Assembly: GCA_965262115.1 (NCBI GenBank)
Contig: OZ253496.1
Location: 1,344,001-1,408,000, forward strand
From: Nitrospinales bacterium
GTDB lineage: Bacteria; Nitrospinota; Nitrospinia; Nitrospinales; VA-1
Reading direction: 5' to 3'
Length of the DNA stretch: 64,000 nucleotides
How positions within the stretch are numbered: the first letter of the stretch is position 1; each line of letters starts with the position of its first letter. Both the position numbers and the translations under genes were made by a program. Below are positions 1-64,000 of this stretch, one piece after another. Below the pieces are notes generated by a model. That model was not told the DNA's origin. It was given only the letters and a program-made list of their open reading frames with translations, and did not search any database.

Positions 1-1179
1 GATGCCCATAGGGAGCAAAACTTTTCTCAATAACCAGACACGCTGGAGGTCTTCTTCGGGCAACAGAAGCTCTTCTTTTCGGGTTCCAGAGCGGTTGATA
101 TCGATCGAAGGAAAGGTTCTCTTGTCTGCCAGTTTGCGATCGAGAACAATTTCCAGGTTACCCGTTCCTTTAAATTCTTCGAAAATAACGTCGTCCATGC
201 GGCTTCCCGTGTCAATAAGCGCTGTAGCGATGATGGTCAGGCTTCCGCCTTCCTCCAGATTTCGGGCCGCACCAAAAAATCGCTTGGGCCTCTGCAGGGC
301 ATTGGAATCCACACCACCCGACAAGACCTTGCCGCTGGGAGGAACAATGGCGTTGTAAGCTCGTGCCAAACGGGTGATGCTGTCAAGCAGAATGACCACA
401 TCTCGCTTGTGCTCTACGAGCCGTTTGGCTTTTTCAATGACCATTTCAGCAACCTGCACATGCCTTTGCGCCGGCTCGTCAAAAGTGGAACTGATGACCT
501 CGCCCTTAACGGAACGTTCCATATCAGTCACTTCTTCCGGACGCTCGTCAATGAGCAAAACAATCAATGCGATTTCCGGGAAATTGGTACTGATGCTGTT
601 GGCAATGGACTGCAGCAACATGGTTTTTCCGGTTCTCGGAGGGGCCACGATCAACCCGCGCTGGCCCTTGCCGATGGGGGTCATCAGGTCCATGACCCGG
701 GCACTATAGTCTTTGCCACCTGGCGTCTCCAGCCGGATCCGCTCTTCGGGATACAACGGCGTCAGGTTGTCGAATAAAATTTTGTCCTTGGTCCTATCCG
801 GATTCTCAAAGTTGATCGCCTCCACCTTCAACAGGGCGAAATAACGCTCGCTGTCTTTGGGCGGACGAATCTGCCCGGAAATGGTATCACCGGTACGCAT
901 ATCAAATTTGCGAATCTGCGAGGGCGACACATAAATATCATCAGGACCCGGAAGATAGTTGTAAGTCGGCGCCCGCAGGAAACCAAACCCATCGGGGAGA
1001 ATTTCCAGCACCCCCTGTCCAAACATCAGACCATCCTTTTCAGTCTTGGCTTCCAGAATCCTGAAAATCAGGTCCTGTTTTCTAAGCCCGCTATGGCCCT
1101 GAATCTTCAGATCCTTGGCGATATTGGTGAGTTCGGATATGGTTTTAGACTTGAGTTCTTCTATGTTCATCTGGGTCAT
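1..1179 (-). CDS. rho: Transcription termination factor Rho (3' end runs off the window)
   Basis: Not in the ORF track. Manual translation gives [17 protein letters not shown]...[14 protein letters not shown]...[17 protein letters not shown]...[12 protein letters not shown]...FEEFKGTGN. Start is ATG 1179 or 1170. Confidence 0.97.
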
Positions 1180-1404
1180 GGTTTGTGGCTTCGTTGAGGG
1201 AGATTAGGAATGCTTGTCTCGTAAATAGTTACGCCCTTGGAATGATGCTCAGGTTCAAAGACGGGGAAGATTCAATAATAGTTGGGTGTTTTATAAGATT
1301 GCAGAGTTTGTTCTATGATTAACGGCGAAAGCACGAAAAAATTTAGCTGGATAATTAATTGGTTTTATCAGGGATTTTGTCTTGGGAGCTTTCGGGGCTT
1401 ATCC

Positions 1405-1433
1405 ACTGTATCCAGTTCTCTACTTTTTGTCAA
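1405..1433 (-). promoter_or_regulatory. Putative sigma70 promoter of rho
   Basis: TTGACA-17 nt-TACAGT on the minus strand, about 230 bp upstream of rho. Confidence 0.6.
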
Positions 1434-1689
1434 CTTCTTTTATCCGCAAATTTCTATCCCCTCGGGGCGACCCATATTGCGGACTTCCAGCCCTTCCAAA
1501 ACGCAAGTCAGATATTAGCAAACCTGATCGAGGTGGCATGGGAGGTCCAAACAAAGCAGCTGACTGGGGTTTTTACTACCCTATATTTTCGTTTTTTATT
1601 CGTCTTGCATGTCCGCTAACAATTATTCCTATATGGCTAGCGCCACCATGCCAGGCTCAGTGGGTAATAGCCTCTTAAAAAATTATCCA

Positions 1690-2050
1690 ATGCCTGAATC
1701 ATCAAAATCATTGCTTATATCTTCAAAAGAGTTTGAACCGGCTTACATGAAATTGTTCCGTACCGGCGAGTTGTACCGCCGGTCCCGGCAGGCTCTGCGC
1801 CATCTGGAAAACTGCAAGGTGTGTCCGAGAGATTGCGAAGTCAATCGCCTTGAAGATATCGATACGGGTGTCTGGGGAGATTTTCCGGGTCAGATAGGCC
1901 ATGCTCCGTATCCTCCCTTTCCCCGAAATAGTGAGCGAGAAAAAATATGGCGAGATCAACCGTCGCCCCACTTCCAGCGAGATAGTCACTGCCAAGACCA
2001 CCGCCTGCCAAAAAGGCCTGCACCGCTTCGACCAGCGCTCGCCAGCATGA
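1690..2050 (+). pseudogene. Remnant of a PflX-like radical SAM gene (internal deletion plus a short inversion)
   Basis: N-terminus PAYMKLFRTGEL...LENCKVCPRDCEVNR at 1690-1857. C-terminus VSEKKYGEINRRPTSSE...GLHRFD in another frame at 1931-2050. The radical SAM core is absent. Confidence 0.7.
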
Positions 2051-2353
2051 CGCTGGCCGGGCCTCGCCGGGTGGAAGCCTTTAAACCGCTGCCAACCATT
2101 CATCTCGGCTTGATGAACCATTGCCTTGCCTCCCCTGCTAAGCGGTGTAGCCACCGCTTGGAAATTGCAATGGCCCTTTACTGCTAGCAGCCCCGCGTTC
2201 TCGGCTCAACAGCCTATTGCTGTCTGCCCTCACGGCGAGTGATGGGTTGACTCTGCGGAGTCAACAAGGCAAAATAGCCGTTGATAGAATCTCCCTGAAA
2301 ACCGGATTCACTTCTCTCCAAAAATTTATTCTTAACCCAGTAAGGATGTATTC

Positions 2354-2773
2354 ATGGCAAACAAGACAAAGAGCAAACGAGACGACACCAGCCAGTGCGA
2401 AAAATGCCTTCCGGCTTATTGTTGTAATTATTTTGCGTTTGGAATTGATGAACCTGAGGACCGGCGTGAGTATGAAAGTTTATTGTGGAAGCTCGCGCAC
2501 GAAAATGTTTCTATTTATATCTATCGAAAAGACTGGTACATCATGATCCACAACCGCTGCAATTTTTTAATGCCGGATAACAAGTGCGCTATCTACGAGC
2601 ACCGGCCTTATATGTGCCGCGAACACAGTACGGAATCATGCGAATACACTGGCGACGATTACGGCTTCACCGAGCACTTCAAGAGTTATGACGACCTTTT
2701 GATTTATATCAAGGAAAATACCAACTTCAGGTTTAAGCAGGGACCCACAGGAGTGCCGCCAAACTGCTTGTAA
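2354..2773 (+). CDS. YkgJ-family cysteine-cluster (CxxCxxCC-type) protein
   Basis: CEKCLPAYCC and CNFL...KCAIYEHRPYMCR motifs. Confidence 0.85.
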   Translation: MANKTKSKRDDTSQCEKCLPAYCCNYFAFGIDEPEDRREYESLLWKLAHENVSIYIYRKDWYIMIHNRCNFLMPDNKCAIYEHRPYMCREHSTESCEYTGDDYGFTEHFKSYDDLLIYIKENTNFRFKQGPTGVPPNCL

Positions 2774-2872
2774 TCAGCTGACGTTGTCCGGGCCTCGCCC
2801 GGGGTGGAAGCCTTCTACTGCGGGCAATCGTGGGGGGTCAGCCACCGCGGGCAGGTTGCAATGTGTTGATCT

Positions 2873-2951
2873 TACCCCTTCTACCCGTTCCGGGCATAAA
2901 GTCAGTGGAGAAATATCACAGGCTCATGAAATTTATGGAAGGGATATCACA
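2873..2951 (+). repeat. Two nested copies of the ~40-bp TACCC...ATCACA element
   Basis: Outer TACCCCTTC (2873-2881) + inner unit (2882-2920) + outer remainder (2921-2951). Same architecture at 36704-36782. Confidence 0.8.
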
Positions 2952-2970
2952 GCCCGGCGCCAAGTGGGGA

Positions 2971-3477
2971 TTACTTCTTTTCTTTGGGCTTGTCTTTTTT
3001 AGCGGTTGCTTTTTTGGCCGTTCCTTTTTTGGGTTCGGCTTTCTTTTTATCCGTCACTTTTGGTTGGGTGTCTTTCGCTGCTTTTTTCGGCGCGGCTTTG
3101 GCAGGAGGCTTTACCTCGCCTTCGCGGTCTACCAGCTCGATAAAGGCCATGGGCGCATCATCTCCCTTGCGGTGACCGATACGAATGATCCGGGTATATC
3201 CACCGGGCCGATTAGCATAACGCTCCGCCAGGGGACCAAACACCTTATGCACTGCACCTTTAGCAGGAACCAGCTTGAAAGCCTGGCGACGAGCGTGAAG
3301 CGTACCTCTTTTGCCCAGCGTGATTGTTTTTTCCACCTTGCCCCGCAGTTCTTTAGCTTTCGCCAAAGTGGTGCTGATGCGCTCTCTTTGAATAAGAGCC
3401 CCAACAAGGTTTCTGAACAATGCTTTTCGATGAGCAGAGGTTCGTCCGAATTTTCTACCTGCTTTTAAATGCCGCAT
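2971..3477 (-). CDS. rplQ: 50S ribosomal protein L17 with Lys/Ala-rich C-terminal tail
   Basis: [19 protein letters not shown]...RPGGYTRI; follows rpoA. Confidence 0.98.
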
Positions 3478-3519
3478 GGTTGTTTATCACTCCTGTTATG
3501 ACTTCAACGAGCAGGACTG

Positions 3520-4548
3520 CTACAGCTCGATTTCGGTATCTATTTCTTTTTTCTTCTGGGCTTGAAGGATCTGTTTGAGATCCTCTTCATCGACTTTCAT
3601 TCCCAAATGAAGTCCCATGTCCTCTAAGATTTCCTTGATCTCATTCAGCGATTTACGGCCGAAGTTTCTAGTTTTCAGCATTTCACTATCAGTTTTTTGT
3701 ACCAGTTCGGCAATAGTCTGGATGTTGGCATTTTTAAGACAATTGTAGGAGCGCACCGATAGCTCGAGCTCTTCCACACATTTGGCCATATTGGTCAGCA
3801 CCTTCTGTTTTTTCTCATCCACCTGGGGTTGTACCGGTTCCGGCTCTTCATCAAAATTGATAAAAATCTGCATGTGCTCTTTAACAATCTTGGCGGCATG
3901 TGCCACCGCATCTTCAGGTGTGATGCCTCCATTGGTCCACAATTCCATGACCATAGAATCATAATCTGTCGATTGCCCGACCCGGGTATTCTCGATATGA
4001 TAGGTGATCTTTTCGATCGGGGAAAAACTGGAATCCACAGGGATCATCTGCACCGATTCATTTTCAATGTTGTGCCGGTCGGCAGGAACATAGCCCCGAC
4101 CTTTTCTCACAATAATCTCCATTTCCACCTCACCGTTTTGGTCGATGGTGAGAATGGGAAGATCGGGATTCAGCACCTCCACATCCGGGTCAGCCGTGAT
4201 ATCTTTGGCACAAATGGTGCCCGATTTCGAGGCTTTGATATAAACCCGTTTAGAGTCCGCTTCACCGGTCAGCTTGAGGTTGACCTGTTTAAGGTTGAGG
4301 ACAATTTCCGTAACATCTTCAACCACACCTGGAATGGAGGAAAACTCGTGAAAGATTCCCTCAAACTTTACGGCCACAATGGCGGCCCCTTCAATGGATG
4401 ACAACAGCATCCTTCTTAGAGAGTTGCCAATGGTCACTCCATATCCGCGTTCGAAAGGACCCGCGCTGAGTTTACCGTAGTATTCCGACTTATTTTTCTT
4501 ATCAAATTCTAATCGCTTGGGTTTAACGATTCCCTGGGCTGTGAACAT
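3520..4548 (-). CDS. rpoA: RNA polymerase alpha subunit
   Basis: [16 protein letters not shown] and [12 protein letters not shown]...[10 protein letters not shown]. Confidence 0.99.
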
Positions 4549-4622
4549 GAATCCTCCGACCTCTTGATTGGGGTCTTAAACAGTTTTTAATTAGTTTCTT
4601 GTGATGTGGATCAAGTCCAGTT

Positions 4623-5249
4623 TTAGCGTGAGTAGAGTTCGACGATCAACTGCTCCTCAATCGGCATAGTTACATGCTCTCTTGCAGGCAAGGCCTGGAC
4701 AACACCCTGCTTGCTATCCGCATCAAACGATAGCCAATCCGGCAGGGGTTTTTCCTTAATATTCTCAATCGCTTTTTTAACCGGCGCTTTTTTCACCTTA
4801 TTGGGATTCAGAGCTATCGTATCTCCCTGCCCAAGAGCATAGGAGGGGATATTCATCTTTTTCCCATTAACGGTAAAGTGGCCGTGGCTAACCAACTGGC
4901 GGGCTGTACTCCTGGATGAGGCCAGTCCCATCCTATAAATAACATTATCCATCCGCAACTCTAAATTTTGCAGAAGGTTTTCACCGGTGACACCTTTTTT
5001 CTTATCTGCCGCAAAAAAGTAATTACGAAATTGCTTTTCCAGTACGCCGTAAATCCGCTTTACTTTTTGCTTTTCACGAAGCTGCACCCCATATTCCGAG
5101 AACTTCTTCCTGCCTTGGCCATGCTGGCCTGGCGGGTACGGTCTTTTTTCTATAGCGCATTTTGCCGTCTCGCAACGGGAACCTTTTAAATATAATTTTA
5201 TGCCTTCTCGCCGACAAAGTCGGCAAACAGAACCTGTATACCTGGCCAA
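4623..5249 (-). CDS. rpsD: 30S ribosomal protein S4 (Cys-containing, Zn-binding type)
   Basis: [16 protein letters not shown]...LREKQK...[11 protein letters not shown] start. Confidence 0.99.
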
Positions 5250-5278
5250 ATTCAGCTTCTCCTTTCGGTTTTGCGCAA

Positions 5279-5668
5279 TTAAACCCTACGGCGTTTTCTT
5301 GGGCGGCAACCATTGTGCGGAATCGGGGTCTTGTCACGAATAACAAGAACTTCCATTCCCGCAGCCTGCAAAGATCGTATTGCGGACTCTCGTCCCGATC
5401 CAGGGCCTTTAACATGGACCTCCAGTTTTTTCATTCCCATATCCCGTGCTTTGACAGCGGCTTTGTCGGCCGCCACCTGTGCTGCAAACGGGGTACTTTT
5501 TCTTGAGCCTTTAAAGCCCTGAGCACCAGCGCTGGACCAGGACACCACATTCCCGGACATGTCGGAAATGGTGACAATAGTATTATTGAACGTGGCCTGA
5601 ATATGGGCCACCCCTACTTCCGGCACCGTCTTTTGCCTTTTTTTACCGCTTTTTGCTTTTTTATCCAT
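5279..5668 (-). CDS. rpsK: 30S ribosomal protein S11
   Basis: [13 protein letters not shown]...[13 protein letters not shown]...PHNGCRP. Confidence 0.99.
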
Positions 5669-5680
5669 TAATCTTTATCC

Positions 5681-6052
5681 TTATTTTTTTGCTCGTGCGC
5701 CCACAGTTTTCTTGGGGCCTTTTCGGGTTCTGCCGTTGGTGTGCGTTCTTTGCCCTCTGACCGGCAACCATTTACGATGGCGAAGCCCTCTATAGGCACC
5801 TATGTCCATCAAACGTTTAATGTTCATGCTGACATTGCGTCTCAAGTCACCTTCTACTTCGTAATCTTTATCGATAACACTACGGATTCGGGTCACCTCT
5901 TCTTCGGTCAGGTCCTTCATTCTGATTTCTTCCCCAACCTGGGCTTTTTTCAGGATATCCCGGGAAATATTTGGCCCCACTCCATATATGTAGGTCAGGG
6001 CGATTCTTGCCTGTTTATCCTTGGGAATATCTACACCCGCTATTCTTGCCAC
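5681..6052 (-). CDS. rpsM: 30S ribosomal protein S13
   Basis: [10 protein letters not shown]...LTYIYGVG...LPVRGQRT. Confidence 0.99.
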
Positions 6053-6070
6053 TGCTTCTCCTTTAGGAAA

Positions 6071-6184
6071 TTAACCCTGTCGTTGCTTATGCTTCGGGTT
6101 CTCACAAATAACCCGCACAACTCCACGACGGCGGATGACTTTGCATTTTATACAAATTGGCTTGACCGATGCCCTGACTTTCAT
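6071..6184 (-). CDS. rpmJ: 50S ribosomal protein L36
   Basis: Below the ORF-track cutoff. Manual translation: [37 protein letters not shown]. Confidence 0.98.
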
Positions 6185-6199
6185 GGTTCCATCCTCTTT

Positions 6200-6418
6200 T
6201 TATTTATACCGATAGGTGATCCGTCCCCGGGTCAAATCATAAGGAGAAAGTTGCACCTTCACCTTATCTCCGGACAGGATACGGATAAAATGCATCCGCA
6301 TTTTCCCGGATATATGGGCCAGCACCTTATGGCCGTTATCCAACTCCACCCGAAACATCGCGTTCGGCAATGGTTCAAGTATGGTGCCTTCTACTTCTAT
6401 AGATTCTTCTTTAGACAT
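6200..6418 (-). CDS. infA: Translation initiation factor IF-1
   Basis: [25 protein letters not shown]...[11 protein letters not shown]. Confidence 0.99.
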
Positions 6419-6421
6419 CCG

Positions 6422-7063
6422 TTACTTTACCATTTCTAAAACGCGGGAAAAAATTTCTTCTACAGACCCTCTAGCTGTTACTGTTTTCAAATTCCCCTGT
6501 TTCTTATAAAATTCTTTTAAGGGCGCGGTGGACTTCTGATAAACCTCCAGCCGCTTCAAAATCGTATCCTTATTATCGTCCTGCCTCTGGGCCAAGGTAG
6601 CACCGCAACCGTCACAAACCCCCGAAACTTTTGGAGGTCGAGATTCTTCATGAAACATGGCACCACAATCCGGGCAGGTGCTTCGTCCGGTCAACCGGCT
6701 GATCACCTCTTTAGAATCAACTTCCAGATCCACCACATTGTCAATCGTCAAGCCCATTTCGGTCAATGTTTCCGAAAGCTTTTCGGCCTGAACGATGGTC
6801 CGTGGAAACCCATCCAGGATAAATCCTGTTTCACAATCGGCCTGCTTGATACGTTCCTTTATCAAGCCGATCACTACATCATCTGGAACCAGTTGACCCA
6901 CATCCATAAACGATTTGGCCTGAATGCCCAGCTTCGTATTATCCTTAACCGCCTGCCTCAAAATATCACCGGTGGATATCTGCGGGACCTGAAATTTTTC
7001 TTTCAGAATTTTAGCCTGGGTGCCTTTGCCGGCTCCCGGCGGGCCTAAAATAATCAATCTCAT
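6422..7063 (-). CDS. adk: Adenylate kinase (Zn-lid type)
   Basis: GPPGAGKGTQA, ISTGDILR, LDGFPRT and a CPDC...CDGC lid. Confidence 0.98.
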   Translation of the reverse strand: MRLIILGPPGAGKGTQAKILKEKFQVPQISTGDILRQAVKDNTKLGIQAKSFMDVGQLVPDDVVIGLIKERIKQADCETGFILDGFPRTIVQAEKLSETLTEMGLTIDNVVDLEVDSKEVISRLTGRSTCPDCGAMFHEESRPPKVSGVCDGCGATLAQRQDDNKDTILKRLEVYQKSTAPLKEFYKKQGNLKTVTARGSVEEIFSRVLEMVK

Positions 7064-7066
7064 CAA

Positions 7067-8383
7067 TCAGCCTCTTCGGCTTTTCAATCGCCCCTTTTTC
7101 ATAAAACCGTCGTAATTTCTCATGACCAGGTGAGACTCAATTTGCTGCATAGTATCCAAAGAAACACCCACAACGATCAACAGGCTTGTTCCACCAAAGT
7201 AAAAGGGGATGTTAAAGTATTTTATCAAATAGTCCGGCAAAATACAGACTAAAGAAAGATACATGGCCCCATAAAACGTGATCCTTGAAAGGATCGTGTC
7301 GATGTATTCGGAAGTCTTGGCTCCCGGCCTGATTCCCGGCACAAACCCCCCATGCTTTTTCATATTGTCCGCCACATCAACCGGGTTGAAAATGACGGCT
7401 GTATAGAAATAGCAAAAGAAAAATATCGCTCCAACAAAAATCAGACTGTACACAATGGTTCCAGGGGTCAACAGCGCCGAAACCGTCTGCATCCACGGAT
7501 GACTGATAAACTGAGCAATCGTCGCTGGGAACATGATGATGGACGAAGCAAAAATCGGCGGGATAACCCCCGACGTATTGACCTTCAAAGGCAAATGCGT
7601 TGCCTGCCCACCCATCATTTTCCGACCCACCACCCGTTTCGCGTATTGGATCGGAATCCTGCGTTGCCCTCCTTCCGTAAAAACGATGACCCCAACCACC
7701 ACAACCATCAAAACCAGAAGGAACAACATAACGAGCACCGACATTTCGCCCGTACCCATCAAATCCATCGACTGAAAAATTGCCGCCGGAGTTCCGGCAA
7801 CAATTCCGGAAAAAATAATCAGGGAAATTCCATTCCCGATCCCCCGCTCGGTAATCTGCTCACCCAACCACATCAAAAAACAAGTTCCAGCGGTCAGGGT
7901 CAAAACCGTCATCATTCGGAACGACCAACCCGGTTCATGGACAATCATTCCCCCGCTCGGGCTTTTCATTGCTTCCAGTCCCACAGCGATGCCGGAACCC
8001 TGAATTGTACTCAGCACCACCGTTCCATACCGGGTGTACTGGGTAATTTTTTTCTGCCCCTGCTCCCCTTCCTTTTTCAATCTTGCCAGGGTGGGAGAAA
8101 CAATCGTCATCAACTGCAGGATGATCGATGAGCTGATATAGGGCATGATGCCCAACGCAAATATCGTCAACCGGCTCAATGCGCCGCCGGAGAACATATC
8201 GAAAAACCCCAGGATAGTGCCCTGGGCCCGAGCAAACAATTCTGCCAACGCCACAGAGTTGATTCCCGGAGTCGGAATATGAGCACCGATCCGATAAACA
8301 ACTATAAGTGCAAGCGTGAAAAGAATCCGTTTTTTTAGCTCAGGCACACGAAAAATATTGCCAAAACTCTCAGCGCCGCTCAT
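7067..8383 (-). CDS. secY: Preprotein translocase subunit SecY
   Basis: [38 protein letters not shown]. Confidence 0.99.
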
Positions 8384-8818
8384 TTAGAGGCTAACAGCCT
8401 TTCCCCCGGATTTTTCAATTTTGGCTTGCGCCGAGCCGCTGAATTTATGTGCGTGAACATTTAACGATTCCTTCAACTCGCCGCATCCTAGAATTTTCAC
8501 CAATCCGGTTTTTTTGATCAACCCCTTTTCCTTCATCACTTCCGGGGTCACCGGGTCAGCCCCGGCACAGCGAGCCAAATCGCTCACATTAACGATTTCA
8601 AACTGTTTCTTAAAGATATTGGTAAACCCACGCTTGGGCAACCTCCGTTGAAGCGGCATCTGCCCACCCTCAAACCACGGGTGTGGACTTCCGCCTGAAC
8701 GAGACTTCTGCCCCTTCTGTCCCCTGCCAGAAGTTTTTCCGGTCCCGGAGCCAATGCCACGGCCTATCCGCTTTCTATCTTTTCGGTCCGGTCCCTTCAA
8801 ATTTGATAAATGCAACAT
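8384..8818 (-). CDS. rplO: 50S ribosomal protein L15
   Basis: [24 protein letters not shown]...[17 protein letters not shown]. Confidence 0.99.
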
Positions 8819-8847
8819 TCTTAATCCTCAGTAAAATTCGGGGCCCA

Positions 8848-9333
8848 TTATTTGCCGCGCATGCGGGCACATTCTTTTGCGTCGCGCAAAACGGTCAATC
8901 CTTGAATGGTCGCCTTGACCACGTTATGCGGGTTATTGGTGCGCAAACATTTGGTCAAAATATCGCGAACACCAACCGCCTCCAGAACCGCGCGGACAGC
9001 GCCACCCGCTATTAGACCGGTACCTCGTGACGCCGGCTTCATTAAGACCCGGCCCGACCCATAAGCCCCTATCACTTCATGGGGGATGGAAGAACCCTCG
9101 AGACTCACTGTTACCATGGCCCTCTTGGCTTTTTCCATGCCTTTGCGTATTGCTTCAGGAACTTCATTGGCTTTTCCCAAACCCCAGCCAATCTTGCCAT
9201 CCCGATTGCCAACCACCACCAGCGCACTGAAGCTGAAACGGCGACCGCCTTTCACAACCTTGGCTACACGGTTGATTTTGACAACCTTATCAACAAAATC
9301 TGTGGGTTTTTCCTGGTCCCGTTGTCGCAACAC
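8848..9333 (-). CDS. rpsE: 30S ribosomal protein S5
   Basis: [23 protein letters not shown]...GTGLIAGG. Confidence 0.99.
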
Positions 9334-9351
9334 TTCCTCCTGCGTTATGGA

Positions 9352-9717
9352 TTAAAATTTTATTCCTTTTTCCCGAACCGCATCGGCCAAAGCCTTGACG
9401 CGCCCGGCGTACAAAAATCCGTTGCGGTCGTAATAAACTTCTTTGATGCCCTTGGCTGCCGCCGCTTCACCGACGAGAGAACCCACCAACGTTGCTGCTT
9501 TGAGGTTGCCTCCGGTCTTCATCTGCTCTTTGAAGTTTGGCGAAAGTGTTGACATTGCCACAAGGGTTTTACCTTCATTGTCATCGACAATTTGAGCGTA
9601 TATATGTTTTGTGCTTCGGAACACTGTCAACCGGGGTCGGCTCGTTTGTTTCTGTACTTTGAGCCTAATCCTTCTTTTTCTTTGCAGTCGCAGTCGTTCC
9701 CGTTCAGAGGTTTTCAT
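9352..9717 (-). CDS. rplR: 50S ribosomal protein L18
   Basis: [16 protein letters not shown]...[16 protein letters not shown]. Start moved to ATG 9717 because the longer ORF overlaps rplF. Confidence 0.97.
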
Positions 9718-9721
9718 AAAA

Positions 9722-10270
9722 TTATCCTTTTGCCGCTGCCGCTTTACCGGCTTTTCTGCGTATTCTTTCCGTGGAGTACATGACCCCTTTTCCCTTATAA
9801 GGTTCCGGCGGACGGAAACTGCGGATCTCCGCGGCGGTTTGCCCAACCCGTTCCTTATTGGTTCCTTTTATAACAATCGTATTTTTTTTATTGTCCACAT
9901 CAAACTCAATACCTTCAGGTGCCGGGTAGTTGATCGCATGCGAATGCCCAAGGTTTAAAACCAGGTTCTTACCCTTGAGATCCACTTTATAACCCACTCC
10001 GACAATATTGAGTTGCTTGGAGTAACCATCCGTAACCCCTACCACCATATTATTGATCAGGGTACGCGTCAGCCCATGCAGGGAACGATCCAGCCTTCCG
10101 TCAGTCGGCCGAATCACGCTCACCACGCTATCCTTCAACTCAATCTTCATATTGGGATGCAAGTCGCGCTGCAACTGTCCTTTGGGTCCTTTTACTGCCA
10201 CGTTTGACCCGTTGACTTTTAAATCTACCCCGGAGGGTATATTGATCGGCTTTCTTCCAATTCGAGACAT
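9722..10270 (-). CDS. rplF: 50S ribosomal protein L6
   Basis: MSRIGRKPI...[10 protein letters not shown]. Confidence 0.99.
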
Positions 10271-10353
10271 ATTAACGCTTCTATAAAATGTCGGTTTTAA
10301 TTAAATATCAGTTTCTACCAGGGAGGATTAATTCCCACAAGAGTCTTAGGGAT

Positions 10354-10746
10354 TTACCAGATGTGACCCAGCACTTCTCCCCCAACCCCTTTTTCCCTGC
10401 ATTCATGATCGGTCATCACCCCCGAAGAGGTGGACAGGATGGCAAGCCCCAGTCCGTTAAGAACCTTGGGGATCGCGTCCCGCTTGACATAGTTTCGCCG
10501 CCCGGGTTTACTGATTCGCTTGATCCCGCGAATCACCGACTGGTCATCTTTATATTTCAAATACACCCGGATGATCCCTTGCAAATTATCATCATAGATC
10601 CGTAAATTTTTGATATAACCCTCGTCCTTCAAAATCTCCACGATACGGGCTTTCATTTTTGAGCCGGGGACATCAATCCTCGGATGTCTGACCATCAACC
10701 CGTTTCGAATACGGGTAAACAGATCAGCGATGGGATCGGTCATCAT
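10354..10746 (-). CDS. rpsH: 30S ribosomal protein S8
   Basis: [14 protein letters not shown]...RISKPGRR...STSSGV...GGEVL. Confidence 0.99.
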
Positions 10747-10783
10747 GTGGAACTATACTCCCAAAAAAAATAATTACATTAAA

Positions 10784-10969
10784 CTACCAACTCGCCTTGG
10801 TAACACCTGGGATTTCACCGCGTAAGGCTCTTTCCCGAAAACAAATCCGGCACATGCCGAATTTACGGAGAAACGCACGCGGCCTGCCGCAAATGTGACA
10901 CCGATTATACTGGCGCACCTTAAATTTCTGTTCCCGCTTCGCCTTGGCGACTAGTGATTTCTTTGCCAT
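10784..10969 (-). CDS. rpsN: 30S ribosomal protein S14, short Zn-binding type
   Basis: 61 aa; RCHICGRPR...CRICFR...PGVTKASW. Confidence 0.98.
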
Positions 10970-10975
10970 ATTCCT

Positions 10976-11515
10976 TTACTTTCTAATCGGTAGTCCCATA
11001 TGGGTCAACAAACACCGGCCCTGCTCATCATTTTGCGCTGAGGTGGTGATCGTGATATTCATTCCCTTTACCTTCTCAATCTTATCAAACTCAATTTCCG
11101 GGAAGATCAATTGCTCTTTAATCCCAATCGTGTAGTTGCCTCGCCCATCGAACGCCTTGGGAGGCAAACCCTTAAAATCTCGAACCCTGGGAAGCGCGAA
11201 CGAGACCAACCGCTCATAAAACTCATACATCCTTTTTCCTCTGAGGGTTACTTTAAGGCCGATGGAAACCCCCTCCCGTAATTTAAAATTGGAAATGGAT
11301 TTTTTCGCTTTGGTGATTATGGGATGTTGCCCGGTAATCACGCGCAACTGATCGATTCCCGACTCGATCAATTTGGAGTTCTGCAATGCCTCACCCAACC
11401 CCATATTGACAGTAATCTTTGTCATCTTGGGAGCCTGCATCACGTTACCAAGACCCAACTCCTTTTGGATGACGGCTTGATGTTTTTCAAAATAGGCTGT
11501 CTTCAAATTTGCCAT
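10976..11515 (-). CDS. rplE: 50S ribosomal protein L5
   Basis: KITVNMGLG...FKLREG...LPRVRDFKG...FDGRGNY; start set to ATG 11515. Confidence 0.98.
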   Translation of the reverse strand: MANLKTAYFEKHQAVIQKELGLGNVMQAPKMTKITVNMGLGEALQNSKLIESGIDQLRVITGQHPIITKAKKSISNFKLREGVSIGLKVTLRGKRMYEFYERLVSFALPRVRDFKGLPPKAFDGRGNYTIGIKEQLIFPEIEFDKIEKVKGMNITITTSAQNDEQGRCLLTHMGLPIRK

Positions 11516-11516
11516 G

Positions 11517-11855
11517 CTACACCTTATCCAGGACATCACCGGTTTTCATACAAACGCGGACTCGTTTTCCATCTTCAATCTTTTTCAGCTTGGTTCGCAC
11601 TCCTTTGCCTACCTTATCGCTGACCAGCAGAACATTGGAGATATGAATCTTGCCCTCCTTCTCTATAATGCCGGGTTGCCGGGACTTACCATCGCCTTTC
11701 ATATGGCGCTTAACCATATTGAGCTTTTCAATCGTCACCCGCTGTTCTTCCGGGAAAATGGCGAGCAATTTTCCTTTCTTCCCCTTTTCCTTTCCGGCAA
11801 TCACCTGAACGATATCGTCCTTTTTCAGGTGCAGCTTATAAGGAGCCCTTTTCAC
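11517..11855 (-). CDS. rplX: 50S ribosomal protein L24
   Basis: LKKDDIVQVIAGKEKGKKGK...EGKIHISNV. Confidence 0.98.
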   Translation of the reverse strand: MKRAPYKLHLKKDDIVQVIAGKEKGKKGKLLAIFPEEQRVTIEKLNMVKRHMKGDGKSRQPGIIEKEGKIHISNVLLVSDKVGKGVRTKLKKIEDGKRVRVCMKTGDVLDKV

Positions 11856-12223
11856 TACAGCACCTCCGGAGCAAGCGAAAGAATTTTCATATAGCGTTTG
11901 GCACGCAGCTCACGGCCCACAGGACCAAAAATTCGCGTTCCCACCGGCTCTTTAGTGTCACTGATGAGAACTGCGGCATTATTATCAAACTTGATATAAG
12001 TTCCATTAGAGCGGCGGATCTCTTTACGGGTTCTCACCACCACAGCCTTTTTCACTTCACCTTTTTTAAGACTGCTTTGCGGATCGACCTCTTTGAGCGC
12101 GACCACAATAATATCTCCAATGCGGGCATAACGGCGACGCGAGCCCCCCAGCACCTTGATACACTGAATCACTTTGGCTCCGGAATTGTCTGCCACATCT
12201 AATACAGTTCGTAGTTGAATCAT
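11855..12223 (-). CDS. rplN: 50S ribosomal protein L14
   Basis: [17 protein letters not shown]...GTRIFGPV...SLAPEVL. Confidence 0.99.
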
Positions 12224-12492
12224 GACGCTTTATCTGCCTCCTCGCCTTTCTTGATGATTTCCACTAAACGCCAACGCTTGGTCTTACTCAAAGGCCGGGT
12301 TTCGCAGATGCTGATGAAATCACCAGGGCAGCATTCGTTCTTTTCATCGTGAGCGCTGAATTTGCGGGAACTCTTCACCACTTTTTTGAATTTAGGATGA
12401 ATGAACTTGCGCTCCACCCGCACGACAACGGTTTTATCCATTTTGTTACTCACCACAAGGCCCATCAGGGTTTTTCTAGTCGTTTTCTGCAA
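12220..12492 (-). CDS. rpsQ: 30S ribosomal protein S17
   Basis: [14 protein letters not shown]...[11 protein letters not shown]. Confidence 0.99.
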
Positions 12493-12537
12493 AAGCTTTT
12501 CCTATTCCTGTTTAATGTTCGGGATTACACCCGAGCT

Positions 12538-12774
12538 TTATTTATCAGAACCTGCTTTATTTTCTTGCTTCGCTGAACTTTTCTCAGAAGCCAGGGCTTC
12601 TTTCTGGATCGTTTTCAACCGGGCAATATCTCTTCTAAGAAATCGAAGGCGGCTGGGATTTTCTATCTTTCCCGTGGCCAATTGCAATCTCAGGTTAAAT
12701 ACTTCCTGATTGATGTCGACTATTTTCTCTTCCCGCTCTTTTTCGGAAAGACCTCGGACTTCTTCAGCTTTCAT
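12538..12774 (-). CDS. rpmC: 50S ribosomal protein L29
   Basis: MKAEEVR...FNLRLQLATG...RRDIARLKT; start set to ATG 12774. Confidence 0.96.
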   Translation of the reverse strand: MKAEEVRGLSEKEREEKIVDINQEVFNLRLQLATGKIENPSRLRFLRRDIARLKTIQKEALASEKSSAKQENKAGSDK

Positions 12775-12796
12775 AATATGTTTTTCACTTTTCCAA

Positions 12797-13207
12797 TTAG
12801 GCTTGCTTGACAACAAACCGGGTAGATACTGATAACTTATGCGCCGCCAGGCGAAACGCCTCCTTAGCAACATCTTCCGGCACACCCTCCATTTCATAAA
12901 GCATACGACCCGGTTTTACAACGGCCACCCAGAACTCTGGATTGCCTTTACCTTTACCCATTCTTGTTTCCAACGGCTTCTTGGAAACCGGCTTGTCAGG
13001 GAAAATCCGCAACCAGATTTTTCCTCCACGCTTAACATGGCGGGTCATTGCGATACGGGCCGCCTCAATCTGCCGATTGCTGATGCGACCACATTCCAAA
13101 GCCTGCAGACCGTAAGTGCCGAAATCCATGGAACCTCCCCGGTAGGCCGTGCCACGCATCCGCCCCTTATGACGCTTTCTATACTTAACTCTTTTAGGCA
13201 TCAACAT
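12797..13207 (-). CDS. rplP: 50S ribosomal protein L16
   Basis: [11 protein letters not shown]...IEAARIA...RMGKGKG. Confidence 0.99.
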
Positions 13208-13271
13208 GATGCATTTTCTCCAATAAACATTTATCGCCAGGCATAACGCCCGAACTCAGACCCCACACAAA

Positions 13272-13961
13272 TCAGGCCGAAGCTTTTCCCTTTTCTTTTT
13301 CCTGGAATCCTTTGGGCCGCTCAATCTCCTTACCCGGGAGAATATCTCCCTTATAAACCCACACCTTCACCCCAATAATCCCAAAGGTGGTGTGGGAATT
13401 CGCGGTCCCATAATCGATATCCGCCCTCAGAGTATGCAGAGGAACCCTGCCTTCCCGGTACCATTCACTGCGGGCAATTTCCGCACCGCCCAACCGACCC
13501 GATACCCGGATTTTAATTCCCTTGGCCCCAAACCTCAGCGCCGAGATCACACTCTTTTTCATTGCCCGACGAAACGAAACTCTTTTTTCCAATTGCAGGG
13601 CGATATTCTGTCCGATCAAAGCCGCGTCCAGCTCGGCACGACGCACCTCTTTGATATTGAGATTGACCTGCGTTCCAGACATAACCTTCTGCAATTCCTC
13701 TTTCAGCCTGTCAACCTCAAGACCCTTTTTCCCGATGATGATGCCCGGACGCGCGGTATGGATATTGATCCTTACGCGGTTTGCCGAACGCTCAATCTCC
13801 ACCCGGGAGATGCCCGCATGCGAAAGCGTCTTGAAGATATGTTTCCTAAGAGCCATATCCTCAAGCAACTGGTCAGAATATCCTTTCCTGGCATACCAGT
13901 TAGATATCCAAGTCTTGCTGAATCCCAACCTGAACCCGTAAGGGTGAACTTTTTGACCCAC
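13272..13961 (-). CDS. rpsC: 30S ribosomal protein S3
   Basis: [13 protein letters not shown]...[11 protein letters not shown]...[14 protein letters not shown]. Confidence 0.99.
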
Positions 13962-13973
13962 GCTTTTATCTCC

Positions 13974-14315
13974 TTAAGATTCTTTTTCTTCCAGTATCAA
14001 AGTTATATGACTGGTCTTCTTTTGAATCATGGTTGCCATTCCTCTTGCTCTCGGCATATTCCGCTTCCAAGTTGTGGCTTGATCAACATGAACATTTTTA
14101 ACCACCAGATCATCCACATCAAGAACCTTATGGTTCTCTTCCGCATTTGCGATCGCAGATTTCAGCAGCTTTTGAAACTTTTCCGCCACCCGCTTGCGGG
14201 TAAACGTAAGAATATTGATGGCGTCGTTCACGTTTTTTCCGCGAATCAAATCGGCCACCAACCGCGCCTTGCGCGGTGCCGTTCGCGTATGTCTGAGTGA
14301 AGCTCTAACTTCCAT
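13974..14315 (-). CDS. rplV: 50S ribosomal protein L22
   Basis: APRKARLVADLIRG...SAIANAE...PRARG...TSHIT. Confidence 0.99.
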   Translation of the reverse strand: MEVRASLRHTRTAPRKARLVADLIRGKNVNDAINILTFTRKRVAEKFQKLLKSAIANAEENHKVLDVDDLVVKNVHVDQATTWKRNMPRARGMATMIQKKTSHITLILEEKES

Positions 14316-14327
14316 GATGCCCCTATA

Positions 14328-14609
14328 TTACTTGGTGACCGCTTTTTTGGTTTTACCCCCATGCGACCTGAATGTCCGCGTAGGAGAAAATTCACCTAAT
14401 TTATGGCCAACCATATTTTCCGATATAAAAATAGGAAAGAATTTTTTTCCATTGTGTACCGATATGGTATGCCCAACAAAGTCCGGAGTGATGGTGGACC
14501 GGCGCGACCATGTCTTGCACACTTTCTTTTCATTCTTCCGGTTCATCTCTTCGATTTTGTCCTGCAAATGCGAATCGACAAACGGGCCTTTTTTTAATGA
14601 TCGAGCCAT
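14328..14609 (-). CDS. rpsS: 30S ribosomal protein S19
   Basis: [12 protein letters not shown]...TWSRRS...[13 protein letters not shown]. Confidence 0.99.
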
Positions 14610-14634
14610 TCCAAAACCTCAGTTTACAAACAGT

Positions 14635-15465
14635 TTATTTTCTCTTCTTACGACTGAGAATAAATTTATCCGATACTTTTTTAACCTTACGGGTCTTCAA
14701 TCCCTTGGCACTCTGCCCCCAGGGGCTACAAGGATGCCGACCTCCTGAAGACCTGCCTTCACCACCACCCATAGGATGATCCACCGGGTTCATCGCCACC
14801 GCGCGAACACGAGGCCGACGCCCCATCCATCTCACGCGCCCGGCTTTACCAATGGAAATATTTTCATGATCGGCGTTACCCACTGTGCCGATCGTTGCCC
14901 GACAGTTTTTATGAATCAACCGGACTTCCCCCGACTTGAGCTTGAGGTTTACATATTCTCCCTCTTTAGCCATTAGCTGGACGCCGCTACCAGCACTGCG
15001 GGCAATCTGCGCTCCCTTACCGGGGCGCATCTCTACATTATGAATCAAGGTACCTTCGGGAATATCTTTCAGGAGAAGACAGTTGCCGATGCGGATCTCA
15101 GCCTTCTCGCCAGACATCAACACATCCCCCACATTCAGCTTAGCGGGAGAAATGATATAACGCTTCTCGCCATCCGAATAAGACAGAAGGGCGATGCGCG
15201 CGCTACGGTTGGGATCGTATTCAATGCCCACGACTTTCGCCGGGATGCCATCCTTCCGCCGCTTGAAATCTATAATCCGGTATTGCTTTCTATGCCCGCC
15301 ACCCCGCCTTTTGGCAGTGATACGACCGTGGTTATTGCGTCCGCCTTTTCTTGCAATAGCAACAAGAAGACTTTTTTCGGGAGTCGATTTGGTGATTTCA
15401 TCGAAACCGGAAATAGTCATGGACCGCACGCCCGGTGATCTGGGTTTTAACTTCCTGATTGGCAT
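14635..15465 (-). CDS. rplB: 50S ribosomal protein L2
   Basis: [10 protein letters not shown]...[12 protein letters not shown]...[14 protein letters not shown]. Confidence 0.99.
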
Positions 15466-15471
15466 TACCGC

Positions 15472-15759
15472 TTACACTCCCTCAAAAATTTGAATTTTAT
15501 CGCCTTCTTTCAACTGAACCATGGCCTTTTTCCAGGCTTTCGACTGGCCCATAGCCTTACCAAACCGTCTGCGCTTACCTCGCACAACCTGGGTATTGAC
15601 GTGAAGGACTTTTACATCAAAAATTTTCTGCACCGCTTCCAGGATCTGGATTTTATTGGCCTCGAGGTTCACCCGGAACACCACCCAGTTTCCATCGGCA
15701 AGCATATCCGTGCCTTTTTCCGTGACCAGCGGTTTCTCTATAACTCGATACATGTCCAT
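15472..15759 (-). CDS. rplW: 50S ribosomal protein L23
   Basis: PLVTEK...ANKIQI...WKKAMVQL. Confidence 0.98.
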   Translation of the reverse strand: MDMYRVIEKPLVTEKGTDMLADGNWVVFRVNLEANKIQILEAVQKIFDVKVLHVNTQVVRGKRRRFGKAMGQSKAWKKAMVQLKEGDKIQIFEGV

Positions 15760-16385
15760 TAGTTCAACCGCTCCTCAATCTTTTTAAGCGCTTCGGGAGT
15801 ACAAACAATCCGCTCATGAACCAACAGGTCAAATACATTGAGCCCATCAACCAGAAGCACATCCACCTGGGGCAAGTTACGAACTGCCAGTTGCAGGTTG
15901 GTGTTTTTTTCCGAAACGAGAAATAGCGTTTTTGCAGGAAGGCTCAGACTGGTCAACAAAGCTACCGCGTCTTTGGTTTTGGGATTCTCAAGGTTCAGCG
16001 AATCAACCACCGTGAAGTTCTGCCCTTTGAGCCTTTCCGTCAAAACCGATTTGATCGCGAGCTTTTTAGACTTTTTGGAGAGCTGGAATGCATAACTTCT
16101 CGGGCTGGGCCCAAAAACCGTCATGCCGCCGCGCCAGATGGGTGATCGAGTGTTCCCCGCACGAGCACGGCCCGTCCCCTTTTGCCTCCAGGGCTTGGCA
16201 CCACTGCCATGCAACTCTCCCTTGTTCTGTTTGGTCGCCGCGTTTCCGCCTCGGCGGACCGCCAACTGCATGGTCACATACCTTTGCACCAGCTCTTCGC
16301 GAACCCGACTCTCAAAGACACTGTCGGGAGCCTCTACCGTCCCCACCTTTTTATTTTTACTGTCTACAATATCTATTGCCGGCAT
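15759..16385 (-). CDS. rplD: 50S ribosomal protein L4
   Basis: KPWRQKGTGRARAG...SPIWRGG...FGPSPR. Confidence 0.99.
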   Translation of the reverse strand: MPAIDIVDSKNKKVGTVEAPDSVFESRVREELVQRYVTMQLAVRRGGNAATKQNKGELHGSGAKPWRQKGTGRARAGNTRSPIWRGGMTVFGPSPRSYAFQLSKKSKKLAIKSVLTERLKGQNFTVVDSLNLENPKTKDAVALLTSLSLPAKTLFLVSEKNTNLQLAVRNLPQVDVLLVDGLNVFDLLVHERIVCTPEALKKIEERLN

Positions 16386-16402
16386 GACCAAAAACTCGTT
16401 TC

Positions 16403-17023
16403 TTAAGATTTAAATATACTGACGATTCCGCCATTGGCTCCGGGGACTGCCCCCTTGAGCAACAACACATTATTTTCGACATTCACCCGGACCACTTTCA
16501 GGTTTTTCAAGTGGGCTTTCTTACCACCCATTCGCCCTGGCATACCGGTGCCCTTTAGAACCCGCCCCGGATAAGTGTGCATACCTATCGAACCGGTTCC
16601 GCGATAACTTTCATGATGACCATGAGAAGCCGGCGCCCCGCCATAATTGAATCGCCTGAAAACTCCTGAAAACCCTTTTCCCTTGGTGACACCCACCACC
16701 TGCACACTGTCGCCTTCGCTGAAAATATCCACCTTAAGCGGTTTGCCCATAGCTTCGTCATCCACATCCTGCCCCCTGAACTCCTGGAGAATTTTTGCAG
16801 GTTCCACCTTAAGCTTGTCATAGAACCCCCGCAAAGGTTTATTAGTATGTTTCGGCTTACGGGTTCCATACGCCAGCATGAGAGCCTGGTATCCGTCTTT
16901 CTCTTCAGTCCGCTTCAAAACCGGCACACAACGCTCCACATGTATTACGGTGACCGGGACACAATCCCCCTTGTCCGTAAACACCTCGGTCATGCCGATT
17001 TTTTTTCCAATTAAAGCACTCAT
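16403..17023 (-). CDS. rplC: 50S ribosomal protein L3
   Basis: IGKKIGMT...KGKGFSG...PGRV...MPGRMG...KGAVPG. Confidence 0.99.
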   Translation of the reverse strand: MSALIGKKIGMTEVFTDKGDCVPVTVIHVERCVPVLKRTEEKDGYQALMLAYGTRKPKHTNKPLRGFYDKLKVEPAKILQEFRGQDVDDEAMGKPLKVDIFSEGDSVQVVGVTKGKGFSGVFRRFNYGGAPASHGHHESYRGTGSIGMHTYPGRVLKGTGMPGRMGGKKAHLKNLKVVRVNVENNVLLLKGAVPGANGGIVSIFKS

Positions 17024-17035
17024 ATTTTCTCTACG

Positions 17036-17344
17036 TTAAAGCTTGATCTCAATATCAACGCCCCCCGACAGATCCAGCTTCATCAGCGCATCTACGGTTT
17101 GAGGGGTCGGTTCGAGGATTTCAAGAATCCGCTTATGCGTTCGGATTTCAAATTGCTCGCGGGATTTTTTATCCACATGAGGAGAACGCAAAACAGTCCA
17201 TTTGTTTTTTATTGTAGGCAATGGAATCGGGCCCACCACTTTGGCACCTGTACGCCGAGTGGTTTCCACAATTTCCCCTACCGACCAATCCAGCAGTTTA
17301 TGGTCGTAAGCCTTGAGCCGAATTTTTATTTTTTGGTCAATCAT
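17036..17344 (-). CDS. rpsJ: 30S ribosomal protein S10
   Basis: IRLKAYDH...GPIPLPT...[14 protein letters not shown]. The start overlaps the tuf stop (TAATG). Confidence 0.99.
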
Positions 17345-18534
17345 TATTCAACAACCTCGCCCACAACTCCTGCCCCAACTGTACGACCGCCTTCCCGGAT
17401 AGCAAAACGGAGTTCTTTATCCATGGCCACAGCCGTAATAAGCGTTATCTCCATCGCGACATTATCTCCCGGCATTACCATTTCAACACCCGCCGGCAAG
17501 GTTGCAACACCGGTCACGTCGGTGGTCCGGAAATAAAACTGCGGACGGTAACCATTGAAGAACGGCGTATGTCTTCCGCCCTCTTCTTTGGTCAGAATAT
17601 AAACTTCCGCTTTGAATTTAGTATGCGGGGTGATGGACCCGGGCTTGGCCAGAACCTGACCACGCTCGATTTCTTCACGCTTGGTTCCGCGCAACAGAAT
17701 ACCCACGTTTTCCCCAGCGCGCCCTTCATCAAGAAGTTTGCGAAACATTTCCACTCCGGTAGCCGTGGTCTTCATTGTCTCCTTAAACCCAACGATCTCA
17801 ATTTCTTCACCAACCTTGATGATTCCTGTCTCAATACGCCCGGTCGCAACAGTTCCACGCCCAGAAATACTGAAAATATCCTCAATCGGCATCAAGAAAG
17901 GCTTATCCACCGGACGATCCGGAACCGGGAAATAAGTATCGATAGCTTCCATCAACTCCCAGATACACTTTGTTTTTTCTTCATCATCCGGATTTTCCAG
18001 CGCCTGCAGAGCGCTTCCGCGAATCACAGGAACATCGTCTCCGGGAAATTCATATTTGGTCAACAACTCCCGCACTTCCAGCTCAACCAGGTCAAGCAGT
18101 TCAGGATCGTCAACCATGTCGCATTTATTCATGAACACAACGATCTTCGGAACACCCACCTGTCGAGCCAACAGAATATGCTCGCGAGTTTGCGGCATCG
18201 GGCCGTCATTGGCAGAAATTACCAGGATCGCGCCATCCATCTGCGCCGCACCGGTGATCATGTTCTTAACATAGTCAGCATGACCCGGGCAGTCCACATG
18301 CGCGTAATGCCGGTTCTCAGTATTGTATTCAACGTGAGCAATCGCGATGGTGATACCCCGCTCTTTTTCCTCAGGAGCCTTGTCAATTTGATCAAAGGCG
18401 ATTGTCTCAGCGAGTCCCTTCTTAGACAGAACTTCCGTAATCGACGCGGTGAGAGTCGTTTTTCCGTGGTCAACATGACCAATGGTTCCAACGTTTATGT
18501 GTGGCTTGTTTCGAACAAATTTTTCTTTAGCCAT
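17344..18534 (-). CDS. tuf: Elongation factor Tu
   Basis: [39 protein letters not shown]. Confidence 0.99.
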
Positions 18535-18571
18535 GCTGGTTCACTCCAAAGTATTTTCAAATAATTTTTAG

Positions 18572-20674
18572 TTAAACTGCTAATTTCTCTTTAGACCCGG
18601 TTGCCTTAGCCATCAACTCCTCGGCAATCGCGGCGGGAACACCATCATACTTGGCAAACTCCATTGAGTAATTCGCGCGCCCCTGAGTTGCCGACCGAAG
18701 ATCGGTGGAATACCCAAACATCCCAGAGAGAGGAACTTCCGCTCGAATCACCTTGGCACCGGCACGATCTGCAAGATCTTTGATCTTGCCGCGCTTGGCA
18801 TTCAGCTTGCCGATGACATCGCCCATAAATTCTTCAGGCGTAACGACCTCCACATCCATAACCGGTTCCAACAATTGGGGAGATCCTTTTTTACAAGCTT
18901 CCTGAAAAGCCATGGAAGCACAAATCTTAAATGCCATTTCCGAAGAATCAACATCATGAAACGATCCGTCCAGCAACGTCACCGAAACATCCACTGTGGG
19001 GTATCCGCACATAATGCCCCGGCTCATCGCCTCCAAAACACCCTTCTGAACAGCCGGAATAAACTCACGAGGAATCGCGCCGCCAACAATTTTATTGACG
19101 AACTCAAAACCCGATCCAGCCTCTCTCGGCTCGACCCTTATAACGACATGACCATACTGGCCACGACCCCCGGTTTGCTTGACATATTTATTTTCATGTT
19201 CGACGGCCTTGGTGATGGTTTCTTTATAGGCCACCTGAGGCTTGGACACATCCACATCAAGAGAGAACTCACGACGCATCCGATCAACCAGAATCTCAAG
19301 ATGCAACTCGCCCATTCCCGAAATTACAGTCTGATTGGTGTCCGGATCAACACGGACTTTAAACGTAGGATCTTCTTGAAGGAGTTTAACGAGACAGTCG
19401 GAGAGCTTGTCTTGCTCCGCCTTAGTTCTGGTCTCAATAGCAACAGAAATAACAGGTTCAGGAAACTGAATCGCTTCAAGAATAATTGGATGATCCTGAT
19501 CGCAAAGCGTGTCCCCAGTATAAGATTTCTTCAACCCAATCACCGCGGCAATATCGCCAGCCTGCACCGAAGCAACCTCTTCCCGCTTATTCGCGTGCAT
19601 CCTTAAGAGCCGACCCACACGCTCTCTTTTATTCTTTGTCGAATTATAGATATAAGAACCGCTGGTCAACTGGCCGGAATAAATACGCACAAATGCCAAC
19701 TGACCCACAAAGGGATCGGTCATGATTTTAAAAGCCAGAGCGGAAAGCGGATCTTTGGAATACAGCTTGCGGGTTTCTTCTTTCTGAGTATTGGGATTGC
19801 TACCAGTGATGGTTTTGAGTTCCTGCGGGGAAGGGAGGTAAAGGACAACGGCATCCAGAAGTTGTTGCACACCCTTATTCTTAAATGCGGCGCCACATAA
19901 AATCGGAGTGAACTCGGATTCCAGGGTTCCTTTTCTCAAGGCCGCGATAATTTCTTCCCGCGACACCTCTTCGCCACCGAGAAATTTTTCCATAATCGTG
20001 TCATCCACATCTGACACCGACTCGATCAGCTTTTCCCTGTACTCCTCTGCTTGATCCTGGTACTCCGCCGGGATATCCACCACATCAAAGGTTTCTCCTT
20101 TGTTCATGGTATCCGAGTACACATTGGCTTTCATGTCAACCAGGTCAATCACACCTAGAAAATCCGCCTCAGTCCCCAAAGGAAGCTGAATGGCAACAGG
20201 GTGAGCGCCCAACTTGTCCACCATCTGCTGGATACAACCCAGGAAATTTGCTCCCGCCCGATCCATCTTATTGACAAAACAAATTCTGGGAACACTGTAC
20301 TTACTGGCTTGACGCCAAACCGTTTCAGACTGAGGCTCCACACCGCTGACAGCATCAAACACGCCTACAGCTCCATCGAGAACCCGCAAAGACCTTTCCA
20401 CCTCAGCCGTAAAATCCACATGACCAGGCGTATCAATAATATTGATCTGATGGTCCTGCCAGAAACAAGTTGTCGCGGCCGATGTGATCGTGATTCCCCG
20501 CTCCTGCTCCTGCTCCATCCAGTCCATCGTGGCATTACCGTCATGCACCTCGCCAATCTTATGGCTCTTGCCCGTGTAATAGAGAATCCGCTCGGTGGTG
20601 GTGGTTTTACCGGCATCGATGTGAGCGATGATCCCTATATTCCGGGTTTTCTCAGGTTGTATTTTCTTACCCAT
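18572..20674 (-). CDS. fusA: Elongation factor G
   Basis: [31 protein letters not shown]. Confidence 0.99.
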
Positions 20675-20694
20675 TAAAAAAAAATAATCTCCAA

Positions 20695-21165
20695 TTACCA
20701 GCGGTAATGAGCAAAGGCCTTATTCGCCTCCGCCATCCGGTGGACTTCTTCTTTTTTCTTAACCGCCCCGCCCGAATTTCCGAAAGCATCCAGAATCTCA
20801 CCGGTCAATTTTTCATCCATCGATCTGCCGGAGCGCGCCTTGGCATTCTGGATCATCCATCGAATACTGAGAGCCTGCCTGCGACTTTCCTTCACCTCGA
20901 CGGGCACCTGATAAGTGGCACCCCCGACCCTCCGGGACCGCACCTCCAATAAAGGCGCTGCATTCTCCACCGCCTTACGAAAAACCCGTAAAGGCTCCTC
21001 CTTACTCTTCTCAGCTACACTTTCCAGCGCCTGATAAAGAATGCTTTCAGCCTTCCCCTTTTCGCCTTTGCGCAAAATGCAATTGATGAAGCGGGCGACC
21101 AGGAGATCGTTAAACTTCGGATCAGGAATGATCTTTCTTTTCTGAGCTTCTCTTCTTCTTGCCAT
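20695..21165 (-). CDS. rpsG: 30S ribosomal protein S7
   Basis: [11 protein letters not shown]...[15 protein letters not shown]. Confidence 0.99.
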
Positions 21166-21180
21166 AATAGTTATCGATGA

Positions 21181-21555
21181 CTATTTCTTAGGTTTCTTCG
21201 TGCCATATTTGGATCGGCTCTGCATCCGACCTTCCACACCAAGCGTATCCAGACTCCCGCGGACTACATGATACCGAACCCCAGGCAAATCTTTAATTCG
21301 GCCTCCGCGAATCATGACGATGGAATGCTCTTGCAAATTGTGACCCACGCCGGGAATATAGGTGGTCACTTCCATTCCGTTTGTCAGCCTCACCCGGGCC
21401 ACTTTTCGGAGAGCCGAATTTGGCTTTTTGGGCGTAGATGTGTAAACCCGAACACAAACTCCCCGCTTCTGCGGGCACGCTTTTAAAGCAGGACTATCGC
21501 TTTTTCTAACCGGCGTTTTCCGACCGGTTTTTACTAGCTGATTGATCGTAGGCAA
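21181..21555 (-). CDS. rpsL: 30S ribosomal protein S12
   Basis: PTINQLV...[10 protein letters not shown]...[11 protein letters not shown] start at 21555 after GGAGG. Confidence 0.98.
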
Positions 21556-21677
21556 AAAACATACCTCCCAAAAAGGCAATCACGCAAAAGAGCTACCGAA
21601 TAAATCTGAAAATACCCAATGATGTCAATGAAAACAAAGGGTTATATCAGGTTAGATATAGGCGTGAAAAAGCTGTA

Positions 21678-21705
21678 ATTGTAGCATTGAAAATCACTTA
21701 GTCAA
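21678..21705 (-). promoter_or_regulatory. Putative sigma70 promoter of the str operon
   Basis: TTGACT-16 nt-TACAAT, with TG one base before the -10, upstream of rpsL. Confidence 0.6.
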
Positions 21706-21732
21706 GCGAAAAATAAGGGCTTTTCCTGTTTT

Positions 21733-24700
21733 TTATTCCGCCGCGACCGGGGCCTGATCTTCCGTCTTTTCAGCCCCTTCAATTTCAGGTTCTTCAATGC
21801 GAATTCCGCTATATGCCCGACATCCTGTACCTGCCGGGATCAATCTTCCCATAGTCACATTTTCTTTTAAACCGACCAGATTATCCCGCTTGCCGCCCAC
21901 GCTCACCTCTGTGAGGACACGAGTGGTTTCCTGGAAAGATGCCGCCGAAATAAAGCTTTCCGTGCTGAGCGACGATTTAGTAATTCCCAGAAGCACTGCG
22001 GCACCTTCTGCCGGTTTTTTCTTATTCTTGATGGCTTCCTGATTGGCCAGGTTAAAGACTTTCTTCGTCACCTGTTCTCCAACCAGAAATTCTGTATCGC
22101 CTGAATCTTCGATGACTAAATGCCTGAGCATTTGCCGGACGATAACTTCAATATGTTTATCATTAATCTGCACGCCCTGGAGACGGTAAACCTCTTGCAC
22201 TTCGTTCACCAGATATTTCTGCAATTCGTCTTCTCCCAATACCCGTAAAATATCATGCGGGTTGGAAGCGCCATCCATCAGCGGTTCGCCGGCAACCACC
22301 TGATCACCTTCGTGGACGTTGATATGTTTGCCGCGCGGAATCAGGTATTCGCATTCATCGCCGGATTCACTCACAATGATGACCTTACGCATGCCCTTAA
22401 CGAATCCGCCAAGCTTCACCGTACCGGAAATTTCAGTGATCGTCGCCTGCTCATGCGGTTTGCGAGCTTCAAAAAGCTCGGCCACACGCGGTAAACCACC
22501 GGTGATGTCTTTGGTTTTCGCCGATTCGCGGGGAATCTTTACGATCAAGTCTCCAGCACTCACCACATCGCCTTCGCTGACATTGATGTTGGCGCCGGCA
22601 GGCAGGATATAGCGACGCACCGTGCCACCCTTCTCATCCTTAAGCGAAATCCGCGGTTGTTTTTTCTCATCACGATGACTGATGATAACTTTGGTGGAGA
22701 GACCGGTAATTTCATCGAAGTCTTCTTTCATGGTCACGCCTTCGATAATATCGCCGAAAGCAATAGTTCCGGAAACTTCTGTCAGGATAGCGTTAGTATA
22801 AGGATCCCATTCGACCAAAGTCTGACCTTCCTGCACTTCCTGCCCGTCACTAACTTTAAGCTTGGCTCCATACACAACCGAGAACTTCTCTTTTTCACGG
22901 CCGGTTTCATCCTGAATCACAAGACTTCCGTTGCGATTCATAACAATGATTTCTGCGTTACGGTTTTTGAGGGTGCGAAGACCCATATACTTGACGAGTC
23001 CTCCCCGCTTGGTGTTCAAAGTCGTTTGCTCAACCACCCGGCTGGCCGTTCCGCCAATATGGAAAGTTCGCATGGTAAGCTGTGTTCCTGGCTCACCAAT
23101 AGACTGCGCCGCAATGACACCTACCGGCTCGCCCACTTCCACCCATTGCAGGGTAGCCATATTGCGCCCGTAACACTTGATACAAACCCCTTGCCTGGAT
23201 TCACAGGTCAGGCAAGATCGCATTTTAATTTTTTCGATACCGGCATTTTCAATATCCAGCACGGTTTCCTCGACAATCAGACTGTCTGCCTTGGCCAGCA
23301 CATCCCCGGTAAAAGGATCGACCACGTCTTCAAGAACCGTCCGCCCTAAAATTCTTTCTCCCAAAGGCTGGATGATTTCACCGGCTTCCACCAGAGATAT
23401 CGCATCAATGCCCTTCAAGGTTCCGCAGTCTTCTTCCTGAACAATCATATCCTGCGCCACATCCACCAGTCGGCGGGTGAGGTAACCCGAGTTTGCCGTT
23501 TTAAGCGCGGTATCCGCCAGGCCCTTGCGGGCTCCATGCGTAGAAATGAAATACTGAATAACCGAAAGACCTTCGCGGAAGTTAGCGGTGATCGGCGTTT
23601 CGATGATTTCTCCCGAAGGTTTGGCCATCAAGCCGCGCATTCCGGCCAATTGCCGCAACTGTTGCGCACTTCCCCGGGCTCCCGAGTCCGCCATGATAAA
23701 AACCGAGTTAAAATCCTTGTTGTTTTTTCCAATAACGGTGGCCTCGTCTTCTGTTTCCAGTTCCTTAAACATTTCTTCGGATACTTTTTCCGTGACGTGC
23801 GCCCAGATATCAATAACCTTGTTATACCTTTCACCATTGGTGATGAGCCCATCCCGGTATTGCTTGTGGACCCTGAGAACCTCATCATTGGTTTTATCCA
23901 CCAACTGAGTTTTGGTTTTGGGAATGCGCATCTGGTCAATAGAAATACTGAGACCCGCCTCGGTGGCGTATTTGAATCCCAACTCCTTGACTTCATCCAA
24001 CAGGGTTACAGTTTTTTCCCGCCCTACCATAAGGAAAGACTTGGAGAAAAGATCAGACAAAGATTTTTTATCCATCAGTCGGTTCGCCAGTTCGAACGGC
24101 AACCCTTCTGGAAGCACTCCACCGAGAAGCACCCGTCCCGTTGTGGTCTGGGTCAACACCCCTTCAATGCGAACCATAATTTGAGCCTGCAAATCAAGTT
24201 CATCCGCATTGTAAGCCGCCACCACTTCTTTCTGACCCGAGAAAACCTTGCCTGCCCCTTTCACATTACCGCGAATCTTGGTCATGTAATAGCAACCCAA
24301 AACAATGTCCTGGGTGGGAACAGCAATGGGTTTCCCGTTTGAAGGAGACAAAATATTATTGGAAGACATCATCAACAACTTACATTCGGTTCTCGCTTCC
24401 ATGGAAAGCGGGACATGAACCGCCATCTGGTCGCCATCAAAGTCAGCATTGAAAGCAGTACACACCATCGGATGCACCTGAATGGCCTTGCCTTCAATCA
24501 GCAAAGGCTCAAACGCCTGAATACCTAATCGATGCAGTGTTGGCGCCCTGTTGAGCAGAATTGGATGGCCTTTCACCACCTCTTCCAACACCTCCCAGAC
24601 TTCGGAGCGTTCCTGTTCGACCATTTTTTTCGCGGTCTTGATCGTTGCCGCATAACCTTTTTCTTCCAGTCGGTTGAACACAAACGGCTTGAACAACTCG

Positions 24701-25818
24701 AGCGCCATTTTCTTTGGCAATCCACACTGGTGGAATTTCAAATGAGGCCCGACAACGATAACGGAACGGCCGGAATAATCCACCCGCTTGCCCAACAGGT
24801 TTTGCCGGAACCGACCCTGCTTACCTTTGAGCATGTCGCTCAAAGATTTCAAGGGACGCTTGTTGGTTCCGCGCAAGGTACGGCCTCTACGGCCGTTGTC
24901 GAACAGGGCCGAAACGGCTTCCTGCAACATTCTCTTTTCATTTCGGATGATGATCTGCGGTGCCTTCAATTCCTGCAGGCGTTTCAACCGGTTATTCCGG
25001 TTGATCACGCGCCGGTAAAGATCGTTCAGGTCAGAGGTGGCAAACCGTCCGCCATCCAGAGGAACCAGGGGGCGCAATTCAGGCGGAATCACGGGGACAA
25101 CTTGAAGGATCATCCATTCCGGCTTGTTGCCTGACTTACGAAACGCCTCAACAATCTTCAGTCGCTTGGCGACTTTTATTCGGTTCATCACCGACTTGGT
25201 GGTGACCATCTCCTCTTTCAGGTCCACTGAAAGGGTATCCAGATTCATCGGCTTGAGAAGTTCCGCAACTCCTTCAGCACCAATCATGGCTCGGAACGTA
25301 TCGGGGAACTCCATCTCCATTTCCCGATACTCTTCTTCGGTCAAAATCTGCCCGACTTCCATCTCCGAGTCACCGGGATCGGTCACCACATAATTTTCAA
25401 AATAAATAATACGTTCAAGATCTTTCAGGGGAATATCCAGCAAATGCCCGAGACGACTGGGCAAGCCCTTGAAATACCAGATATGGGCAACCGGGCTGGC
25501 CAGTTCAATATGTCCCAGACGTTCCCGGCGCACCTTCGAGAGAATGACTTCAACGCCACACTTCTCGCAAATGACACCCTTATGCTTCATCCTTTTATAT
25601 TTGCCGCAGGTGCACTCCCAGTCTTTGGCGGGCCCAAAAATCTTGGCACAGAACAGTCCGTCTCTTTCCGGCTTGAAAGTCCGGTAATTAATCGTTTCCG
25701 GTTTCTTAACCTCTCCATAAGACCAGGAACGGATTTTCTCCGGGGACGCAATCCGCACGCGGAGGGCATCAAACATAATGGGGTTTTTTGGTTTATCAAA
25801 ATATGTCAGGCTATCCAC
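21733..25818 (-). CDS. rpoC: RNA polymerase beta' subunit
   Basis: [37 protein letters not shown] start 25818 after AAGGAG. Confidence 0.99.
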
Positions 25819-25926
25819 CAGGGACTTCTCCTTTTTAAGGTTTTCGCAAACCGCTAAAAATTTCTCTATATGATCCACACCACCGGGGAATCAACATCCG
25901 GCGGCTTTAATAACTATGTGAGGAAC

Positions 25927-28900
25927 CTACTTTTCCGACTCGATCAATTCAACATCAATGGCCAAGCTCTGCAACTCTTTAACCAGAACGTTGAACGATT
26001 CAGGCAGGCTGGGATTCAAATGGGTGTCTCCTTTGACAATCGCTTCATACATGCGCTTGCGACCTTCAACATCATCAGATTTTACCGTGAGCATTTCCTG
26101 CAGAGTATAAGCCGCACCATAAGCTTCCAGTGCCCAGACTTCCATCTCCCCGAGCCTCTGCCCACCAAACTGAGCCTTACCCCCAAGAGGCTGCTGAGTC
26201 ACCAGGGAATACGGACCGGTGGACCGCGCATGGATCTTGTCGTCGACCAGATGATGCAGTTTGAGCATATAGAGGTAACCCACCATCACCTTTTGGCGGA
26301 AATACTTTCCGGTCCTGCCATCATAAAGAGAAATCTCTCCTGATTCAGAACATTTGCCCTCGACCAGCAGTTGCCGGACTTCTTTTTCGTGGGCACCATC
26401 GAACACCGGTGTAGCCATGTGCTCACCTATGGCCTTAGCAGCCATACCTAAATTGGTTTCCAGAATCTGACCAACATTCATTCGCGAAGGCACACCCAGG
26501 GGATTGAGGATCAACTCTATCGGCTGACCACTTTCCATATAGGGCATATCTTCTTCCGGGACAATGGTCGAAACCACGCCCTTATTGCCGTGGCGTCCTG
26601 CCATTTTATCCCCCACCTGCAATTTGCGTTTCATGGCCATAAATACTTTGACCAACTTGATCACACCCGGAGCCAGGTCATCGCCTTTTTTCATACGCGA
26701 AACTTTTTCCTCCAGCATGGACTTCAAAATCTGGACCTGATCCCTGGAAGTGCTCTCCATTTCCAGAAGTACTTTGCCATCAACCCCTTTGGCCGGGACT
26801 TTGGCGAGATCCTTAATGCTCATTTTGGCGATCAACGTTTCATCAATTTCCTGCCCCTTCTTAAAAGTGACCCGCCCTACTGTTGTGGACTTTGTTGCTA
26901 CCTGGCCCAAAAGAAGGGAACGCATACTTTTCTCGGTTTCACTTTTTACGATCTTTATTTCATCGCCATAGTCCTTTTCAATGCGCGCTATTTCTTCCTC
27001 TTCTATAGCAAGGGTTCGCGAGTCTTTATCGATCCCCTTACGGGAAAAGACCTTGACGTCGATCACCTTTCCATAGATTCCGGGAGGAACCTTGAGGGAA
27101 GTATCGCGCACATCTCCGGCCTTTTCGCCAAAGATCGCTTTGAGAAGTTTTTCTTCCGGACTCAGCTGGGTCTCACCCTTGGGGGTGATTTTACCAACCA
27201 TAATGTCATTAGGCTTTACGCTGGCACCAATGCGGATGATTCCGCTTTCATCCAGATTTTTCAGAGCGTCTTCGCCCACATTGGAGATATCTCGGGTGAT
27301 TTCCTCTTTACCCTGCTTGGTGTCACGGGCCTCAACCTCAAACTCTTCAATATGAATAGAGGTGTACACATCTTCTTTAACCAGCTTTTCACTGACGATG
27401 ATGGCATCTTCAAAGTTGTACCCGGCCCAAGGCATGAACGCCACCAGGATATTTCTGCCCAAAGCCAGCTCACCATGATCGGTAGAAGGCCCATCCGCAA
27501 GCACGTCACCACGCTTGATCTTGTCCCCTGAATACACGCGGGGACGCTGGTTGATGCAGGTGTTCTGGTTCGACCGTTGATATTTGTTCAGCGTATAAAT
27601 ATCCACATTAGAAGCCAGTTGACTACGCTTGGTCTTGATCCTGCCTTCGGACTTCTTTTCGGTGCGCACAACAATGCGGGTCGCATCGGCACTGATGACC
27701 GTGCCATTATTTTCAGCGATCACCACTGCTCCGGAATCATGAGCCACAATCGCTTCCATACCGGTTCCCACCAGAGGCGCTTCGGCCCGTAAAAGGGGCA
27801 CCGCCTGCCTCTGCATGTTTGAACCCATAAGAGCCCTGTTGGCGTCATCGTTTTCAAGGAAAGGGATTAAAGATGCCGCCACACTGATCAACTGCTTGGG
27901 GGACACATCCATATAATCTATTTTTTCACTGGGAGATAAGATAAAATCGCCGCCCTTTCTGGCCGGCACGATAGGCTGGACGAATTTCATTTTTGCATCC
28001 AACTCTACGTTGGCTTGAGCGATAATAAATTTATCCTCAATCAAGGCGGTGTGGAAATCCACATCGTCTTTCGCAACCGAATTTTCCACCTTACGGTAGG
28101 GCGTTTCAATAAAACCATAATCATTCACCCTGGCATAGGTGCTCAAGGAAGCGATCAGCCCAATATTCGGGCCTTCCGGGGTTTCAATGGGACATATACG
28201 TCCATAATGCGTTGGATGCACATCCCGCACCTCGAATCCCGCCCGCTCCCGGGTCAAACCGCCGGGTCCCAAAGCACTCAACCGCCTCTTGTGCGTCACC
28301 TCGGACAAGGGATTGGTCTGGTCCATAAACTGGGACAGCTGACTGCTGCCAAAAAATTCTTTAATTGCGGCAGTCACAGGTTTGGAGTTGATCAGGTCAT
28401 GCGGCATGGAAACATCCAGATCCTGGATAGACATGCGCTCAATGATAGCCCGCTCCATTCGCACCATTCCCACGCGGAACTGATTTTCCAGCGATTCTCC
28501 CATAGCGCGAACCCTGCGGTTGCCGAGATGGTCGATATCGTCGATAACACCAATGCTATTTCTGAGATCGACAATGTATTTCACCACAGCGACTAAATCT
28601 TCCAAGGTCAATAACCGGTTTTCCAGAGAAATGTCCAACCCGAACTTCTGGTTCATCTTGATCCTGCCAACAACGGATAAATTATATCGCTTGGGGTTGA
28701 AGAACAAATTGCCGAACAACGACCTTGCAATTTCAGGTGTCGGAGGATCTCCCGGACGAAGCCTCTTGTAAACTTCACGAATAGCATCATCCTGAGTCTG
28801 GGTCTTGGCCGCAACCATGGTGTCGCGAATCACAGTGTCAGAAGATTCTTCATCGATATGAAGAATTTGAATTTCACTGAGCTTATTCTTTTTTATAACC

Positions 28901-30144
28901 TCAAAAATGCCTTCGGTGATTTCCTGATTTGACTCGACCTCTATCTCGCCGGTCTCGGGGTCAATGATTTCGTCATAAAGGTACCGGCCAATCAAACTTT
29001 CAGGGTCAATCTCAACCTTCACCGACCGAGACATTTTGCCCAGCTTCTTTGCAACGGCTACCGTAACTTTCTTGCCCGACTTGAGCAAAACATCATCGGT
29101 TTTGGAATCGATCACATCCTCTTTAACCTTGAACCCAATCAACAGGTTCTTGCTGCTCATGAAACATCGAGAATCCTTACCACTGATACTAACTTTCTCG
29201 ATCGCATAATAGGTTTTCAGAATGGTCTTGTTGTCCATGCCGAAGGCTTGAAGCAGGATGGTCGCGGGCAATTTGCGCCGGCGGTCAATTTTGACGTGCA
29301 GAATGTCTTTAATGTCAAACTCGAAGTCCACCCATGAACCCCGGTCAGGAATGATCCTCGCCGAGAAAAGAATCTTGCCGCTGGCGTGGGATTTGCCTTT
29401 ATCGTGTGAGAAAAACGCACCCGGGGAACGGTGCATCTGGCTGACGATGACCCGCTCGACTCCGTTTATCATAAACGTTCCGGTCGGACCCATCATCGGC
29501 ATTTCACCGAGGAATATTTTCTGCTCCTTGACTTCCCTGACAGAGTTAACGGTGACTTGGGAAACCTTTTCGGTCGTCAAACGTTTCAGAATATCATCGG
29601 TGACTGGCGTTTTTGCGGAAATCAGAGTTTTCGTGGTCTGCGGACGCTTGACCTCTTCGACAATAATTTTATCCCGCAAGTACTTTAAGTTACGGGCGTT
29701 GACATCCACCGCTTCCCGATCGAAAAGAACCAGGCGGACCATTATTTTTATCGGATCAGAATAGGTGAGGCCTTTCTGCCTGCACTCGCTGAGCTTGTGC
29801 TTTTCTTTATAGGTGACTTCCTGCTTACAGGTGGAACACACCACAGCCAGGCCGCCGAGTTCCTTGAACTCGCCGCAACCGCACTCCCAGATGCCGACTT
29901 CAAAGCCGACATACTCGATGCGAGCATTGATATTAAGGTCAGAAATTGGAAAGACATCACTAAAGACCTCTTCCAATCCTCTCAACCCGCGTTCGCCGGG
30001 GGCGACATCCCATTGCAGGAAATATTCGAATGATTTTTTCTGGATCTCGATCAGATTGGGAATACCTATGACCGTAGGAATCCGGGCGAAGTTTTTTCTT
30101 TTTCTGAAATTGCCTAGCACTCTCTGGGAACGGTTCTTCGACAT
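25927..30144 (-). CDS. rpoB: RNA polymerase beta subunit
   Basis: [50 protein letters not shown]. Confidence 0.99.
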
Positions 30145-30225
30145 AAGGTTACATCCTTCTAAAAGAAAGATTAACGGAAAATTTACCTGTTAAGGCGTGG
30201 GTAAAGTTACTATCCCGGATTTCCG

Positions 30226-30603
30226 TTACTTAACCTCCACCGTTCCACCCGCCGCTTCAACTTTCGTTTTAATTTCTTCGGCTTCTTCTTTCTTCACGCC
30301 TTCTTTGATCGCCTTGGGAGCACCTTCTACCAAATCCTTAGCATCTTTCAAACCCAAGCCTGTAATGGTCCGGACTTCCTTGATAACCTGGATTTTCTTA
30401 TCGCCTATTACAGTAAGAATCACGTCAAACTCTGTCTTCTCTTCAGCGGCAGCTTCTCCGCCTCCCGCAGGTGCTGCAACCGCGACCGCAGGTGCCGCCG
30501 CAGTCACACCATACTTATCTTCTAATTCTTTTACGAACTCAGACATTTCCAAAACAGTCATAGTATCTATGAAGGAAACTACCTCCTCCTTTGTGACGGC
30601 CAT
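30226..30603 (-). CDS. rplL: 50S ribosomal protein L7/L12
   Basis: [10 protein letters not shown]...[24 protein letters not shown]. Confidence 0.99.
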
Positions 30604-30686
30604 TACGCCCTCCTTTCGATAATTGTGGTATCTAAAACCTGGTTTAATTTAAAAAAATATCTTACAACGGCCCCCTACAGGCCGGT

Positions 30687-31214
30687 TTATTCGGATGCCT
30701 TTTTCTCGCGAACCGCGTCCAGCGTTCCCACCAACTTTCTCAGCAGGCTACTGAAAACACCGACAAAATTTGTCGCAGGCCCATTGAAAACCGCCAGCAT
30801 TTGGGAAATAAGAACTTCCCTGGAAGGCAGGTCCGCAAGAGCTTTAACTTCTGCAGGAGAAATCTTCTTCCCCTCAATCACACCGCAAATCACTTTAGGG
30901 CTCTTCTCAACTCCGGACTTCGCGTACTCCGCCAGAACCTTGGCAGGAGCCACCGCATCCTCAAAGCTGACCACCAGAGAAACCGGGCCCTTAAACTCCT
31001 CATCCAGCAACTCAAAAGGGGTGTTTTTCGCGGCCTGCCGGGCCAGGGTATTTTTAATCACACGAAAGTCCACAGACTTGGACCGCATATGACTGCGTAA
31101 CTGGGTCAACTGAGGCGCTTCGATTCCCTGATAGTCCGCAAGAACGGCCGACTTGGCCTTTAGAAACAGCCCGTTTAATTCTTCAACCTTCTTTATCTTT
31201 TCTGCGTTTGGCAC
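30687..31214 (-). CDS. rplJ: 50S ribosomal protein L10
   Basis: LADYQG...RVIKNTLA...LADLPSRE; likely GTG start 31214. Confidence 0.96.
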   Translation of the reverse strand: MPNAEKIKKVEELNGLFLKAKSAVLADYQGIEAPQLTQLRSHMRSKSVDFRVIKNTLARQAAKNTPFELLDEEFKGPVSLVVSFEDAVAPAKVLAEYAKSGVEKSPKVICGVIEGKKISPAEVKALADLPSREVLISQMLAVFNGPATNFVGVFSSLLRKLVGTLDAVREKKASE

Positions 31215-31269
31215 GTCAGCCACCCCTCTCATTCCGTCTTCCGCCCCAAAGGAACGAAAAACTTATCCA

Positions 31270-31959
31270 TCAATTGGGCGTATAAGCCACTCTAACTCCA
31301 ACACCCATAGTCGTTGACACTGAAACACCCTTGACATAATGCCCCTTGCTTGAGGCCGGCTTGGCCTTCACAAGAGCTGTCATCAGGGTATGAAAATTTT
31401 CCTCCAAAGCTTCCACCGAAAAACTGGCTTTACCTAAAGAGGCGTGGACGATACCACTCTTATCAACCCGGTAGTCCACCTTGCCGGCTTGAATAGACTC
31501 AATGGCCTGCTTGACATCAAAAGTCACCGTGCCCGTTTTGGGATTAGGCATCAACCCCCGAGGACCCAGGATTTTTCCCAGCTTGCCTACTTGACCCATC
31601 ATATCGGGCGTGGCCACCACACGGTCAAACTCCATCCACCCGCCCTGGATCTTCGCGACCAGATCATCACTGCCAACCACTTCGGCGCCGGCATCTTTGG
31701 CCTCTTTTTCTTTTTCACCTTTCGCGAATACCAGCACACGAAATTTCTTTCCGGTCCCCTTGGGCAACACAACACTACCGCGGATATTTTGATCGGTTTT
31801 CCTGGGATCAACTCTCAGCCGAACAGCCACATCCAATGACTCATCAAATTTTTCGCATTTAACAGCAACCGCCAACCCCAAGGCTTCCTTCAATTCATAC
31901 CGGGTATCAGGGTCAACTTTTTCTGCGCCGGCCCTGTGCCTTTTTCCATGCTTTGCCAT
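31270..31959 (-). CDS. rplA: 50S ribosomal protein L1
   Basis: KFDES...[20 protein letters not shown]...STTMG. Confidence 0.99.
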
Positions 31960-31983
31960 AATTTTATTCCTGCCTACTTGCGG

Positions 31984-32412
31984 TTAATTCTCAACGGTCA
32001 GACCCATGCTTTTTGCCGAGCCTTTTATGATCTGCATCGCGGCTTCAACATCTCCAGCATTCAAGTCTTCCATTTTAACTTTTGCGATCTCTCGAACCTG
32101 CTCCTCGGTCACCGTGCCGACAAACTCCTTACTCGGATTCGAGGAACCTTTTGCGATCCCCGCTGCCTGCTTCAACAAAGCCGAAGCGGGAGGAGATTTT
32201 GTAATAAAAGAAAAGCCCTTGTCCTTATAAACATCAATGATCACAGGAATGATACTGCCTTCCTGGCCCTGGGTTTTGGCGTTAAAGGATTTACAGAAAT
32301 CCATAATGTTCACACCGTGCTGACCCAATGCCGGCCCAACAGGCGGTGACGGGGTGGCCTGCCCGGCAGGAATTTGCAACTTGATCTGACTCATCACTTG
32401 TTTTGTTGCCAC
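31984..32412 (-). CDS. rplK: 50S ribosomal protein L11
   Basis: [34 protein letters not shown]. Confidence 0.99.
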
Positions 32413-32457
32413 TATCTGATCCCCTTATTTATCTGCTATATATTGCACGATTACTGA

Positions 32458-32988
32458 TTAAACCCGCTCGATCTGGGGAAATTCCAATTCTACCGGAGTG
32501 GCACGCCCAAAAATCAAAACCATGACCTTGACTTTACCCTTGTCATGATTGACATCCTCAACAGTTCCATTGAAATTCAGGAACGGCCCCTCTATGACCC
32601 TCACGCTCTCACCTTTCTCAAAAGAGAATTTCGGCTTGGGCCGTGCAGATTCTCCCTTAATCTGATTCATGATCAACTTAATTTCTTCCTCCGACAGAGG
32701 AACAGGCTCGTCTCCCCCACCTAAAAAACCGGTGACTTTGGGAGTATTTTTGATCATGTACCAGATATCCTGATTCATCTCGACATTGATCAGGATATAT
32801 CCCGGGAAAAACTTCCTTGAGGAAACTTTTTTCTTACCCTTGCGCACCTCAACCACCTCTTCGGTCGGTATAACCACCTCACCAAAGTTTTCGCTGTAGT
32901 TGGAATGCCCGAACTGCTCTTCTATATTTAACTTCACCTTCCGCTCAAAGCCGGAATAGGTGTGAATAACAAACCATTGCCTGGACAA
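32458..32988 (-). CDS. nusG: Transcription factor NusG
   Basis: WFVIHTYSGFE...FFPGYILI...TPKVTGF...GPF...IFGRATPVEL; TTG start after GGAGG. Confidence 0.98.
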   Translation of the reverse strand: MSRQWFVIHTYSGFERKVKLNIEEQFGHSNYSENFGEVVIPTEEVVEVRKGKKKVSSRKFFPGYILINVEMNQDIWYMIKNTPKVTGFLGGGDEPVPLSEEEIKLIMNQIKGESARPKPKFSFEKGESVRVIEGPFLNFNGTVEDVNHDKGKVKVMVLIFGRATPVELEFPQIERV

Positions 32989-33005
32989 GGTACCTCCGTC
33001 AGATA

Positions 33006-33188
33006 TCATATAATACTCTGCACAATCTTCGAGAGAATCGCGTCGACAATCCCCAGAAACAAGGCCATTATCAAAACCACCACAACCACTACGGCGGTAC
33101 CGCCCATGGCCTCTGCACGGGTAGGCCAAGTCACCCTCTTGACCTCAGCTCTCACCTCGGCCAAAAACCCAAAAGCTTTTTCAATCAT
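33006..33188 (-). CDS. secE: Preprotein translocase subunit SecE
   Basis: EVRAEVKRVTWPTR plus one TM helix; lies between tRNA-Trp and nusG. Confidence 0.97.
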   Translation of the reverse strand: MIEKAFGFLAEVRAEVKRVTWPTRAEAMGGTAVVVVVVLIMALFLGIVDAILSKIVQSII

Positions 33189-33209
33189 AGTCCCTCAACC
33201 AAGTTTCAA

Positions 33210-33282
33210 CAGGCCAGGAGGGATTCGAACCCCCAACCCTCGGATTTGGAATCCGATGCTCTACCGTTAGAGCTACTGACCT
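33210..33282 (-). tRNA. tRNA-Trp(CCA), 3' CCA not encoded
   Basis: AGGTCAGTAGCTCTAACGGTAGAGCATCGGATTCCAAATCCGA...GGTTCGAATCC...; canonical position before secE. Confidence 0.96.
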
Positions 33283-33380
33283 AATTCGGAATCCGCGCCA
33301 GTTTATAGGAAGGGGAGGAATATTTCCGCCTGCCCGATCGCCCGGACATTCGCCCTCACTCCCAACCGTCCGATTTTTCT

Positions 33381-33530
33381 TTATTTGGTTTCCTTATGGG
33401 GGGTGTGTTTTCTGCAAAACCTACAGTATTTCTTGAATTCCAACCTTTGCGTGGTGGTCTTCTTGTTTTTAGTCCCCGAATAATTCTTCCGATTACAATC
33501 AGAACATGCCAAATGAACGATAACTCTCAT
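33381..33530 (-). CDS. rpmG: 50S ribosomal protein L33 (Zn-binding type)
   Basis: Manual translation: [49 protein letters not shown]. Confidence 0.97.
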
Positions 33531-33628
33531 GATTATTTACTCAACCTTTGTATCCGACAGCCTCACCCCCTACCGGCCGCAAGACATTTATAATCTCTAT
33601 CAAACCCAGGAACCACCCAATGGAAACC

Positions 33629-33703
33629 TGGAGCCCACGATCGGGATTGAACCGATGACCTCTTCCTTACCAAGGAAGTGCTCCACCACTGAGCTACGTG
33701 GGC
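33629..33703 (-). tRNA. tRNA-Thr(GGT)
   Basis: GCCCACGTAGCTCAGTGG...CTTGGTAAG...GGTTCAATCC...GTGGGCTCCA. Confidence 0.96.
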
Positions 33704-33739
33704 GTTAAATACTGACTCCCAATACCCGGTCAAAGGTGG

Positions 33740-33816
33740 TGGAGCGGGAAACCGGACTCGAACCGGCGACCCTCAGCTTGGAAGGCTGACGCTCTAGCCA
33801 ACTGAGCTATTCCCGC
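33740..33816 (-). tRNA. tRNA-Gly(TCC)
   Basis: GCGGGAATAGCTCAGTTGG...CCTTCCAAG...GGTTCGAGTCC...CCCGCTCCA. Confidence 0.96.
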
Positions 33817-33841
33817 AAGTCCATCCAACCTAAATTCAGGA

Positions 33842-33923
33842 TGGGGAGGGGAGGATTCGAACCTCCGAAGGCTGAGCCGACAGATTTACAGTCTGTTCCC
33901 TTTGGCCACTCGGGAACCTCCCC
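33842..33923 (-). tRNA. tRNA-Tyr(GTA)
   Basis: GGGGAGGTTCCCGAGTGGCCAAAGGG...ACTGTAAAT..., long variable arm, GGTTCGAATCC. Confidence 0.96.
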
Positions 33924-34018
33924 GTCATTATGGGTGAACCATCACAACCCCACAGTCGGTCATCGCCCAGCCTCCATAGCAGGGCACCGGAATCCTTTTT
34001 AAACCAGTCAATTAAAAC

Positions 34019-34094
34019 TGGAGCTGGCAAAGGGACTCGAACCCCCGACCTGCTGATTACAAATCAGCTGCTCTACCAACTGAGCTACGCCAGC
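34019..34094 (-). tRNA. tRNA-Thr(TGT)
   Basis: GCTGGCGTAGCTCAGTTGGTAGAGC...ATTTGTAAT...GGTTCGAGTCC...CCAGCTCCA. Confidence 0.96.
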
Positions 34095-34114
34095 TCAGCA
34101 AATAAAAAACCCCC

Positions 34115-34143
34115 ATATTACACTTTGATTTTCAAAGTTTCAA
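34115..34143 (-). promoter_or_regulatory. Putative promoter of the tRNA cluster
   Basis: TTGAAA-17 nt-TAATAT followed by a G-rich discriminator, 20 bp before tRNA-Thr. Confidence 0.6.
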
Positions 34144-34540
34144 TACCAATTGGAGGTTTTCAGCTATTTCATTAAGATTAACAGGATGTATTGCCGCGAA
34201 AGGGTGATATTGCGACGCACTATAGCATGGGCGAATGTCTTTTAATAGAAAAAAACGCCCCACTTGCACTATTAAGCGAAGAATTTTAACACTGAAAATT
34301 CCCAAATACTAGATTTTTTTCTTTCTTGTCTCAATTTCCGAAAAAAAAACATCTTCCCGCCCAAACGAGCCATTTTCAAAACTGGTTCCTGCCAGAACCC
34401 TGGCGAGCTATTTTCCGCTTCCCGGAAGGTTTCTTTAAATACTCTTTGTCCTGCATTTCCTGGATCGACTGAAGCTTGGCTTTGCAGAAATGAGCCTAAC
34501 GGAAATTATAGTAATCGACCGAATTCTGCGCATCCTGGGA

Positions 34541-34669
34541 GAGACCTTTGCGTAAGTCTATAAAGCAAAAAAGCGAGATGCTTCGACAAGCTCAGCATGA
34601 CAATAAAAGGCTATTTTTTCATTCTGAGGAGCTATTGCAACGAAGAATATTGGGTTATGCAAAGGTCTC
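34541..34669. mobile_element. 129-bp MITE with 9-bp target site duplication
   Basis: Ends GAGACCTTTGCGTAA / TTATGCAAAGGTCTC. ATCCTGGGA flanks both sides (34532-34540 and 34670-34678). Confidence 0.9.
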
Positions 34670-34837
34670 ATCCTGGGAGGAGACAAAGTGGGGAATTGCT
34701 TCCACCCTTGATTCCACAGGCGGAAAGAAAAAACACCATTCCCGCTGTCCCAATGATTTTAAACAACCTTGGCATACGACCACAAATCAAATAATTCTTT
34801 TTATATCAATAGATTATACGAAAATCCCTGTTTCCCG

Positions 34838-36073
34838 TCAAGCTTTGGGGCTAATTTGCTGGGATGCGGGGAAAAGGGCATCGGGTTCCCCGTCCATCCT
34901 ATAAAAATCCACTTCACAGCGATGAGGTTCGAAGGGCACATCCCACCAAGGCCCTGAATAAGAAGGAGAAACGCGGAATCCAATCAAATCTGCCTTTTGT
35001 CCAGGTGCGAGGGTGCCGCACTGCAACCCCAAAGCTTCTGCACCCCCAGCAGTTGCCATAGTAAGTATTTCCTGTCGGCTGACATCGGGCAAAAGTTTAT
35101 CAGCCATACGCAACTCGTCGAGAAAATTGAGAGAATCATTGCTGGCTAGTGAATCGGTTCCTAGAGCCACATTCATTCCCCTATCCAGCAAAGCGCGAAC
35201 CGGCGTGAATTGCGTCCGGCCAAACCACGCGGTGCTCTTGGGGCAAAACACCGCGCTAACCTTTTTCTCTTCCATAGTATCCAGATCGTCTGAGACAAAA
35301 TTGCAGTGCACAGCGATAAGACAATCCAAAATTTCAAGTGAAGAAAGATATTGCATCGGCGTTTTATAGGGAGGTTGCCATTCGGGGTCCCAGGCAGACC
35401 TTTCCTTTAACAATTCTTCCAGTGAATTGTCACCGATCACAAGAAACCTGGACTCTTCTTTGGTTTCCGCAACATGGCAGGAAAGCGGGCAATGATATTT
35501 CTTGGCCAGTTGCGAAAGATGCCGGAACAGATCGGGAGAAACAGAATAAGGCGCATGCGGCGCCAAGCCCAACTGATAAAGCGGAGAAACGCATTCACGT
35601 TGTAAAACCTCTTCCAGGTTTTTGCAAAGCATCTGCGCTTTTTCGGAATGAAATCCTATCGTCTCCAAGAACAACACGGAGCGAAAACCCAACCCGCCAA
35701 TCACAGGCAACAGTTCAGGCTCGGCAACATAGTCTCCCAGCGCGGTCACGCCGGAACGCTTCATCACTTCAGCACCAGCGCAAATTCCCCGGACCCGGCT
35801 CTCGTTATCGAGAGCGGAGTTCAGCGGGATCAACGCACGTATCCAATCCGCAAATGAGTCAGAAGGAGAAAGTTTTTTTTCAAGGGCGGTCAAACTGAGG
35901 TGGCAATGCGCGTTGACAAACCCCGGCATGAGCAGGCAGTCGGAAAGATCCACATCATCATTGCCCGATTGGGTTGTTGAGATCTCGACAATGTTGCCGC
36001 CTTCGATAATCAACTCACCGTTTTCAACGGGGTCTCCGCAAATTGTCAGCAAACCCCGGAATTTAATTTTCAT
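34838..36073 (-). CDS. Metal-dependent amidohydrolase (nucleoside/aminofutalosine deaminase-like)
   Basis: MPGFVNAHCH, APHAPYSV, HVAET, AVHCN, ALGTDS motifs. Confidence 0.85.
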   Translation of the reverse strand: MKIKFRGLLTICGDPVENGELIIEGGNIVEISTTQSGNDDVDLSDCLLMPGFVNAHCHLSLTALEKKLSPSDSFADWIRALIPLNSALDNESRVRGICAGAEVMKRSGVTALGDYVAEPELLPVIGGLGFRSVLFLETIGFHSEKAQMLCKNLEEVLQRECVSPLYQLGLAPHAPYSVSPDLFRHLSQLAKKYHCPLSCHVAETKEESRFLVIGDNSLEELLKERSAWDPEWQPPYKTPMQYLSSLEILDCLIAVHCNFVSDDLDTMEEKKVSAVFCPKSTAWFGRTQFTPVRALLDRGMNVALGTDSLASNDSLNFLDELRMADKLLPDVSRQEILTMATAGGAEALGLQCGTLAPGQKADLIGFRVSPSYSGPWWDVPFEPHRCEVDFYRMDGEPDALFPASQQISPKA

Positions 36074-36083
36074 AGCCTGATTT

Positions 36084-36542
36084 TTAAAAGTATGTAGAAT
36101 CCTTATACTGTTGATAGGCAGAACCCAATTGTTCCAACAGAACTTTCTCTTCGGCCCGGGCGCGGACGATGTTCAATGGGATCACCACCACAAACACATA
36201 AACCAGACAAGGGATAGAACCGCAGGCCACAAACAATCCGCTCAACGTTAAAACGATTCCTATATAAATCGGGTGACGAAAAACCCGGTAAATCCCTTGG
36301 GTGACCAAATGGTCTGTTCCCGGCAGAACGGCGAGCGAAGAACCCAGCGACCACATTGCAACCATCCATAGCAGAACACCCACCGCCCCGATGGACAGTC
36401 CCGCATAAACCAGACCGGGCACACCGAAACCAAAATTTTTCGGCCCCACGTAAGCCAGCACCAAAGGAACCAGGTAAAACATCGGAACCAGAATGTTCAA
36501 CATAAACTTCTGGTTTGAGCTGAGGGATTTAAAATCAATCAT
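36084..36542 (-). CDS. Isoprenylcysteine carboxyl methyltransferase / PEMT family membrane protein
   Basis: LVTQGIYRVFRHPIYIG and RAEEKVL...G..YQQY motifs, with TM helices. Confidence 0.85.
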   Translation of the reverse strand: MIDFKSLSSNQKFMLNILVPMFYLVPLVLAYVGPKNFGFGVPGLVYAGLSIGAVGVLLWMVAMWSLGSSLAVLPGTDHLVTQGIYRVFRHPIYIGIVLTLSGLFVACGSIPCLVYVFVVVIPLNIVRARAEEKVLLEQLGSAYQQYKDSTYF

Positions 36543-36639
36543 TGTAAATTACCAGTGTGCCAGCGGAGCACCTCCGCTGGGAAATGGCATGTCTTGATCT
36601 CGTGCCCAATCGGTTTCTCGGCTCAATACTATTGCCTAT

Positions 36640-36927
36640 GAGACCTTTACATAACCCCGGATTACCCCTTCGGGGCATGAAGGTTAAGGAAGAGGACATC
36701 ACATACCCCTTCTACCCGTTCCGGGCATGAATTTAGCGGAGGGGATATCACAGGCTCACGAAGGTTAAGGAAAAATATCACGTCTTCGTCACGTTATTCC
36801 TCAGAATGACAAACCGGCTTTGCGCTGTCATTCTGAACGCAGTGAAGACGTGATATTCCACTTAAGCTCTCGTGCCCCGAAGGGGTAATCTCGCTTTTTT
36901 GTTTTTTTCGACTTACGCAAAGGTCTC
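36640..36927. mobile_element. MITE with 9-bp TSD carrying four ~40-bp inserted elements
   Basis: Ends GAGACCTTTACATAA / TTACGCAAAGGTCTC. ATTGCCTAT flanks both sides (36631-36639 and 36928-36936). Inserts at 36663-36782 and 36849-36887. Confidence 0.9.
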
Positions 36928-36988
36928 ATTGCCTATTTCCTCTGGCGGCTCGCCGGTTGGCCACATGTTATATACCCCACCTTAGCTT

Positions 36989-38074
36989 TCATGCCCCGGA
37001 GGGGTACGCCGAGTGGCCGAGCAGTTGTTTGTTGAAGGCTTCACGTCCTTCCAGAATTTCAAGTTCGATCACCACTTTAAAAAAAGGCAAGATGAATTTC
37101 ATCTCTTTGAGTTTCACCGCATCTTTTTCTGGAAGCAGAAGGAACCGGGCGCCCTCTTTTACTGCGCGGGACTCCAGTTCTTTAATATCCTGCAAGGTAT
37201 AAGGATGATGATCGGGAAAGGACTTGAAAAATTTTAGTTGAATCTGCGAGTCCAGCAAAATCTGCCTGAATCCTTTCGGTTTTGCAATCCCACAAAATGC
37301 GGCGACCGGTTCATTCTTTAATATTTCCATCTCCAACACTTCCTCATCATCCATGCGAATTATGGAATCCAGACGAAGGTGCGTTTTGATCTGGGGAACG
37401 GAACCTAAAAGGCGTGAATCAAAATTGATGGAACCGCCGGAATAATGGGTGAAGCAAACCATATCTGCCCTTCTTGTTTCTCTTGCCGGTTCACGCAACT
37501 CCCCCGCCGGAAAAAGGTGACCGTTACCGAGCGGCCTGCAATGATCAAAAAGCAGGATGTCCAGATCGCGGTTTAAAGCCAGGTGCTGAAACCCATCATC
37601 CAGAACCAGAGTATCAACACCAAAATGATCGAGCGCGTACTGCCCTGTCTGATAACGGTCTGGCCCGGTTAAAACCGGAATGTTTTTGAGTTTTTCCGCC
37701 ATCATGACCGCTTCATCTCCGACCCACTCAGGAGAAAGCAGCGTTTGTTTTCCATCGCAGACCACATTGACCGGGTCACCGGATTTTCCGCCATAACCCC
37801 GGGTGAGAATAGCGGGCTTGAGTCCGTTTCCCCTGAGGGTTTCGGCAATCATCATGACAAAGGGCGTTTTTCCTGTTCCGCCCAGCGTCAGGTTGCCAAC
37901 GCTGATCACCCGGCAGTCGAGTTTGCGGCTGGGAAATACCCCCCATCGGTAGGCCCAGAGACGAAAATGGTGGCCCAGTAAATAAACAAAGGAAATGAGT
38001 TTCAGGATTGCAAAAACCGGAAACCAATACCATTTGCGATCGGGCGATATGACTTTATAGAAAATTTCAGACAT
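36989..38074 (-). CDS. lpxK: Tetraacyldisaccharide 4'-kinase
   Basis: VISVGNLTLGGTGKTP, LTRGYG, GDE, LDDGFQH...RD, PAG.LRE, FPDHH. Confidence 0.96.
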   Translation of the reverse strand: MSEIFYKVISPDRKWYWFPVFAILKLISFVYLLGHHFRLWAYRWGVFPSRKLDCRVISVGNLTLGGTGKTPFVMMIAETLRGNGLKPAILTRGYGGKSGDPVNVVCDGKQTLLSPEWVGDEAVMMAEKLKNIPVLTGPDRYQTGQYALDHFGVDTLVLDDGFQHLALNRDLDILLFDHCRPLGNGHLFPAGELREPARETRRADMVCFTHYSGGSINFDSRLLGSVPQIKTHLRLDSIIRMDDEEVLEMEILKNEPVAAFCGIAKPKGFRQILLDSQIQLKFFKSFPDHHPYTLQDIKELESRAVKEGARFLLLPEKDAVKLKEMKFILPFFKVVIELEILEGREAFNKQLLGHSAYPSGA

Positions 38075-38121
38075 GATTTTTCAGCCGAATCCACAATGAA
38101 TTAGGAGTATACTCCCAGCTT

Positions 38122-39369
38122 ATGGATTTTTTGTATTATATTCTGACAGGAGGGCTACTGCTTTTGGCTTCTCCTTTTCTTATTTTAAGGGCACTTGTCT
38201 CTTCTTCTTTCCGCGATCAGATCAGGGGGAAAATGGCGGGAGCCCGATCCCTGCCAGAATTAAAAGATACATTATGGATTCACGCCTCATCGGTGGGAGA
38301 AGTCCGCCTGGCTAAAATCCTCATTGCGGGCCTTATAAAGGAAGGGGAATCCCGACCGATCGCCCTTTCCACTTTTACTCCCACCGGTTATGCGCTGGCC
38401 CTGGAGGAAAAACTTCCCAACGTGTTCAAATTGCCGCTGGATTTTCCCATCTGGCTGAATCCGGTTTTTGAGCGTTTACAACCTTCCAAACTAGTCCTGA
38501 TCGAAGCAGAGTTGTGGCCTGCTTTGCTTCGCCAGTGTAAACGCCGAGGTATTCCCGTCATTCAGGTGAACGGAAGGGTCTCGGAAAAATCGGTTCAGTG
38601 CTATGGAAAACTTCCGGCCTTCCTTTTATGGATGACGGATGCGATCGAACAATTTTCAATGCGGTCCCAGACTGATGCAGACCGGTTTTTACAATTGGGC
38701 GTGGCGCAAGAAAAAGTCCGGGTGACGGGAAATATAAAATTCGATGTGACCTCCATCGAAACCGGGGACAAATACCATACTGAATGGAAGTCAGATTCCC
38801 GGGTTCTGGTTTTTGGTTCCACTCGGCCGGGGGAAGAAGGCCCTATCATGGAAGCATTGGTTGAATTACAAAAAGAGTTTCCCGCCCTGATCGGGGTGAT
38901 TGCCCCCAGACATATGGAAAGATGCCGGGAAGTTGAAGACTTGGTTCGAGAATTCAAAGTGGACTATGCCCTGCTCTCCAAACAGGATGATCTGATAAAC
39001 TTTACAGGCGCTGTTTTACTGGTGGACAGCCTGGGAAAACTCAACGCCTTTTACAAAAGCGCAATCGTGACCTATGTCGGGGGCGGATTCAATCCCCGGT
39101 TTGGCGGCCACAACATTCTCGAACCCGCGGCATTGGGAAAGCCGGTGCTGTTCGGCAAGTTCATGAATAATTTTGAAGAAGAAGCGAAACTTCTCACTCA
39201 GTCCAGGGGTGGCCTGCAACTGCAAAACATAGAAGAACTCTACGATGTTTTAAAACGTTTGCTGACGAATGCGGACGAACGCCAGACGCTGGGACAGTCT
39301 GCGGAAAAAACCGTCAAAGCCAACAGCGGCGCCTTAAGAAGGAACATTGAACTCATCCAATCAACATAA
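38122..39369 (+). CDS. waaA: Kdo transferase, paralogue 1
   Basis: WIHASSVGE, IEAELWP, NGRVS, GNIKFD, GST...EE, APRH.ER, GGHNILEPA. Confidence 0.92.
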   Translation: MDFLYYILTGGLLLLASPFLILRALVSSSFRDQIRGKMAGARSLPELKDTLWIHASSVGEVRLAKILIAGLIKEGESRPIALSTFTPTGYALALEEKLPNVFKLPLDFPIWLNPVFERLQPSKLVLIEAELWPALLRQCKRRGIPVIQVNGRVSEKSVQCYGKLPAFLLWMTDAIEQFSMRSQTDADRFLQLGVAQEKVRVTGNIKFDVTSIETGDKYHTEWKSDSRVLVFGSTRPGEEGPIMEALVELQKEFPALIGVIAPRHMERCREVEDLVREFKVDYALLSKQDDLINFTGAVLLVDSLGKLNAFYKSAIVTYVGGGFNPRFGGHNILEPAALGKPVLFGKFMNNFEEEAKLLTQSRGGLQLQNIEELYDVLKRLLTNADERQTLGQSAEKTVKANSGALRRNIELIQST

Positions 39370-39401
39370 GCCTAGGATTTCTTGACGGGACACCCGTTTT
39401 G

Positions 39402-40655
39402 ATGATTACTCTTTATCACTTTCTATCCCTTTTTGTTGCCGTCCTTCTCATACCGTTATTCACACTCACGACCCTGTTCTCCAAACACAAGTGGAAAGGA
39501 CTGGTCCATCATTTCGGATGGGTTCCGAAAACGCCGGGCAAAAAAATCCTCTGGCTGCATGCTCTATCGATGGGAGAAGTCGTAGCCGCGGCACCAGTTC
39601 TTCAACGGGTCCGTGAGAAGAACCCGGAACTGGTTATCGCGCTTTCTGTCACCACCGACTCGGGCTATGCGACAGCCCTCAATTCGGGGTTCGCCGACAG
39701 CGTGTTTTTTCATCCGCTGGATTGCCTGCCATTCACCCAACTGGCTTTGAGCCGGATCCATCCGGACATTTATGTCGTCATGGATACCGGATTCTGGCCC
39801 GGTTTGATCGATCTGTTACATAGAAAAAATATCCCGGCTCTTCTATGCAACGGCCGCCTCTCGGAACGCTCTGCCCGGCGGTATCTCAGCACCGGCTCCC
39901 TTTTCAAAGACACTTTCCAAAAGTTTCACCGACTCGGCATGCAAAACACCAATGGAGAAAAAGCCGCTCTGGCGCTGGGTGTGAACCGAGAGCTTGTCGA
40001 GGTGATGGGTGACCCGAAATACGACGCACTGCGACCCATGACCGACGAGGAGAAAGAACGGTTACGCCAGAGTTTCAAGCTGAAGGCAGACACACCAGTA
40101 TGGATAGCAGGCAGCACCCATGCCGGCGAAGAAGAAATTATTCTGGACGCGCACCGGCAATTGATGGCGAATCACCCCAACCTGGTTTTGATTCTTGCAC
40201 CACGAAGAATGGAGCGAGTGGAAGAGGTGGTCAGCCTGCTTAAAAAGGAAAACATTGCTTTCACCCTGCGATCATCGCCGCAACCTGCAAAAACTGTCGT
40301 CGTCCTTGACACGATGGGTGAGTTGGCTAAGGTTTATTCACTGGGGCAAATCGCATTTGTAGGCAGAAGCCTGATCCAGCCGGGTGGAGGCCACAGCCTG
40401 ATTGAGCCTCTATTTTATGGACTGCCAGTCATGCACGGGCCTTTTATCGAGAATATCGGCCATGTCGCCGACAAAGCCCAGGAACTGGCTTTACCGGTAC
40501 AAAATTCTGGAGACATAAAAGAAAGAGTGCAAACCCTGCTGGAAAATGAAAGCCTGCGCCAGGAACTGGCTAAAAAAGCCCGTTCCTTCATCACGGAGCA
40601 ACAAGGCGCCTCTGAAAAAATGGCCCAAACTATCACAAAAGTCCTGGCGATTTAA
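39402..40655 (+). CDS. waaA: Kdo transferase-like glycosyltransferase, paralogue 2
   Basis: WLHALSMGE, NGRLS, AGSTHAGEE, LAPRRMER, DTMGEL, GGHSLIEP. Confidence 0.85.
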   Translation: MITLYHFLSLFVAVLLIPLFTLTTLFSKHKWKGLVHHFGWVPKTPGKKILWLHALSMGEVVAAAPVLQRVREKNPELVIALSVTTDSGYATALNSGFADSVFFHPLDCLPFTQLALSRIHPDIYVVMDTGFWPGLIDLLHRKNIPALLCNGRLSERSARRYLSTGSLFKDTFQKFHRLGMQNTNGEKAALALGVNRELVEVMGDPKYDALRPMTDEEKERLRQSFKLKADTPVWIAGSTHAGEEEIILDAHRQLMANHPNLVLILAPRRMERVEEVVSLLKKENIAFTLRSSPQPAKTVVVLDTMGELAKVYSLGQIAFVGRSLIQPGGGHSLIEPLFYGLPVMHGPFIENIGHVADKAQELALPVQNSGDIKERVQTLLENESLRQELAKKARSFITEQQGASEKMAQTITKVLAI

Positions 40656-40836
40656 TGTTTTACATAAAAAAAACCATTCCCCCTCCGTAAAAAACTCTTT
40701 ACACTATATTCTTCACCAAAGAGCCATAAGCCCTACACCTTTAACGTGAAACTGATACGACAAGGCACAAAAGAAGGTTCGCCTTATCAGGACTAATTTC
40801 TACGAATTTTAATATTCAAATGGGAAATCCTGGTTT

Positions 40837-40962
40837 ATGAAAGTAGGCACACGCATCATTTTAAGCTTTGCAATATTAGGCGCTTTCATATTTGTCGCAA
40901 GCTATCTGGGTGTCCGGACCATTGAAACCGGGTTTCACCGATTATGTCCCAAACCCTATTAA
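40837..40962 (+). pseudogene. Possible N-terminal stub of a chemoreceptor or sensor membrane protein
   Basis: MKVGTRIILSFAILGAFIFVASYLGVRTIETGF resembles a basic start plus TM1 of MCP/sensor proteins; it stops after 41 aa. Confidence 0.35.
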
Positions 40963-41012
40963 GGTCGCACCTTTTTTAGACACGGTGAACAAGTATCTAA
41001 CTTGAAACCGGA

Positions 41013-42434
41013 CTATTTGGCGGTCATTCTGCTGACGAAATAAATGGACAGTGTGGCAATAATAAAAGCTGGAACCAGTTCATAAATTAAGCTGTCGGAA
41101 AGGCCGGTGGCTTTCCAGATAAGAGTCGTCAAAAATCCGCTCAGCATTCCTGCCATAGCTCCCTGCCGGGTTATATTTTTCGAGTACAAGGTAAATAAAA
41201 TGAGCGAACCGAAACTCGCTCCCAATCCCGACCAGGCAAACAGGACGAACCAGAAGATGACTCGGGTCTCGCCCAGCGCAATAAACATGGCCCCCAGCCC
41301 CAGCACCAGAACCGTTACCCGGCTGACCAAAAGAATACTTTCATGCGAAAGGGTTTTCTTAAGCATTTTGGAATAAACATCATGCGCCACCGCCGAGGCC
41401 GCAACCAGAATCTGTGCCGACACCGTGGACATAATGGCGGCCAGAACTCCCGTCAGAACCACCGCCGTCAACAGAGTTGGCAATAATTGTTCTGCCGCTT
41501 TGGGGAACAGGTGTTCGGGGTCCTCCAGCCCTGGAAACAAAGCCTGTCCGCAGATGCCCAACAAAATGGATGAGGAATAAACCATCAAGCCCCAGCCTAA
41601 AGCGATCCAGGTGCCTTTTTTGATGGCCTCATTATTTTTCGCCGCCATGTATCGGGTGATAACATGCGGTTGGCCGGGGTAGCCGAGTCCTATTCCTAAC
41701 AGGCCCACCGCAGAACCAAAAAAAGCCGCAGTGGATTTCCCGCCCATCCACTCTAATGTTTCGGGAGACGCTTTCCCCACTTCCACCAGCATTCCGGAAA
41801 AACCTCCCAGACTGGCCAACGCCGCCAAAGAAAGTAGGACCAGTCCTATTACCATAATGATTCCTTGGGCAAAATCGGTCCAAGCCACGGCACGCACTCC
41901 GCCCATCATGGTATAGATGAGCACAATCGCTCCACCCACAGAAATACTAACGATATGGGGAATTCCAAAAATAGCGTCGAAGGTTTTTCCGATAGCGGTG
42001 AACTGCGCCGCCACATAAGCCATCATGCAGGAAAAAATGATCACAACCGAAATCATGCGCAAGACATGAGTCTTGTCGTCAAAATAGTTTTCAAAATAAT
42101 CGGGAAGGGTGATGGCGTGATTCTCTTCAGAATGTTTACGCAGTTTCTCGGCCAGGAACAACCAATTGATGAGATAACCCAACAGACAACCGGGCAGGAA
42201 CCAGATTGCCGACAAACCATCCTTATAAGCCAGGCCCACAGTCCCCAGCACGGCCCAGGCACTTTCGGAACTGGCAGTGGAAGAAATCGCCGTCACCCAG
42301 GCCTTCAGCGACCGGTCGGCGAGAAAAAAATCCAGCGGCGAACGGGTCATCCTGGCCGTCCACACACCAATGCCCAGCATGGCCAGCACATACAAAGTGA
42401 AAACAATAGCAATGGTTCCGGATAGTTCAGTCAT
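41013..42434 (-). CDS. putP: Sodium:solute symporter (PutP-like)
   Basis: DFFLADRSL, SSESAW, GG.RAVAWTD..QG, GLGYPGQPHVITRYMA, LAAIMST, FAWSGLGASFG. Confidence 0.85.
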   Translation of the reverse strand: MTELSGTIAIVFTLYVLAMLGIGVWTARMTRSPLDFFLADRSLKAWVTAISSTASSESAWAVLGTVGLAYKDGLSAIWFLPGCLLGYLINWLFLAEKLRKHSEENHAITLPDYFENYFDDKTHVLRMISVVIIFSCMMAYVAAQFTAIGKTFDAIFGIPHIVSISVGGAIVLIYTMMGGVRAVAWTDFAQGIIMVIGLVLLSLAALASLGGFSGMLVEVGKASPETLEWMGGKSTAAFFGSAVGLLGIGLGYPGQPHVITRYMAAKNNEAIKKGTWIALGWGLMVYSSSILLGICGQALFPGLEDPEHLFPKAAEQLLPTLLTAVVLTGVLAAIMSTVSAQILVAASAVAHDVYSKMLKKTLSHESILLVSRVTVLVLGLGAMFIALGETRVIFWFVLFAWSGLGASFGSLILFTLYSKNITRQGAMAGMLSGFLTTLIWKATGLSDSLIYELVPAFIIATLSIYFVSRMTAK

Positions 42435-42435
42435 A

Positions 42436-42970
42436 CCACTCGGCGCTCCTTAGCAGGGGTCGTAAATCATCCCGGCCCCTCGTGATATTGTTCCAAAGCC
42501 CTCGTGCCCGGCACGGGTACTTTGGAAAAGAGGGACCTTTGCATAACCTGAGATTCTCATTGATCCTCCCCTCTCATGAGGGGAGGCAAGGCGTAGCCGC
42601 GGAGGGGTGTGGATTATTTTTAAGGAATTCATAATCCAACCCTCCCCCAGCCCCTCCCTATGAAGGGAGGGGGGATTTCTGCTTCCACCTTTTTCAGGGA
42701 GGGCCAAGGTGATTTACCACCAGGAGGTTTCAGGTTGTCCCCCTTTTTCTCAAAGAGAGAGCTTTGCATAACCCGAGATTCTTCACTACGTTCAGAATGA
42801 CAAAACAGCTCTTTATTGTCATGCTGAACGAGATCGCATTGTCATTCTGAACGTAGTGAAGAATCTCGCTTTTCAGGTTTTTCGACTTATGCAAAGGTCT
42901 CCTTCCACGAAGTACCCCCTTGGGGAATGAAGGCTGATGTTAAATACCACAGGGGTTGGGGGGATTCGAT
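42436..42970. repeat. Composite repeat cluster (MITE ends, REP-like inverted repeats, ~40-bp elements, C/G-run hairpins)
   Basis: MITE-like ends at 42532 and 42757-42901; perfect inverted repeat 42775-42801 / 42841-42867; ~40-bp units at 42481-42519 and 42913-42951. Confidence 0.8.
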
Positions 42971-43041
42971 CTTCCTGCTTGGAAGCAGAGTGGAGGAATA
43001 TGTTAGAATTCTTTTTTTCATTACTGATTAAATCTTTCTTT

Positions 43042-45549
43042 ATGGATAATGCTCATTCTATGACCCCCTACGAACCCAATTCCATCGAAGCCAAATGGCA
43101 GGCTTACTGGGAAGAACATAAATCGTTTAAAGTCGAACTGGATTCTTCCAAAAAGAAATATTATCTGCTGGAAATGTTTCCCTATCCTTCCGGGAGAATC
43201 CACATGGGCCATGTGCGCAACTACACCATCGGCGATGCGCTGGCCCGATTCAAACGCATGCAAGGCTTTAACGTCATTCACCCTTTGGGCTGGGACGCGT
43301 TTGGAATGCCAGCCGAGAACGCCGCCATTAAAAACAAGACCCACCCTGCCAAATGGACGTTTGAAAATATCCGCACCATGCGAAAACAGATTAAAGCACT
43401 GGGACTCAGCTACGACTGGGACCGCGAAATTGCCACCTGCCATCCCGGTTATTATAAATGGAACCAATGGTTTTTTCTAAAGTTCCTCGAAAAAGGCCTC
43501 GCCTACCGAAAAAACTCCACCATCAATTGGTGCGAAGACTGCCAAACAGTGCTCGCCAACGAACAGGTTGTGGACGGCTGTTGCTGGCGGTGCGATAACG
43601 AAGTCCTGCAGAAACAGCAGGAAGGCTGGTTTTTCAAAATCACCGACTATGCGGATCGGCTTCTGGAAGGTTGTAAAACCCTTGCAGGAAAATGGCCGGA
43701 ACAAGTTCTGACCATGCAGACCAACTGGATCGGCAAAAGTTTTGGCGCAGAAGTGGACTTTAAAATCCAGGAAAGCGATGAGGTCATAAAAGTATTCACC
43801 ACCCGCCCCGACACTTTATATGGAGCAATGTTCATGCTACTGGCTCCCGAACACCCACTCACCCACAAACTATCGCGCGGAACCGAACAGGAAAAAACCA
43901 TTGATGCTTTTGTGCAAAAGGTAAAAACACAAGACACCATCGCCCGAACCAGCGAAGGCGGCGAAAAAGAAGGCGTGTTCACCGGCGCTTACGCCGTGAA
44001 TCCCCTGACGGGAGAATCCATTCCTGTGTGGACAGCCAACTTTGTGCTCATGGATTATGGTACCGGCGCGATCATGTCTGTTCCCGCTCACGACCAGCGG
44101 GATCTGGATTTTGCCCGCAAATACGATCTGCCCGTTCGCACGGTCATTCAACATGAAACCGGCCCGGTAGATGCAGCCACCCAAGCGTTCACCGCCGATG
44201 GCGCTATGGTGAATTCCGGTTCTTTCGATGGCCTGGTCGGTCAGGAAGCGCGCAGGGCCGTTTGCCAGCATCTGGAAAAAGAAAGCATCGGAAAAGCCAC
44301 GATCCATTACCGGCTTCGCGATTGGGGAGTTTCCCGGCAACGTTATTGGGGAACACCCGTTCCAGCTATCCATTGCTCAGATTGCGGAATCGTGCCCGTC
44401 CCCGAAGACCAACTGCCGGTCGAGCTGCCCCTCGACGCACAATTGGGAGAAAAAGGCCAGTCTCCTTTGCACACTCTGGAATCCTTTTATAAAGTTTCCT
44501 GCCCAAAATGCGGAGCCGATGCCCGCCGCGATACCGACACACTGGATACCTTTCTTTGCTCTTCCTGGTATTTTGACCGTTTCACGTCACCTCGATCGAC
44601 GCAAGCACCTTTCAGCAAAGAGAACAATAACTACTGGATGCCGGTCGACCAATATGTCGGCGGCATCGAGCATGCCATTTTGCATCTGCTTTATTCCCGA
44701 TTTTTCAACCTGGTGTTGAACGATCTTGAGTTGACCGAGGTCTCGGAACCTTTTGCCCACCTGCTGACACAAGGCATGGTCATTAAGGATGGCGCCAAGA
44801 TGTCCAAATCCAAAGGCAATGTCGTGGACCCGGACAAAATCATCAATAGCTATGGCGCCGACACGGCCCGAGTTTTCATCCTGTTCGCTGCTCCACCCGT
44901 GAAAGATTTGGAATGGAGCGACCAGGGCGTGGAAGGATGCTCGCGGTTTTTAAAAAGAGTGTGGCGCATTTTCGGCGAATTCATCGGAGACGTTAAATCG
45001 GTCACATTGCCGGGAGAATCTTTCACCACCGCCGTTCCCGAAATCAAAGCCCTGCGGCGAATGACCCATATCACCATAAGACGGGTGACGGATGATATTG
45101 AAACAAGGATGCAGTTCAATACCGCCATTGCCGCGATTATGGAATTGGTCAACCATCTCTTCAGCTTCAGGGAATGGTGGGAAAACAACCGGGATGAAAC
45201 AACGAAGTTGGCCGTGCGGGAAGCTCTGGAAACATTGGTCCTGACATTGTCACCTTTCGCTCCACACATTGCCGAGGAAATGGCATCTATGATGGAGCCT
45301 GCTAAAGTTCTAGATCAGTGGGCTTGGCCCCAATACAAAGAGACTCTGACGCAAACCGATGAAATGTTGATCGTCCTGCAAGTCAATGGTAAGGTGAGGC
45401 AGAAAATTTCTGTCGCATCCGGCATCGGCGAAGACGAGTTAAAAACCCGGTCTCTGAAAGATCCCAAAATTCTGGAATGGACCCAGGGTAAAGAAATCAA
45501 AAAAGTTGTCGTCATTCCCAAAAAGCTTGTGAACATCGTTATCCAATGA
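43042..45549 (+). CDS. leuS: Leucine--tRNA ligase
   Basis: MFPYPSG.IHMGH, FTTRPDT, YGTGAIMSVPAHDQRD, KMSKS; start 43042 or 43060. Confidence 0.99.
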   Translation: MDNAHSMTPYEPNSIEAKWQAYWEEHKSFKVELDSSKKKYYLLEMFPYPSGRIHMGHVRNYTIGDALARFKRMQGFNVIHPLGWDAFGMPAENAAIKNKTHPAKWTFENIRTMRKQIKALGLSYDWDREIATCHPGYYKWNQWFFLKFLEKGLAYRKNSTINWCEDCQTVLANEQVVDGCCWRCDNEVLQKQQEGWFFKITDYADRLLEGCKTLAGKWPEQVLTMQTNWIGKSFGAEVDFKIQESDEVIKVFTTRPDTLYGAMFMLLAPEHPLTHKLSRGTEQEKTIDAFVQKVKTQDTIARTSEGGEKEGVFTGAYAVNPLTGESIPVWTANFVLMDYGTGAIMSVPAHDQRDLDFARKYDLPVRTVIQHETGPVDAATQAFTADGAMVNSGSFDGLVGQEARRAVCQHLEKESIGKATIHYRLRDWGVSRQRYWGTPVPAIHCSDCGIVPVPEDQLPVELPLDAQLGEKGQSPLHTLESFYKVSCPKCGADARRDTDTLDTFLCSSWYFDRFTSPRSTQAPFSKENNNYWMPVDQYVGGIEHAILHLLYSRFFNLVLNDLELTEVSEPFAHLLTQGMVIKDGAKMSKSKGNVVDPDKIINSYGADTARVFILFAAPPVKDLEWSDQGVEGCSRFLKRVWRIFGEFIGDVKSVTLPGESFTTAVPEIKALRRMTHITIRRVTDDIETRMQFNTAIAAIMELVNHLFSFREWWENNRDETTKLAVREALETLVLTLSPFAPHIAEEMASMMEPAKVLDQWAWPQYKETLTQTDEMLIVLQVNGKVRQKISVASGIGEDELKTRSLKDPKILEWTQGKEIKKVVVIPKKLVNIVIQ

Positions 45550-46058
45550 GACGAATACCGTTTAAATTCTGGATATTGCTCGCCCTGCTCCTTAGCGGGT
45601 GCGGGTATCATCTGGTAGGAGCCGGTTCCTCCCTGCCACCGCATTTAAAAACCCTCTCCATCCCCGTGTTCACCAATAGCTCCACGGAACCAGAAATTCA
45701 CCGGGAATTGACAAGTGCCATTATTGATTCCTACATCATGGATGGAAGGCTTAAAGTTGTCCGCAAAGGTCAGGCCGATATGGTGATGAAGGGAAACCTT
45801 TTTTATTACGAATTGGAGGCGGTCTCATTCAGTTCCGATGATTTTGCTTCAGATTACATCGTAAAACTGGGTGTGGATATTGAAGTGATTGACAAGGTTA
45901 ATAACAAACCCTACCTGAAACGAAAATTCAAAACCAAATGGGACTACGAGGCCTCCTCTGATATTGTCGATACAGAATCTGCCCGGTTCGCCGCCTTGGA
46001 AGAGGCTTATAACGAACTGGGCAACCGACTGGTGAGCCTGCTCATTGACCAGTTTTAA
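45546..46058 (+). CDS. lptE: LPS assembly lipoprotein LptE-like
   Basis: Lipobox LSGCGYHL; leuS-lptE-holA gene order. Confidence 0.85.
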   Translation: MRRIPFKFWILLALLLSGCGYHLVGAGSSLPPHLKTLSIPVFTNSSTEPEIHRELTSAIIDSYIMDGRLKVVRKGQADMVMKGNLFYYELEAVSFSSDDFASDYIVKLGVDIEVIDKVNNKPYLKRKFKTKWDYEASSDIVDTESARFAALEEAYNELGNRLVSLLIDQF

Positions 46059-46072
46059 TCCGTTGTCCCATC

Positions 46073-47086
46073 GTGACTCCTGACAACTTAATCCTGAAAA
46101 TTTCCAAAGGCCAAACAGAGCCTTTCTATTTTCTCTACGGGACGGAAACCTTTTACCAAACCGAAGTCATCCAGGCGCTGCGTCAACAATGGATCACCGA
46201 TGATAACCGAGACTTAAATCTGGAAACCTTCGATGCTCGTGAAAGCACGGTGAACCACTGGCTGGGGTCTGCCAGAACTCTCTCTTTCCTGGGCGGAACA
46301 AAACTGGTGGTGGTGCGTAATCTGCACGAGGCCGTCCCTAAGGATCAGGATGCCCAAACCCTCATGGACTACGCCGAGTCTCCCATTGCTGAAGCCTGTC
46401 TCATCATTACCGCTGACAAGGTGGACCGCAAAAGAAAATTATTTAAAGCGCTGACAGGATTAAAAACCGCAGTCGCCTGCGAGGCTCCTAAAGAAAATGA
46501 ACTGATAAACTGGCTCCGGAAACGGGCTGAGGAAAAAAGCTATTCGCTGTCCTCTGATGCGGCACGCTTTCTGGTAAACAGGGTGGGAGTCCGGCCGGGG
46601 ATTCTGGCAAAGGAATTGGAAAAAACTCTCCTCTTTGTTGGCAAAAACAAATCTGTTTCAGAACAGGATGTCGCTGGAGTGGTGGGAGAAAGCAAGCTGG
46701 AAAATGTTTTTGCCCTCACCGATGCATTGAAAACAAAAAATCCGGAGAAAGCGCTCCATCTGCTCAACAATCAAATTGGTCACGGGGAAGAACCCATAAA
46801 AATCCTCGGCACCATTGCCTGGCAGTTTCGAATGATCTGGGAAGTAAAACATTATCAGAAAAAAAACCTGCCATCAGGTCAGATTGCGAAAGTTATGGGA
46901 GCCAACCCTTATGTGGTGAATAAAGCTTCGCAACACACTAGCCGGTTCAGCGCACAACAACTGCGCAACGGATATTTGGAATTGGAAAAAGCCGATAGAA
47001 GCTTGAAGTCCACTTCGCAGGACCCCCTGGCAGTGATGCAAACTCTGATCCTCAACCTCTGCACTGGGCGTGCGGCCAGCCGCTAG
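46073..47086 (+). CDS. holA: DNA polymerase III delta subunit
   Basis: YFLYGTE, TLSFLG..KLVVV, ELEK, NVFALTDA, AD..LKS; synteny with leuS. Confidence 0.92.
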   Translation: MTPDNLILKISKGQTEPFYFLYGTETFYQTEVIQALRQQWITDDNRDLNLETFDARESTVNHWLGSARTLSFLGGTKLVVVRNLHEAVPKDQDAQTLMDYAESPIAEACLIITADKVDRKRKLFKALTGLKTAVACEAPKENELINWLRKRAEEKSYSLSSDAARFLVNRVGVRPGILAKELEKTLLFVGKNKSVSEQDVAGVVGESKLENVFALTDALKTKNPEKALHLLNNQIGHGEEPIKILGTIAWQFRMIWEVKHYQKKNLPSGQIAKVMGANPYVVNKASQHTSRFSAQQLRNGYLELEKADRSLKSTSQDPLAVMQTLILNLCTGRAASR

Positions 47087-47155
47087 CCGCGGGGGGCACA
47101 ATAGGCAATAACATTAATGAATGGACGATGGGTTAGCACGGCTGGAAGAGCTATT

Positions 47156-47271
47156 TACCCCTTCTACCCGTTCCCCTAAATTCATGCCCGGAACGGGTAG
47201 AAGGGGTATGTGATGTCCTCTTCCTTAACCTTCATGCCCCGAAGGGGTAATCCGGGGTTATGCAAATGTCA
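47156..47271. repeat. Partial MITE end with ~40-bp elements (largely reverse complement of 36640-36736)
   Basis: 47176-47265 is the near-identical reverse complement of about 36647-36736; 47156-47174 pairs with 47190-47208. Confidence 0.85.
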
Positions 47272-47277
47272 CGCTGG

Positions 47278-47541
47278 CTAGGGGGTGCAGTTGACCAACC
47301 GGGTGAGGCTGGAAATTTTTCGGGACGCGGCGCGGGCGTGGAGGATGCCTTTACCGCCAACCTTGGCGATGACTTTCTCGGCGATCTTTAATTCTTTCTG
47401 GGCCTGCTCTTTGTTACCTGCCTCAGCTTCGGTACGCACTTTTTTGGATAACGTCCTGACCAGGGTGCGGTAACCTTTGTTTCTTTCATTTCTCTTCAGG
47501 TTCTGCCGGTTGCGCTTCAATGCAGATTTATGATTAGCCAA
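47278..47541 (-). CDS. rpsT: 30S ribosomal protein S20
   Basis: ANHKSALKRNRQ...KGILHARAASRKIS; TTG start 47541. Confidence 0.96.
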   Translation of the reverse strand: MANHKSALKRNRQNLKRNERNKGYRTLVRTLSKKVRTEAEAGNKEQAQKELKIAEKVIAKVGGKGILHARAASRKISSLTRLVNCTP

Positions 47542-47613
47542 AAACTGTCCCTCTATGTTGAATGTTGAAAACTTGTCGTCCCGGACCGGGCAACAAATAA
47601 TAGTGAATTGAGC

Positions 47614-47642
47614 CTTATACTTTATTCCTTCCATGTTGTCAA
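47614..47642 (-). promoter_or_regulatory. Putative rpsT promoter
   Basis: TTGACA-17 nt-TATAAG. Confidence 0.6.
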
Positions 47643-47766
47643 GGAGGCCTTTGCGTAACCTGAGATTCTCATTGATCCTCCCCTCTCATGAGGGGAGGCA
47701 ATGATCTTCCCCTGAATTGGTGGACACATCGAAAAGTGTGGATAATACACTTTTGGAGGTGTTTTT

Positions 47767-48101
47767 ATGGGAACCAAACGCAGGAGTTTCAGTAAAGAAT
47801 TCAAGTTAGAAGCGGTTCGATTGGTTATTGAAGTAGGCGATAGCATTGCCCGGGTGTCCCGGGATCTGGGAATCCGTTCTGCCCTTCTGGGTCGCTGGAA
47901 ACAGGAGTATGAGGAGGATCAGGGGAATGCGTTTCCCGGCAAAGGACAGCTTAAGCCGGGAGATGAGTTGCAGCAGTTGCGGCGAGAAAACGCTCGCCTT
48001 CGTATGGAGCGGGACATATTAAAAAAGGCGGCAGTTATCTTTGTGATGTCCTCTTCATTTGTCTTCATGCCCCGAAGGGGTACTCGAAGGGTTCCCAATG
48101 A
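47767..48101 (+). pseudogene. IS3 OrfA (HTH), 3' end disrupted by a 41-bp insertion
   Basis: RRSFSKEFKLEAVRL...LRRENARLRMERDILKKAA. Removing 48042-48082 restores VIFSKGSQ* overlapping the orfB ATG. Confidence 0.85.
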
Positions 48102-48961
48102 GATATCGGTTTATACGGGATCATCGAGAAGCATTTCCGGTAAGCCCGATGTGCCGGGTTCTGGAAGTGGGACGAAGTGGGTTCTATGCCTGGCTGAGCC
48201 GCCCCGAGAGCCTGAGGAGCCGTGAGAAGCAGCGATGGGTTGATGAGATCAAAACCGTTTATAAGAAGAGTCGCCAGACTTATGGCAGTCCCAGAATTCA
48301 TGAGGACTTGAAAGACAAGGGATATGCCATTGGCAGGCATCGTATTGCCTGTCTTATGCGCGAGCATGGAATCGTTGCCAAGCACAAAAGAAAGTTCAGG
48401 GTGACAACCGATTCCAAACATAATCACCCGGTGGCAAAAAACAAACTGCAACGGCGGTTTAATGTTGCTGAGCCCGGTCAATGCTGGGTTTCGGATATCA
48501 CCTATATCCCGACTCAAGAGGGCTGGTTATACCTTGCGGTGACGCTGGATTTATTCCACCGTAAAGTTATTGGTTGGGCCATGGATCGTTGGATAACCCG
48601 TTGGTTGGTAATGAGAGCTTTAAATATGGCAATGAAGAACGGCGGCATGAAACCGGGATTGATTCACCATTCTGACCGGGGGGTTCAATATGCCTGCAAC
48701 GATTTTCAAGCCTTGCTCAATGTTCATGGGATAGAGTGCAGTATGAGCCGGAAGGGCGATTGCTGGGATAACGCCGTGGCGGAGAGTTTTTTCCATACTC
48801 TCAAAGTGGAACTCATTCATAACCGGAACTACAAAACCCGTCAGCAAGCAAAGAAGGATATTTTTGAATATATCGAAGTGTTTTATAATCGGCAACGCCG
48901 TCACTAATATCTCGGCTATCTCAGCCCTGCCGAATTCGAGAAACAGGCCTATGCCTCTTAA
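48098..48961 (+). pseudogene. IS3 OrfB DDE transposase with a late nonsense codon
   Basis: [33 protein letters not shown]. Reads NRQRRH*YLGYLSPAEFE, with TAA at 48905-48907 where Ser is usual. Confidence 0.9.
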
Positions 48962-49186
48962 CTAACTGTCCACTAAAACAGGGGAAGATCACATATAACA
49001 CAGGGGGGGGAGATGACAGTCGAAAAGGCCAACAGGCAGTAAATCACCCCAACCCGTCGGACAAGACGTATTCCTATTGTTCAAGTTTAAGAAAGAGGGG
49101 GATTAAAAACTTTCCCTGTCTGTGGGATTGCTTTTCACTCTCCCCGGCGAGGGTGCCGATTTTTTATCTGGCCCTGCGCCGAGCAG

Positions 49187-49261
<75 letters not shown>

Positions 49262-49455
49262 CTATAGGTCTTTTCAGGTTGGAAATGACGTACTTTACAC
49301 GCTCTGCCCGGCAAAAATCAACCCCCCACTCGGCGTGGGGCCAGTAACCGGCGAACCGCCAGCGTGACGCTGGACCCATTGAAAAATCTGATTCAGCCGA
49401 GAAAACCTGCCGCCAAACCGAGAGGGTTATTGCCGTTGCCTCCCTCGCTAGAGGG

Positions 49456-50244
49456 CTAGCTCACTGGCCGTCCAGGCCATACTGCGATTCGAACCCCGGC
49501 GAACCCGATTTTACTGACAACGATAATTCCAAAAGCCGTGCTTTCTTTGAACCACCCGATGGCGGTGGGGACAATGGCTTTCGGGTCCATACCCTGTTCG
49601 ATCAGTTGATAAGCGCGCAAGGCAGTCACCTGCATGGCGATGGCCTCGCCGTCACCGGTGGCGGCCACGGCTCCTAAAGGCCCGGCATAAAGTCCGCACC
49701 CGATAAGGGGAACATCGCCCACGCGACCGGGGATGGCGTTGTCAATACCGCCGGTGCTGAGCGCTGCGGCAAACTCGTCCCCCGACCGGACAACACAACC
49801 GACCGTGTCTGTGGTGGAAAAATCTTTTCCTGTATTTGCGATTTCATCTGGGGAAAGGGTCTGGCATCCCTGGTTCTGGGCAAACTCCGCCGCACCTCTT
49901 CCCGCCAGAACGCGGTACTCCGACTGGCTGACGATGCACGCGACCTGGACCGGGTTTTTGAATCCTTCCAACGCGGCGACAGCGCCAAAAGTGCCGGAAC
50001 TGTCCATACACGAAGCGTCCATCTCCACCGAACCGTCGTTGCGTTTATGCGATCCGACTCCGGCGTTAAAACGCCCGTCATCTTCCAGACTGGCGACAGC
50101 ATGACAGGCCGCATCGATGATGGGCTCACCCGTTTGCAGGGACATCATGCTCATTTGCCCTGCGATCGCGGTTCCATCGGCATGAGCAGGATCGGAACCG
50201 GCCCCACCGTGGGTTAAAACTACGATCTTTTTTTTATCTGTCAT
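49456..50244 (-). CDS. Isoaspartyl peptidase / L-asparaginase (Ntn hydrolase)
   Basis: HGGAG, LEDD..FNAG.GS, EMDAS.M, DTVG nucleophile, STGG, PGRVGD.P..GCG, ATGDGE; start ATG 50244. Confidence 0.92.
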   Translation of the reverse strand: MTDKKKIVVLTHGGAGSDPAHADGTAIAGQMSMMSLQTGEPIIDAACHAVASLEDDGRFNAGVGSHKRNDGSVEMDASCMDSSGTFGAVAALEGFKNPVQVACIVSQSEYRVLAGRGAAEFAQNQGCQTLSPDEIANTGKDFSTTDTVGCVVRSGDEFAAALSTGGIDNAIPGRVGDVPLIGCGLYAGPLGAVAATGDGEAIAMQVTALRAYQLIEQGMDPKAIVPTAIGWFKESTAFGIIVVSKIGFAGVRIAVWPGRPVS

Positions 50245-50344
50245 GAGAATATTTGATAGAAATTTTGAAACACTGAGGTCAATAGTTGTGCGTGTATTAT
50301 AAATGAGGTAAGCTGAAGGCCAACCAAAAAAAAACAGAAAACCA

Positions 50345-50728
50345 ATGGTTAAGTTTTGCTTACAGTGCAAAAACGCGTTCTGGGGCGGACAGTATTGTCC
50401 GATATGTCCCGGCGAAATTGAACTGCTCGATGCCGCCCTGCCCGAGAACAAAAAATATCTGACGGAACTCAATATCGATGTGCGGCCAAAATATTATGCC
50501 CGTAGTTCCATGCTACTTTCCTGTTTCGGGTTTGTCATGGCCCTGCCTCTAGGCGCATTTTTATTTTTTCGCACCATGTCCTCTTCCGGCAACATAGTCT
50601 TGGGGGCCGGTGTTGGCATCGGTACCGTTGTTCTTTTCGCGTGGGGATGCTGGTATCTCTCCCACAGGCTCTTCGATAAACAAATGGAAGATGTTGAAGT
50701 CGAAGATAAAGAACCGCAGTTGGATTAA
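50345..50728 (+). CDS. Hypothetical membrane protein with N-terminal CxxC...CxxC
   Basis: CLQC...CPIC followed by two hydrophobic helices. Confidence 0.75.
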   Translation: MVKFCLQCKNAFWGGQYCPICPGEIELLDAALPENKKYLTELNIDVRPKYYARSSMLLSCFGFVMALPLGAFLFFRTMSSSGNIVLGAGVGIGTVVLFAWGCWYLSHRLFDKQMEDVEVEDKEPQLD

Positions 50729-50948
50729 CCGGTGAACCGCCGGTAGCAACGGGGCGGTGATACCCCTGCGGAGCATGAAGACTAAAGTGGGGACATCACA
50801 CGCACTTGCGACCACCAAAAGCATCGTTGTGATATTCTGCGAAATTCATAATCCAACCCTCCTCCAGCTCCTCCCTATGAAGGGAGGAGAGAATAAGGCA
50901 AGGACTTGTTAAGCTGAGAAGAACTGTTGCTCGCCAAAAAAACTATGG

Positions 50949-51524
50949 CTAATTGCCCCCACGGCTAGTGGCGGCAATAAATTTTTCTCTGGCTTGTTCG
51001 TCCTGTAATTGTTCTTCATCAATAACAGGTATGTCAGGAAAGTGTTTCATGAAGGCCCGGGCAAACAGTCCGGAGGTTTTTTCAACCGTTTCGCTGTGGA
51101 CAGGGGCATCTTTTATTGCGCAGGAAGGGGAACGGCTTTTAAAAATAAATCCACATACGTTCAGTCGCGTTAATTCCTCCAGCTTTTTAGAGCTGAAGTT
51201 GGTCATCGCATCCGTCTAGTCTTTTCCCGATTCGACACCTACCATGCGTACCACTACCCGTGGAGGGAGCTTGCTGATGCCGGGCGGCAGCTTTTGAGTT
51301 GAGTTCGAACTTTCTCCCGCTAGGCATTCATCGCCCGTCACGATTTGAACTTTTTCTCTCGGGACACCCATTCCCATTTCCACTTCAGGGCAGACCGGCA
51401 CCGCTTCGAACCGATCGTCTACGTCGAAAAGGTCGATCACGCCTTGGTTATATTTATGTTCCCCGTTATAACGAACCGATTGACCCAGCAGACAACTGCT
51501 GACCCCGATTTTGAGTTTTTCCAT
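50949..51524 (-). pseudogene. DUF523 (2-thiouracil desulfurase-like) gene with an in-frame TAG and an inserted repeat
   Basis: GVSSCLLG..VRYNG, VCPEVEMGMGVPRE, KSRSPSC, GLFA. The two ORFs are in one frame, separated by TAG at 51216-51218. Confidence 0.85.
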
Positions 51525-51538
51525 TTTCCGGCTTCCAC

Positions 51539-52807
51539 TTAATTGCTGGCCCGGTAGCCAATATCCTTGCGGTAGTGGATTCCATCCCATTGAATTTTTG
51601 ATACCGCTTCGTAGGCTTTTTTAATCGCTGAAGGGGTGTCGGCTCCGGTTGCAGTGACCCCCAATACCCGCCCGCCGCTGGTGAGTACTTTACCGCCTTC
51701 CTCTATAGTTCCGGCATGAAAGACGGTCACATCGGGCAAGGCCCCGGCTTCGTCCAATCCTGATATCTCTTTTCCTTTTTCATGAGATCCCGGATAACCT
51801 TTTGCCGCCATCACTACACAAACAGATGATTCCGGTTTCCACTTCAAATCATATTGGTCGAGGTTGCCATCGATGCAGGCTTCAAAGAGCGGGACAATAT
51901 CGCTTTCCATGCGGACGAGGAGCGGTTGCGTTTCCGGGTCGCCGAAGCGGACGTTGAACTCGAGAATTTTCGGACCGTGTTTGGTGAGCATCAATCCAGC
52001 ATAAAGAATTCCCTGGTAAGACCGGCCCTCGCTCTTCATGGCGCGAACCAGGGGGAGCATGATTTTGTCGCGCACCTTCTGGTGCATAATGTCGGTGAAC
52101 ACCGGAGCCGGTGAATTGGCCCCCATACCGCCGGTGTTGGGTCCTTTGTCCCCGTCCAGCGCGGCTTTATGATCCTGCGCCGAATCCATAAGGAGCACGG
52201 TATTGCCATCGGAAAATGCCAACACCGAAACTTCCTGCCCTTCGAGAAACTCCTCAATCACCACCTGGTCCCCCGCCTCGCCGAACGACTTGTCTTTCAT
52301 AATCGTGTCCACCGCGCTCAGTCCTTCTTTTGCGTTGCGGCACAAAATGACGCCTTTACCTGCCGCCAGTCCGCTGGCCTTGACGACAATGGGGCCGGTT
52401 TCTTTATCGAAATATTTGCGGGCCAGCTCATGCGAGGTGAATGTTTTATATTCCGCTGTCGGCAGGTCGTATTTTTTCATGATGTTTTTGGAGAAGACTT
52501 TGCTTCCTTCCAGTTCGGCGGCGCGGGCGGTCGGACCGAAAACGCGCAGCCCTTTTTCCTGAAACCGGTCGACGATCCCCATCACGAGAGGTTGTTCCGG
52601 TCCCACCACGGTGAGTCCAATCGCATTTTTTTCGGCGAACTCTAAAAGCTGATCGATCTGATCTACGGCTATCGGTACATTTTTGGCGATTTCAGCAGTC
52701 CCCGCATTGCCCGGTACGCAATAGATATCGGTGACTTTCGGGCTCTGGCTGATTTTCCAGACCAATGCATGCTCTCTTCCCCCTCCCCCTATGACCAGTA
52801 CCCGCAT
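51539..52807 (-). CDS. purD: Phosphoribosylamine--glycine ligase
   Basis: VLVIGGGGREHAL, VGPE.PL, GLAAGKGV, QDHK, GPNTGGMG, EFNVRFGDPETQ. Confidence 0.99.
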   Translation of the reverse strand: MRVLVIGGGGREHALVWKISQSPKVTDIYCVPGNAGTAEIAKNVPIAVDQIDQLLEFAEKNAIGLTVVGPEQPLVMGIVDRFQEKGLRVFGPTARAAELEGSKVFSKNIMKKYDLPTAEYKTFTSHELARKYFDKETGPIVVKASGLAAGKGVILCRNAKEGLSAVDTIMKDKSFGEAGDQVVIEEFLEGQEVSVLAFSDGNTVLLMDSAQDHKAALDGDKGPNTGGMGANSPAPVFTDIMHQKVRDKIMLPLVRAMKSEGRSYQGILYAGLMLTKHGPKILEFNVRFGDPETQPLLVRMESDIVPLFEACIDGNLDQYDLKWKPESSVCVVMAAKGYPGSHEKGKEISGLDEAGALPDVTVFHAGTIEEGGKVLTSGGRVLGVTATGADTPSAIKKAYEAVSKIQWDGIHYRKDIGYRASN

Positions 52808-52911
52808 TCTCTCTCCTTATTACTTTGTATGATTCAAGCTGAAATTTATATAAAATGCACCCATGTTGCAACTCTTTCGCAGCCTTGGGCAAAAGTAAGG
52901 TCTTTATTAAA

Positions 52912-54003
52912 ATGGTCAGACTAGACTCGATCAGCAAATCTTTTGGCGGAAAAACCGTAATAGAAAATATCTCGCTGGAGATCGAGGCGGGTGAGCGTTT
53001 CACCCTGCTGGGGCAGAGCGGTTGCGGTAAAACCACCCTCTTGCGTATGATTGCCGGATTCGAGACCCCCGATAGCGGAACCATTGCCATTGAGGGACAG
53101 GATGTCGGCCCTCTTCCCATTGAAAAAAGGCCCGTCGGGCTGATCTTTCAAAACTACGCTTTGTTTCCCCATATGAGCGTTTACGATAATATCGCGGTCG
53201 GGCCCCGCATCCGCAAGCATTCTGAATCAGAAATTGCCAAAAGAATCGATGAGCTTCTGGAGATCACTCATCTTAAAGCCTTGCGCAATGTTTACCCAGG
53301 ACAAATCAGTGGCGGCGAAGCGCAAAGAGTGGCCCTGGCCCGTGCTGTCATCAACCGTCCGAAAATTCTTTTGCTGGATGAACCCCTGTCTGCGCTCGAC
53401 CTCAGCCTGCGTAAACACCTGCGCGAGGAACTTGTCGAAATGCAGAGAGCGTTGGGAATCACCTTCCTGTTTGTCACCCACGATCAGGAAGAAGCAATGG
53501 GTCTCGCCACCCGTATGGGAATCATGGATAAAGGTTGCCTGCAACAAGTGGGCACACCCGCCGAATTGTATGAAAGACCCGAAACCGATTTTATCGCTGA
53601 ATTTCTCGGTGATGTAAACCGGCTTACCGGCAAGGTTGAACAAAGAACCGGTAACCAGATCACCGTTTCATTAGGAGCTTCGGGAAATATTCAATGTGTT
53701 TCTGAAATTCCTGGATTGGAGAATCAAAACATCACCTGTTACGTCCGGCCGGAAAAATTATTTTTTGATACCGGCCGACCTCAAACTCAGCCCGTTAATA
53801 TTTTACAGGGGACGCTGCGGGACATACAATTTTTCGGCAGTCATTCCCGCTATCAACTGAAACTTGCTGGCGGACAAACCCTGACCCTTTCAACCCAGCA
53901 CCGCAAATCCCACACCGCCCAATATTCCATTGGCGACTCGGTTCGGGTTTTGTTCGCGGTGTCCGATGTCTTCACCGCCAGACGCGGGGCCAGCGAGCAA
54001 TGA
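52912..54003 (+). CDS. ABC transporter ATP-binding protein (PotA-like, C-terminal TOBE-type domain)
   Basis: GQSGCGKTT, FQNYALFPHM, ISGGEAQRVALARA, LLDEP, VTHDQEEA. Confidence 0.92.
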   Translation: MVRLDSISKSFGGKTVIENISLEIEAGERFTLLGQSGCGKTTLLRMIAGFETPDSGTIAIEGQDVGPLPIEKRPVGLIFQNYALFPHMSVYDNIAVGPRIRKHSESEIAKRIDELLEITHLKALRNVYPGQISGGEAQRVALARAVINRPKILLLDEPLSALDLSLRKHLREELVEMQRALGITFLFVTHDQEEAMGLATRMGIMDKGCLQQVGTPAELYERPETDFIAEFLGDVNRLTGKVEQRTGNQITVSLGASGNIQCVSEIPGLENQNITCYVRPEKLFFDTGRPQTQPVNILQGTLRDIQFFGSHSRYQLKLAGGQTLTLSTQHRKSHTAQYSIGDSVRVLFAVSDVFTARRGASEQ

Positions 54004-54098
54004 CTTTATCAGGCGAAATAAAACTTGTCCGGCTGAAAAAGTCTTTTTCAATTCCCCGCCACGGGAATGAACCACGTTAAATTATAAGTGCTTCTAAA

Positions 54099-54863
54099 AT
54101 GAAAAAACTTCTGATAATAGTTTATGTTTTATTAATGACCGGCTGCGACAGCTCCCCTGTCGGCAAAACCTATCTGGTCGCGACCGACGCCACCCTCGTG
54201 CCCATGTCTTTCATGAGTGTCGGCAACGATATAACCGGATTTGAACCTGATCTCATGCGGGCTGTGGCGAAAGAAGCCGAAATCAATATCCGCCTTGTCA
54301 ATGTCGAGTGGGCCGGTTTGTTTGGCGGACTCATCACCCGGAAATTCGATATGGTGATCAGTTCTGTCACCGTTCTGGAAGAGCGTAAAGAACGCATGGC
54401 CTTCAGTGACCCCTATCTTAAAAGCGGTCTGGCTTTAGTGATCCGCAAGGATCAGAAAGGTGTCAATTCATTTGCCGACGCTAAAAAAAATAATTTTTTA
54501 ATCGGCGCCCAAATCGGAACCACGGCTTATTTCTTTCTGGAAAAAGATCCCACCGTTCGTAAAAAGGGTTACCAAATGTATGACCACGTCGTGACCGACC
54601 TCATCAACGGAAAAATTGACGCAGTACTGGGGGAAAGCACCGGAACACTTTTCTATCGGAACCAGCACAAACCTTTGTTTGAAAGAATTAAAATGGTCGG
54701 CGAAATCATGACCAACGAATATTACGCCATCGTTTTTCATAAAGACGACACGGAGCTTTTGGCGAAGGTTAATGTTGCTTTGCGGACAGTCTTAAAAAAT
54801 GGAACAGCCACCCGGCTCCACAAAAAATGGGATCTGGGCCAGGCCGCCCAAGTACCGGAATAA
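54099..54863 (+). CDS. Polar amino acid ABC transporter substrate-binding lipoprotein
   Basis: Lipobox MTGC; VATDAT..P, GF..DL, ERKERMAFSDPY, GAQIGTT. Confidence 0.9.
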   Translation: MKKLLIIVYVLLMTGCDSSPVGKTYLVATDATLVPMSFMSVGNDITGFEPDLMRAVAKEAEINIRLVNVEWAGLFGGLITRKFDMVISSVTVLEERKERMAFSDPYLKSGLALVIRKDQKGVNSFADAKKNNFLIGAQIGTTAYFFLEKDPTVRKKGYQMYDHVVTDLINGKIDAVLGESTGTLFYRNQHKPLFERIKMVGEIMTNEYYAIVFHKDDTELLAKVNVALRTVLKNGTATRLHKKWDLGQAAQVPE

Positions 54864-54868
54864 ATATC

Positions 54869-56170
54869 TCACTCTTCCTTCTCATTGGGCATTAATATAT
54901 TATTTATTTTGTTGCTAATTTTCATCCATTTTTCGTCCATAAAACCAGGCTTGCTAATGGTGTGAAGTAATATTGCTGACCGAAACAAACTGGAATGCAA
55001 AGAAAGATTACCTGTTTCGGGATCTTCATTTACTGCTCCGGATTTCTTTAATTCGGGAAGGCAAGAACTAGAATAGATGTTACCTGGGAACTCTTTATAA
55101 AGAATTGATTTAGGAATGGGGGCCGAAACCCACGCCAGGATATTCATTATTTCTTCTCGGAGTTTCTGCTTCCCCTTGAAGTTATATAGATTCAAAAAAT
55201 CTTTGTCTTGAAGCTCTCTGGCAGCTTCACTGATGGCCTCCCCCCAATCATCGGCATCTATGAGATTGTTCGTGTCAACCTCAATCAAATTATGCCCCAG
55301 AACCTGTAAAGAGTAAGGGTATCCGCCTGCAAGTTTAACCTTTGCATCCAGCTCTTCCTGGTTATACTCGATCTGAACATCATCAAACCCTTTGACCAAA
55401 ACTTCTTTGGCTTCTCCATACGGCATTCCTGTTAAGGGAATTGAGTCAAAACTTCTTCTGGCCGAAGGATCGCCCTCGAAAAAACTTTGAATGGCTTCAT
55501 TGTATCCAATAATAATGAATGAAATATTCCCGAGGCCATTCACATCCAGAGTTGTGGTTATACTTCGTATTAATTGTGCGATTCCCTGAATATACTTCGC
55601 ATTATGAATTTCATCCAAAACTATTAATAATCCATCATATTTACTTTGTTCCTCTACTTCTTTGAGCCCTAATAAAATATTGGTCAAAACTGAAACAGCC
55701 TGATCCTTAAAATACTGCTCAATATTACCATCATCTAATGGCAACCCCATTTGCCCCGAATCCACCGCAACACTTACTCCAAATGCCCCAAATGAAAACT
55801 TTCCTTTATTAAATAAGTCTCCTAATCTATCTGCCAGCCGATCAATTGAGGGCTTGGGCAGTTTGTCGGTCAACTGGTTCAAAACAGCCTGCAAAACTGT
55901 TCTAAAATGTTGCCCCTTTTCTACCGTGTAATAACTTGTAAGAAAATCTAAATTTTCCAATCCTTGATCTTTGGATTCCGCAATATGAAGAATTAGCCTT
56001 GCCAAAGCTGTTTTCCCAATTCCCCTTTCCCCGTGGAAAATAAAATTGGATGACATTCCTCTTTTTACCTGGGCAAGCTTTCTGATAATCTGAAGCGTTT
56101 GGTCTGAGCGACCTGCAAATAAAGTGGGGGCTACGGTTGAGTTGGGATTAAAAGGGTTATAAACAGCCAA
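54869..56170 (-). CDS. AT-rich P-loop ATPase (AAA_16 / STAND-like)
   Basis: NPF..., FAGR, Walker A GERGIGKT, Walker B LIVLDE, GGYPY motif, possible C-terminal winged helix. Confidence 0.85.
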   Translation of the reverse strand: MAVYNPFNPNSTVAPTLFAGRSDQTLQIIRKLAQVKRGMSSNFIFHGERGIGKTALARLILHIAESKDQGLENLDFLTSYYTVEKGQHFRTVLQAVLNQLTDKLPKPSIDRLADRLGDLFNKGKFSFGAFGVSVAVDSGQMGLPLDDGNIEQYFKDQAVSVLTNILLGLKEVEEQSKYDGLLIVLDEIHNAKYIQGIAQLIRSITTTLDVNGLGNISFIIIGYNEAIQSFFEGDPSARRSFDSIPLTGMPYGEAKEVLVKGFDDVQIEYNQEELDAKVKLAGGYPYSLQVLGHNLIEVDTNNLIDADDWGEAISEAARELQDKDFLNLYNFKGKQKLREEIMNILAWVSAPIPKSILYKEFPGNIYSSSCLPELKKSGAVNEDPETGNLSLHSSLFRSAILLHTISKPGFMDEKWMKISNKINNILMPNEKEE

Positions 56171-56512
56171 TTTTAAAGCTCCTCAGGAAAATAATTAAAA
56201 TTTGCTAGTTTTAGCCATTTTTATTAAGTAACGCACTAGAAAATAGCCGAAAAAACAACAAAAACCAATATTTTCAACGAATTAAAAATTATTTTTGCTG
56301 GAAATGTCTCTAATGGTGCTATAAAATTCTTTATTTTGTTAGTTTTTTATTAAAAACTTTAGTTTGGTTAAGTAAATCTAGAGTTTCTTAACTAAGAATC
56401 CACCCTTCTCTCTATATTTTCGTTTTTTATTCGTTTTAATGCACCGATATATTATGAGAAAATACACGAATCGGGAGGTTTCATTTTATCTAATTTCCCC
56501 TTATAAATATGA

Positions 56513-57319
56513 GTGCTAAAGTTAGGCTATTCATTAAATAACCTTCGGTACCTGTCGAAAACCAAAAATCTCTTGCAACAAAAAAACACACAAAACTGGG
56601 CTTGGAACCTTGCGGTCATGATGAGCTTTATTTTTCTGCTTTATCTGCCCACAAAAGAAACCTTCATAGGCAAGGAGCAAACCGGCGGTTACTTGGAACT
56701 GCTTTTGCTTTTACCCTCTGGTGTGTTTTACACACTTCTCGTCACCCTGCTGGGCAGTGCCAGCGCCATCGTGGTAGGATTGTTGGTAGGGCTGGGAAAG
56801 CTCTCGGACAATCCTTTCATACGAATCCCGGTTTCTTTTTATACAGAGGTGTTACGTGGTATTCCTCTGCTGGTGCTTTTATTTTATATTTATTATGCCT
56901 TGGGAGAATTCATTCATATGCCGGCACTGGTTGCGGCAGTGGCGGGATTCGGCTTCAGCTATGGAGCTTATATGGCAGATGTGTTTCGCGCCGGTATTGA
57001 AGCGGTTCCCAAAGAGCAGGGCGAGGCCGCACGCAGTCTCGGCATGAATGAAAAACAGGCCATGTTTCAGGTCGTTCTTCCGCAGGCCCTGCGTACTATT
57101 ATTCCCGCTATTGGCAACCAGACCCTGGGTATGTTGAAAGACACCAGCCTGGTTTCGGTGCTGGCCATTTCCGATATCCTTCGGGTCGGCAACGAATATG
57201 CCACCAAACACTTCAATTATTTTGAGACCTATACCTATGTGGCTTTGACCTACTTGCTTCTCACCCTTTTACTTTCCCGCCTGGTACACAAACTTGAATC
57301 CCGCTACCGGCCTCACTAG
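56513..57319 (+). CDS. Polar amino acid ABC transporter permease (start uncertain)
   Basis: YTEVLRGIPLLV, AYMADVFRAGI, QGEAARSLGM, VVLPQA, LKDTSL. Confidence 0.92.
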   Translation: MLKLGYSLNNLRYLSKTKNLLQQKNTQNWAWNLAVMMSFIFLLYLPTKETFIGKEQTGGYLELLLLLPSGVFYTLLVTLLGSASAIVVGLLVGLGKLSDNPFIRIPVSFYTEVLRGIPLLVLLFYIYYALGEFIHMPALVAAVAGFGFSYGAYMADVFRAGIEAVPKEQGEAARSLGMNEKQAMFQVVLPQALRTIIPAIGNQTLGMLKDTSLVSVLAISDILRVGNEYATKHFNYFETYTYVALTYLLLTLLLSRLVHKLESRYRPH

Positions 57320-57516
57320 CCCCAGCGTGACGCTGGACTCAAAATCTAAGGACACAGTTTATTTAGCCGAGATAACTCTTTGCTCACCAAACAGAGTTAT
57401 TACCAGCTGGCCCCACGCCTAGTGGTATTTTTCAGGTATTCCGTGACATCAAGTTGGAGAGATTATATATTAAGAATAACGAGGATTTTTGTGTTCAACC
57501 GGGGGAGGAGGGAAGA

Positions 57517-57795
57517 ATGAATACCGCATTGGAAGGTGAGAAAAAAGTGGCCGCAGAGGACTATTTTCTGTTGGCAATCCGAAACTGGGATGACAAGCTG
57601 AAGGATTTTTTACCTGTTGGCGATCCATCAACAACCACTCAAACCTTCAACGAGTACCCTAACGCAGAAAAAGCTTTCTTTTCAACGAATCATGAAAACT
57701 ACCCGCAGGCGGGGGGAAAAGATGTCAAACTTGAATTGCTACATATGCGTTTTGGCATCCCGCATATAGTACGAAACCGCATCCTGTTTCCCTAA
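57517..57795 (+). CDS. Hypothetical protein
   Basis: 92-aa ORF with a GGAGG RBS; no family recognised. Confidence 0.6.
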   Translation: MNTALEGEKKVAAEDYFLLAIRNWDDKLKDFLPVGDPSTTTQTFNEYPNAEKAFFSTNHENYPQAGGKDVKLELLHMRFGIPHIVRNRILFP

Positions 57796-57954
57796 GTCGG
57801 CTGCTTGTTCTCCAGTTTCTGAATCAGCGACTGACCAGACCCCGTAATTTATACCAGATTTAGGATTCCGGGGGGTACCTTGGCAAAGATCGTTCCCATT
57901 GAATCCCTAGGTGTTATACTATATATTGTAGTGGTAAATTCTTACCTTTAATTT

Positions 57955-58312
57955 GGGGGCGCTCTGGTTTCGACGGGAGAGCTGATACAAAGGTTGCATG
58001 CACGGGATGCCGTTGGCCCGTAAAAAAACGGCTTTTACATAATCGCCAACGATTATGATGTAGCTGTAGCCGCTTAATTTAATCGGTTACCGTCCGCCGC
58101 GTCCATGTTCGCGGGAAGCGGGTCGGACGTCATTCAGCGAACTGGTTTGGGCCGTATGTTCCGGGCGGGCTGAACGAGATTTTTAGGAACTGGCTTTGGC
58201 TTAATCCTGCCTTGGGAGTTGGTCGAAGCGAGATTTAAAACAAAGGATAAGCATGTAGACGCCTTTGCTTAAAACCTTTCGGACGGGGGTTCGATTCCCC
58301 CCGCCTCCACCA
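57955..58312 (+). ncRNA. ssrA: tmRNA; tag peptide ANDYDVAVAA
   Basis: 5' GGGGGCG...GGTTTCGACGGG and 3' GACGGGGGTTCGATTCCCCCCGCCTCCACCA; tag frame 58045-58077. Confidence 0.97.
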
Positions 58313-58730
58313 CTGCTCACCGCAGGGGCAAAGTTTAATGACCTATTAAGCCGAGAGGATTGTTGCTGGCAGTAAAAAGCTATTGCTAATCGGCCCTACG
58401 CCTAGTGGCTGCTCGCCGCAGGGGCAATAGGTCAATGCACACCAAGCCTGCAGATGGTATTGCCCACTCAACTCTGGTCTGCAGTTATTTCCTCCCATGT
58501 AAAAGGTGCTCTTTGCAGGGGCGTGGTATTCTTACGTAGCTGTGATGCCTCTTCCTTAAACTTCATGCCCCGTAGGGGGAGAACGGCTACAACTGGCTGT
58601 CCCTTCCTCTTATTTTAGAGATTGTTTGAGCGCGGCAAAAGGTATACAAGTTACCCGCGGAGGTACTCCACTGAATCCAGCGTCACGCTGGCCTCCGCCG
58701 CAAATGGCGGGGCTCTATGACCATAGCTTT

Positions 58731-58907
58731 CTATAAATTATTTTTCCTTTCCTGAATTTCAGCTCTTCTGGTCTTTGCAAGTTTTCCAAGCTCACCCAAA
58801 GCTTTACGAGCACGGGCGGCGGCGTATTTTATATTTTTAGTTTCAAAACTCTCATTTTCCGCAAGGTAGTTTTCGTAAGCAGAAGTAATTTGTTCATGCG
58901 TTGCCAT
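58731..58907 (-). CDS. Small basic protein, histone H1-like Hc1-type (tentative)
   Basis: 58 aa, below the ORF-track cutoff, with an AGGAG RBS: MATHEQITSAYENYLAENESFETKNIKYAAARARKALGELGKLAKTRRAEIQERKNNL. Confidence 0.75.
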   Translation of the reverse strand: MATHEQITSAYENYLAENESFETKNIKYAAARARKALGELGKLAKTRRAEIQERKNNL

Positions 58908-59341
58908 GTTTAACTCCTAATATTTAAGGTTGTTGTATTCAAAACCAAGTAAAGAATTAGCACACTACCTTTGATCTATACAACTTAAAAAAATTCTTTG
59001 TGATTGGCTCACCCAGAATTTTATACCCGGCTCTAAGTTCATAATTTAATATTTTATCGCCTGGGCGCTGCCTCCACCTGCTTTTAATTTACAAGCAATC
59101 ACCAAATTTTCAATGGTTCATGACAGGTTTTGAGTTAAAACTGTCTAAAATTCATACTCGAATATTTCGCCATTACCCCACCCATTTTTCTTGGTATTTA
59201 TACTAACTTGCACAGAAATATTGCTTTCAAGGAAGTCAGTGTGTCATTTTTACTGACGTAAAATCAAACATTTTAGCCATATTATATAGTTCTATGTTAT
59301 ATTCCCATTCAATATCACATTAACAGTCAGGAATCCTAGGG

Positions 59342-59761
59342 ATGTCAGAAATAGGAAGGCGTTTTTCTCTCGACAAGGTGTCGGTTGACCCGAAACTTAA
59401 AAACCGAATTTTTTCAGCAGATGGGGATGACCATATCGGCGATTGGGATGGGGAATGCATTGATGACCTGATAAAAGAAATCGACCGTATTGAAGAGCGG
59501 ATGGACCCCAATTATTCCAGCCTGCCGCACTCTACTAATATTCCCGATGATTTAAAAAAAGAGGTTGCGAAGGATTGTCCTATTTGGACCTGTGACAAAA
59601 AAGGCCGTTGCCTGGTGGGTGATGCAGGGTCAGAAATTAAAACCGTTGATGAAATCAGGAGCCACTATATCAATAAATATGGAAGTGTTGATAAGTTTAA
59701 AGACAAATTAAGAATCGAACGGGAAAAGTTTATTCAAGAAGTCAAAAGCAGGTCCGAATAA
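59342..59761 (+). CDS. Hypothetical protein
   Basis: 139-aa ORF containing CPIWTCDKKGRCLVG; no family recognised. Confidence 0.7.
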   Translation: MSEIGRRFSLDKVSVDPKLKNRIFSADGDDHIGDWDGECIDDLIKEIDRIEERMDPNYSSLPHSTNIPDDLKKEVAKDCPIWTCDKKGRCLVGDAGSEIKTVDEIRSHYINKYGSVDKFKDKLRIEREKFIQEVKSRSE

Positions 59762-59776
59762 GTAATATTTTAGCTT

Positions 59777-59835
59777 TATTCCCCAGAATGACAAAATAGC
59801 CTTGTATTGTCATTCTGAACGCAGTGAAGAATCCC
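59777..59835. repeat. Degenerate REP-like inverted pair, as found inside the MITEs
   Basis: CAGAATGACAA...TTGTCATTCTGAACGCAGTGAAGAATC matches 36802-36848 and 42841-42865. Confidence 0.75.
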
Positions 59836-59972
59836 CAAGCCTATGCAAGGCGAGATTGCCCCTTCGGGGGTCAGGCCTATTTTCATTTGGATTTATAATC
59901 TTTTTCTTCATGATATAATCCAACACTTGGGAAATTACCAAATTTTATTAACCCTTTTTTGGTGAGGGAGTG

Positions 59973-60290
59973 ATGGAGATTATTTCTATCGATGAATTGC
60001 ATGACAAGGTCCAACAGATGGGTAAAAACGATTTAATTCTTGATGTCCGGTACCCCGAGGAGTATTCAACAGGGCATATTGAAGGATCTCAAAATACTCC
60101 CCATGAAGAAGTCAGCACTATCGCGGAAGACCTGAAAAGTTACGACAACATCTATGTCCATTGCAAAATGGGCGGACGAGCCAAAATGGCTTCCGAGTCA
60201 TTGATCAATGCCGGCCTGGACAATATTGTTTGTGTGGGAAATGGAGGTATGGAACGCTGGATGGAGATGAATTGGCCGGTGCAAAAGTAA
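59973..60290 (+). CDS. Rhodanese-like domain protein
   Basis: ILDVR.PEEY..GHIEGS, active-site HCKMGGRA, GGM..W. Confidence 0.92.
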   Translation: MEIISIDELHDKVQQMGKNDLILDVRYPEEYSTGHIEGSQNTPHEEVSTIAEDLKSYDNIYVHCKMGGRAKMASESLINAGLDNIVCVGNGGMERWMEMNWPVQK

Positions 60291-60429
60291 GTACCGGCGA
60301 ACCGCCGGTTGCAGATGCACAAACTCATTAAGCCAAGATAAGCTTTTGCTAGCGCGACATGATATTTTTCATTAAAGTTTGTGCCTCGCAGGGGTATAAA
60401 ACTATCGCTAGTTGGCCCCACGCTTAGTG

Positions 60430-60488
60430 AAAAATAAACCCAGGAAGAGGAACCGCGTGAGCGGCTTCTCCCCTGGGTTTATTTTTTT
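60430..60488. terminator. Bidirectional rho-independent terminator-like hairpin after nxrC
   Basis: AAAAATAAACCCAGG...CCTGGGTTTATTTTT between convergent genes. Confidence 0.75.
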
Positions 60489-60511
60489 GGTCTGTGCGGA
60501 TTACTCCGCGT

Positions 60512-61498
60512 TTAGTACTGCAGTTCATTCCACTGCGTTACAGCCTTCTGACCATTTCTTTCTTTGTTCTGACCATTCCAAACCGCAATCGCCATCGGAG
60601 TTTTTCCGCTGGTGAACTGCGAGTCATTAGAATCGCCTGTGGTCAAAGAACGTTTGAAAACAACTGACCAACGGTTGTTAGACCAGTTGCCGTTTCCATC
60701 AACATCCTGATGAGCCTGAGTGGTCAGGGTACTAAACCCTTCTGCATTCATATCTTCAACAGAAGAAACACGCATGGCTGCATCAGCGAGGATGTTACCG
60801 GTAGCACGCGCCGGATTAAAAACACCCTCGTTTTTACCCATGCCATAATCAACATAAGAATTACGCTTGCTGATATTGCCAGCTCCCTGGGTCTTTCCTG
60901 CAGTTTGTTTAGAGCCAGTATTGGTAGCAAAATCTTTACCAGTCAGCTTGCCTCCGGGCTCATACATATAGTAACTACCGGAACCCATAGCCATGAACTT
61001 ATATTGATCTTCCATGTCCAGCATGCCAATGTTGCCAGATTTTCCAGCGCCTTCTTTATCCCAGGTCGCTTTCCACTGCCAGATATTAACACGCTCGCCA
61101 TCACCACCCATTGTGAACGGAGGCTCTTCGCCAGTCTGGTTCACAGGGAACATGATAGCTGCTTGATCTTTGTACTGCTGAGATTGAACCATAATGTCGT
61201 TACGAGTCGAATCTGTCCAGCTCAGACGAACTGCGATTTCCTTACCGTTAGTTACGGCTCGAACGTTCACCCATTTGGTCGCCGGAGCGGGCCACATGGG
61301 ATTGGTGATCATTTGAGGATCCAGATCCACAACAACGTGCTTGTGGAAAGTAGGACCATAACGAGTCCAGAAAGGATCATCCGCATTGATCGGAATATTC
61401 CCCTGAACTTTTACAGCTTTGATGGTGGCCGCATTCGCGCTGGACATACCCAGAACGAAAGCAAACAACATCATAAATACAATAGTCTTTTTACTCAC
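60512..61498 (-). CDS. nxrC: Nitrite oxidoreductase gamma subunit candidate (EbdC/DdhC-like heme b domain)
   Basis: Sec signal peptide; LSWTD, YKDQAAIMFP, PFTMG, VNIWQWKA, AEGFSTLT, AVWNG...ERNGQK; directly after nxrB. Confidence 0.85.
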   Translation of the reverse strand: MSKKTIVFMMLFAFVLGMSSANAATIKAVKVQGNIPINADDPFWTRYGPTFHKHVVVDLDPQMITNPMWPAPATKWVNVRAVTNGKEIAVRLSWTDSTRNDIMVQSQQYKDQAAIMFPVNQTGEEPPFTMGGDGERVNIWQWKATWDKEGAGKSGNIGMLDMEDQYKFMAMGSGSYYMYEPGGKLTGKDFATNTGSKQTAGKTQGAGNISKRNSYVDYGMGKNEGVFNPARATGNILADAAMRVSSVEDMNAEGFSTLTTQAHQDVDGNGNWSNNRWSVVFKRSLTTGDSNDSQFTSGKTPMAIAVWNGQNKERNGQKAVTQWNELQY

Positions 61499-61640
61499 AG
61501 GAATCCCTCCTCGTTGTTACCGTTTACGGGCAATTAAAATTTACGCCCCACACATCGCAAACGCATTGGTCCGGGCGGGGGAAAACCCCCGCCCATTCCA
61601 AATTATTTACGCTGCTATCTTCAGAGCGTCGTATCGCTCC

Positions 61641-62918
61641 TTAGATTGCGCCCGGATGCTCTTCGGGTCGTACATAGAAAGGCTCTTCAACCGTAACACG
61701 GATGATTTCTTTACCTTTCCGGTTAAACCCGATAACCGTATCATTGTACATTTCAAACTTCTTACCGTGAATGTTGGTCTCGAAAATTTTCGGACCTGGC
61801 TCACGTTTCCATTTGAAGATGATACGCTGTGTCGTCCGGAACAACTGCAGAACGCCCAACAGGTCGCGATCGGGAACCATGTACTGATCGATAGAATGAT
61901 CAACACCCGGTCCGAACATCTGTTGAGAATACGCCCGAGGAACGTGCCGTGACGGAATGTAATATCCGTTAGGCTCCGTACCCAGTTGCGGATACAACGG
62001 TAAGGCCACTTTCCGGTCCCGAATCAGATAGTACTGTGGGTTATCCGGATCATGGGCCCATTCGCCATTGCTGCCGATTTTGACCAGACCCTGTAAACGG
62101 ATCTTGCCAACACAGGCCGCCATACAACGCGTCTCCATCTGATCACCTTCCGTCAGAGGATCAAGACCCTCAATACGGGGATAACAGGCGATACATTTCT
62201 CAGAGATTCGTGTCGTACCACGAAACATAGGCTTCTTGTAAGGACACTGCTCTACACATTTTTTATAACCACGACAACGACTCTGATCGATCAGAACGAT
62301 GCCATCCTCTTGGCGTTTGTAGATTGCCTTTCGAGGACACGCCGCCAGACAACCCGGGTACGTGCAATGGTTACAAATGCGTTGCAGATAGAAAAACCAG
62401 ATTTTATGCTCCGGCAATACTGACCGTGTGCCGTTGTCGCCACCGAATGTTCCCTCGCGGGACTGGGTGAACTCACGACCATGAGCGGTATCTTCACCGA
62501 AGTTCGGGAAGCGCCACTCTTCATCAGTCGGTACATAACCGATTGCTTGCTGGTTCAAACCGATCTTGGCAGGAGCTTCGAAGATGGTAACACCTTCGTA
62601 AACACCATGGATCGCTTTGTTAGAGGTCTTACGTACATTCCAGACATTCTGTCCGGGATTAGACTGCTCCAGCATTTTCAGGATCTTCCAATCCCAAAAC
62701 TGAGGATAGCCACCGTAAGGCTTCGTTTCTACGTTATTCCACCACATATACTCCTGGCCCTTCGAGAAGGTCCAAGTAGATTTATGGGCCATTGTACAGG
62801 TCTGACAAGCAATACAACGATTCGTATTAAATACGAACGTGAACTGCTCTTTCGGATGCTTTTCGTCGTAGACGTATGTAGACATCCGACCTAGCTGCCA
62901 GTTATAGACTTCAGGCAT
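61641..62918 (-). CDS. nxrB: Nitrite oxidoreductase beta (Fe-S) subunit
   Basis: MPEVYNWQLGR...CIACQTC...WWNNVETKPYGGYP, CNHCTYPGCLAACP, CRGYKKCVEQCPY, CIACYPR. Confidence 0.96.
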   Translation of the reverse strand: MPEVYNWQLGRMSTYVYDEKHPKEQFTFVFNTNRCIACQTCTMAHKSTWTFSKGQEYMWWNNVETKPYGGYPQFWDWKILKMLEQSNPGQNVWNVRKTSNKAIHGVYEGVTIFEAPAKIGLNQQAIGYVPTDEEWRFPNFGEDTAHGREFTQSREGTFGGDNGTRSVLPEHKIWFFYLQRICNHCTYPGCLAACPRKAIYKRQEDGIVLIDQSRCRGYKKCVEQCPYKKPMFRGTTRISEKCIACYPRIEGLDPLTEGDQMETRCMAACVGKIRLQGLVKIGSNGEWAHDPDNPQYYLIRDRKVALPLYPQLGTEPNGYYIPSRHVPRAYSQQMFGPGVDHSIDQYMVPDRDLLGVLQLFRTTQRIIFKWKREPGPKIFETNIHGKKFEMYNDTVIGFNRKGKEIIRVTVEEPFYVRPEEHPGAI

Positions 62919-63000
62919 TATCGTACCTCCTTATTAACATTGGTTAGACGTTGAAATACCAAATGGCGGCCCTCCCGAAATTTGGAGGACCCCATTTTGC

Positions 63001-64000
63001 TTAGATCTTCACACGGATATACTGACCCGCCAGATACATCTCGGCAAAACGGTCTTTCAACGGTGATTCTGGGGTGTAACCCGTTCGTACGGGCTCCCAG
63101 AGTCCTTTACCATGCAAACCACCATCTTCAGCTTTGGAGAATTTAACCAGCGTTTCTTTCGGTACTGCATTAACCGCATGGTTATCAGCTTCATAGCCGT
63201 GTTTGAACTTCATCTTGGTTTTTGCTTTATGGAACAGACTGTCAGTCTGATGCATCGGCATCAACCAGGACCGCGTGATGGACTGCTGACCACCATACCG
63301 GAAGTTACTCTGGTAAGGAGTGGTCATTGACATCGCGCGTCCGTCAGGCCGTTCTTCATGTGCCTTAACAGTACGCTCGGTGGCGATCCACGTTGCGTGC
63401 TTCATCATGGTGGTGTGATACGGATATGCCGGGTTGTACTTCGCCCGCAGCATCAGCCGTGCCACTTTATACCTTGGATCTGAAGGTTTCCAACCCATGT
63501 AAGGACGATCCGCAGGATTCGCATCACAATAGATATAGTCACCATCGTTGATTCCAAGATCTTTACACAAGAACGGATTCATGTGTACCTGCCACTCACC
63601 AACACCCGGAGAACGCTTATCCATTCGATAAGGATCACCAAAGTTGTTGTTCCAGATCATGTTCCAGTCAGTGGTTGCCCAGGAACTATGAGCCGTATGG
63701 CGAGATTTAGGTGTAACACAGTAGAACCGATATCCTTTTTCCCACAAGAAGTTCTTGGTCGTACGTACAGCAGACCAAGGTTTCTTGATGTTCCGAACGT
63801 GACGCAGATCCGGATCTTGCTCGTCTTCCGGGATTCCATAGTCATCCGGGCGGATGTAAGGATTGGTGGACACGATTACGTTCGGCAGGTAAGGCGTTGC
63901 TTCTGGGCCTTCCCGATGAACGATGAAGTTTTCACCATACTCAATCGCTTCCGGCTCATCATTGTAGAACTGGATGCGGCCGTTAGGCGTGTAGAATGGT
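63001..64000 (-). CDS. nxrA: Nitrite oxidoreductase alpha (Mo-bisPGD) subunit, C-terminal part
   Basis: PFYTPNGRIQFY...VHREGPEATPYLPN, TPKSRHTAHS, NNFGDPYRMDKRSPGVGE, YQSNFRYGGQQSITR; frame is open to the window edge. Confidence 0.96.
   Translation of the reverse strand, partial: PFYTPNGRIQFYNDEPEAIEYGENFIVHREGPEATPYLPNVIVSTNPYIRPDDYGIPEDEQDPDLRHVRNIKKPWSAVRTTKNFLWEKGYRFYCVTPKSRHTAHSSWATTDWNMIWNNNFGDPYRMDKRSPGVGEWQVHMNPFLCKDLGINDGDYIYCDANPADRPYMGWKPSDPRYKVARLMLRAKYNPAYPYHTTMMKHATWIATERTVKAHEERPDGRAMSMTTPYQSNFRYGGQQSITRSWLMPMHQTDSLFHKAKTKMKFKHGYEADNHAVNAVPKETLVKFSKAEDGGLHGKGLWEPVRTGYTPESPLKDRFAEMYLAGQYIRVKI

Follow-up and report, generated by a model that had tools for sequence, protein, structure and literature searches.

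A mobile unit of 39–41 bases in Nitrospinota with the behaviour of a small dispersed repeat

The window analysed here, a 64,000-nucleotide stretch of the genome of a Nitrospinales bacterium, contains copies of a very small, non-autonomous mobile unit that behaves like a small dispersed repeat (SDR), and comparisons within the genome and among its relatives support its precise insertion without target duplication. The unit is non-coding and measures 39–41 nt in 387 of 400 distinct copies. It is tentatively proposed, with a probability of about 0.45, that it moves as folded single-stranded DNA through an HUH-type strand transfer supplied in trans. An earlier note on the window had claimed about 15 copies, and every stretch that it listed proved to be a unit, a nested pair or a declared partial copy, at exact coordinates; it missed the pairing of base 16 with the last base, the one-sided change of flanking bases, the read-through units and an IS110 element that targets the unit hairpin. 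The copies and sites in the window are as follows.

2873..2951, plus strand: outer unit with its loop split by an inner unit; right half GGCTCA, not GGGGCA; G073 has an empty ortholog, with GGGGCA
2882..2920, plus: inner 39-nt unit with a changed right flank; precise empty ortholog in G073
34577..34604, plus: the most frequent host site, a CGTC-type repeat, here in its empty form (junction after 34588); 12+14 other places in the genome have it filled
36663..36703, plus: 41-nt unit, head-to-tail with the unit at 36704
36663..36782, plus: cluster sitting in a CGTC-type repeat at GGAT/TCTTC (GGAT, junction, TCTTC)
36704..36782, plus: outer unit split in the loop, right half GGCTCA
36713..36752, plus: inner 40-nt unit
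36849..36887, minus: 39-nt unit with a C16-G pair in a CGTC-type repeat, GAGAT-junction-TCTTC
36966..37006, minus: 41-nt unit lodged in a further small host repeat, of family D4, GGCG-junction-TG
42481..42519, minus: 39-nt unit in a hairpin repeat with C/G runs, AAAG-junction-AGGGG
42913..42951, plus: degenerate 39-nt unit, GAAG-junction-GGGG
47156..47208, minus: nested pair, truncated, with an end that turns back into an inverted copy of the pair's start
47209..47249, minus: 41-nt unit
47702..48991, plus: IS3-family element carrying a unit, 1290 nt, with HTH_Tnp_1 and rve domains
48042..48082, minus: 41-nt unit in the IS3, directly after an A6G slip site; exactly missing from the G070 homologue
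50761..50800, plus: 40-nt unit, filled also in G053 and G073
58522..58580, minus: 40-nt unit (58541–58580), then a second end module of 19 nt that lacks the host left half, the read-through type
60358..60396, minus: degenerate 39-nt unit whose G073 ortholog is precisely empty

Abundance, distribution and insertion sites

The left 19-mer, allowing up to three mismatches, gave 13 matches in the window against 0.10 expected and a shuffle maximum of 1, and a two-ended pattern gave 267 matches in the whole genome versus 0 in one base-shuffled genome; after removal of inner units and a rescan, the genome total was 311 copies (277 + 34). Single units account for 118 of the 193 clusters; 47 of the 311 copies are tandem-adjacent, including one array of five units, and head-to-tail arrays are present. 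The unit is carried by 31 of the 120 Nitrospinota genomes scanned, and 76 of 80 record titles among the matches listed name Nitrospina or Nitrospinota, in keeping with a Nitrospinota host. A Paracoccus match (L087), surrounded by coding-like sequence, was attributed to chance and excluded from the counts, and a relaxed left-end scan of viral contigs (123 loci) returned mostly chance matches among those listed. The impression that the family had not been described also held: an Rfam search with the unit gave no match, the REP and NTS/SRM definitions tested did not fit, and the literature searched, with Elhai et al. 2008 outside that search, held no description of this 39–41-nt family.

The unit occupies 192 distinct contexts in this genome (G000), and 368 over all loci. 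Exact empty sites (8+8 bases) were found in the same genome for 26 of the 192 contexts; controls that kept the unit's first or last base gave 0 and 0 empty sites, and controls that dropped one flank base gave 6 and 2. A last base supplied by the target was rejected (0/192 such empty sites). At orthologous loci, 19 filled/empty pairs have a precise empty site, these pairs being few and not all independent, with most comparable loci too rearranged for scoring (43 of 73 for G000 versus G073, for example); between close relatives, the precise differences run in both directions. In the rows examined, contigs from four public sequencing runs yielded no usable sign of excision. The earlier claim that the unit lacks terminal inverted repeats and causes no target duplication is supported by these tests, no duplication having been seen at empty/filled junctions in the genome or in orthologs, and a DDE-derived MITE was rejected on both counts. 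No fixed target tetranucleotide was found across the insertion contexts, the pairing profile over reconstructed targets was flat, and neither a replication-strand bias (141/311, p 0.11) nor a sense/antisense bias relative to transcription (83/147) was detected.

The main hosts are other small hairpin repeats, with CGTC-type repeats prominent. One host site holds 14+12 copies with few cores, the units of G020 lie only within one type of host repeat, and all IS3 copies in the genome contain the unit, a search of this genome having found none without it. Together with the fact that no enzyme was found, these observations would suit a unit without current machinery, whose few founder insertions were multiplied by host-repeat amplification, IS3 transposition and ectopic gene conversion. 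Such purely passive spread is improbable in view of the many distinct contexts, the two-way differences between close relatives, the recurrence of one flank change in unrelated hosts (below) and the compensatory 16–last pairs in otherwise identical cores, which argue for selection on the unit itself. On the single-strand transfer reading that we prefer, part of the copy number is passive, units being carried along within CGTC-type repeats as these amplify and within an IS3.

Flanking changes and fold

Excision of the unit had been said to restore the host sequence. Exact empty sites do exist, but restoration is not always exact because right-flank bases +3 to +5 are often changed: in the 19 ortholog pairs, mismatches amounted to 17/57 at these positions versus 56/703 elsewhere (Fisher p 5e-6). 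The change is one-sided (ATCAC-N side only), often involves two neighbouring bases and preserves length. In G000, the hairpin site reads CT in 18 of 26 filled copies (11 cores) versus 1 of 287 free ones, the D4 site is changed in 7/10 filled versus 0/97 free, and the core site reads AC in 7/7 filled versus 0/13 free; two unrelated hosts show an identical GG-to-CT change at one and the same offset. Related units have common flanks over about −3 to +5, a linkage that weakens once families are weighted equally, and they also occupy wholly unrelated sites with exact ends, such as the IS3 site, so that end-specific joining is needed. Longer units extend as far as a second end module. The host left half is missing in 6/27 and 8/16 distinct double-ended composites, which later deletion or conversion could also produce. 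From the flank change and the read-through units, we infer one fixed and one leaky end.

The hairpin reported at the 5′ end is there, but not with the cUUCGg loop proposed for it: positions 6 and 10 covary (C-G 122, G-C 45, T-A 9 of 195) and position 8 is free, so the loop has three bases. Within it, T7 and C9 are conserved, the middle base is free and the closing pair is compensated. On the reverse strand the loop reads G-N-A, a three-base loop that forms a stable hairpin of DNA type, and the stem is preceded by TTC-N. Base 16 and the last base are Watson-Crick partners in 603 of 695 distinct units (87%) versus 46% expected, and seven identical cores were found with two different 16–last pairs; this pairing would hold both ends of the unit together. 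At the same pair, T16-G exceeds C16-A (54 vs 17), which would favour the other strand over the reverse strand as the active one; 11 of the T-G cases come from one site type, and the excess was set aside as a confounded indicator. Folding energies computed with DNA parameters did not separate the strands (201/400).

The T-G excess would also suit an RNA intermediate, in which the written strand is transcribed, its ends fold together and a reverse transcriptase that jumps between templates copies it in. Such jumping would give tandem arrays, as observed, and the conserved GAA and AYATCAC could make a non-canonical internal loop. This route is nonetheless rather remote: reverse transcriptase is missing from G072, G053 and G045 and broken in G000, the loop is of DNA type, and the absence of sense/antisense bias and of an Rfam match speaks against it, as do the invariants of the hairpin ribozyme, which are not kept. 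Hammerhead and hairpin ribozymes were both rejected, the core showing a resemblance without keeping the invariant bases, and partner domains being missing.

Possible mechanisms of movement

In the preferred mechanism, the reverse-strand hairpin with its G-N-A loop would be the protein-binding end, and pairs 1–15 and 16–last would stack, bringing both ends together. The 16–last pairing may act as guide bases do in cleavage-site choice by IS200/IS605 and REP systems; according to excerpts of PMC8266576, the cleavage site is chosen by guide bases beside the hairpin, both in IS200/IS605 and in one REP system of group 3. The hairpin end would be joined precisely, and the ATCAC-N end would be a leaky terminator, with up to about five donor-flank bases sometimes carried over in place of an equal length of target; lineages would therefore tend to re-use sites like their last one, roughly over −3 to +5. 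The zero-base overlap at the junctions fits single-strand cut-and-join, not DDE, serine or IS110 recombination. Excerpts of PMC13181058 describe one fixed and one leaky end, without target duplication, for IS91-family HUH elements; the unit has the same lack of duplication and may share the unlike ends and the read-through past one end, but comes without a Y2 transposase or a target tetranucleotide and is about 40 times shorter.

The moving enzyme was sought among genes bracketed by copies, as had been suggested for a transposase, recombinase, reverse transcriptase or nuclease, and no such gene was found; none of the candidates tested both occurs in every high-copy genome and has units at its flanks. 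Y1 transposases were not found in the near-closed high-copy genomes G000, G072 and G073 (own HMM, best E 0.06), and weak matches in four high-copy genomes (best E 0.015) were rejected as a conserved single-copy host gene. Y1 genes occur in 37 of 120 phylum genomes and the unit in 31 of 120, in different genomes and without tracking one another; elsewhere in the phylum, IS200-like Y1 genes have hairpins of a similar C4-GNA-G4 form at their flanks (L154, L158), a point in favour of the HUH model. Y2 transposases were not found in 22/23 genomes, with a control set that held no positive, and relaxases were not found in 5/5. Y2, Rep_trans, relaxase, reverse transcriptase, PDDEXK_3, DUF559 (missing from G072 and G045) and IS110 were rejected, none being common to all high-copy genomes. 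Each of five genomes has two tyrosine recombinases of about 300 aa, which we take to be XerC and XerD, and no overlap homology of the kind relevant to such enzymes was seen at unit junctions. There was no recurrent gene beside or inside units, and no autonomous copy among the 15 genes lying between two units, the 36 short genes with any repeat at their flanks, or open frames near units in the loci examined or in low-copy genomes.

The absence of Y1 from near-closed high-copy genomes and of a gene recurring at units counts against the HUH model. IS200/IS605 elements have a replication-strand bias, and the lack of one here, like that of a fixed target tetranucleotide, points the same way. We also know of no described HUH transposition outcome in which flank bases are swapped with length preserved.

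A rather unlikely variant dispenses with a dedicated transposase: such ~40-base elements would carry their own splint for joining the ends, choose sites through flank bases of the old site and use host enzymes only. If so, exact excision could transiently restore interrupted genes such as the IS3, making the unit like a DNA-level intron, and SDR5 in HIP1 would work by this chemistry too.

Somewhat less doubtful, and still unlikely, is nick-and-repair homing, in which a single-strand nuclease specific for hairpins (of Ssn/GIY-YIG or DUF559 type, partner of the host repeats) makes a cut in the target or the donor, after which the folded unit is copied across by host repair through short flank homology. 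Co-conversion would give the one-sided, length-preserving flank change, the common flanks agree with it, and small GIY-YIG genes with CGTC-type repeats on either side occur in G000, G053, G072 and G073, the genus members richest in that repeat. A precedent is SsnA, which cuts single-stranded hairpins at a point a few bases upstream, as stated in the excerpts of Chenal et al. 2025 (PMC11893778) on Ssn nucleases and NTS/SRM repeats; the unit likewise has a TC-tagged short hairpin on its reverse strand, and the CGTC-type repeats flanking GIY-YIG genes are one of its main hosts. However, units are merely nested in the repeats that flank the nuclease genes, and 0/238 fit the SRM pattern, linear or as a circle (a strict pattern that itself caught just 5 sites in G000). 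No Ssn-like match was obtained with this query in 6/6 genomes of genus g5, all unit-bearing, whereas Ssn-like matches occur in many genomes without units. DUF559 is not universal either, a hydrolytic nuclease does not join strands, and the exact ends in unrelated sites, which need end-specific joining, also speak against this route.

Relation to known systems

How elements of fewer than 50 bases move has been an open question since the Nostoc SDRs were described. SDRs are 21–27 nt long, nest in their own copies and in other repeats, have a common fold with compensatory changes and have no known enzyme. The present unit shares precise insertion without target duplication, nesting, a compensated fold (pairs 6–10 and 16–last) and the lack of a known enzyme with these repeats, which were compared by description, not sequence, and differs from them in its 39–41 nt; flank change and read-through units are, to our knowledge, not described for SDRs. 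According to excerpts of PMC4390886, SDR5 enters the HIP1 octamer after its third base and before its fourth, a 3/5 split equal to the −3 to +5 linkage of the unit, which is similarly tiny and precise but lacks a fixed octamer. Among HIP1-rich cyanobacteria, the portions available of PMC4390886 and PMC5861425 report SDRs only in Nostocaceae, whereas the unit is hosted by Nitrospinota.

Compared with REP/REPIN sequences, TnpA-REP (RAYT) and IS200/IS605 ends, as described in excerpts of PMC8266576, PMC3116915 and PMC3733652, the unit has in common a small one-strand hairpin, foot bases that pair with the cleavage site, an intergenic copy number in the hundreds and use as an IS110 target. Unlike REPs, it has a variable guide base, no GTAG tag and no Y1 gene flanked by it, and, unlike the inverted doublet of a REPIN, it is a single unit with two defined ends, single units having precise empty sites. 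The family offers hundreds of natural variants and three handles (the 16–last pair, the one-sided five-base footprint and the read-through units); were its enzyme found, a single-strand insertion system that is precise, leaves no duplication and works on a 40-base substrate would be a useful tool.

The genome has 26 IS110 left ends, 25 of them within the unit hairpin, and the element carries a DEDD recombinase domain (PF01548, E 6e-10) in its first 90 residues. To judge from these positions, the unit hairpin is the target of the IS110, because the element lies in the hairpin with a duplicated CT core dinucleotide, present at both of its junctions. Its abundance and constant association with the unit might suggest the IS110 recombinase as the mover; this is very improbable, as the unit is the target, the core repeat is absent at unit junctions, and a search with this query did not find IS110 in the high-copy genomes G053 and G072. 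A predicted bridge RNA in a left-end loop has two guides that match the target's top and bottom strands, and its guide is predicted to follow the loop variant, with two natural guide variants for two loop variants in one genome. Excerpts of Durrant et al. 2024 (PMC11208160) describe IS621/IS110 bridge-RNA elements that target REPs; the nested element resembles them in its DEDD domain, CT core and two-guide left-end loop and differs in targeting a mobile 40-mer, with guide variants that match loop variants, a neat example from nature of parasitism by a bridge-RNA element on another mobile element.

Anatomy and distribution of the unit

The unit is real, mobile and SDR-like, although it differs from SDRs in size, and it fails the tests for REP, SRM and MITE elements as well as those for the IS91 transposase and target; the match to a described REP or MITE family envisaged in the earlier note is not found. 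All 15 window stretches reported there are present as described, and the left 19-mer gave 13 matches in the window against 0.10 expected. In the source genome (G000; 2.68 Mb, one contig), the two-ended unit pattern matched 267 times, compared with 0 in shuffled sequence; the count rose to 311 once inner units were recursively taken out, and 25 more hairpins are split by an IS110-family element. A scan of other Nitrospinota, as had been proposed, detected the exact pattern in 31 of 120 phylum genomes and in 29 of the 69 other genomes of the family, with a maximum of 250 matches in G073, which together with G000, G053 and G072 forms the high-copy group of genus g1; a reversed-pattern control over the 120 genomes gave no matches. 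By genus, units occur in g1, g5 and g6 and are absent from g2-g4, g7-g9 and g11. Among at least 80 species-collection matches listed, 76 were from Nitrospina/Nitrospinota, the remaining listed loci being three in two other MAGs and one apparently due to chance. A literature search, with subscription journals mostly outside its coverage, found no description of the family, and Rfam left the unit unmatched in the window, matching tRNAs and tmRNA only. The window also holds a ribosomal protein/RNA polymerase cluster and the following features:

57955-58312, 33210-34094 and 49190-49261: tmRNA and six tRNA genes (Rfam)
2952-36662: unit-free stretch
34577-34630, 36794-36848, 42774-42868 and 59776-59833: CGTC-type repeats
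42536-42675, 47648-47701 and 50843-50892: C/G-run hairpin repeats, also seen at loci L371-L385
50944-50970, 57398-57424, 58381-58407 and 60403-60429: D4 small hairpin repeats

On the written strand, the unit starts with T1-A-C-C-C-S-T-N-C-S-G-G-G-C-A15-N16-G-A-A, followed by a purine-rich variable core, R-Y-A-T-C-A-C and one last base. Two position pairs covary far above all others, namely 6 with 10 and 16 with the last base. The former closes a 3-base loop reading G-N-A on the reverse strand, on which positions 2 and 14 likewise form a T-G pair. Among 695 distinct units, the latter pair is T-A in 354, C-G in 216, A-T in 30 and G-C in 3, with a Watson-Crick share of 87% against 46% expected, and seven identical cores were found with two different pairs at these positions. 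The last base is part of the unit: empty sites keeping it numbered 0 of 192. Pair 16-last, T1-A15 and G17-C(-2) together would bring both unit ends side by side. G-N-A DNA loops are stable, and this loop argues for the reverse strand as the active one, whereas the T-G excess at 16-last points to the written strand. Part of that excess is accounted for by 11 cases from a single site, at which the unit is inserted facing an inverted host. An equivalent of pair 16-last may already appear in the figures or supplements of Elhai 2008.

Mobility, target sites and flank footprint

Exact empty sites occur within G000 for 26 of 192 distinct unit contexts. The precise empty sites in related genomes that the earlier note had called for were also recovered: six ortholog comparisons, covering 1.2 Mb of G073 (of ~2.9 Mb) and 1.2 Mb of G053 (of ~2.6 Mb), leaving out tandem sites and with 254 loci too rearranged for scoring, yielded 19 filled/empty pairs in both directions and 45 filled-filled calls. 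The 19 pairs include window units 2882-2920 and 60358-60396. The unit inserts mainly into other small repeats or into its own copies; the target consensus is weak, about W-W-K|N-S-Y-K-C, and neither replichore bias (141/311) nor gene-strand bias (83/147) was found in G000. The D4 repeat, with ~100 free copies in the genome, is a frequent host in both orientations; no partner gene was seen. One 50-kb phage-like viral contig (L011-L015, L017) carries six units and is a possible vehicle for between-host spread. In G020, a genome of another family, three of the four degenerate units (L512-L514) are clearly within a CGTC-type repeat, their flanks being near-identical, and represent hitch-hiking across families; passive spread as the general account of the unit is improbable when set beside the filled/empty pairs.

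Mismatches between filled alleles and their empty counterparts cluster at +3, +4 and +5 on the ATCAC-N side: 17 of 57 bases differ there, compared with 56 of 703 across the remaining 37 positions (p 5e-6 by Fisher's test; 19 partly non-independent pairs, at most nine mismatches tolerated). In G000, CT occupies 18 of 26 filled own-hairpin sites, which hold 11 distinct cores, compared with 1 of 287 free ones, and 7 of 10 filled D4 sites against 0 of 97, while AC is present in 7/7 filled own-core sites and 0/13 free ones. The flank changes without gain or loss of bases, is unchanged in about half of the filled/empty pairs, and past ~+10 the host sequence remains locus-specific. Where near-identical cores lie in unrelated surroundings, the units have their -3 to +5 flanks in common (an identity excess of 0.24-0.44, against at most 0.07 at +6 to +10); under equal family weighting the excess remains, less sharply, and some related units occupy entirely dissimilar sites (3.5 against 2.6 matches out of 8). 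We read the footprint as a few donor bases probably carried over at one unit end; directed mutation and donor selection are alternative accounts. The GGCT flank could plausibly derive from the CGTC-type site at L072 and L090, natively CTTC|GGCTC. Insertion of SDR5 falls between bases three and four of an octamer, a split matching the -3 to +5 linkage of the unit (PMC4390886).

Insertion sequences in and around the unit

An IS110-family element of ~1197 nt (PF01548 match) has 26 left ends in G000 (e.g. contig C1:736446), 25 directly after the unit's ACCCCT and one within another IS110 copy, with the CT core repeated at the two junctions. Its left end has a loop with the predicted guides TTTACCCCTT and CCCGAAG, which correspond to the left and right target, in agreement with IS621, whose left-end loop guides match both targets (PMC11208160). 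The main-type right ends (22/22 distinct ones) lie in TTC-loop units, and two variant copies, with guides CCCTG and CCCGCAG, are both in TGC-loop units; free loops are about equally frequent (TTC 28, TGC 35, TAC 41, TCC 30). Several copies, located in the unit that IS3 carries, have a common ancestry. In G073, too, the copy found (one right end, L566) ends in a unit. IS110 was detected in 9/120 genomes and not in G053 or G072; it is therefore a user of the unit and not its mover, a parasite of a parasite, and it is highly improbable that this close associate moves the unit.

The IS3 element at window 47702-48991 holds a 41-base unit after its A6G slip site, and in the G070 homologue precisely this stretch is missing. 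All G000 IS3 copies with a readable junction hold the unit, seven unit-bearing copies being 1290 nt long and seven longer, with IS110 too (orfB identity at least 99%). The unit shifts orfB to the +1 frame of orfA, so that the usual -1 shift at A6G runs into a stop. Possible routes for the spread of unit-bearing IS3 are transient exact excision of the unit, a further frameshift inside it, gene conversion and a helper copy that has since disappeared.

End asymmetry and a proposed moving enzyme

The host left half is missing in 6 of 27 distinct composites of a unit with a hairpin-less second end module, and in 8 of 16 composites of a second type, window 58522-58580 among them; five of these eight are preceded by a tandem unit or a contig end. 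Tandem-adjacent units account for 47 of the 311 in G000. Composites and tandems are consistent with a hairpin end that is fixed and an ATCAC-N end that leaks; IS91-family HUH elements likewise have one fixed and one leaky end (PMC13181058). Deletion or conversion after insertion may instead have produced the composites without a host left half. At window 47156-47208, a nested pair terminates with its own first 18 bases in inverted orientation, and similar fold-back products occur at G000 898458 and 1737978; they suggest template switching on the hairpin.

Movement by HUH-type single-strand transfer, through a protein absent or unrecognised here, is the reading we favour, at a probability of about 0.45. 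No Y1 transposase was found in G000, G072 or G073, and Y2, Rep_trans, relaxase, reverse transcriptase, PDDEXK_3 and DUF559 are each missing from at least two high-copy genomes; an RNA route is very unlikely. The SRM pattern fitted 0/238 units. Genes bracketed by unit copies, suggested earlier as a place to look, were inspected, and no gene recurs beside units. Nick-and-repair homing is a less probable mover than HUH-type transfer, and rather unlikely: small GIY-YIG genes with CGTC-type flanks are present in the four high-copy g1 genomes and agree with the description of Ssn single-strand nucleases (PMC11893778); with the same query, such genes were not found in 6/6 unit-bearing g5 genomes, and they are common in unit-free genomes.

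In relatives, CGTC-type repeats flank Ssn-like GIY-YIG genes of 95-100 aa (L299, L305, L309, L310, L314), and in G000 one such gene is near-intact (L306) and another is interrupted by a repeat and a unit (L317). DUF559 matches in G000 number nine, five being close copies, of which four are among short repeat-flanked genes. A reverse-transcriptase gene in G000 (L350, L351; C1:50216-51029) is broken by internal stops. In other families, IS200-like Y1 genes (L154, L158) lie between short hairpins (C-rich/G-rich) that have G-N-A loops and look similar to the hairpin of the unit.

Follow-up and report, generated by a model that had tools for sequence, protein, structure and literature searches.

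The element at 36640-36927 raises the question of how a MITE comes to contain several smaller elements, and of what these smaller elements are. It is located in a stretch of 64,000 nt from a Nitrospinales bacterium (contig OZ253496.1, positions 1,344,001 to 1,408,000), referred to as the window; the whole genome is designated G000. From the letters alone, a previous inspection (the sequence-only reading) had described a MITE which, after removal of four small units, has exactly the size of a simple copy at 34541-34669, and had proposed repeated, site-preferring insertion of a small element into a MITE.

Layout of the nested element

Removal of the two inserts, 36663-36782 (120 bp) and 36849-36887 (39 bp), from the 288 bp of the element leaves 129 bp. 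In an end-to-end alignment with the reverse complement of 34541-34669, 99 of 130 columns are identical with one gap in each sequence, and the score is 161 compared to 72 in forward orientation. The residue is therefore colinear with the simple copy, as had been assumed. Both inserts split the motif GAT^TCTTC, in opposite orientations, with the boundary at GAT^T being ambiguous by one T. The 120-bp insert consists of unit A in tandem with unit C, whose hairpin loop is in turn interrupted by unit B, and the 39-bp insert is unit D, each of the four units having a size of 39-41 bp (Table 1). A 9-bp target duplication flanking the element had escaped the sequence-only reading. Terminal repeats of 15 bp are present on the 288-bp and the 129-bp copy, each with its own 9-bp duplication. 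An Rfam search at the element yielded nothing above the gathering score.

Four units need not indicate four insertions into this particular copy, because the whole 120-bp insert was found again, with at most two mismatches, at one other site in G000, and the nested C[B] pair at five others. In this respect the proposal of repeated insertion into the MITE had to be relaxed.

Contigs of run X1, which is possibly the source, match 34640-36679, 36650-36733, and 36763-37400 with no differences; no exact piece covers 36734-36762 among the matches listed. Run X4 from a second study contains an exact match at the left junction of the element. As far as the run contigs show, the nested structure is no assembly artefact. 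The element is located between a gene of the PEMT/ICMT family and lpxK. The orthologous gap is empty of the MITE in three relatives (G019, G007, and G006), and the strains in runs X5 and X7 also lack it at this position.

Table 1. Features of the nested element and its surroundings (positions in the window)
Feature	Position	Strand	Remarks
Left copy of the 9-bp target duplication	36631..36639	+	Exact 9-bp duplication in 42/77 terminal-repeat pairs
IS5-derived MITE, 288 bp, 15-bp terminal inverted repeats 36640-36654 / 36913-36927	36640..36927	.	Empty orthologous sites
Unit A, 41 bp, GNA-loop hairpin on minus strand; unfilled IS110 target	36663..36703	-	
Unit C part 1, hairpin arm and loop, interrupted by unit B	36704..36712	-	
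Unit B, 40 bp, at edge of the unit C hairpin loop	36713..36752	-	
Unit C part 2	36753..36782	-	
CT in place of GG of intact units, +3/+4 after unit B	36755..36756	+	Filled-site flank change; orthologous pair
Left CGTC/Ssn-type palindromic repeat, resuming at 36660-36662 beyond the insert	36783..36811	-	Features described in PMC3733652
Right CGTC/Ssn-type palindromic repeat, resuming at 36888-36892 beyond the insert	36826..36848	+	
Unit D, 39 bp, GNA-loop hairpin on plus strand, the strand reading the right repeat from its TGTC tag	36849..36887	+	
Right copy of the 9-bp target duplication	36928..36936	+	
Fifth unit, outside the MITE, in the second repeat family	36966..37006	+	
Simple 129-bp MITE copy, own 9-bp duplication 34532-34540 / 34670-34678	34541..34669	-	

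The MITE family and its cargo

Genome-wide, 77 pairs of the terminal repeats were detected in G000 within 3 kb of each other, 42 of them with an exact 9-bp duplication. The lengths of the copies cluster at 128-129, 168, 207-209, 247, 288, and 330 bp. The tabulation that the sequence-only reading had asked for gave a ladder of 129/168/207/247/288/330 bp, and therefore the nesting is not due to chance. Three hot spots for units exist in the MITE, GAT^TCTTC in either arm and one in a loop. MITE nesting in itself is ordinary. Among the 77 pairs, the MITE very often appeared to be central in short C-rich/G-rich palindromes. At 47156-47275 of the window, a truncated left part of the MITE, which contains unit A and the beginning of C[B], ends in an inverted duplication of the hairpin ends.

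Five elements of 1,173 bp with the terminal repeats of the MITE were found in the relative G013, three of them with a 9-bp duplication. Their 313-aa protein scores 267 bits against the IS5 model NF033581 (cut-off 140). In G000, the same terminal repeats bound broken remnants of IS5-type transposases. Because its ends are common to the intact IS5 element of G013 and the remnants in G000, the MITE is a non-autonomous derivative of the 1,173-bp element. As in IS5-family MITEs, the ends and the 9-bp duplication are shared with an intact element, but the body is a dimer of CGTC repeats with three hot spots for a small unit.

Two hairpin repeats with a TGTC tag, inverted relative to each other, make up this body, and its predicted fold has a z-score of about -3.3. 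The CGTC/TGTC tag of these repeats, their stem opening with AT, and their arrangement as an inverted dimer are features of CGTC REPs, as defined in PMC3733652, and of Ssn-related motifs, as far as described in PMC11893778. A small GIY-YIG gene with flanking repeats may be a further likeness to these published descriptions; in contrast to them, the repeat here has a longer and irregular loop, rides as cargo of a MITE, and serves as a landing site. In G000, CGTC-type repeats flank small GIY-YIG genes at G000:C1:2573218-2573433 and 2378957-2379070, their assignment to an SsnA-like subfamily being made by eye. The gene at the latter position is truncated, and a unit is found in its downstream repeat. 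In G013, CGTC repeats, MITEs, and units form extended arrays at G013:C1:382000-408000 and in other clusters, some of them surrounding small repeated genes and IS5 copies.

The small unit

Iterative peeling revealed 216 units in G000 and 292 in 2.4 Mb (84%) of G013. They are 38-42 nt long, mostly 39-41, with a variable middle of 13-17 nt and no gene. Using a strict pattern, units were detected in none of 18 genomes outside the genus, but in 20 of the 22 further genomes within it. In a species collection, 77 of 80 titled matches are Nitrospina/Nitrospinota records; among the remaining three, one resembles a true unit and two resemble chance matches. Three viral loci also bear units. Units occur on two viral contigs (L019, L020, and L021); one of them adjoins a phage head module and lies in the target class that is also used on chromosomes. 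Perfect tandem runs of four to five units and mosaic composites exist. At G000:C1:814839-815074, four identical tandem units and a fifth one all lie within the middle of a sixth.

The unit has no terminal repeats, and among 173 non-tandem units of G000 none showed a direct repeat of at least 3 nt at its ends. One end is a hairpin, followed by only 2 nt. Its loop reads T-N-C, corresponding to GNA on the opposite strand, in 203 of 213 units, and all four bases occur as N. The closing pair of the hairpin is complementary in 199 of 213 units, as CG, GC, or TA. A second covarying pair is formed by the base in CA[C/T/A]GA, immediately 5' of the hairpin on the folded strand, and the base at the far end; complementarity, with three types of pairs, was observed in 201/213 units of G000 and 271/285 of the G013 part. 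Single units do not fold better than shuffled sequences (z -0.2 to -0.6), so that the case for the hairpin rests on covariation. GNA triloops are very stable in single-stranded DNA. Reading the loop as a UUCG RNA tetraloop is excluded by the covariation of the closing pair (CG, GC, TA).

Targets and orientation

Exact unit ends were obtained at 239 distinct targets. All 15 filled GAT^TCT[T/A]C sites of G000 have a terminal repeat of the MITE within 45 nt, but 64 of 132 such sites in 2.4 Mb of G013 do not, indicating that the target is the repeat and not the MITE. The site preference proposed by the sequence-only reading is therefore retained, with the CGTC-type repeat borne by the MITE, rather than the MITE as such, being its object. 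At CGTC repeat positions, all units are in one orientation (41/41 in G000, 120/120 in G013) and none in the opposite one, the folded strand of the unit being the tagged strand of the repeat.

Units have also landed in other units, both in the hairpin and in the middle, as well as in a second repeat family and in an IS3-type element. The second family, with a CTAG-containing hairpin at its end, is found in the window at 2215-2241, 50944-50970, 57398-57424, 58381-58407, and 60403-60429, and units are inserted in it in either orientation and at several positions. The IS3-type element (family assigned by eye; window 47702-48991) is represented by about two dozen copies or pieces in G000 and contains a unit at 48042-48082; in several copies IS110 is inserted in that unit, yielding an IS3::unit::IS110 arrangement. 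Over 166 distinct targets the consensus is weak, W N ^ N S Y N C, with no fixed tetranucleotide. Unit subtypes keep to target classes. No replichore bias of the units was detected (+42/-47 and +59/-59 on the two arms).

Two apparent regularities were discarded. Pairing of the variable middle, as a guide, with the flank was more frequent than expected (59/334 vs 38.7 +/- 5.2 and 40/239 vs 24.5 +/- 4.2), but the register was chosen post hoc and no clean rule emerged. Identical units sharing the right flank at different targets (48/144 vs 47/2880) are confounded by leakage between the arms of one repeat family.

Changes in flanking sequence at filled sites

Comparison of filled and empty sites in G000 and the 2.4-Mb part of G013 revealed changes next to the unit. 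In units split in their hairpin, GG at positions +3/+4 after the inner unit is replaced by CT in 17 of 22 filled cases, compared to 0 of 579 intact hairpins; unit C of the window carries this change. The same exchange of GG to CT was found in the second, unrelated repeat family (8/9 filled vs 0/112 empty sites). In two further target classes the new bases are TA or A (4/4 vs 0/20; 15/84 vs 0/187), the remaining 69 of 84 sites of the latter class being unchanged, as is one entire class (0/13). On the left flank, GACA is changed to GAGA in 28 of 43 filled and none of 47 empty sites, which is probably for the most part one event or unit type amplified by the MITE. Filled-site counts do not represent independent events, because composites get copied, as evident from the recurrence of the 120-bp insert and the C[B] pair.

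Across the genus, CT is present in 24 of 31 hairpin-nested sites in seven genomes and in 9 of 11 sites of the second family in five genomes. Six of the seven unchanged hairpin-nested sites contain an inner unit with a variant end. In orthologous filled/empty pairs of G000 and G013, four of eight differ at both +3 and +4 with matching outer flanks, and the tracts end by +6; these eight pairs are drawn from 11 rows, after one tandem case and two within-genome pairs were dropped. The +1 base departs from the closing pair of the host in only 3 of 24 changed sites, which is weak support for a donor origin of the flank bases. Shared flanks are about 9 nt on the left and 3-4 nt on the right. RecA needs about 20-25 bp of homology, and these flanks are thus too short for it. 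It is likely that the changes seen only at filled sites reflect an undescribed mode of DNA insertion.

An IS110 element targeting the unit

All 32 Transposase_20 matches in G000 are from one IS110 (226.8 bits against NF033542, cut-off 140). Its junctions are found in unit hairpins at a CT core, 26 of 26 on the right and 25 of 26 on the left, with up to 18 distinct left flanks. The sole left junction elsewhere is at G000:C1:2144620-2144783, where the left end of IS110 is repeated 163 bp downstream in its own non-coding region. In the predicted fold of the 5' non-coding end of IS110, one side of an internal loop matches the left half of the target and the other side the right half, guides being defined here as for IS621 (PMC11208160). 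The predicted right guide fits the TTC loop in 21 copies; in two copies it fits the TGC loop, and these occupy units with a TGC loop, so that each guide variant sits at its matching loop variant within one genome. The guide of the IS110 copy in G013 fits its own site only with two G-U/G-T wobbles. Of the 30 TTC-loop target 11-mers remaining in G000, 29 are units, and units A and D of the MITE are unfilled targets. IS110 would thus use the unit hairpin as its target via a predicted bridge RNA. It shares with IS621 and ISPpu10, as described in PMC11208160 and 10.64898/2026.03.19.712850, the CT core, a 5' non-coding region that holds the left and right guides, and a hairpin repeat as target; different from these descriptions, its target is a mobile unit, and two natural guide variants are found in two loop variants of one genome. 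Since IS110 is present in only 6 of 23 genomes, and absent from G007 with 83 and G022 with 51 units, it appears to be a parasite of the unit and not its mover.

Search for a gene moving the unit

Y1_Tnp was not detected in G000, G013, and G007. It is present in 7 of 22 relatives, including one genome without units, and the ends of these genes differ from those of the unit, all being bounded by TIRs or having an unrelated hairpin. In six relatives, Y1 proteins of 325-333 aa lie between short inverted repeats (TIRYT-like; L012-L017), which are unrelated to the unit. A weak Y1 match common to four unit-rich genomes turned out to be a false lead, a conserved gene beside queF that presumably encodes a DUF1566/Lcl protein. 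Y2_Tnp was found in none of five genomes. Bacterial-type RT genes were not detected in G000, G007, and G019, and one is present in the low-copy genome G006. Two RT hits in G000, both with stops, are confined to the contig start, G000:C1:1-80000, a region rich in simple and satellite repeats that resembles eukaryotic DNA joined to the bacterial chromosome. Y1, Y2, RT, and IS110 do not track the copy number of the unit.

Apart from IS110, no long element with split unit ends was found in G000, nor any in 2.4 of 2.86 Mb of G013. Searches for a nuclease-like gene flanked by units and for an HUH motif under a stricter pattern were likewise without a match, and no obvious mover was seen in the 6-kb flanks of units at phage loci. 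Small ORFs resembling DUF559-type nucleases are repeated at G000:C1:377342-377869, 735355-735802, and 1589932-1590392. A third palindrome family is possibly associated with these ORFs; it is also found within some of the MITE copies (180-182 bp). Absence of a mover today is not decisive, because the MITE's own transposase is broken in G000 as well.

Possible mechanisms of insertion

The observations from which a mechanism has to start are the layers, the exact ends without duplication, the covariation in the hairpin and of the end bases, the oriented targets, the flank changes confined to filled sites, and the insertion point of IS110. We favour, at about even chances, that the unit moves in single-stranded form by a hairpin-binding strand-transfer enzyme. 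The folded strand would be that with the GNA loop, and its hairpin end would be joined exactly by an HUH-like enzyme acting in trans. The far end would be resolved by pairing of 4-6 bases of donor flank with the target, and a few bases of the old flank would be carried along and replace those of the target. Such pairing would account for the fact that unit subtypes keep to target classes, and likewise for the flank changes. The DNA-type loop, the covariation 5' of the hairpin, the strand-specific targets, and the limitation of changes to few bases are in favour; that no enzyme was found, that there is neither a fixed target nor a lagging-strand bias, that contig data show no circle or excision junction, and that one class and most sites of another are unchanged speak against it. 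Coupling sequences of the Tn916 type were ruled out by reasoning, the left end being fixed and a double-stranded circle of 40 bp being implausible. A lagging-strand bias is expected for IS608-type elements (PMC5027513). In IS200/IS605 and TnpA-REP systems, a guide 5' of the hairpin is described to pair with the cut end for the choice of sites (10.1101/279083, PMC8266576); the covarying base of the unit is likewise 5' of the hairpin, but its partner lies inside the element and not in the target. The broader claim that the unit constitutes a new minimal class of mobile DNA, inserting as a single strand with 4-6 bases of old flank as a DNA guide that overwrites the target, and depending on an enzyme outside Y1, Y2, RT, and IS110, we regard as unlikely.

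A somewhat unlikely alternative is that, after a few ancient insertions, the unit spread without an enzyme of its own, as members of the host repeats switched templates or underwent gene conversion with each other at replication forks; changes in the flanks would then stem from one founder composite per target class. The lack of a mover in the genomes with the highest copy numbers, the mosaic composites and perfect tandem runs, the adherence of subtypes to target classes, and the change of GACA to GAGA, mostly one amplified unit type, would fit. Such a process is difficult to reconcile with the occurrence of GG to CT in target families that are unrelated to each other, the inner units having 11 different tails in one and 7 in the other, in seven and three genomes, respectively, with exact ends at so many distinct targets, and with conversion tracts ending within 6 nt in orthologous pairs; moreover, the closing pair and the end-base pairing are maintained, which implies recognition by a protein.

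An enzyme of another kind, a Ssn-type GIY-YIG or other small single-strand nuclease, could nick hairpin repeats, with the unit being patched in during repair. Most targets are indeed hairpin repeats, suitable genes exist in G000, and cutting of only one strand by SsnA, as reported in PMC11893778, fits the orientation rule. The same source places the SsnA cut upstream of the hairpin, whereas units are found in repeats of other kinds and, within CGTC repeats, in the 3' arm or loop. Nor would this account for the conservation of a hairpin and of end pairing in the unit itself. Moreover, we know of no joining activity of a GIY-YIG nuclease, and this explanation is considered improbable. Reverse transcription of an RNA in the style of prime editing, with a nick priming synthesis of the unit and a few flank bases and the new flap replacing the old one, would produce one-sided flank replacement without duplication as the expected outcome. 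It is very improbable given that bacterial-type RT is missing from G000, G007, and G019, only the low-copy G006 having one, and that the conserved loop is a GNA triloop of the DNA type. Movement of the unit in trans by the bridge recombinase of IS110 is suggested by the junctions in unit hairpins, but IS110 is located within the unit in the manner of an element in its target, the ends and targets of the unit share no core, and unit-rich genomes lack it. This possibility is largely refuted and scarcely tenable.

Comparison with known small elements

The terminal-only PATEs of Haloquadratum (HqIRS46, ISHwa23 cores, 52 bp) described in PMC3119063 are like the unit in being gene-less, about 40-50 bp in size, and devoid of terminal repeats and duplication, and in having one near-terminal palindrome, further from the 5' than from the 3' end, that is struck by other elements. 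According to the same source, these single-palindrome elements of 52 bp appear to be mobile. Different from them, no parent element or TnpA with matching ends was found for the unit, only 2 nt follow its hairpin, and it shows filled-site flank changes, which are not mentioned in the available text of PMC3119063. By the more general features of IS200/IS605 PATEs, the unit has no terminal repeats, no duplication, and a near-terminal palindrome, but a fixed 5' target of 4-5 nt, an element with cognate TnpA, and a lagging-strand bias were not found. GTAG REPs/REPINs of RAYT systems differ as well, the foot of the unit on its folded strand being TCRTG and not GTAG/GTGG. Repeats of class 3 Y1 genes are described with a CnGA foot (PMC6006769), which the folded strand of the unit lacks. 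No unit head was found near the eight Y1 loci examined, and no RAYT-type gene flanked by the unit among them.

SDR1-8 of the Nostocaceae (Elhai et al. 2008) are reportedly 21-27 nt long and nest in themselves and in other small elements. The unit shares with them a very small size, exact insertion, structure, and no known mover, as well as, from what is said of SDRs, nesting in its own copies. It differs in its length, 38-42 nt and mostly 39-41 compared to the 21-27 nt reported for SDRs, in its variable middle of 13-17 nt, in being targeted by an IS110, and in the phylum in which it occurs. Insertion of SDR5 in HIP1 is described in PMC5861425 and PMC4390886. As judged from these sequence features, the unit seems to work most like the 52-bp terminal-only PATEs and the SDRs of Nostocaceae, but would belong to neither. 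No paper describing this unit family was retrieved in a literature search, which was not directed at flank editing by small elements, and the main text of a preprint, 10.64898/2026.10.21.760802, contains neither 'Nitrospin' nor 'MITE'.

How repeats of less than 50 bp, such as SDRs, CGTC REPs, and terminal-only PATEs, are spread is a long-standing question. The part of the present analysis worth following is the exact-ended unit of 40 bases with its reproducible flank change, for which no mover was found. IS110 offers a natural case in which a predicted bridge-RNA guide has been adjusted to variant loops of a target that is itself mobile. The reproducible change at filled sites is a mechanistic fingerprint that would not be expected from peel-and-paste or bridge recombination as these have been described. 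Since its ends are exact, three of its features covary, and filled and empty sites number in the hundreds, the unit family provides a defined substrate for the search for an enzyme.

Follow-up and report, generated by a model that had tools for sequence, protein, structure and literature searches.

A 41-bp mobile unit inserted without target duplication in an IS3 element of a Nitrospinales bacterium

Very small repeats and the systems closest to the unit

Small dispersed repeats (SDRs) measure 21–27 nt, are nested in their own copies, and share a secondary structure. To our knowledge, no enzyme and no mover have been recorded for them. SDRs of Nostoc and its relatives were reportedly described by Elhai et al. 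in 2008 (Genome Res 18:1484). SDRs and the repeat unit analyzed here, compared by description, are alike in being very small and precisely inserted: according to PMC4390886, the site of SDR5 lies between two HIP1 bases that are fixed. Precise insertion, nesting in own copies and compensatory changes within a conserved fold, which define very small mobile repeats of the SDR kind, were all found in the unit. The unit differs from SDRs in size (39–41 bp), in residing in another phylum, in lacking a fixed target, and possibly in having at the 3' end a GNA hairpin which is predicted to be completed by the 5' end. In its behavior the unit resembles these tiny cyanobacterial repeats, a poorly understood kind of element, and now comes with a testable structural clue.

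The DNA analyzed is a stretch of 64,000 nt (hereafter, the window) from a Nitrospinales bacterium (GCA_965262115.1, contig OZ253496.1, positions 1,344,001–1,408,000 of the forward strand). Plain coordinates are window positions. The source genome, the assembly of which is 94% complete, is called G000, and coordinates tagged G000:C1 refer to the genome.

Non-autonomous derivatives of IS200/IS605 elements feature hairpins at both ends, and a fixed target of 4–5 bases located 5' of the insertion. The unit was not assigned to this class, as it has one hairpin only, and no consensus emerges over 68 target classes. In integrons, the full attC site exists only in the circle. The unit is reminiscent of integron cassettes because its 5' start would complete the stem formed at its 3' end, but it has no R and L box motifs and no gene cargo, and its 15-nt hairpin is far below the size of attC.

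REPs and REPINs associated with RAYTs share several traits with the unit: they are short repeats forming hairpins, reside mostly between genes, cannot move by themselves, and serve as targets for IS110 elements (PMC3116915, PMC3733652, PMC6006769). In contrast to them, the unit is a single asymmetric module rather than an inverted doublet. Assignment to REPs or REPINs was rejected, since the GTAG foot tag is absent (the foot is made by TTC plus a variable base), and no Y1 gene flanked by the repeat was found in G000 or in 22 relatives. The unit was not classified as a MITE either, because the terminal inverted repeats and target duplications by which MITEs are recognized (PMC3184786, available part) were not found together in it. 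Ssn proteins are GIY-YIG single-strand nucleases which recognize small CGTC-type hairpin repeats on one ssDNA strand, according to the accessible text of PMC11893778. Ssn-like genes flanked by repeats reside in G000 and in its relatives, and units are nested inside those repeats. However, SsnA cuts few bases upstream of the hairpin (same text of PMC11893778), whereas the ends of the unit correspond to the 3' stem arm and to a point 24–26 nt upstream. The unit was not considered an Ssn-associated repeat, as CGTC-type repeats make up the gene flanks at 50 loci, units being merely nested in some of them.

The 41-bp insertion and the IS3 element that hosts it

IS3 elements produce the OrfAB transposase via −1 frameshifting in the region where orfA and orfB overlap. 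The element in the window has the TG and CA ends and the terminal inverted repeats of the family. In the empty form, as in homologous elements, orfA (HTH) and orfB (DDE) overlap in −1 phase and a slippery site is present; the A6G run is presumably the −1 shift site. Features are listed in Table 1. A preliminary description had placed the unit in orfA just past the A6G run; the bases are exactly as quoted there, and the unit begins 14 nt 3' of the run. The length of 1249 bp given for the element deprived of the unit was recomputed with the same result, and the reported resemblance to a second unit in the window was confirmed, 4 positions out of 41 being different. The latter unit adjoins, at 47156–47208, a nested, near-palindromic stack of partial units, which is found again 10 kb away (36611–36747) as an inverted repeat of itself.

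Homologous IS3 elements were sought in 41 genomes, and five span the junction. In all five (G016, G030, G003, G039 and G026; 69–78% identity) flanks are joined directly, and exactly 41 bp are absent, with neither gaps nor duplications. Both the insertion and its exact ends are thus demonstrated. Similarity among units is not fortuitous: 96 ungapped matches with 11 mismatches or less were found in the genome, none with each of 5 shuffled queries. The empty homologs contradict the possibility, contemplated in the preliminary description, that the 41 bp are carried by all homologous IS3 elements, including those of unrelated hosts. The parallel expectation that intact copies lack exactly 41 bp held for the other genomes (5/5, no duplication), not for G000, where copies lacking the unit were found neither among 15 left junctions nor among 17 right junctions. 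Left junctions feature a plain unit in 7 cases, and a unit split by a 1.2-kb insert in 8; the last bases of the unit precede all the 17 right junctions. The exact 27-mer of the left junction gave no matches in JGI metagenomes, from which records close to G000 are possibly excluded.

Three odd unit variants were detected among the IS3 copies. All adjoin the 1.2-kb IS110 insert described below, and resemble recombinants. A single original insertion is therefore the simplest history: the unit entered the IS3 lineage of G000 once, and was later inherited, one event rather than many. The notion that the unit moves independently into non-repeat DNA is borne out in that the insertion is exact, duplication-free, and located in a coding sequence rather than in a hairpin repeat; it has to be restrained in that the IS3 is itself repeated, and one inherited event is at hand.

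The unit was supposed to break OrfAB synthesis, and does so by ordinary reading, as the −1 shift leads in its presence to a product of 111 aa ending at the orfA stop, and frame 0 to one of 152 aa. Yet a second lesion is found in orfB. A nonsense codon is present in 14 of the 17 G000 copies, that of the window included, at a position occupied by Ser in three homologs and in 3/17 G000 copies. Loss of the 18 C-terminal residues of OrfB presumably impairs the element. All 7 plain copies (no IS110) carry the stop, whereas each of the 3 copies with Ser harbors the 1.2-kb IS110. Intact OrfAB is encoded by no copy: the unit is in every one, the stop in 14/17, the IS110 in the remaining 3. A further full-length IS3 transposase that might act as helper was not found in G000, which holds only a 55-residue fragment.

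IS3 copies in G000 are at least 99.5% identical; their 8-nt flanks are of 14 different kinds on the left and of 15 on the right. As for the 3–4-bp target duplications of the family, three 3-bp pairs were recognized. They rebuild into empty sites which have look-alikes elsewhere in G000; halves, however, are mostly swapped, and flank different copies, and SNPs are distributed in mosaic fashion. IS3 copies have therefore recombined. Conversion among IS copies is a known phenomenon. Most likely, the G000 IS3 is a dead passenger, spread either by a helper that was lost or is unassembled, or by conversion. At G000:C1:1895231 and 1297286 flanks seem exchanged within the first 8–13 bases of the unit, as by recombination at the 5' end, though an assembly effect is possible.

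Table 1. Features of the locus (window coordinates)
Feature	Position	Strand	Remarks
IS3-family element, defective	47702..48991	+	1290 bp including the unit; TG...CA ends; ~26-bp terminal inverted repeats
Left half of 3-bp target duplication	47699..47701	+	partner flanks the copy at G000:1657488; 23 genomic sites resemble the rebuilt empty site
orfA	47767..48225	+	HTH_Tnp_1 (Pfam); frame 0 reads through the unit, 152 aa
A6G slippery site (presumed)	48021..48027	+	GGAG 11 nt upstream; both present in the empty homolog L002
41-bp mobile unit	48042..48082	+	without target duplication in the IS3; 5/5 homologs empty
First two unit bases	48042..48043	+	predicted partners 48067 and 48066, extending the stem across the circle junction
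Hairpin-foot bases (−17, −16)	48066..48067	+	predicted partners of the unit 5' end
3'-terminal hairpin	48068..48082	+	6-bp stem including one G.T pair, GNA triloop
CT core	48076..48077	-	IS110 site in other copies of IS3 and unit; empty in the window copy
orfB, DDE domain	48098..48907	+	rve/HTH_21 (Pfam); early stop at 48905-48907, 18 residues lost
Second 41-bp unit	47209..47249	+	37/41 identical to the window unit; within a nested unit stack

The unit family, its predicted end pairing, and the passenger IS110

Units have fixed ends, generate no duplications, share no target sequence, occur nested and in head-to-tail tandems, and feature a covarying GNA hairpin and covariation between base 1 and the hairpin foot. 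In G000, a pattern search in which base 1 and base −16 were both left free identified 219 intact units, which measure 39 bp (102 units), 40 bp (50) or 41 bp (67), and correspond to 149 distinct sequences. By joining flanks in silico, an empty site was found in the genome for 68 of the 285 hairpin matches, and 67 of these 68 give a length of 39–41 bp and no duplication. The 68 target classes have no fixed sequence, and exhibit a loose bias only (position −5 is G in 66%, position −2 is A in 1%), to which the IS3 site does not conform. Units reside in loops and stems of CGTC-type hairpins, in DUF559-type hairpins, in other repeats, and in copies of themselves, and are also arranged head to tail. 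Hairpin repeats host the majority; flanks are unique on both sides in only 12/219 units, and therefore many copies have travelled within larger repeats, and a site such as that in the IS3 is exceptional. As many as 37 units belong to one site class. Copy number overstates mobility, because many copies have spread passively inside larger repeats. At G000:C1:814897-815055, one 41-mer is followed by four identical 39-mers, arranged head to tail inside another unit.

The hairpin motif was found in 38 of the 102 genomes of the order, its reversed control in none. The tandem-junction motif marks 60 loci among 185,579 species genomes, all recorded as Nitrospinota, and is carried also by two viral contigs. 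In G013, dense CGTC-type mosaics with nested units fill intergenic gaps of 0.5–1.5 kb in a BIME-like fashion (L227-L229; G013:C1:387000-409000 and 1022500-1023800). No Rfam family matches the DNA at the unit, and no paper on this 39–41-bp repeat of Nitrospinota was found in a literature search that covered few subscription journals.

The closing pair of the hairpin covaries among the 149 distinct units (C-G in 87, G-C in 38, T-A in 8). In DNA, triloops of the GNA type have very high stability (PMC3201870, PMC13037366), and the G.T pair of the stem is possible solely on the strand as written. Base 1 and base −16 are Watson-Crick partners in 133/149 distinct units (T-A 88, C-G 33, A-T 12), versus a mean of 73 and a maximum of 92 in 10,000 shuffles, and their mutual information is second only to that of the hairpin closing pair. 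In units from other genomes which are not seen in G000, the two bases are complementary in 90/106, the shuffle maximum being 72. The pair is broken in 16/149 units of G000 and in 16/106 units of the relatives, mostly to C.A. In tandems, the foot base tracks the first base of its own unit, not that of the next one (33 C-G units precede a unit starting with T). The second end pair, made by the neighboring G and C, is near-invariant, and hence gives no covariation signal. Units are related, and the three pair types may reflect few independent changes. The 2-bp end pairing does not appear in the minimum-energy structure predicted for the unit, whose folding energy is no better than that of shuffled sequences (z −1.2 and −0.5). 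The covariation of base 1 and base −16, revealed in this analysis, predicts a self-splinted circle junction. Neither this predicted pairing of unit ends nor the targeting of units by an IS110 element had been noticed in the preliminary description.

The 1.2-kb insert found in units encodes a DEDD transposase (DEDD_Tnp_IS110 and Transposase_20 domains), and is associated with a CT core, as expected of IS110 elements. Of 26 ends that could be anchored, 25 fall at the same point of the hairpin and have the CT core; one site is missing a base. Segments of the left non-coding end match the target on either side of the insertion. Both guide segments change accordingly in a variant (88% identity) inserted in units with a GCA rather than a GAA loop. 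In G063 and G070, homologs less closely related carry other guide segments and have another hairpin as target; the guides of some relatives match their sites loosely. Natural guide variants track three target types. The insert is a putative bridge-RNA element of the IS621 pattern, which is known biology: it shares with IS621/IS110 elements the DEDD transposase, the CT core, guides in the non-coding left end, and a repeat as target (PMC11208160, PMC3184786, in the parts accessible), and differs in targeting the hairpin of this unit. New in this analysis is that the element lands in the unit hairpin, with guide loops changing along with the target. In three IS3 copies (G000:C1:411461, 603892, 1658437) a C-to-A change in the unit hairpin would mismatch the IS110 guide, and all three are IS110-free, a small sample. 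Six IS110 copies, most of which in IS3, share a 10-bp frameshifting deletion (264 versus 316 aa; G000:C1:1462465, 1634234, 1933892, 1895287, 2014548, 1419189).

Candidate movers and a model for unit movement

A gene for the mobilizing enzyme flanked by units was found neither in G000 nor in the loci analyzed of its relatives, the viral contigs, and the junction loci. In G000, 13 ORFs have units on both sides, none of which is a plausible mover. No such gene was found between unit pairs among the matches listed for low-copy genomes, in the two viral contigs and the 60 junction loci, and in the dense clusters of G013 (3 of 28 stretches). Several enzymes were considered as movers, and most of them discarded. 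Y1/RAYT genes number 0 in G000 (94% complete), and are present in 7 of 22 relatives, at 8 loci none of which holds a unit. Reverse transcriptase (RT) is represented in G000 by broken pieces only. Three cas1 genes all lie within CRISPR-cas loci, and none is unit-flanked; of these loci (G000:C1:2120000-2128200, 2643300-2647200, 765600-769600; types assigned by eye) two appear decayed, and one has an array. IS110 DNA was found in 9/70 genomes of the family, the unit motif in 36/70, so that IS110 takes advantage of the unit rather than being its mover. A search for IS91 Y2 enzymes gave no match, and neither did its control. Three full-length tyrosine recombinase genes are present in G000.

G000 also encodes small Ssn-like GIY-YIG proteins, and has 9 DUF559 matches, most of these genes being flanked by their own hairpins. 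Units nest within the hairpins of Ssn-like and DUF559 genes, and do not flank the genes as a motif of their own. DUF559 was not found in the unit-rich genomes G007, G063, G065 and G004, nor a close Ssn homolog in G062, G064 and G065. Both remain leads, because they are hairpin-linked nucleases located where units land, single-strand activity having been shown for Ssn only. Ssn-like GIY-YIG subfamilies occur across Nitrospinaceae, each flanked by its own CGTC-type repeat (G000:C1:2573200-2573535; L128-L145, L187-L196). Small DUF559 genes (G000:C1:735444-735764, 377385-377705, 1582297-1582617, 660936-661250, 1589978-1590298, and others) each lie between two copies, in inverted orientation, of a C-rich/G-rich hairpin, which is also dispersed in the genome. 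The arrangement is like that of Ssn genes and REPtrons, with a different nuclease fold; a limited literature search found no paper on hairpin-flanked DUF559 genes.

We consider it probable, though by no means secure, that the 41 bp are a copy of a family of 39–41-bp mobile units of Nitrospinota, which insert without duplication, likely as ssDNA rings with a predicted self-paired-stem junction; that the enzyme is likeliest a hairpin-binding nuclease or transferase plus a ligase; and that one unit hit the IS3, which then spread and was followed by IS110. In the folded strand, the first two bases would stack on the terminal hairpin, and both ends and both flanks would meet at one nick. Cutting and joining at the nick would set a ring free, and leave an empty site without scar; by the reverse reaction, the ring would be placed into exposed ssDNA, mostly at other hairpin repeats. 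The enzyme would likeliest be a hairpin-binding single-strand nuclease or transferase acting with a ligase. One insertion would have struck the IS3 14 nt past the frameshift site, making full-length OrfAB impossible by normal reading. The defective IS3 would have reached ~14–15 sites, either by a transposase from an intact copy outside the assembly, or by recombination or conversion among copies, and the RNA-guided IS110 would have landed afterwards in the unit hairpin in more than half of the IS3 copies. A single-nick ring would fit the absence of duplications, the absence of a target sequence, nesting, and tandems. In vitro, a strand of 39 nt is circularized by T4 ligase when 2–3 bp flank the intramolecular nick (PMC11352879), a result that speaks for feasibility only. 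More speculatively, units could represent a class of minimal 40-nt transposons in the form of self-splinted ssDNA rings, devoid of an HUH, DDE or RT enzyme of their own, which borrow a hairpin nuclease (Ssn-like, DUF559-like, or other) and the host ligase, and insert scarlessly into almost any exposed strand, and the same chemistry could explain orphan tiny repeats of cyanobacteria and other phyla; to this extension we assign a minor chance.

Other explanations must be weighed. No dedicated enzyme would be needed if host replication and repair (template switching, slippage, conversion) acted at fragile hairpins, the fixed ends being points at which synthesis stalls. The failure to find a cognate gene fits such a scheme, as do the scarcity of units with unique flanks on both sides (12/219), the identical 39-mers in tandem, and the chimeric units beside IS110 copies; but inserts of 39–41 bp, exact to the base, in 68 unrelated target classes, including a codon run of the IS3 without homology to the ends, and a conserved 5' motif and base 1/−16 covariation, unexpected from slippage, make it rather unlikely. 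The end pairing could equally steer a template jump, were units copied by an RT from a short RNA, and cDNA, sometimes concatemeric, captured at nicks, and head-to-tail arrays would be so accounted for. That an RNA intermediate is involved seems nonetheless improbable: the two RT fragments of G000 are broken by stops and lie in a tandem-repeat stretch of non-bacterial look, the unit-rich genomes G019, G007 and G018 have no RVT_1 match, the GNA triloop is a DNA-type motif, and 149 distinct sequences do not come from one template.

Two further possibilities concern the IS3. The unit-bearing element might still be self-mobile, precise unit excision or a +1 shift at CCC-CGA-AGG restoring OrfAB, with the unit working as a reversible switch. 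Past the insert, orfB lies in the +1 frame relative to orfA, and every copy has the unit, yet ~14–15 sites were reached, genuine 3-bp duplications are observed, and the assembly contains no helper transposase. The switch is nevertheless very doubtful, as the 7 IS110-free copies all have the orfB stop, the 3 copies with Ser all have the 1.2-kb IS110, the CCC run is altered in three copies, and no empty IS3 copy was seen in G000. Collapsed or mis-joined repeats might instead contribute to the uniform presence of the unit and to the shuffled IS3 flanks, given that duplication pairs with both halves at the same copy are rare, and that the first ~55 kb of the contig resemble foreign DNA, being made by satellite-like repeats and broken RT pieces. 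The region (G000:C1:1-55000), where the satellite-like repeats are in tandem and the RT pieces are two, appears non-bacterial and fused to the contig, which calls for caution about the assembly. An artefact of this kind has little probability, because copies are distinguished by consistent SNPs and by three unit variants, and because other genomes, too, have units of this type and IS110 elements lodged in units; the insertion relative to the homologs stands regardless. The mobile ssDNA ring, a probable one, is the reading retained here.

It is not yet understood how repeats shorter than 50 bp can move when no transposase is known for them; in PMC3733652, CGTC repeats are reported to have no dedicated transposase. 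That IS110 elements target repeats was already known, and there is nothing out of the ordinary in the host IS3, a dead element. The locus is made by three stacked parasites (IS3, unit, IS110), and supplies natural variants of bridge-RNA guides. The IS3 site provides a clean filled-versus-empty pair in coding DNA, and the covariation between the unit end and the hairpin foot makes the mechanism testable, as it predicts a ring formed at a single nick, and a single base pair open to disruption and repair by mutation. Were the model true, units would reveal an uncharacterized activity that inserts ssDNA scarlessly.
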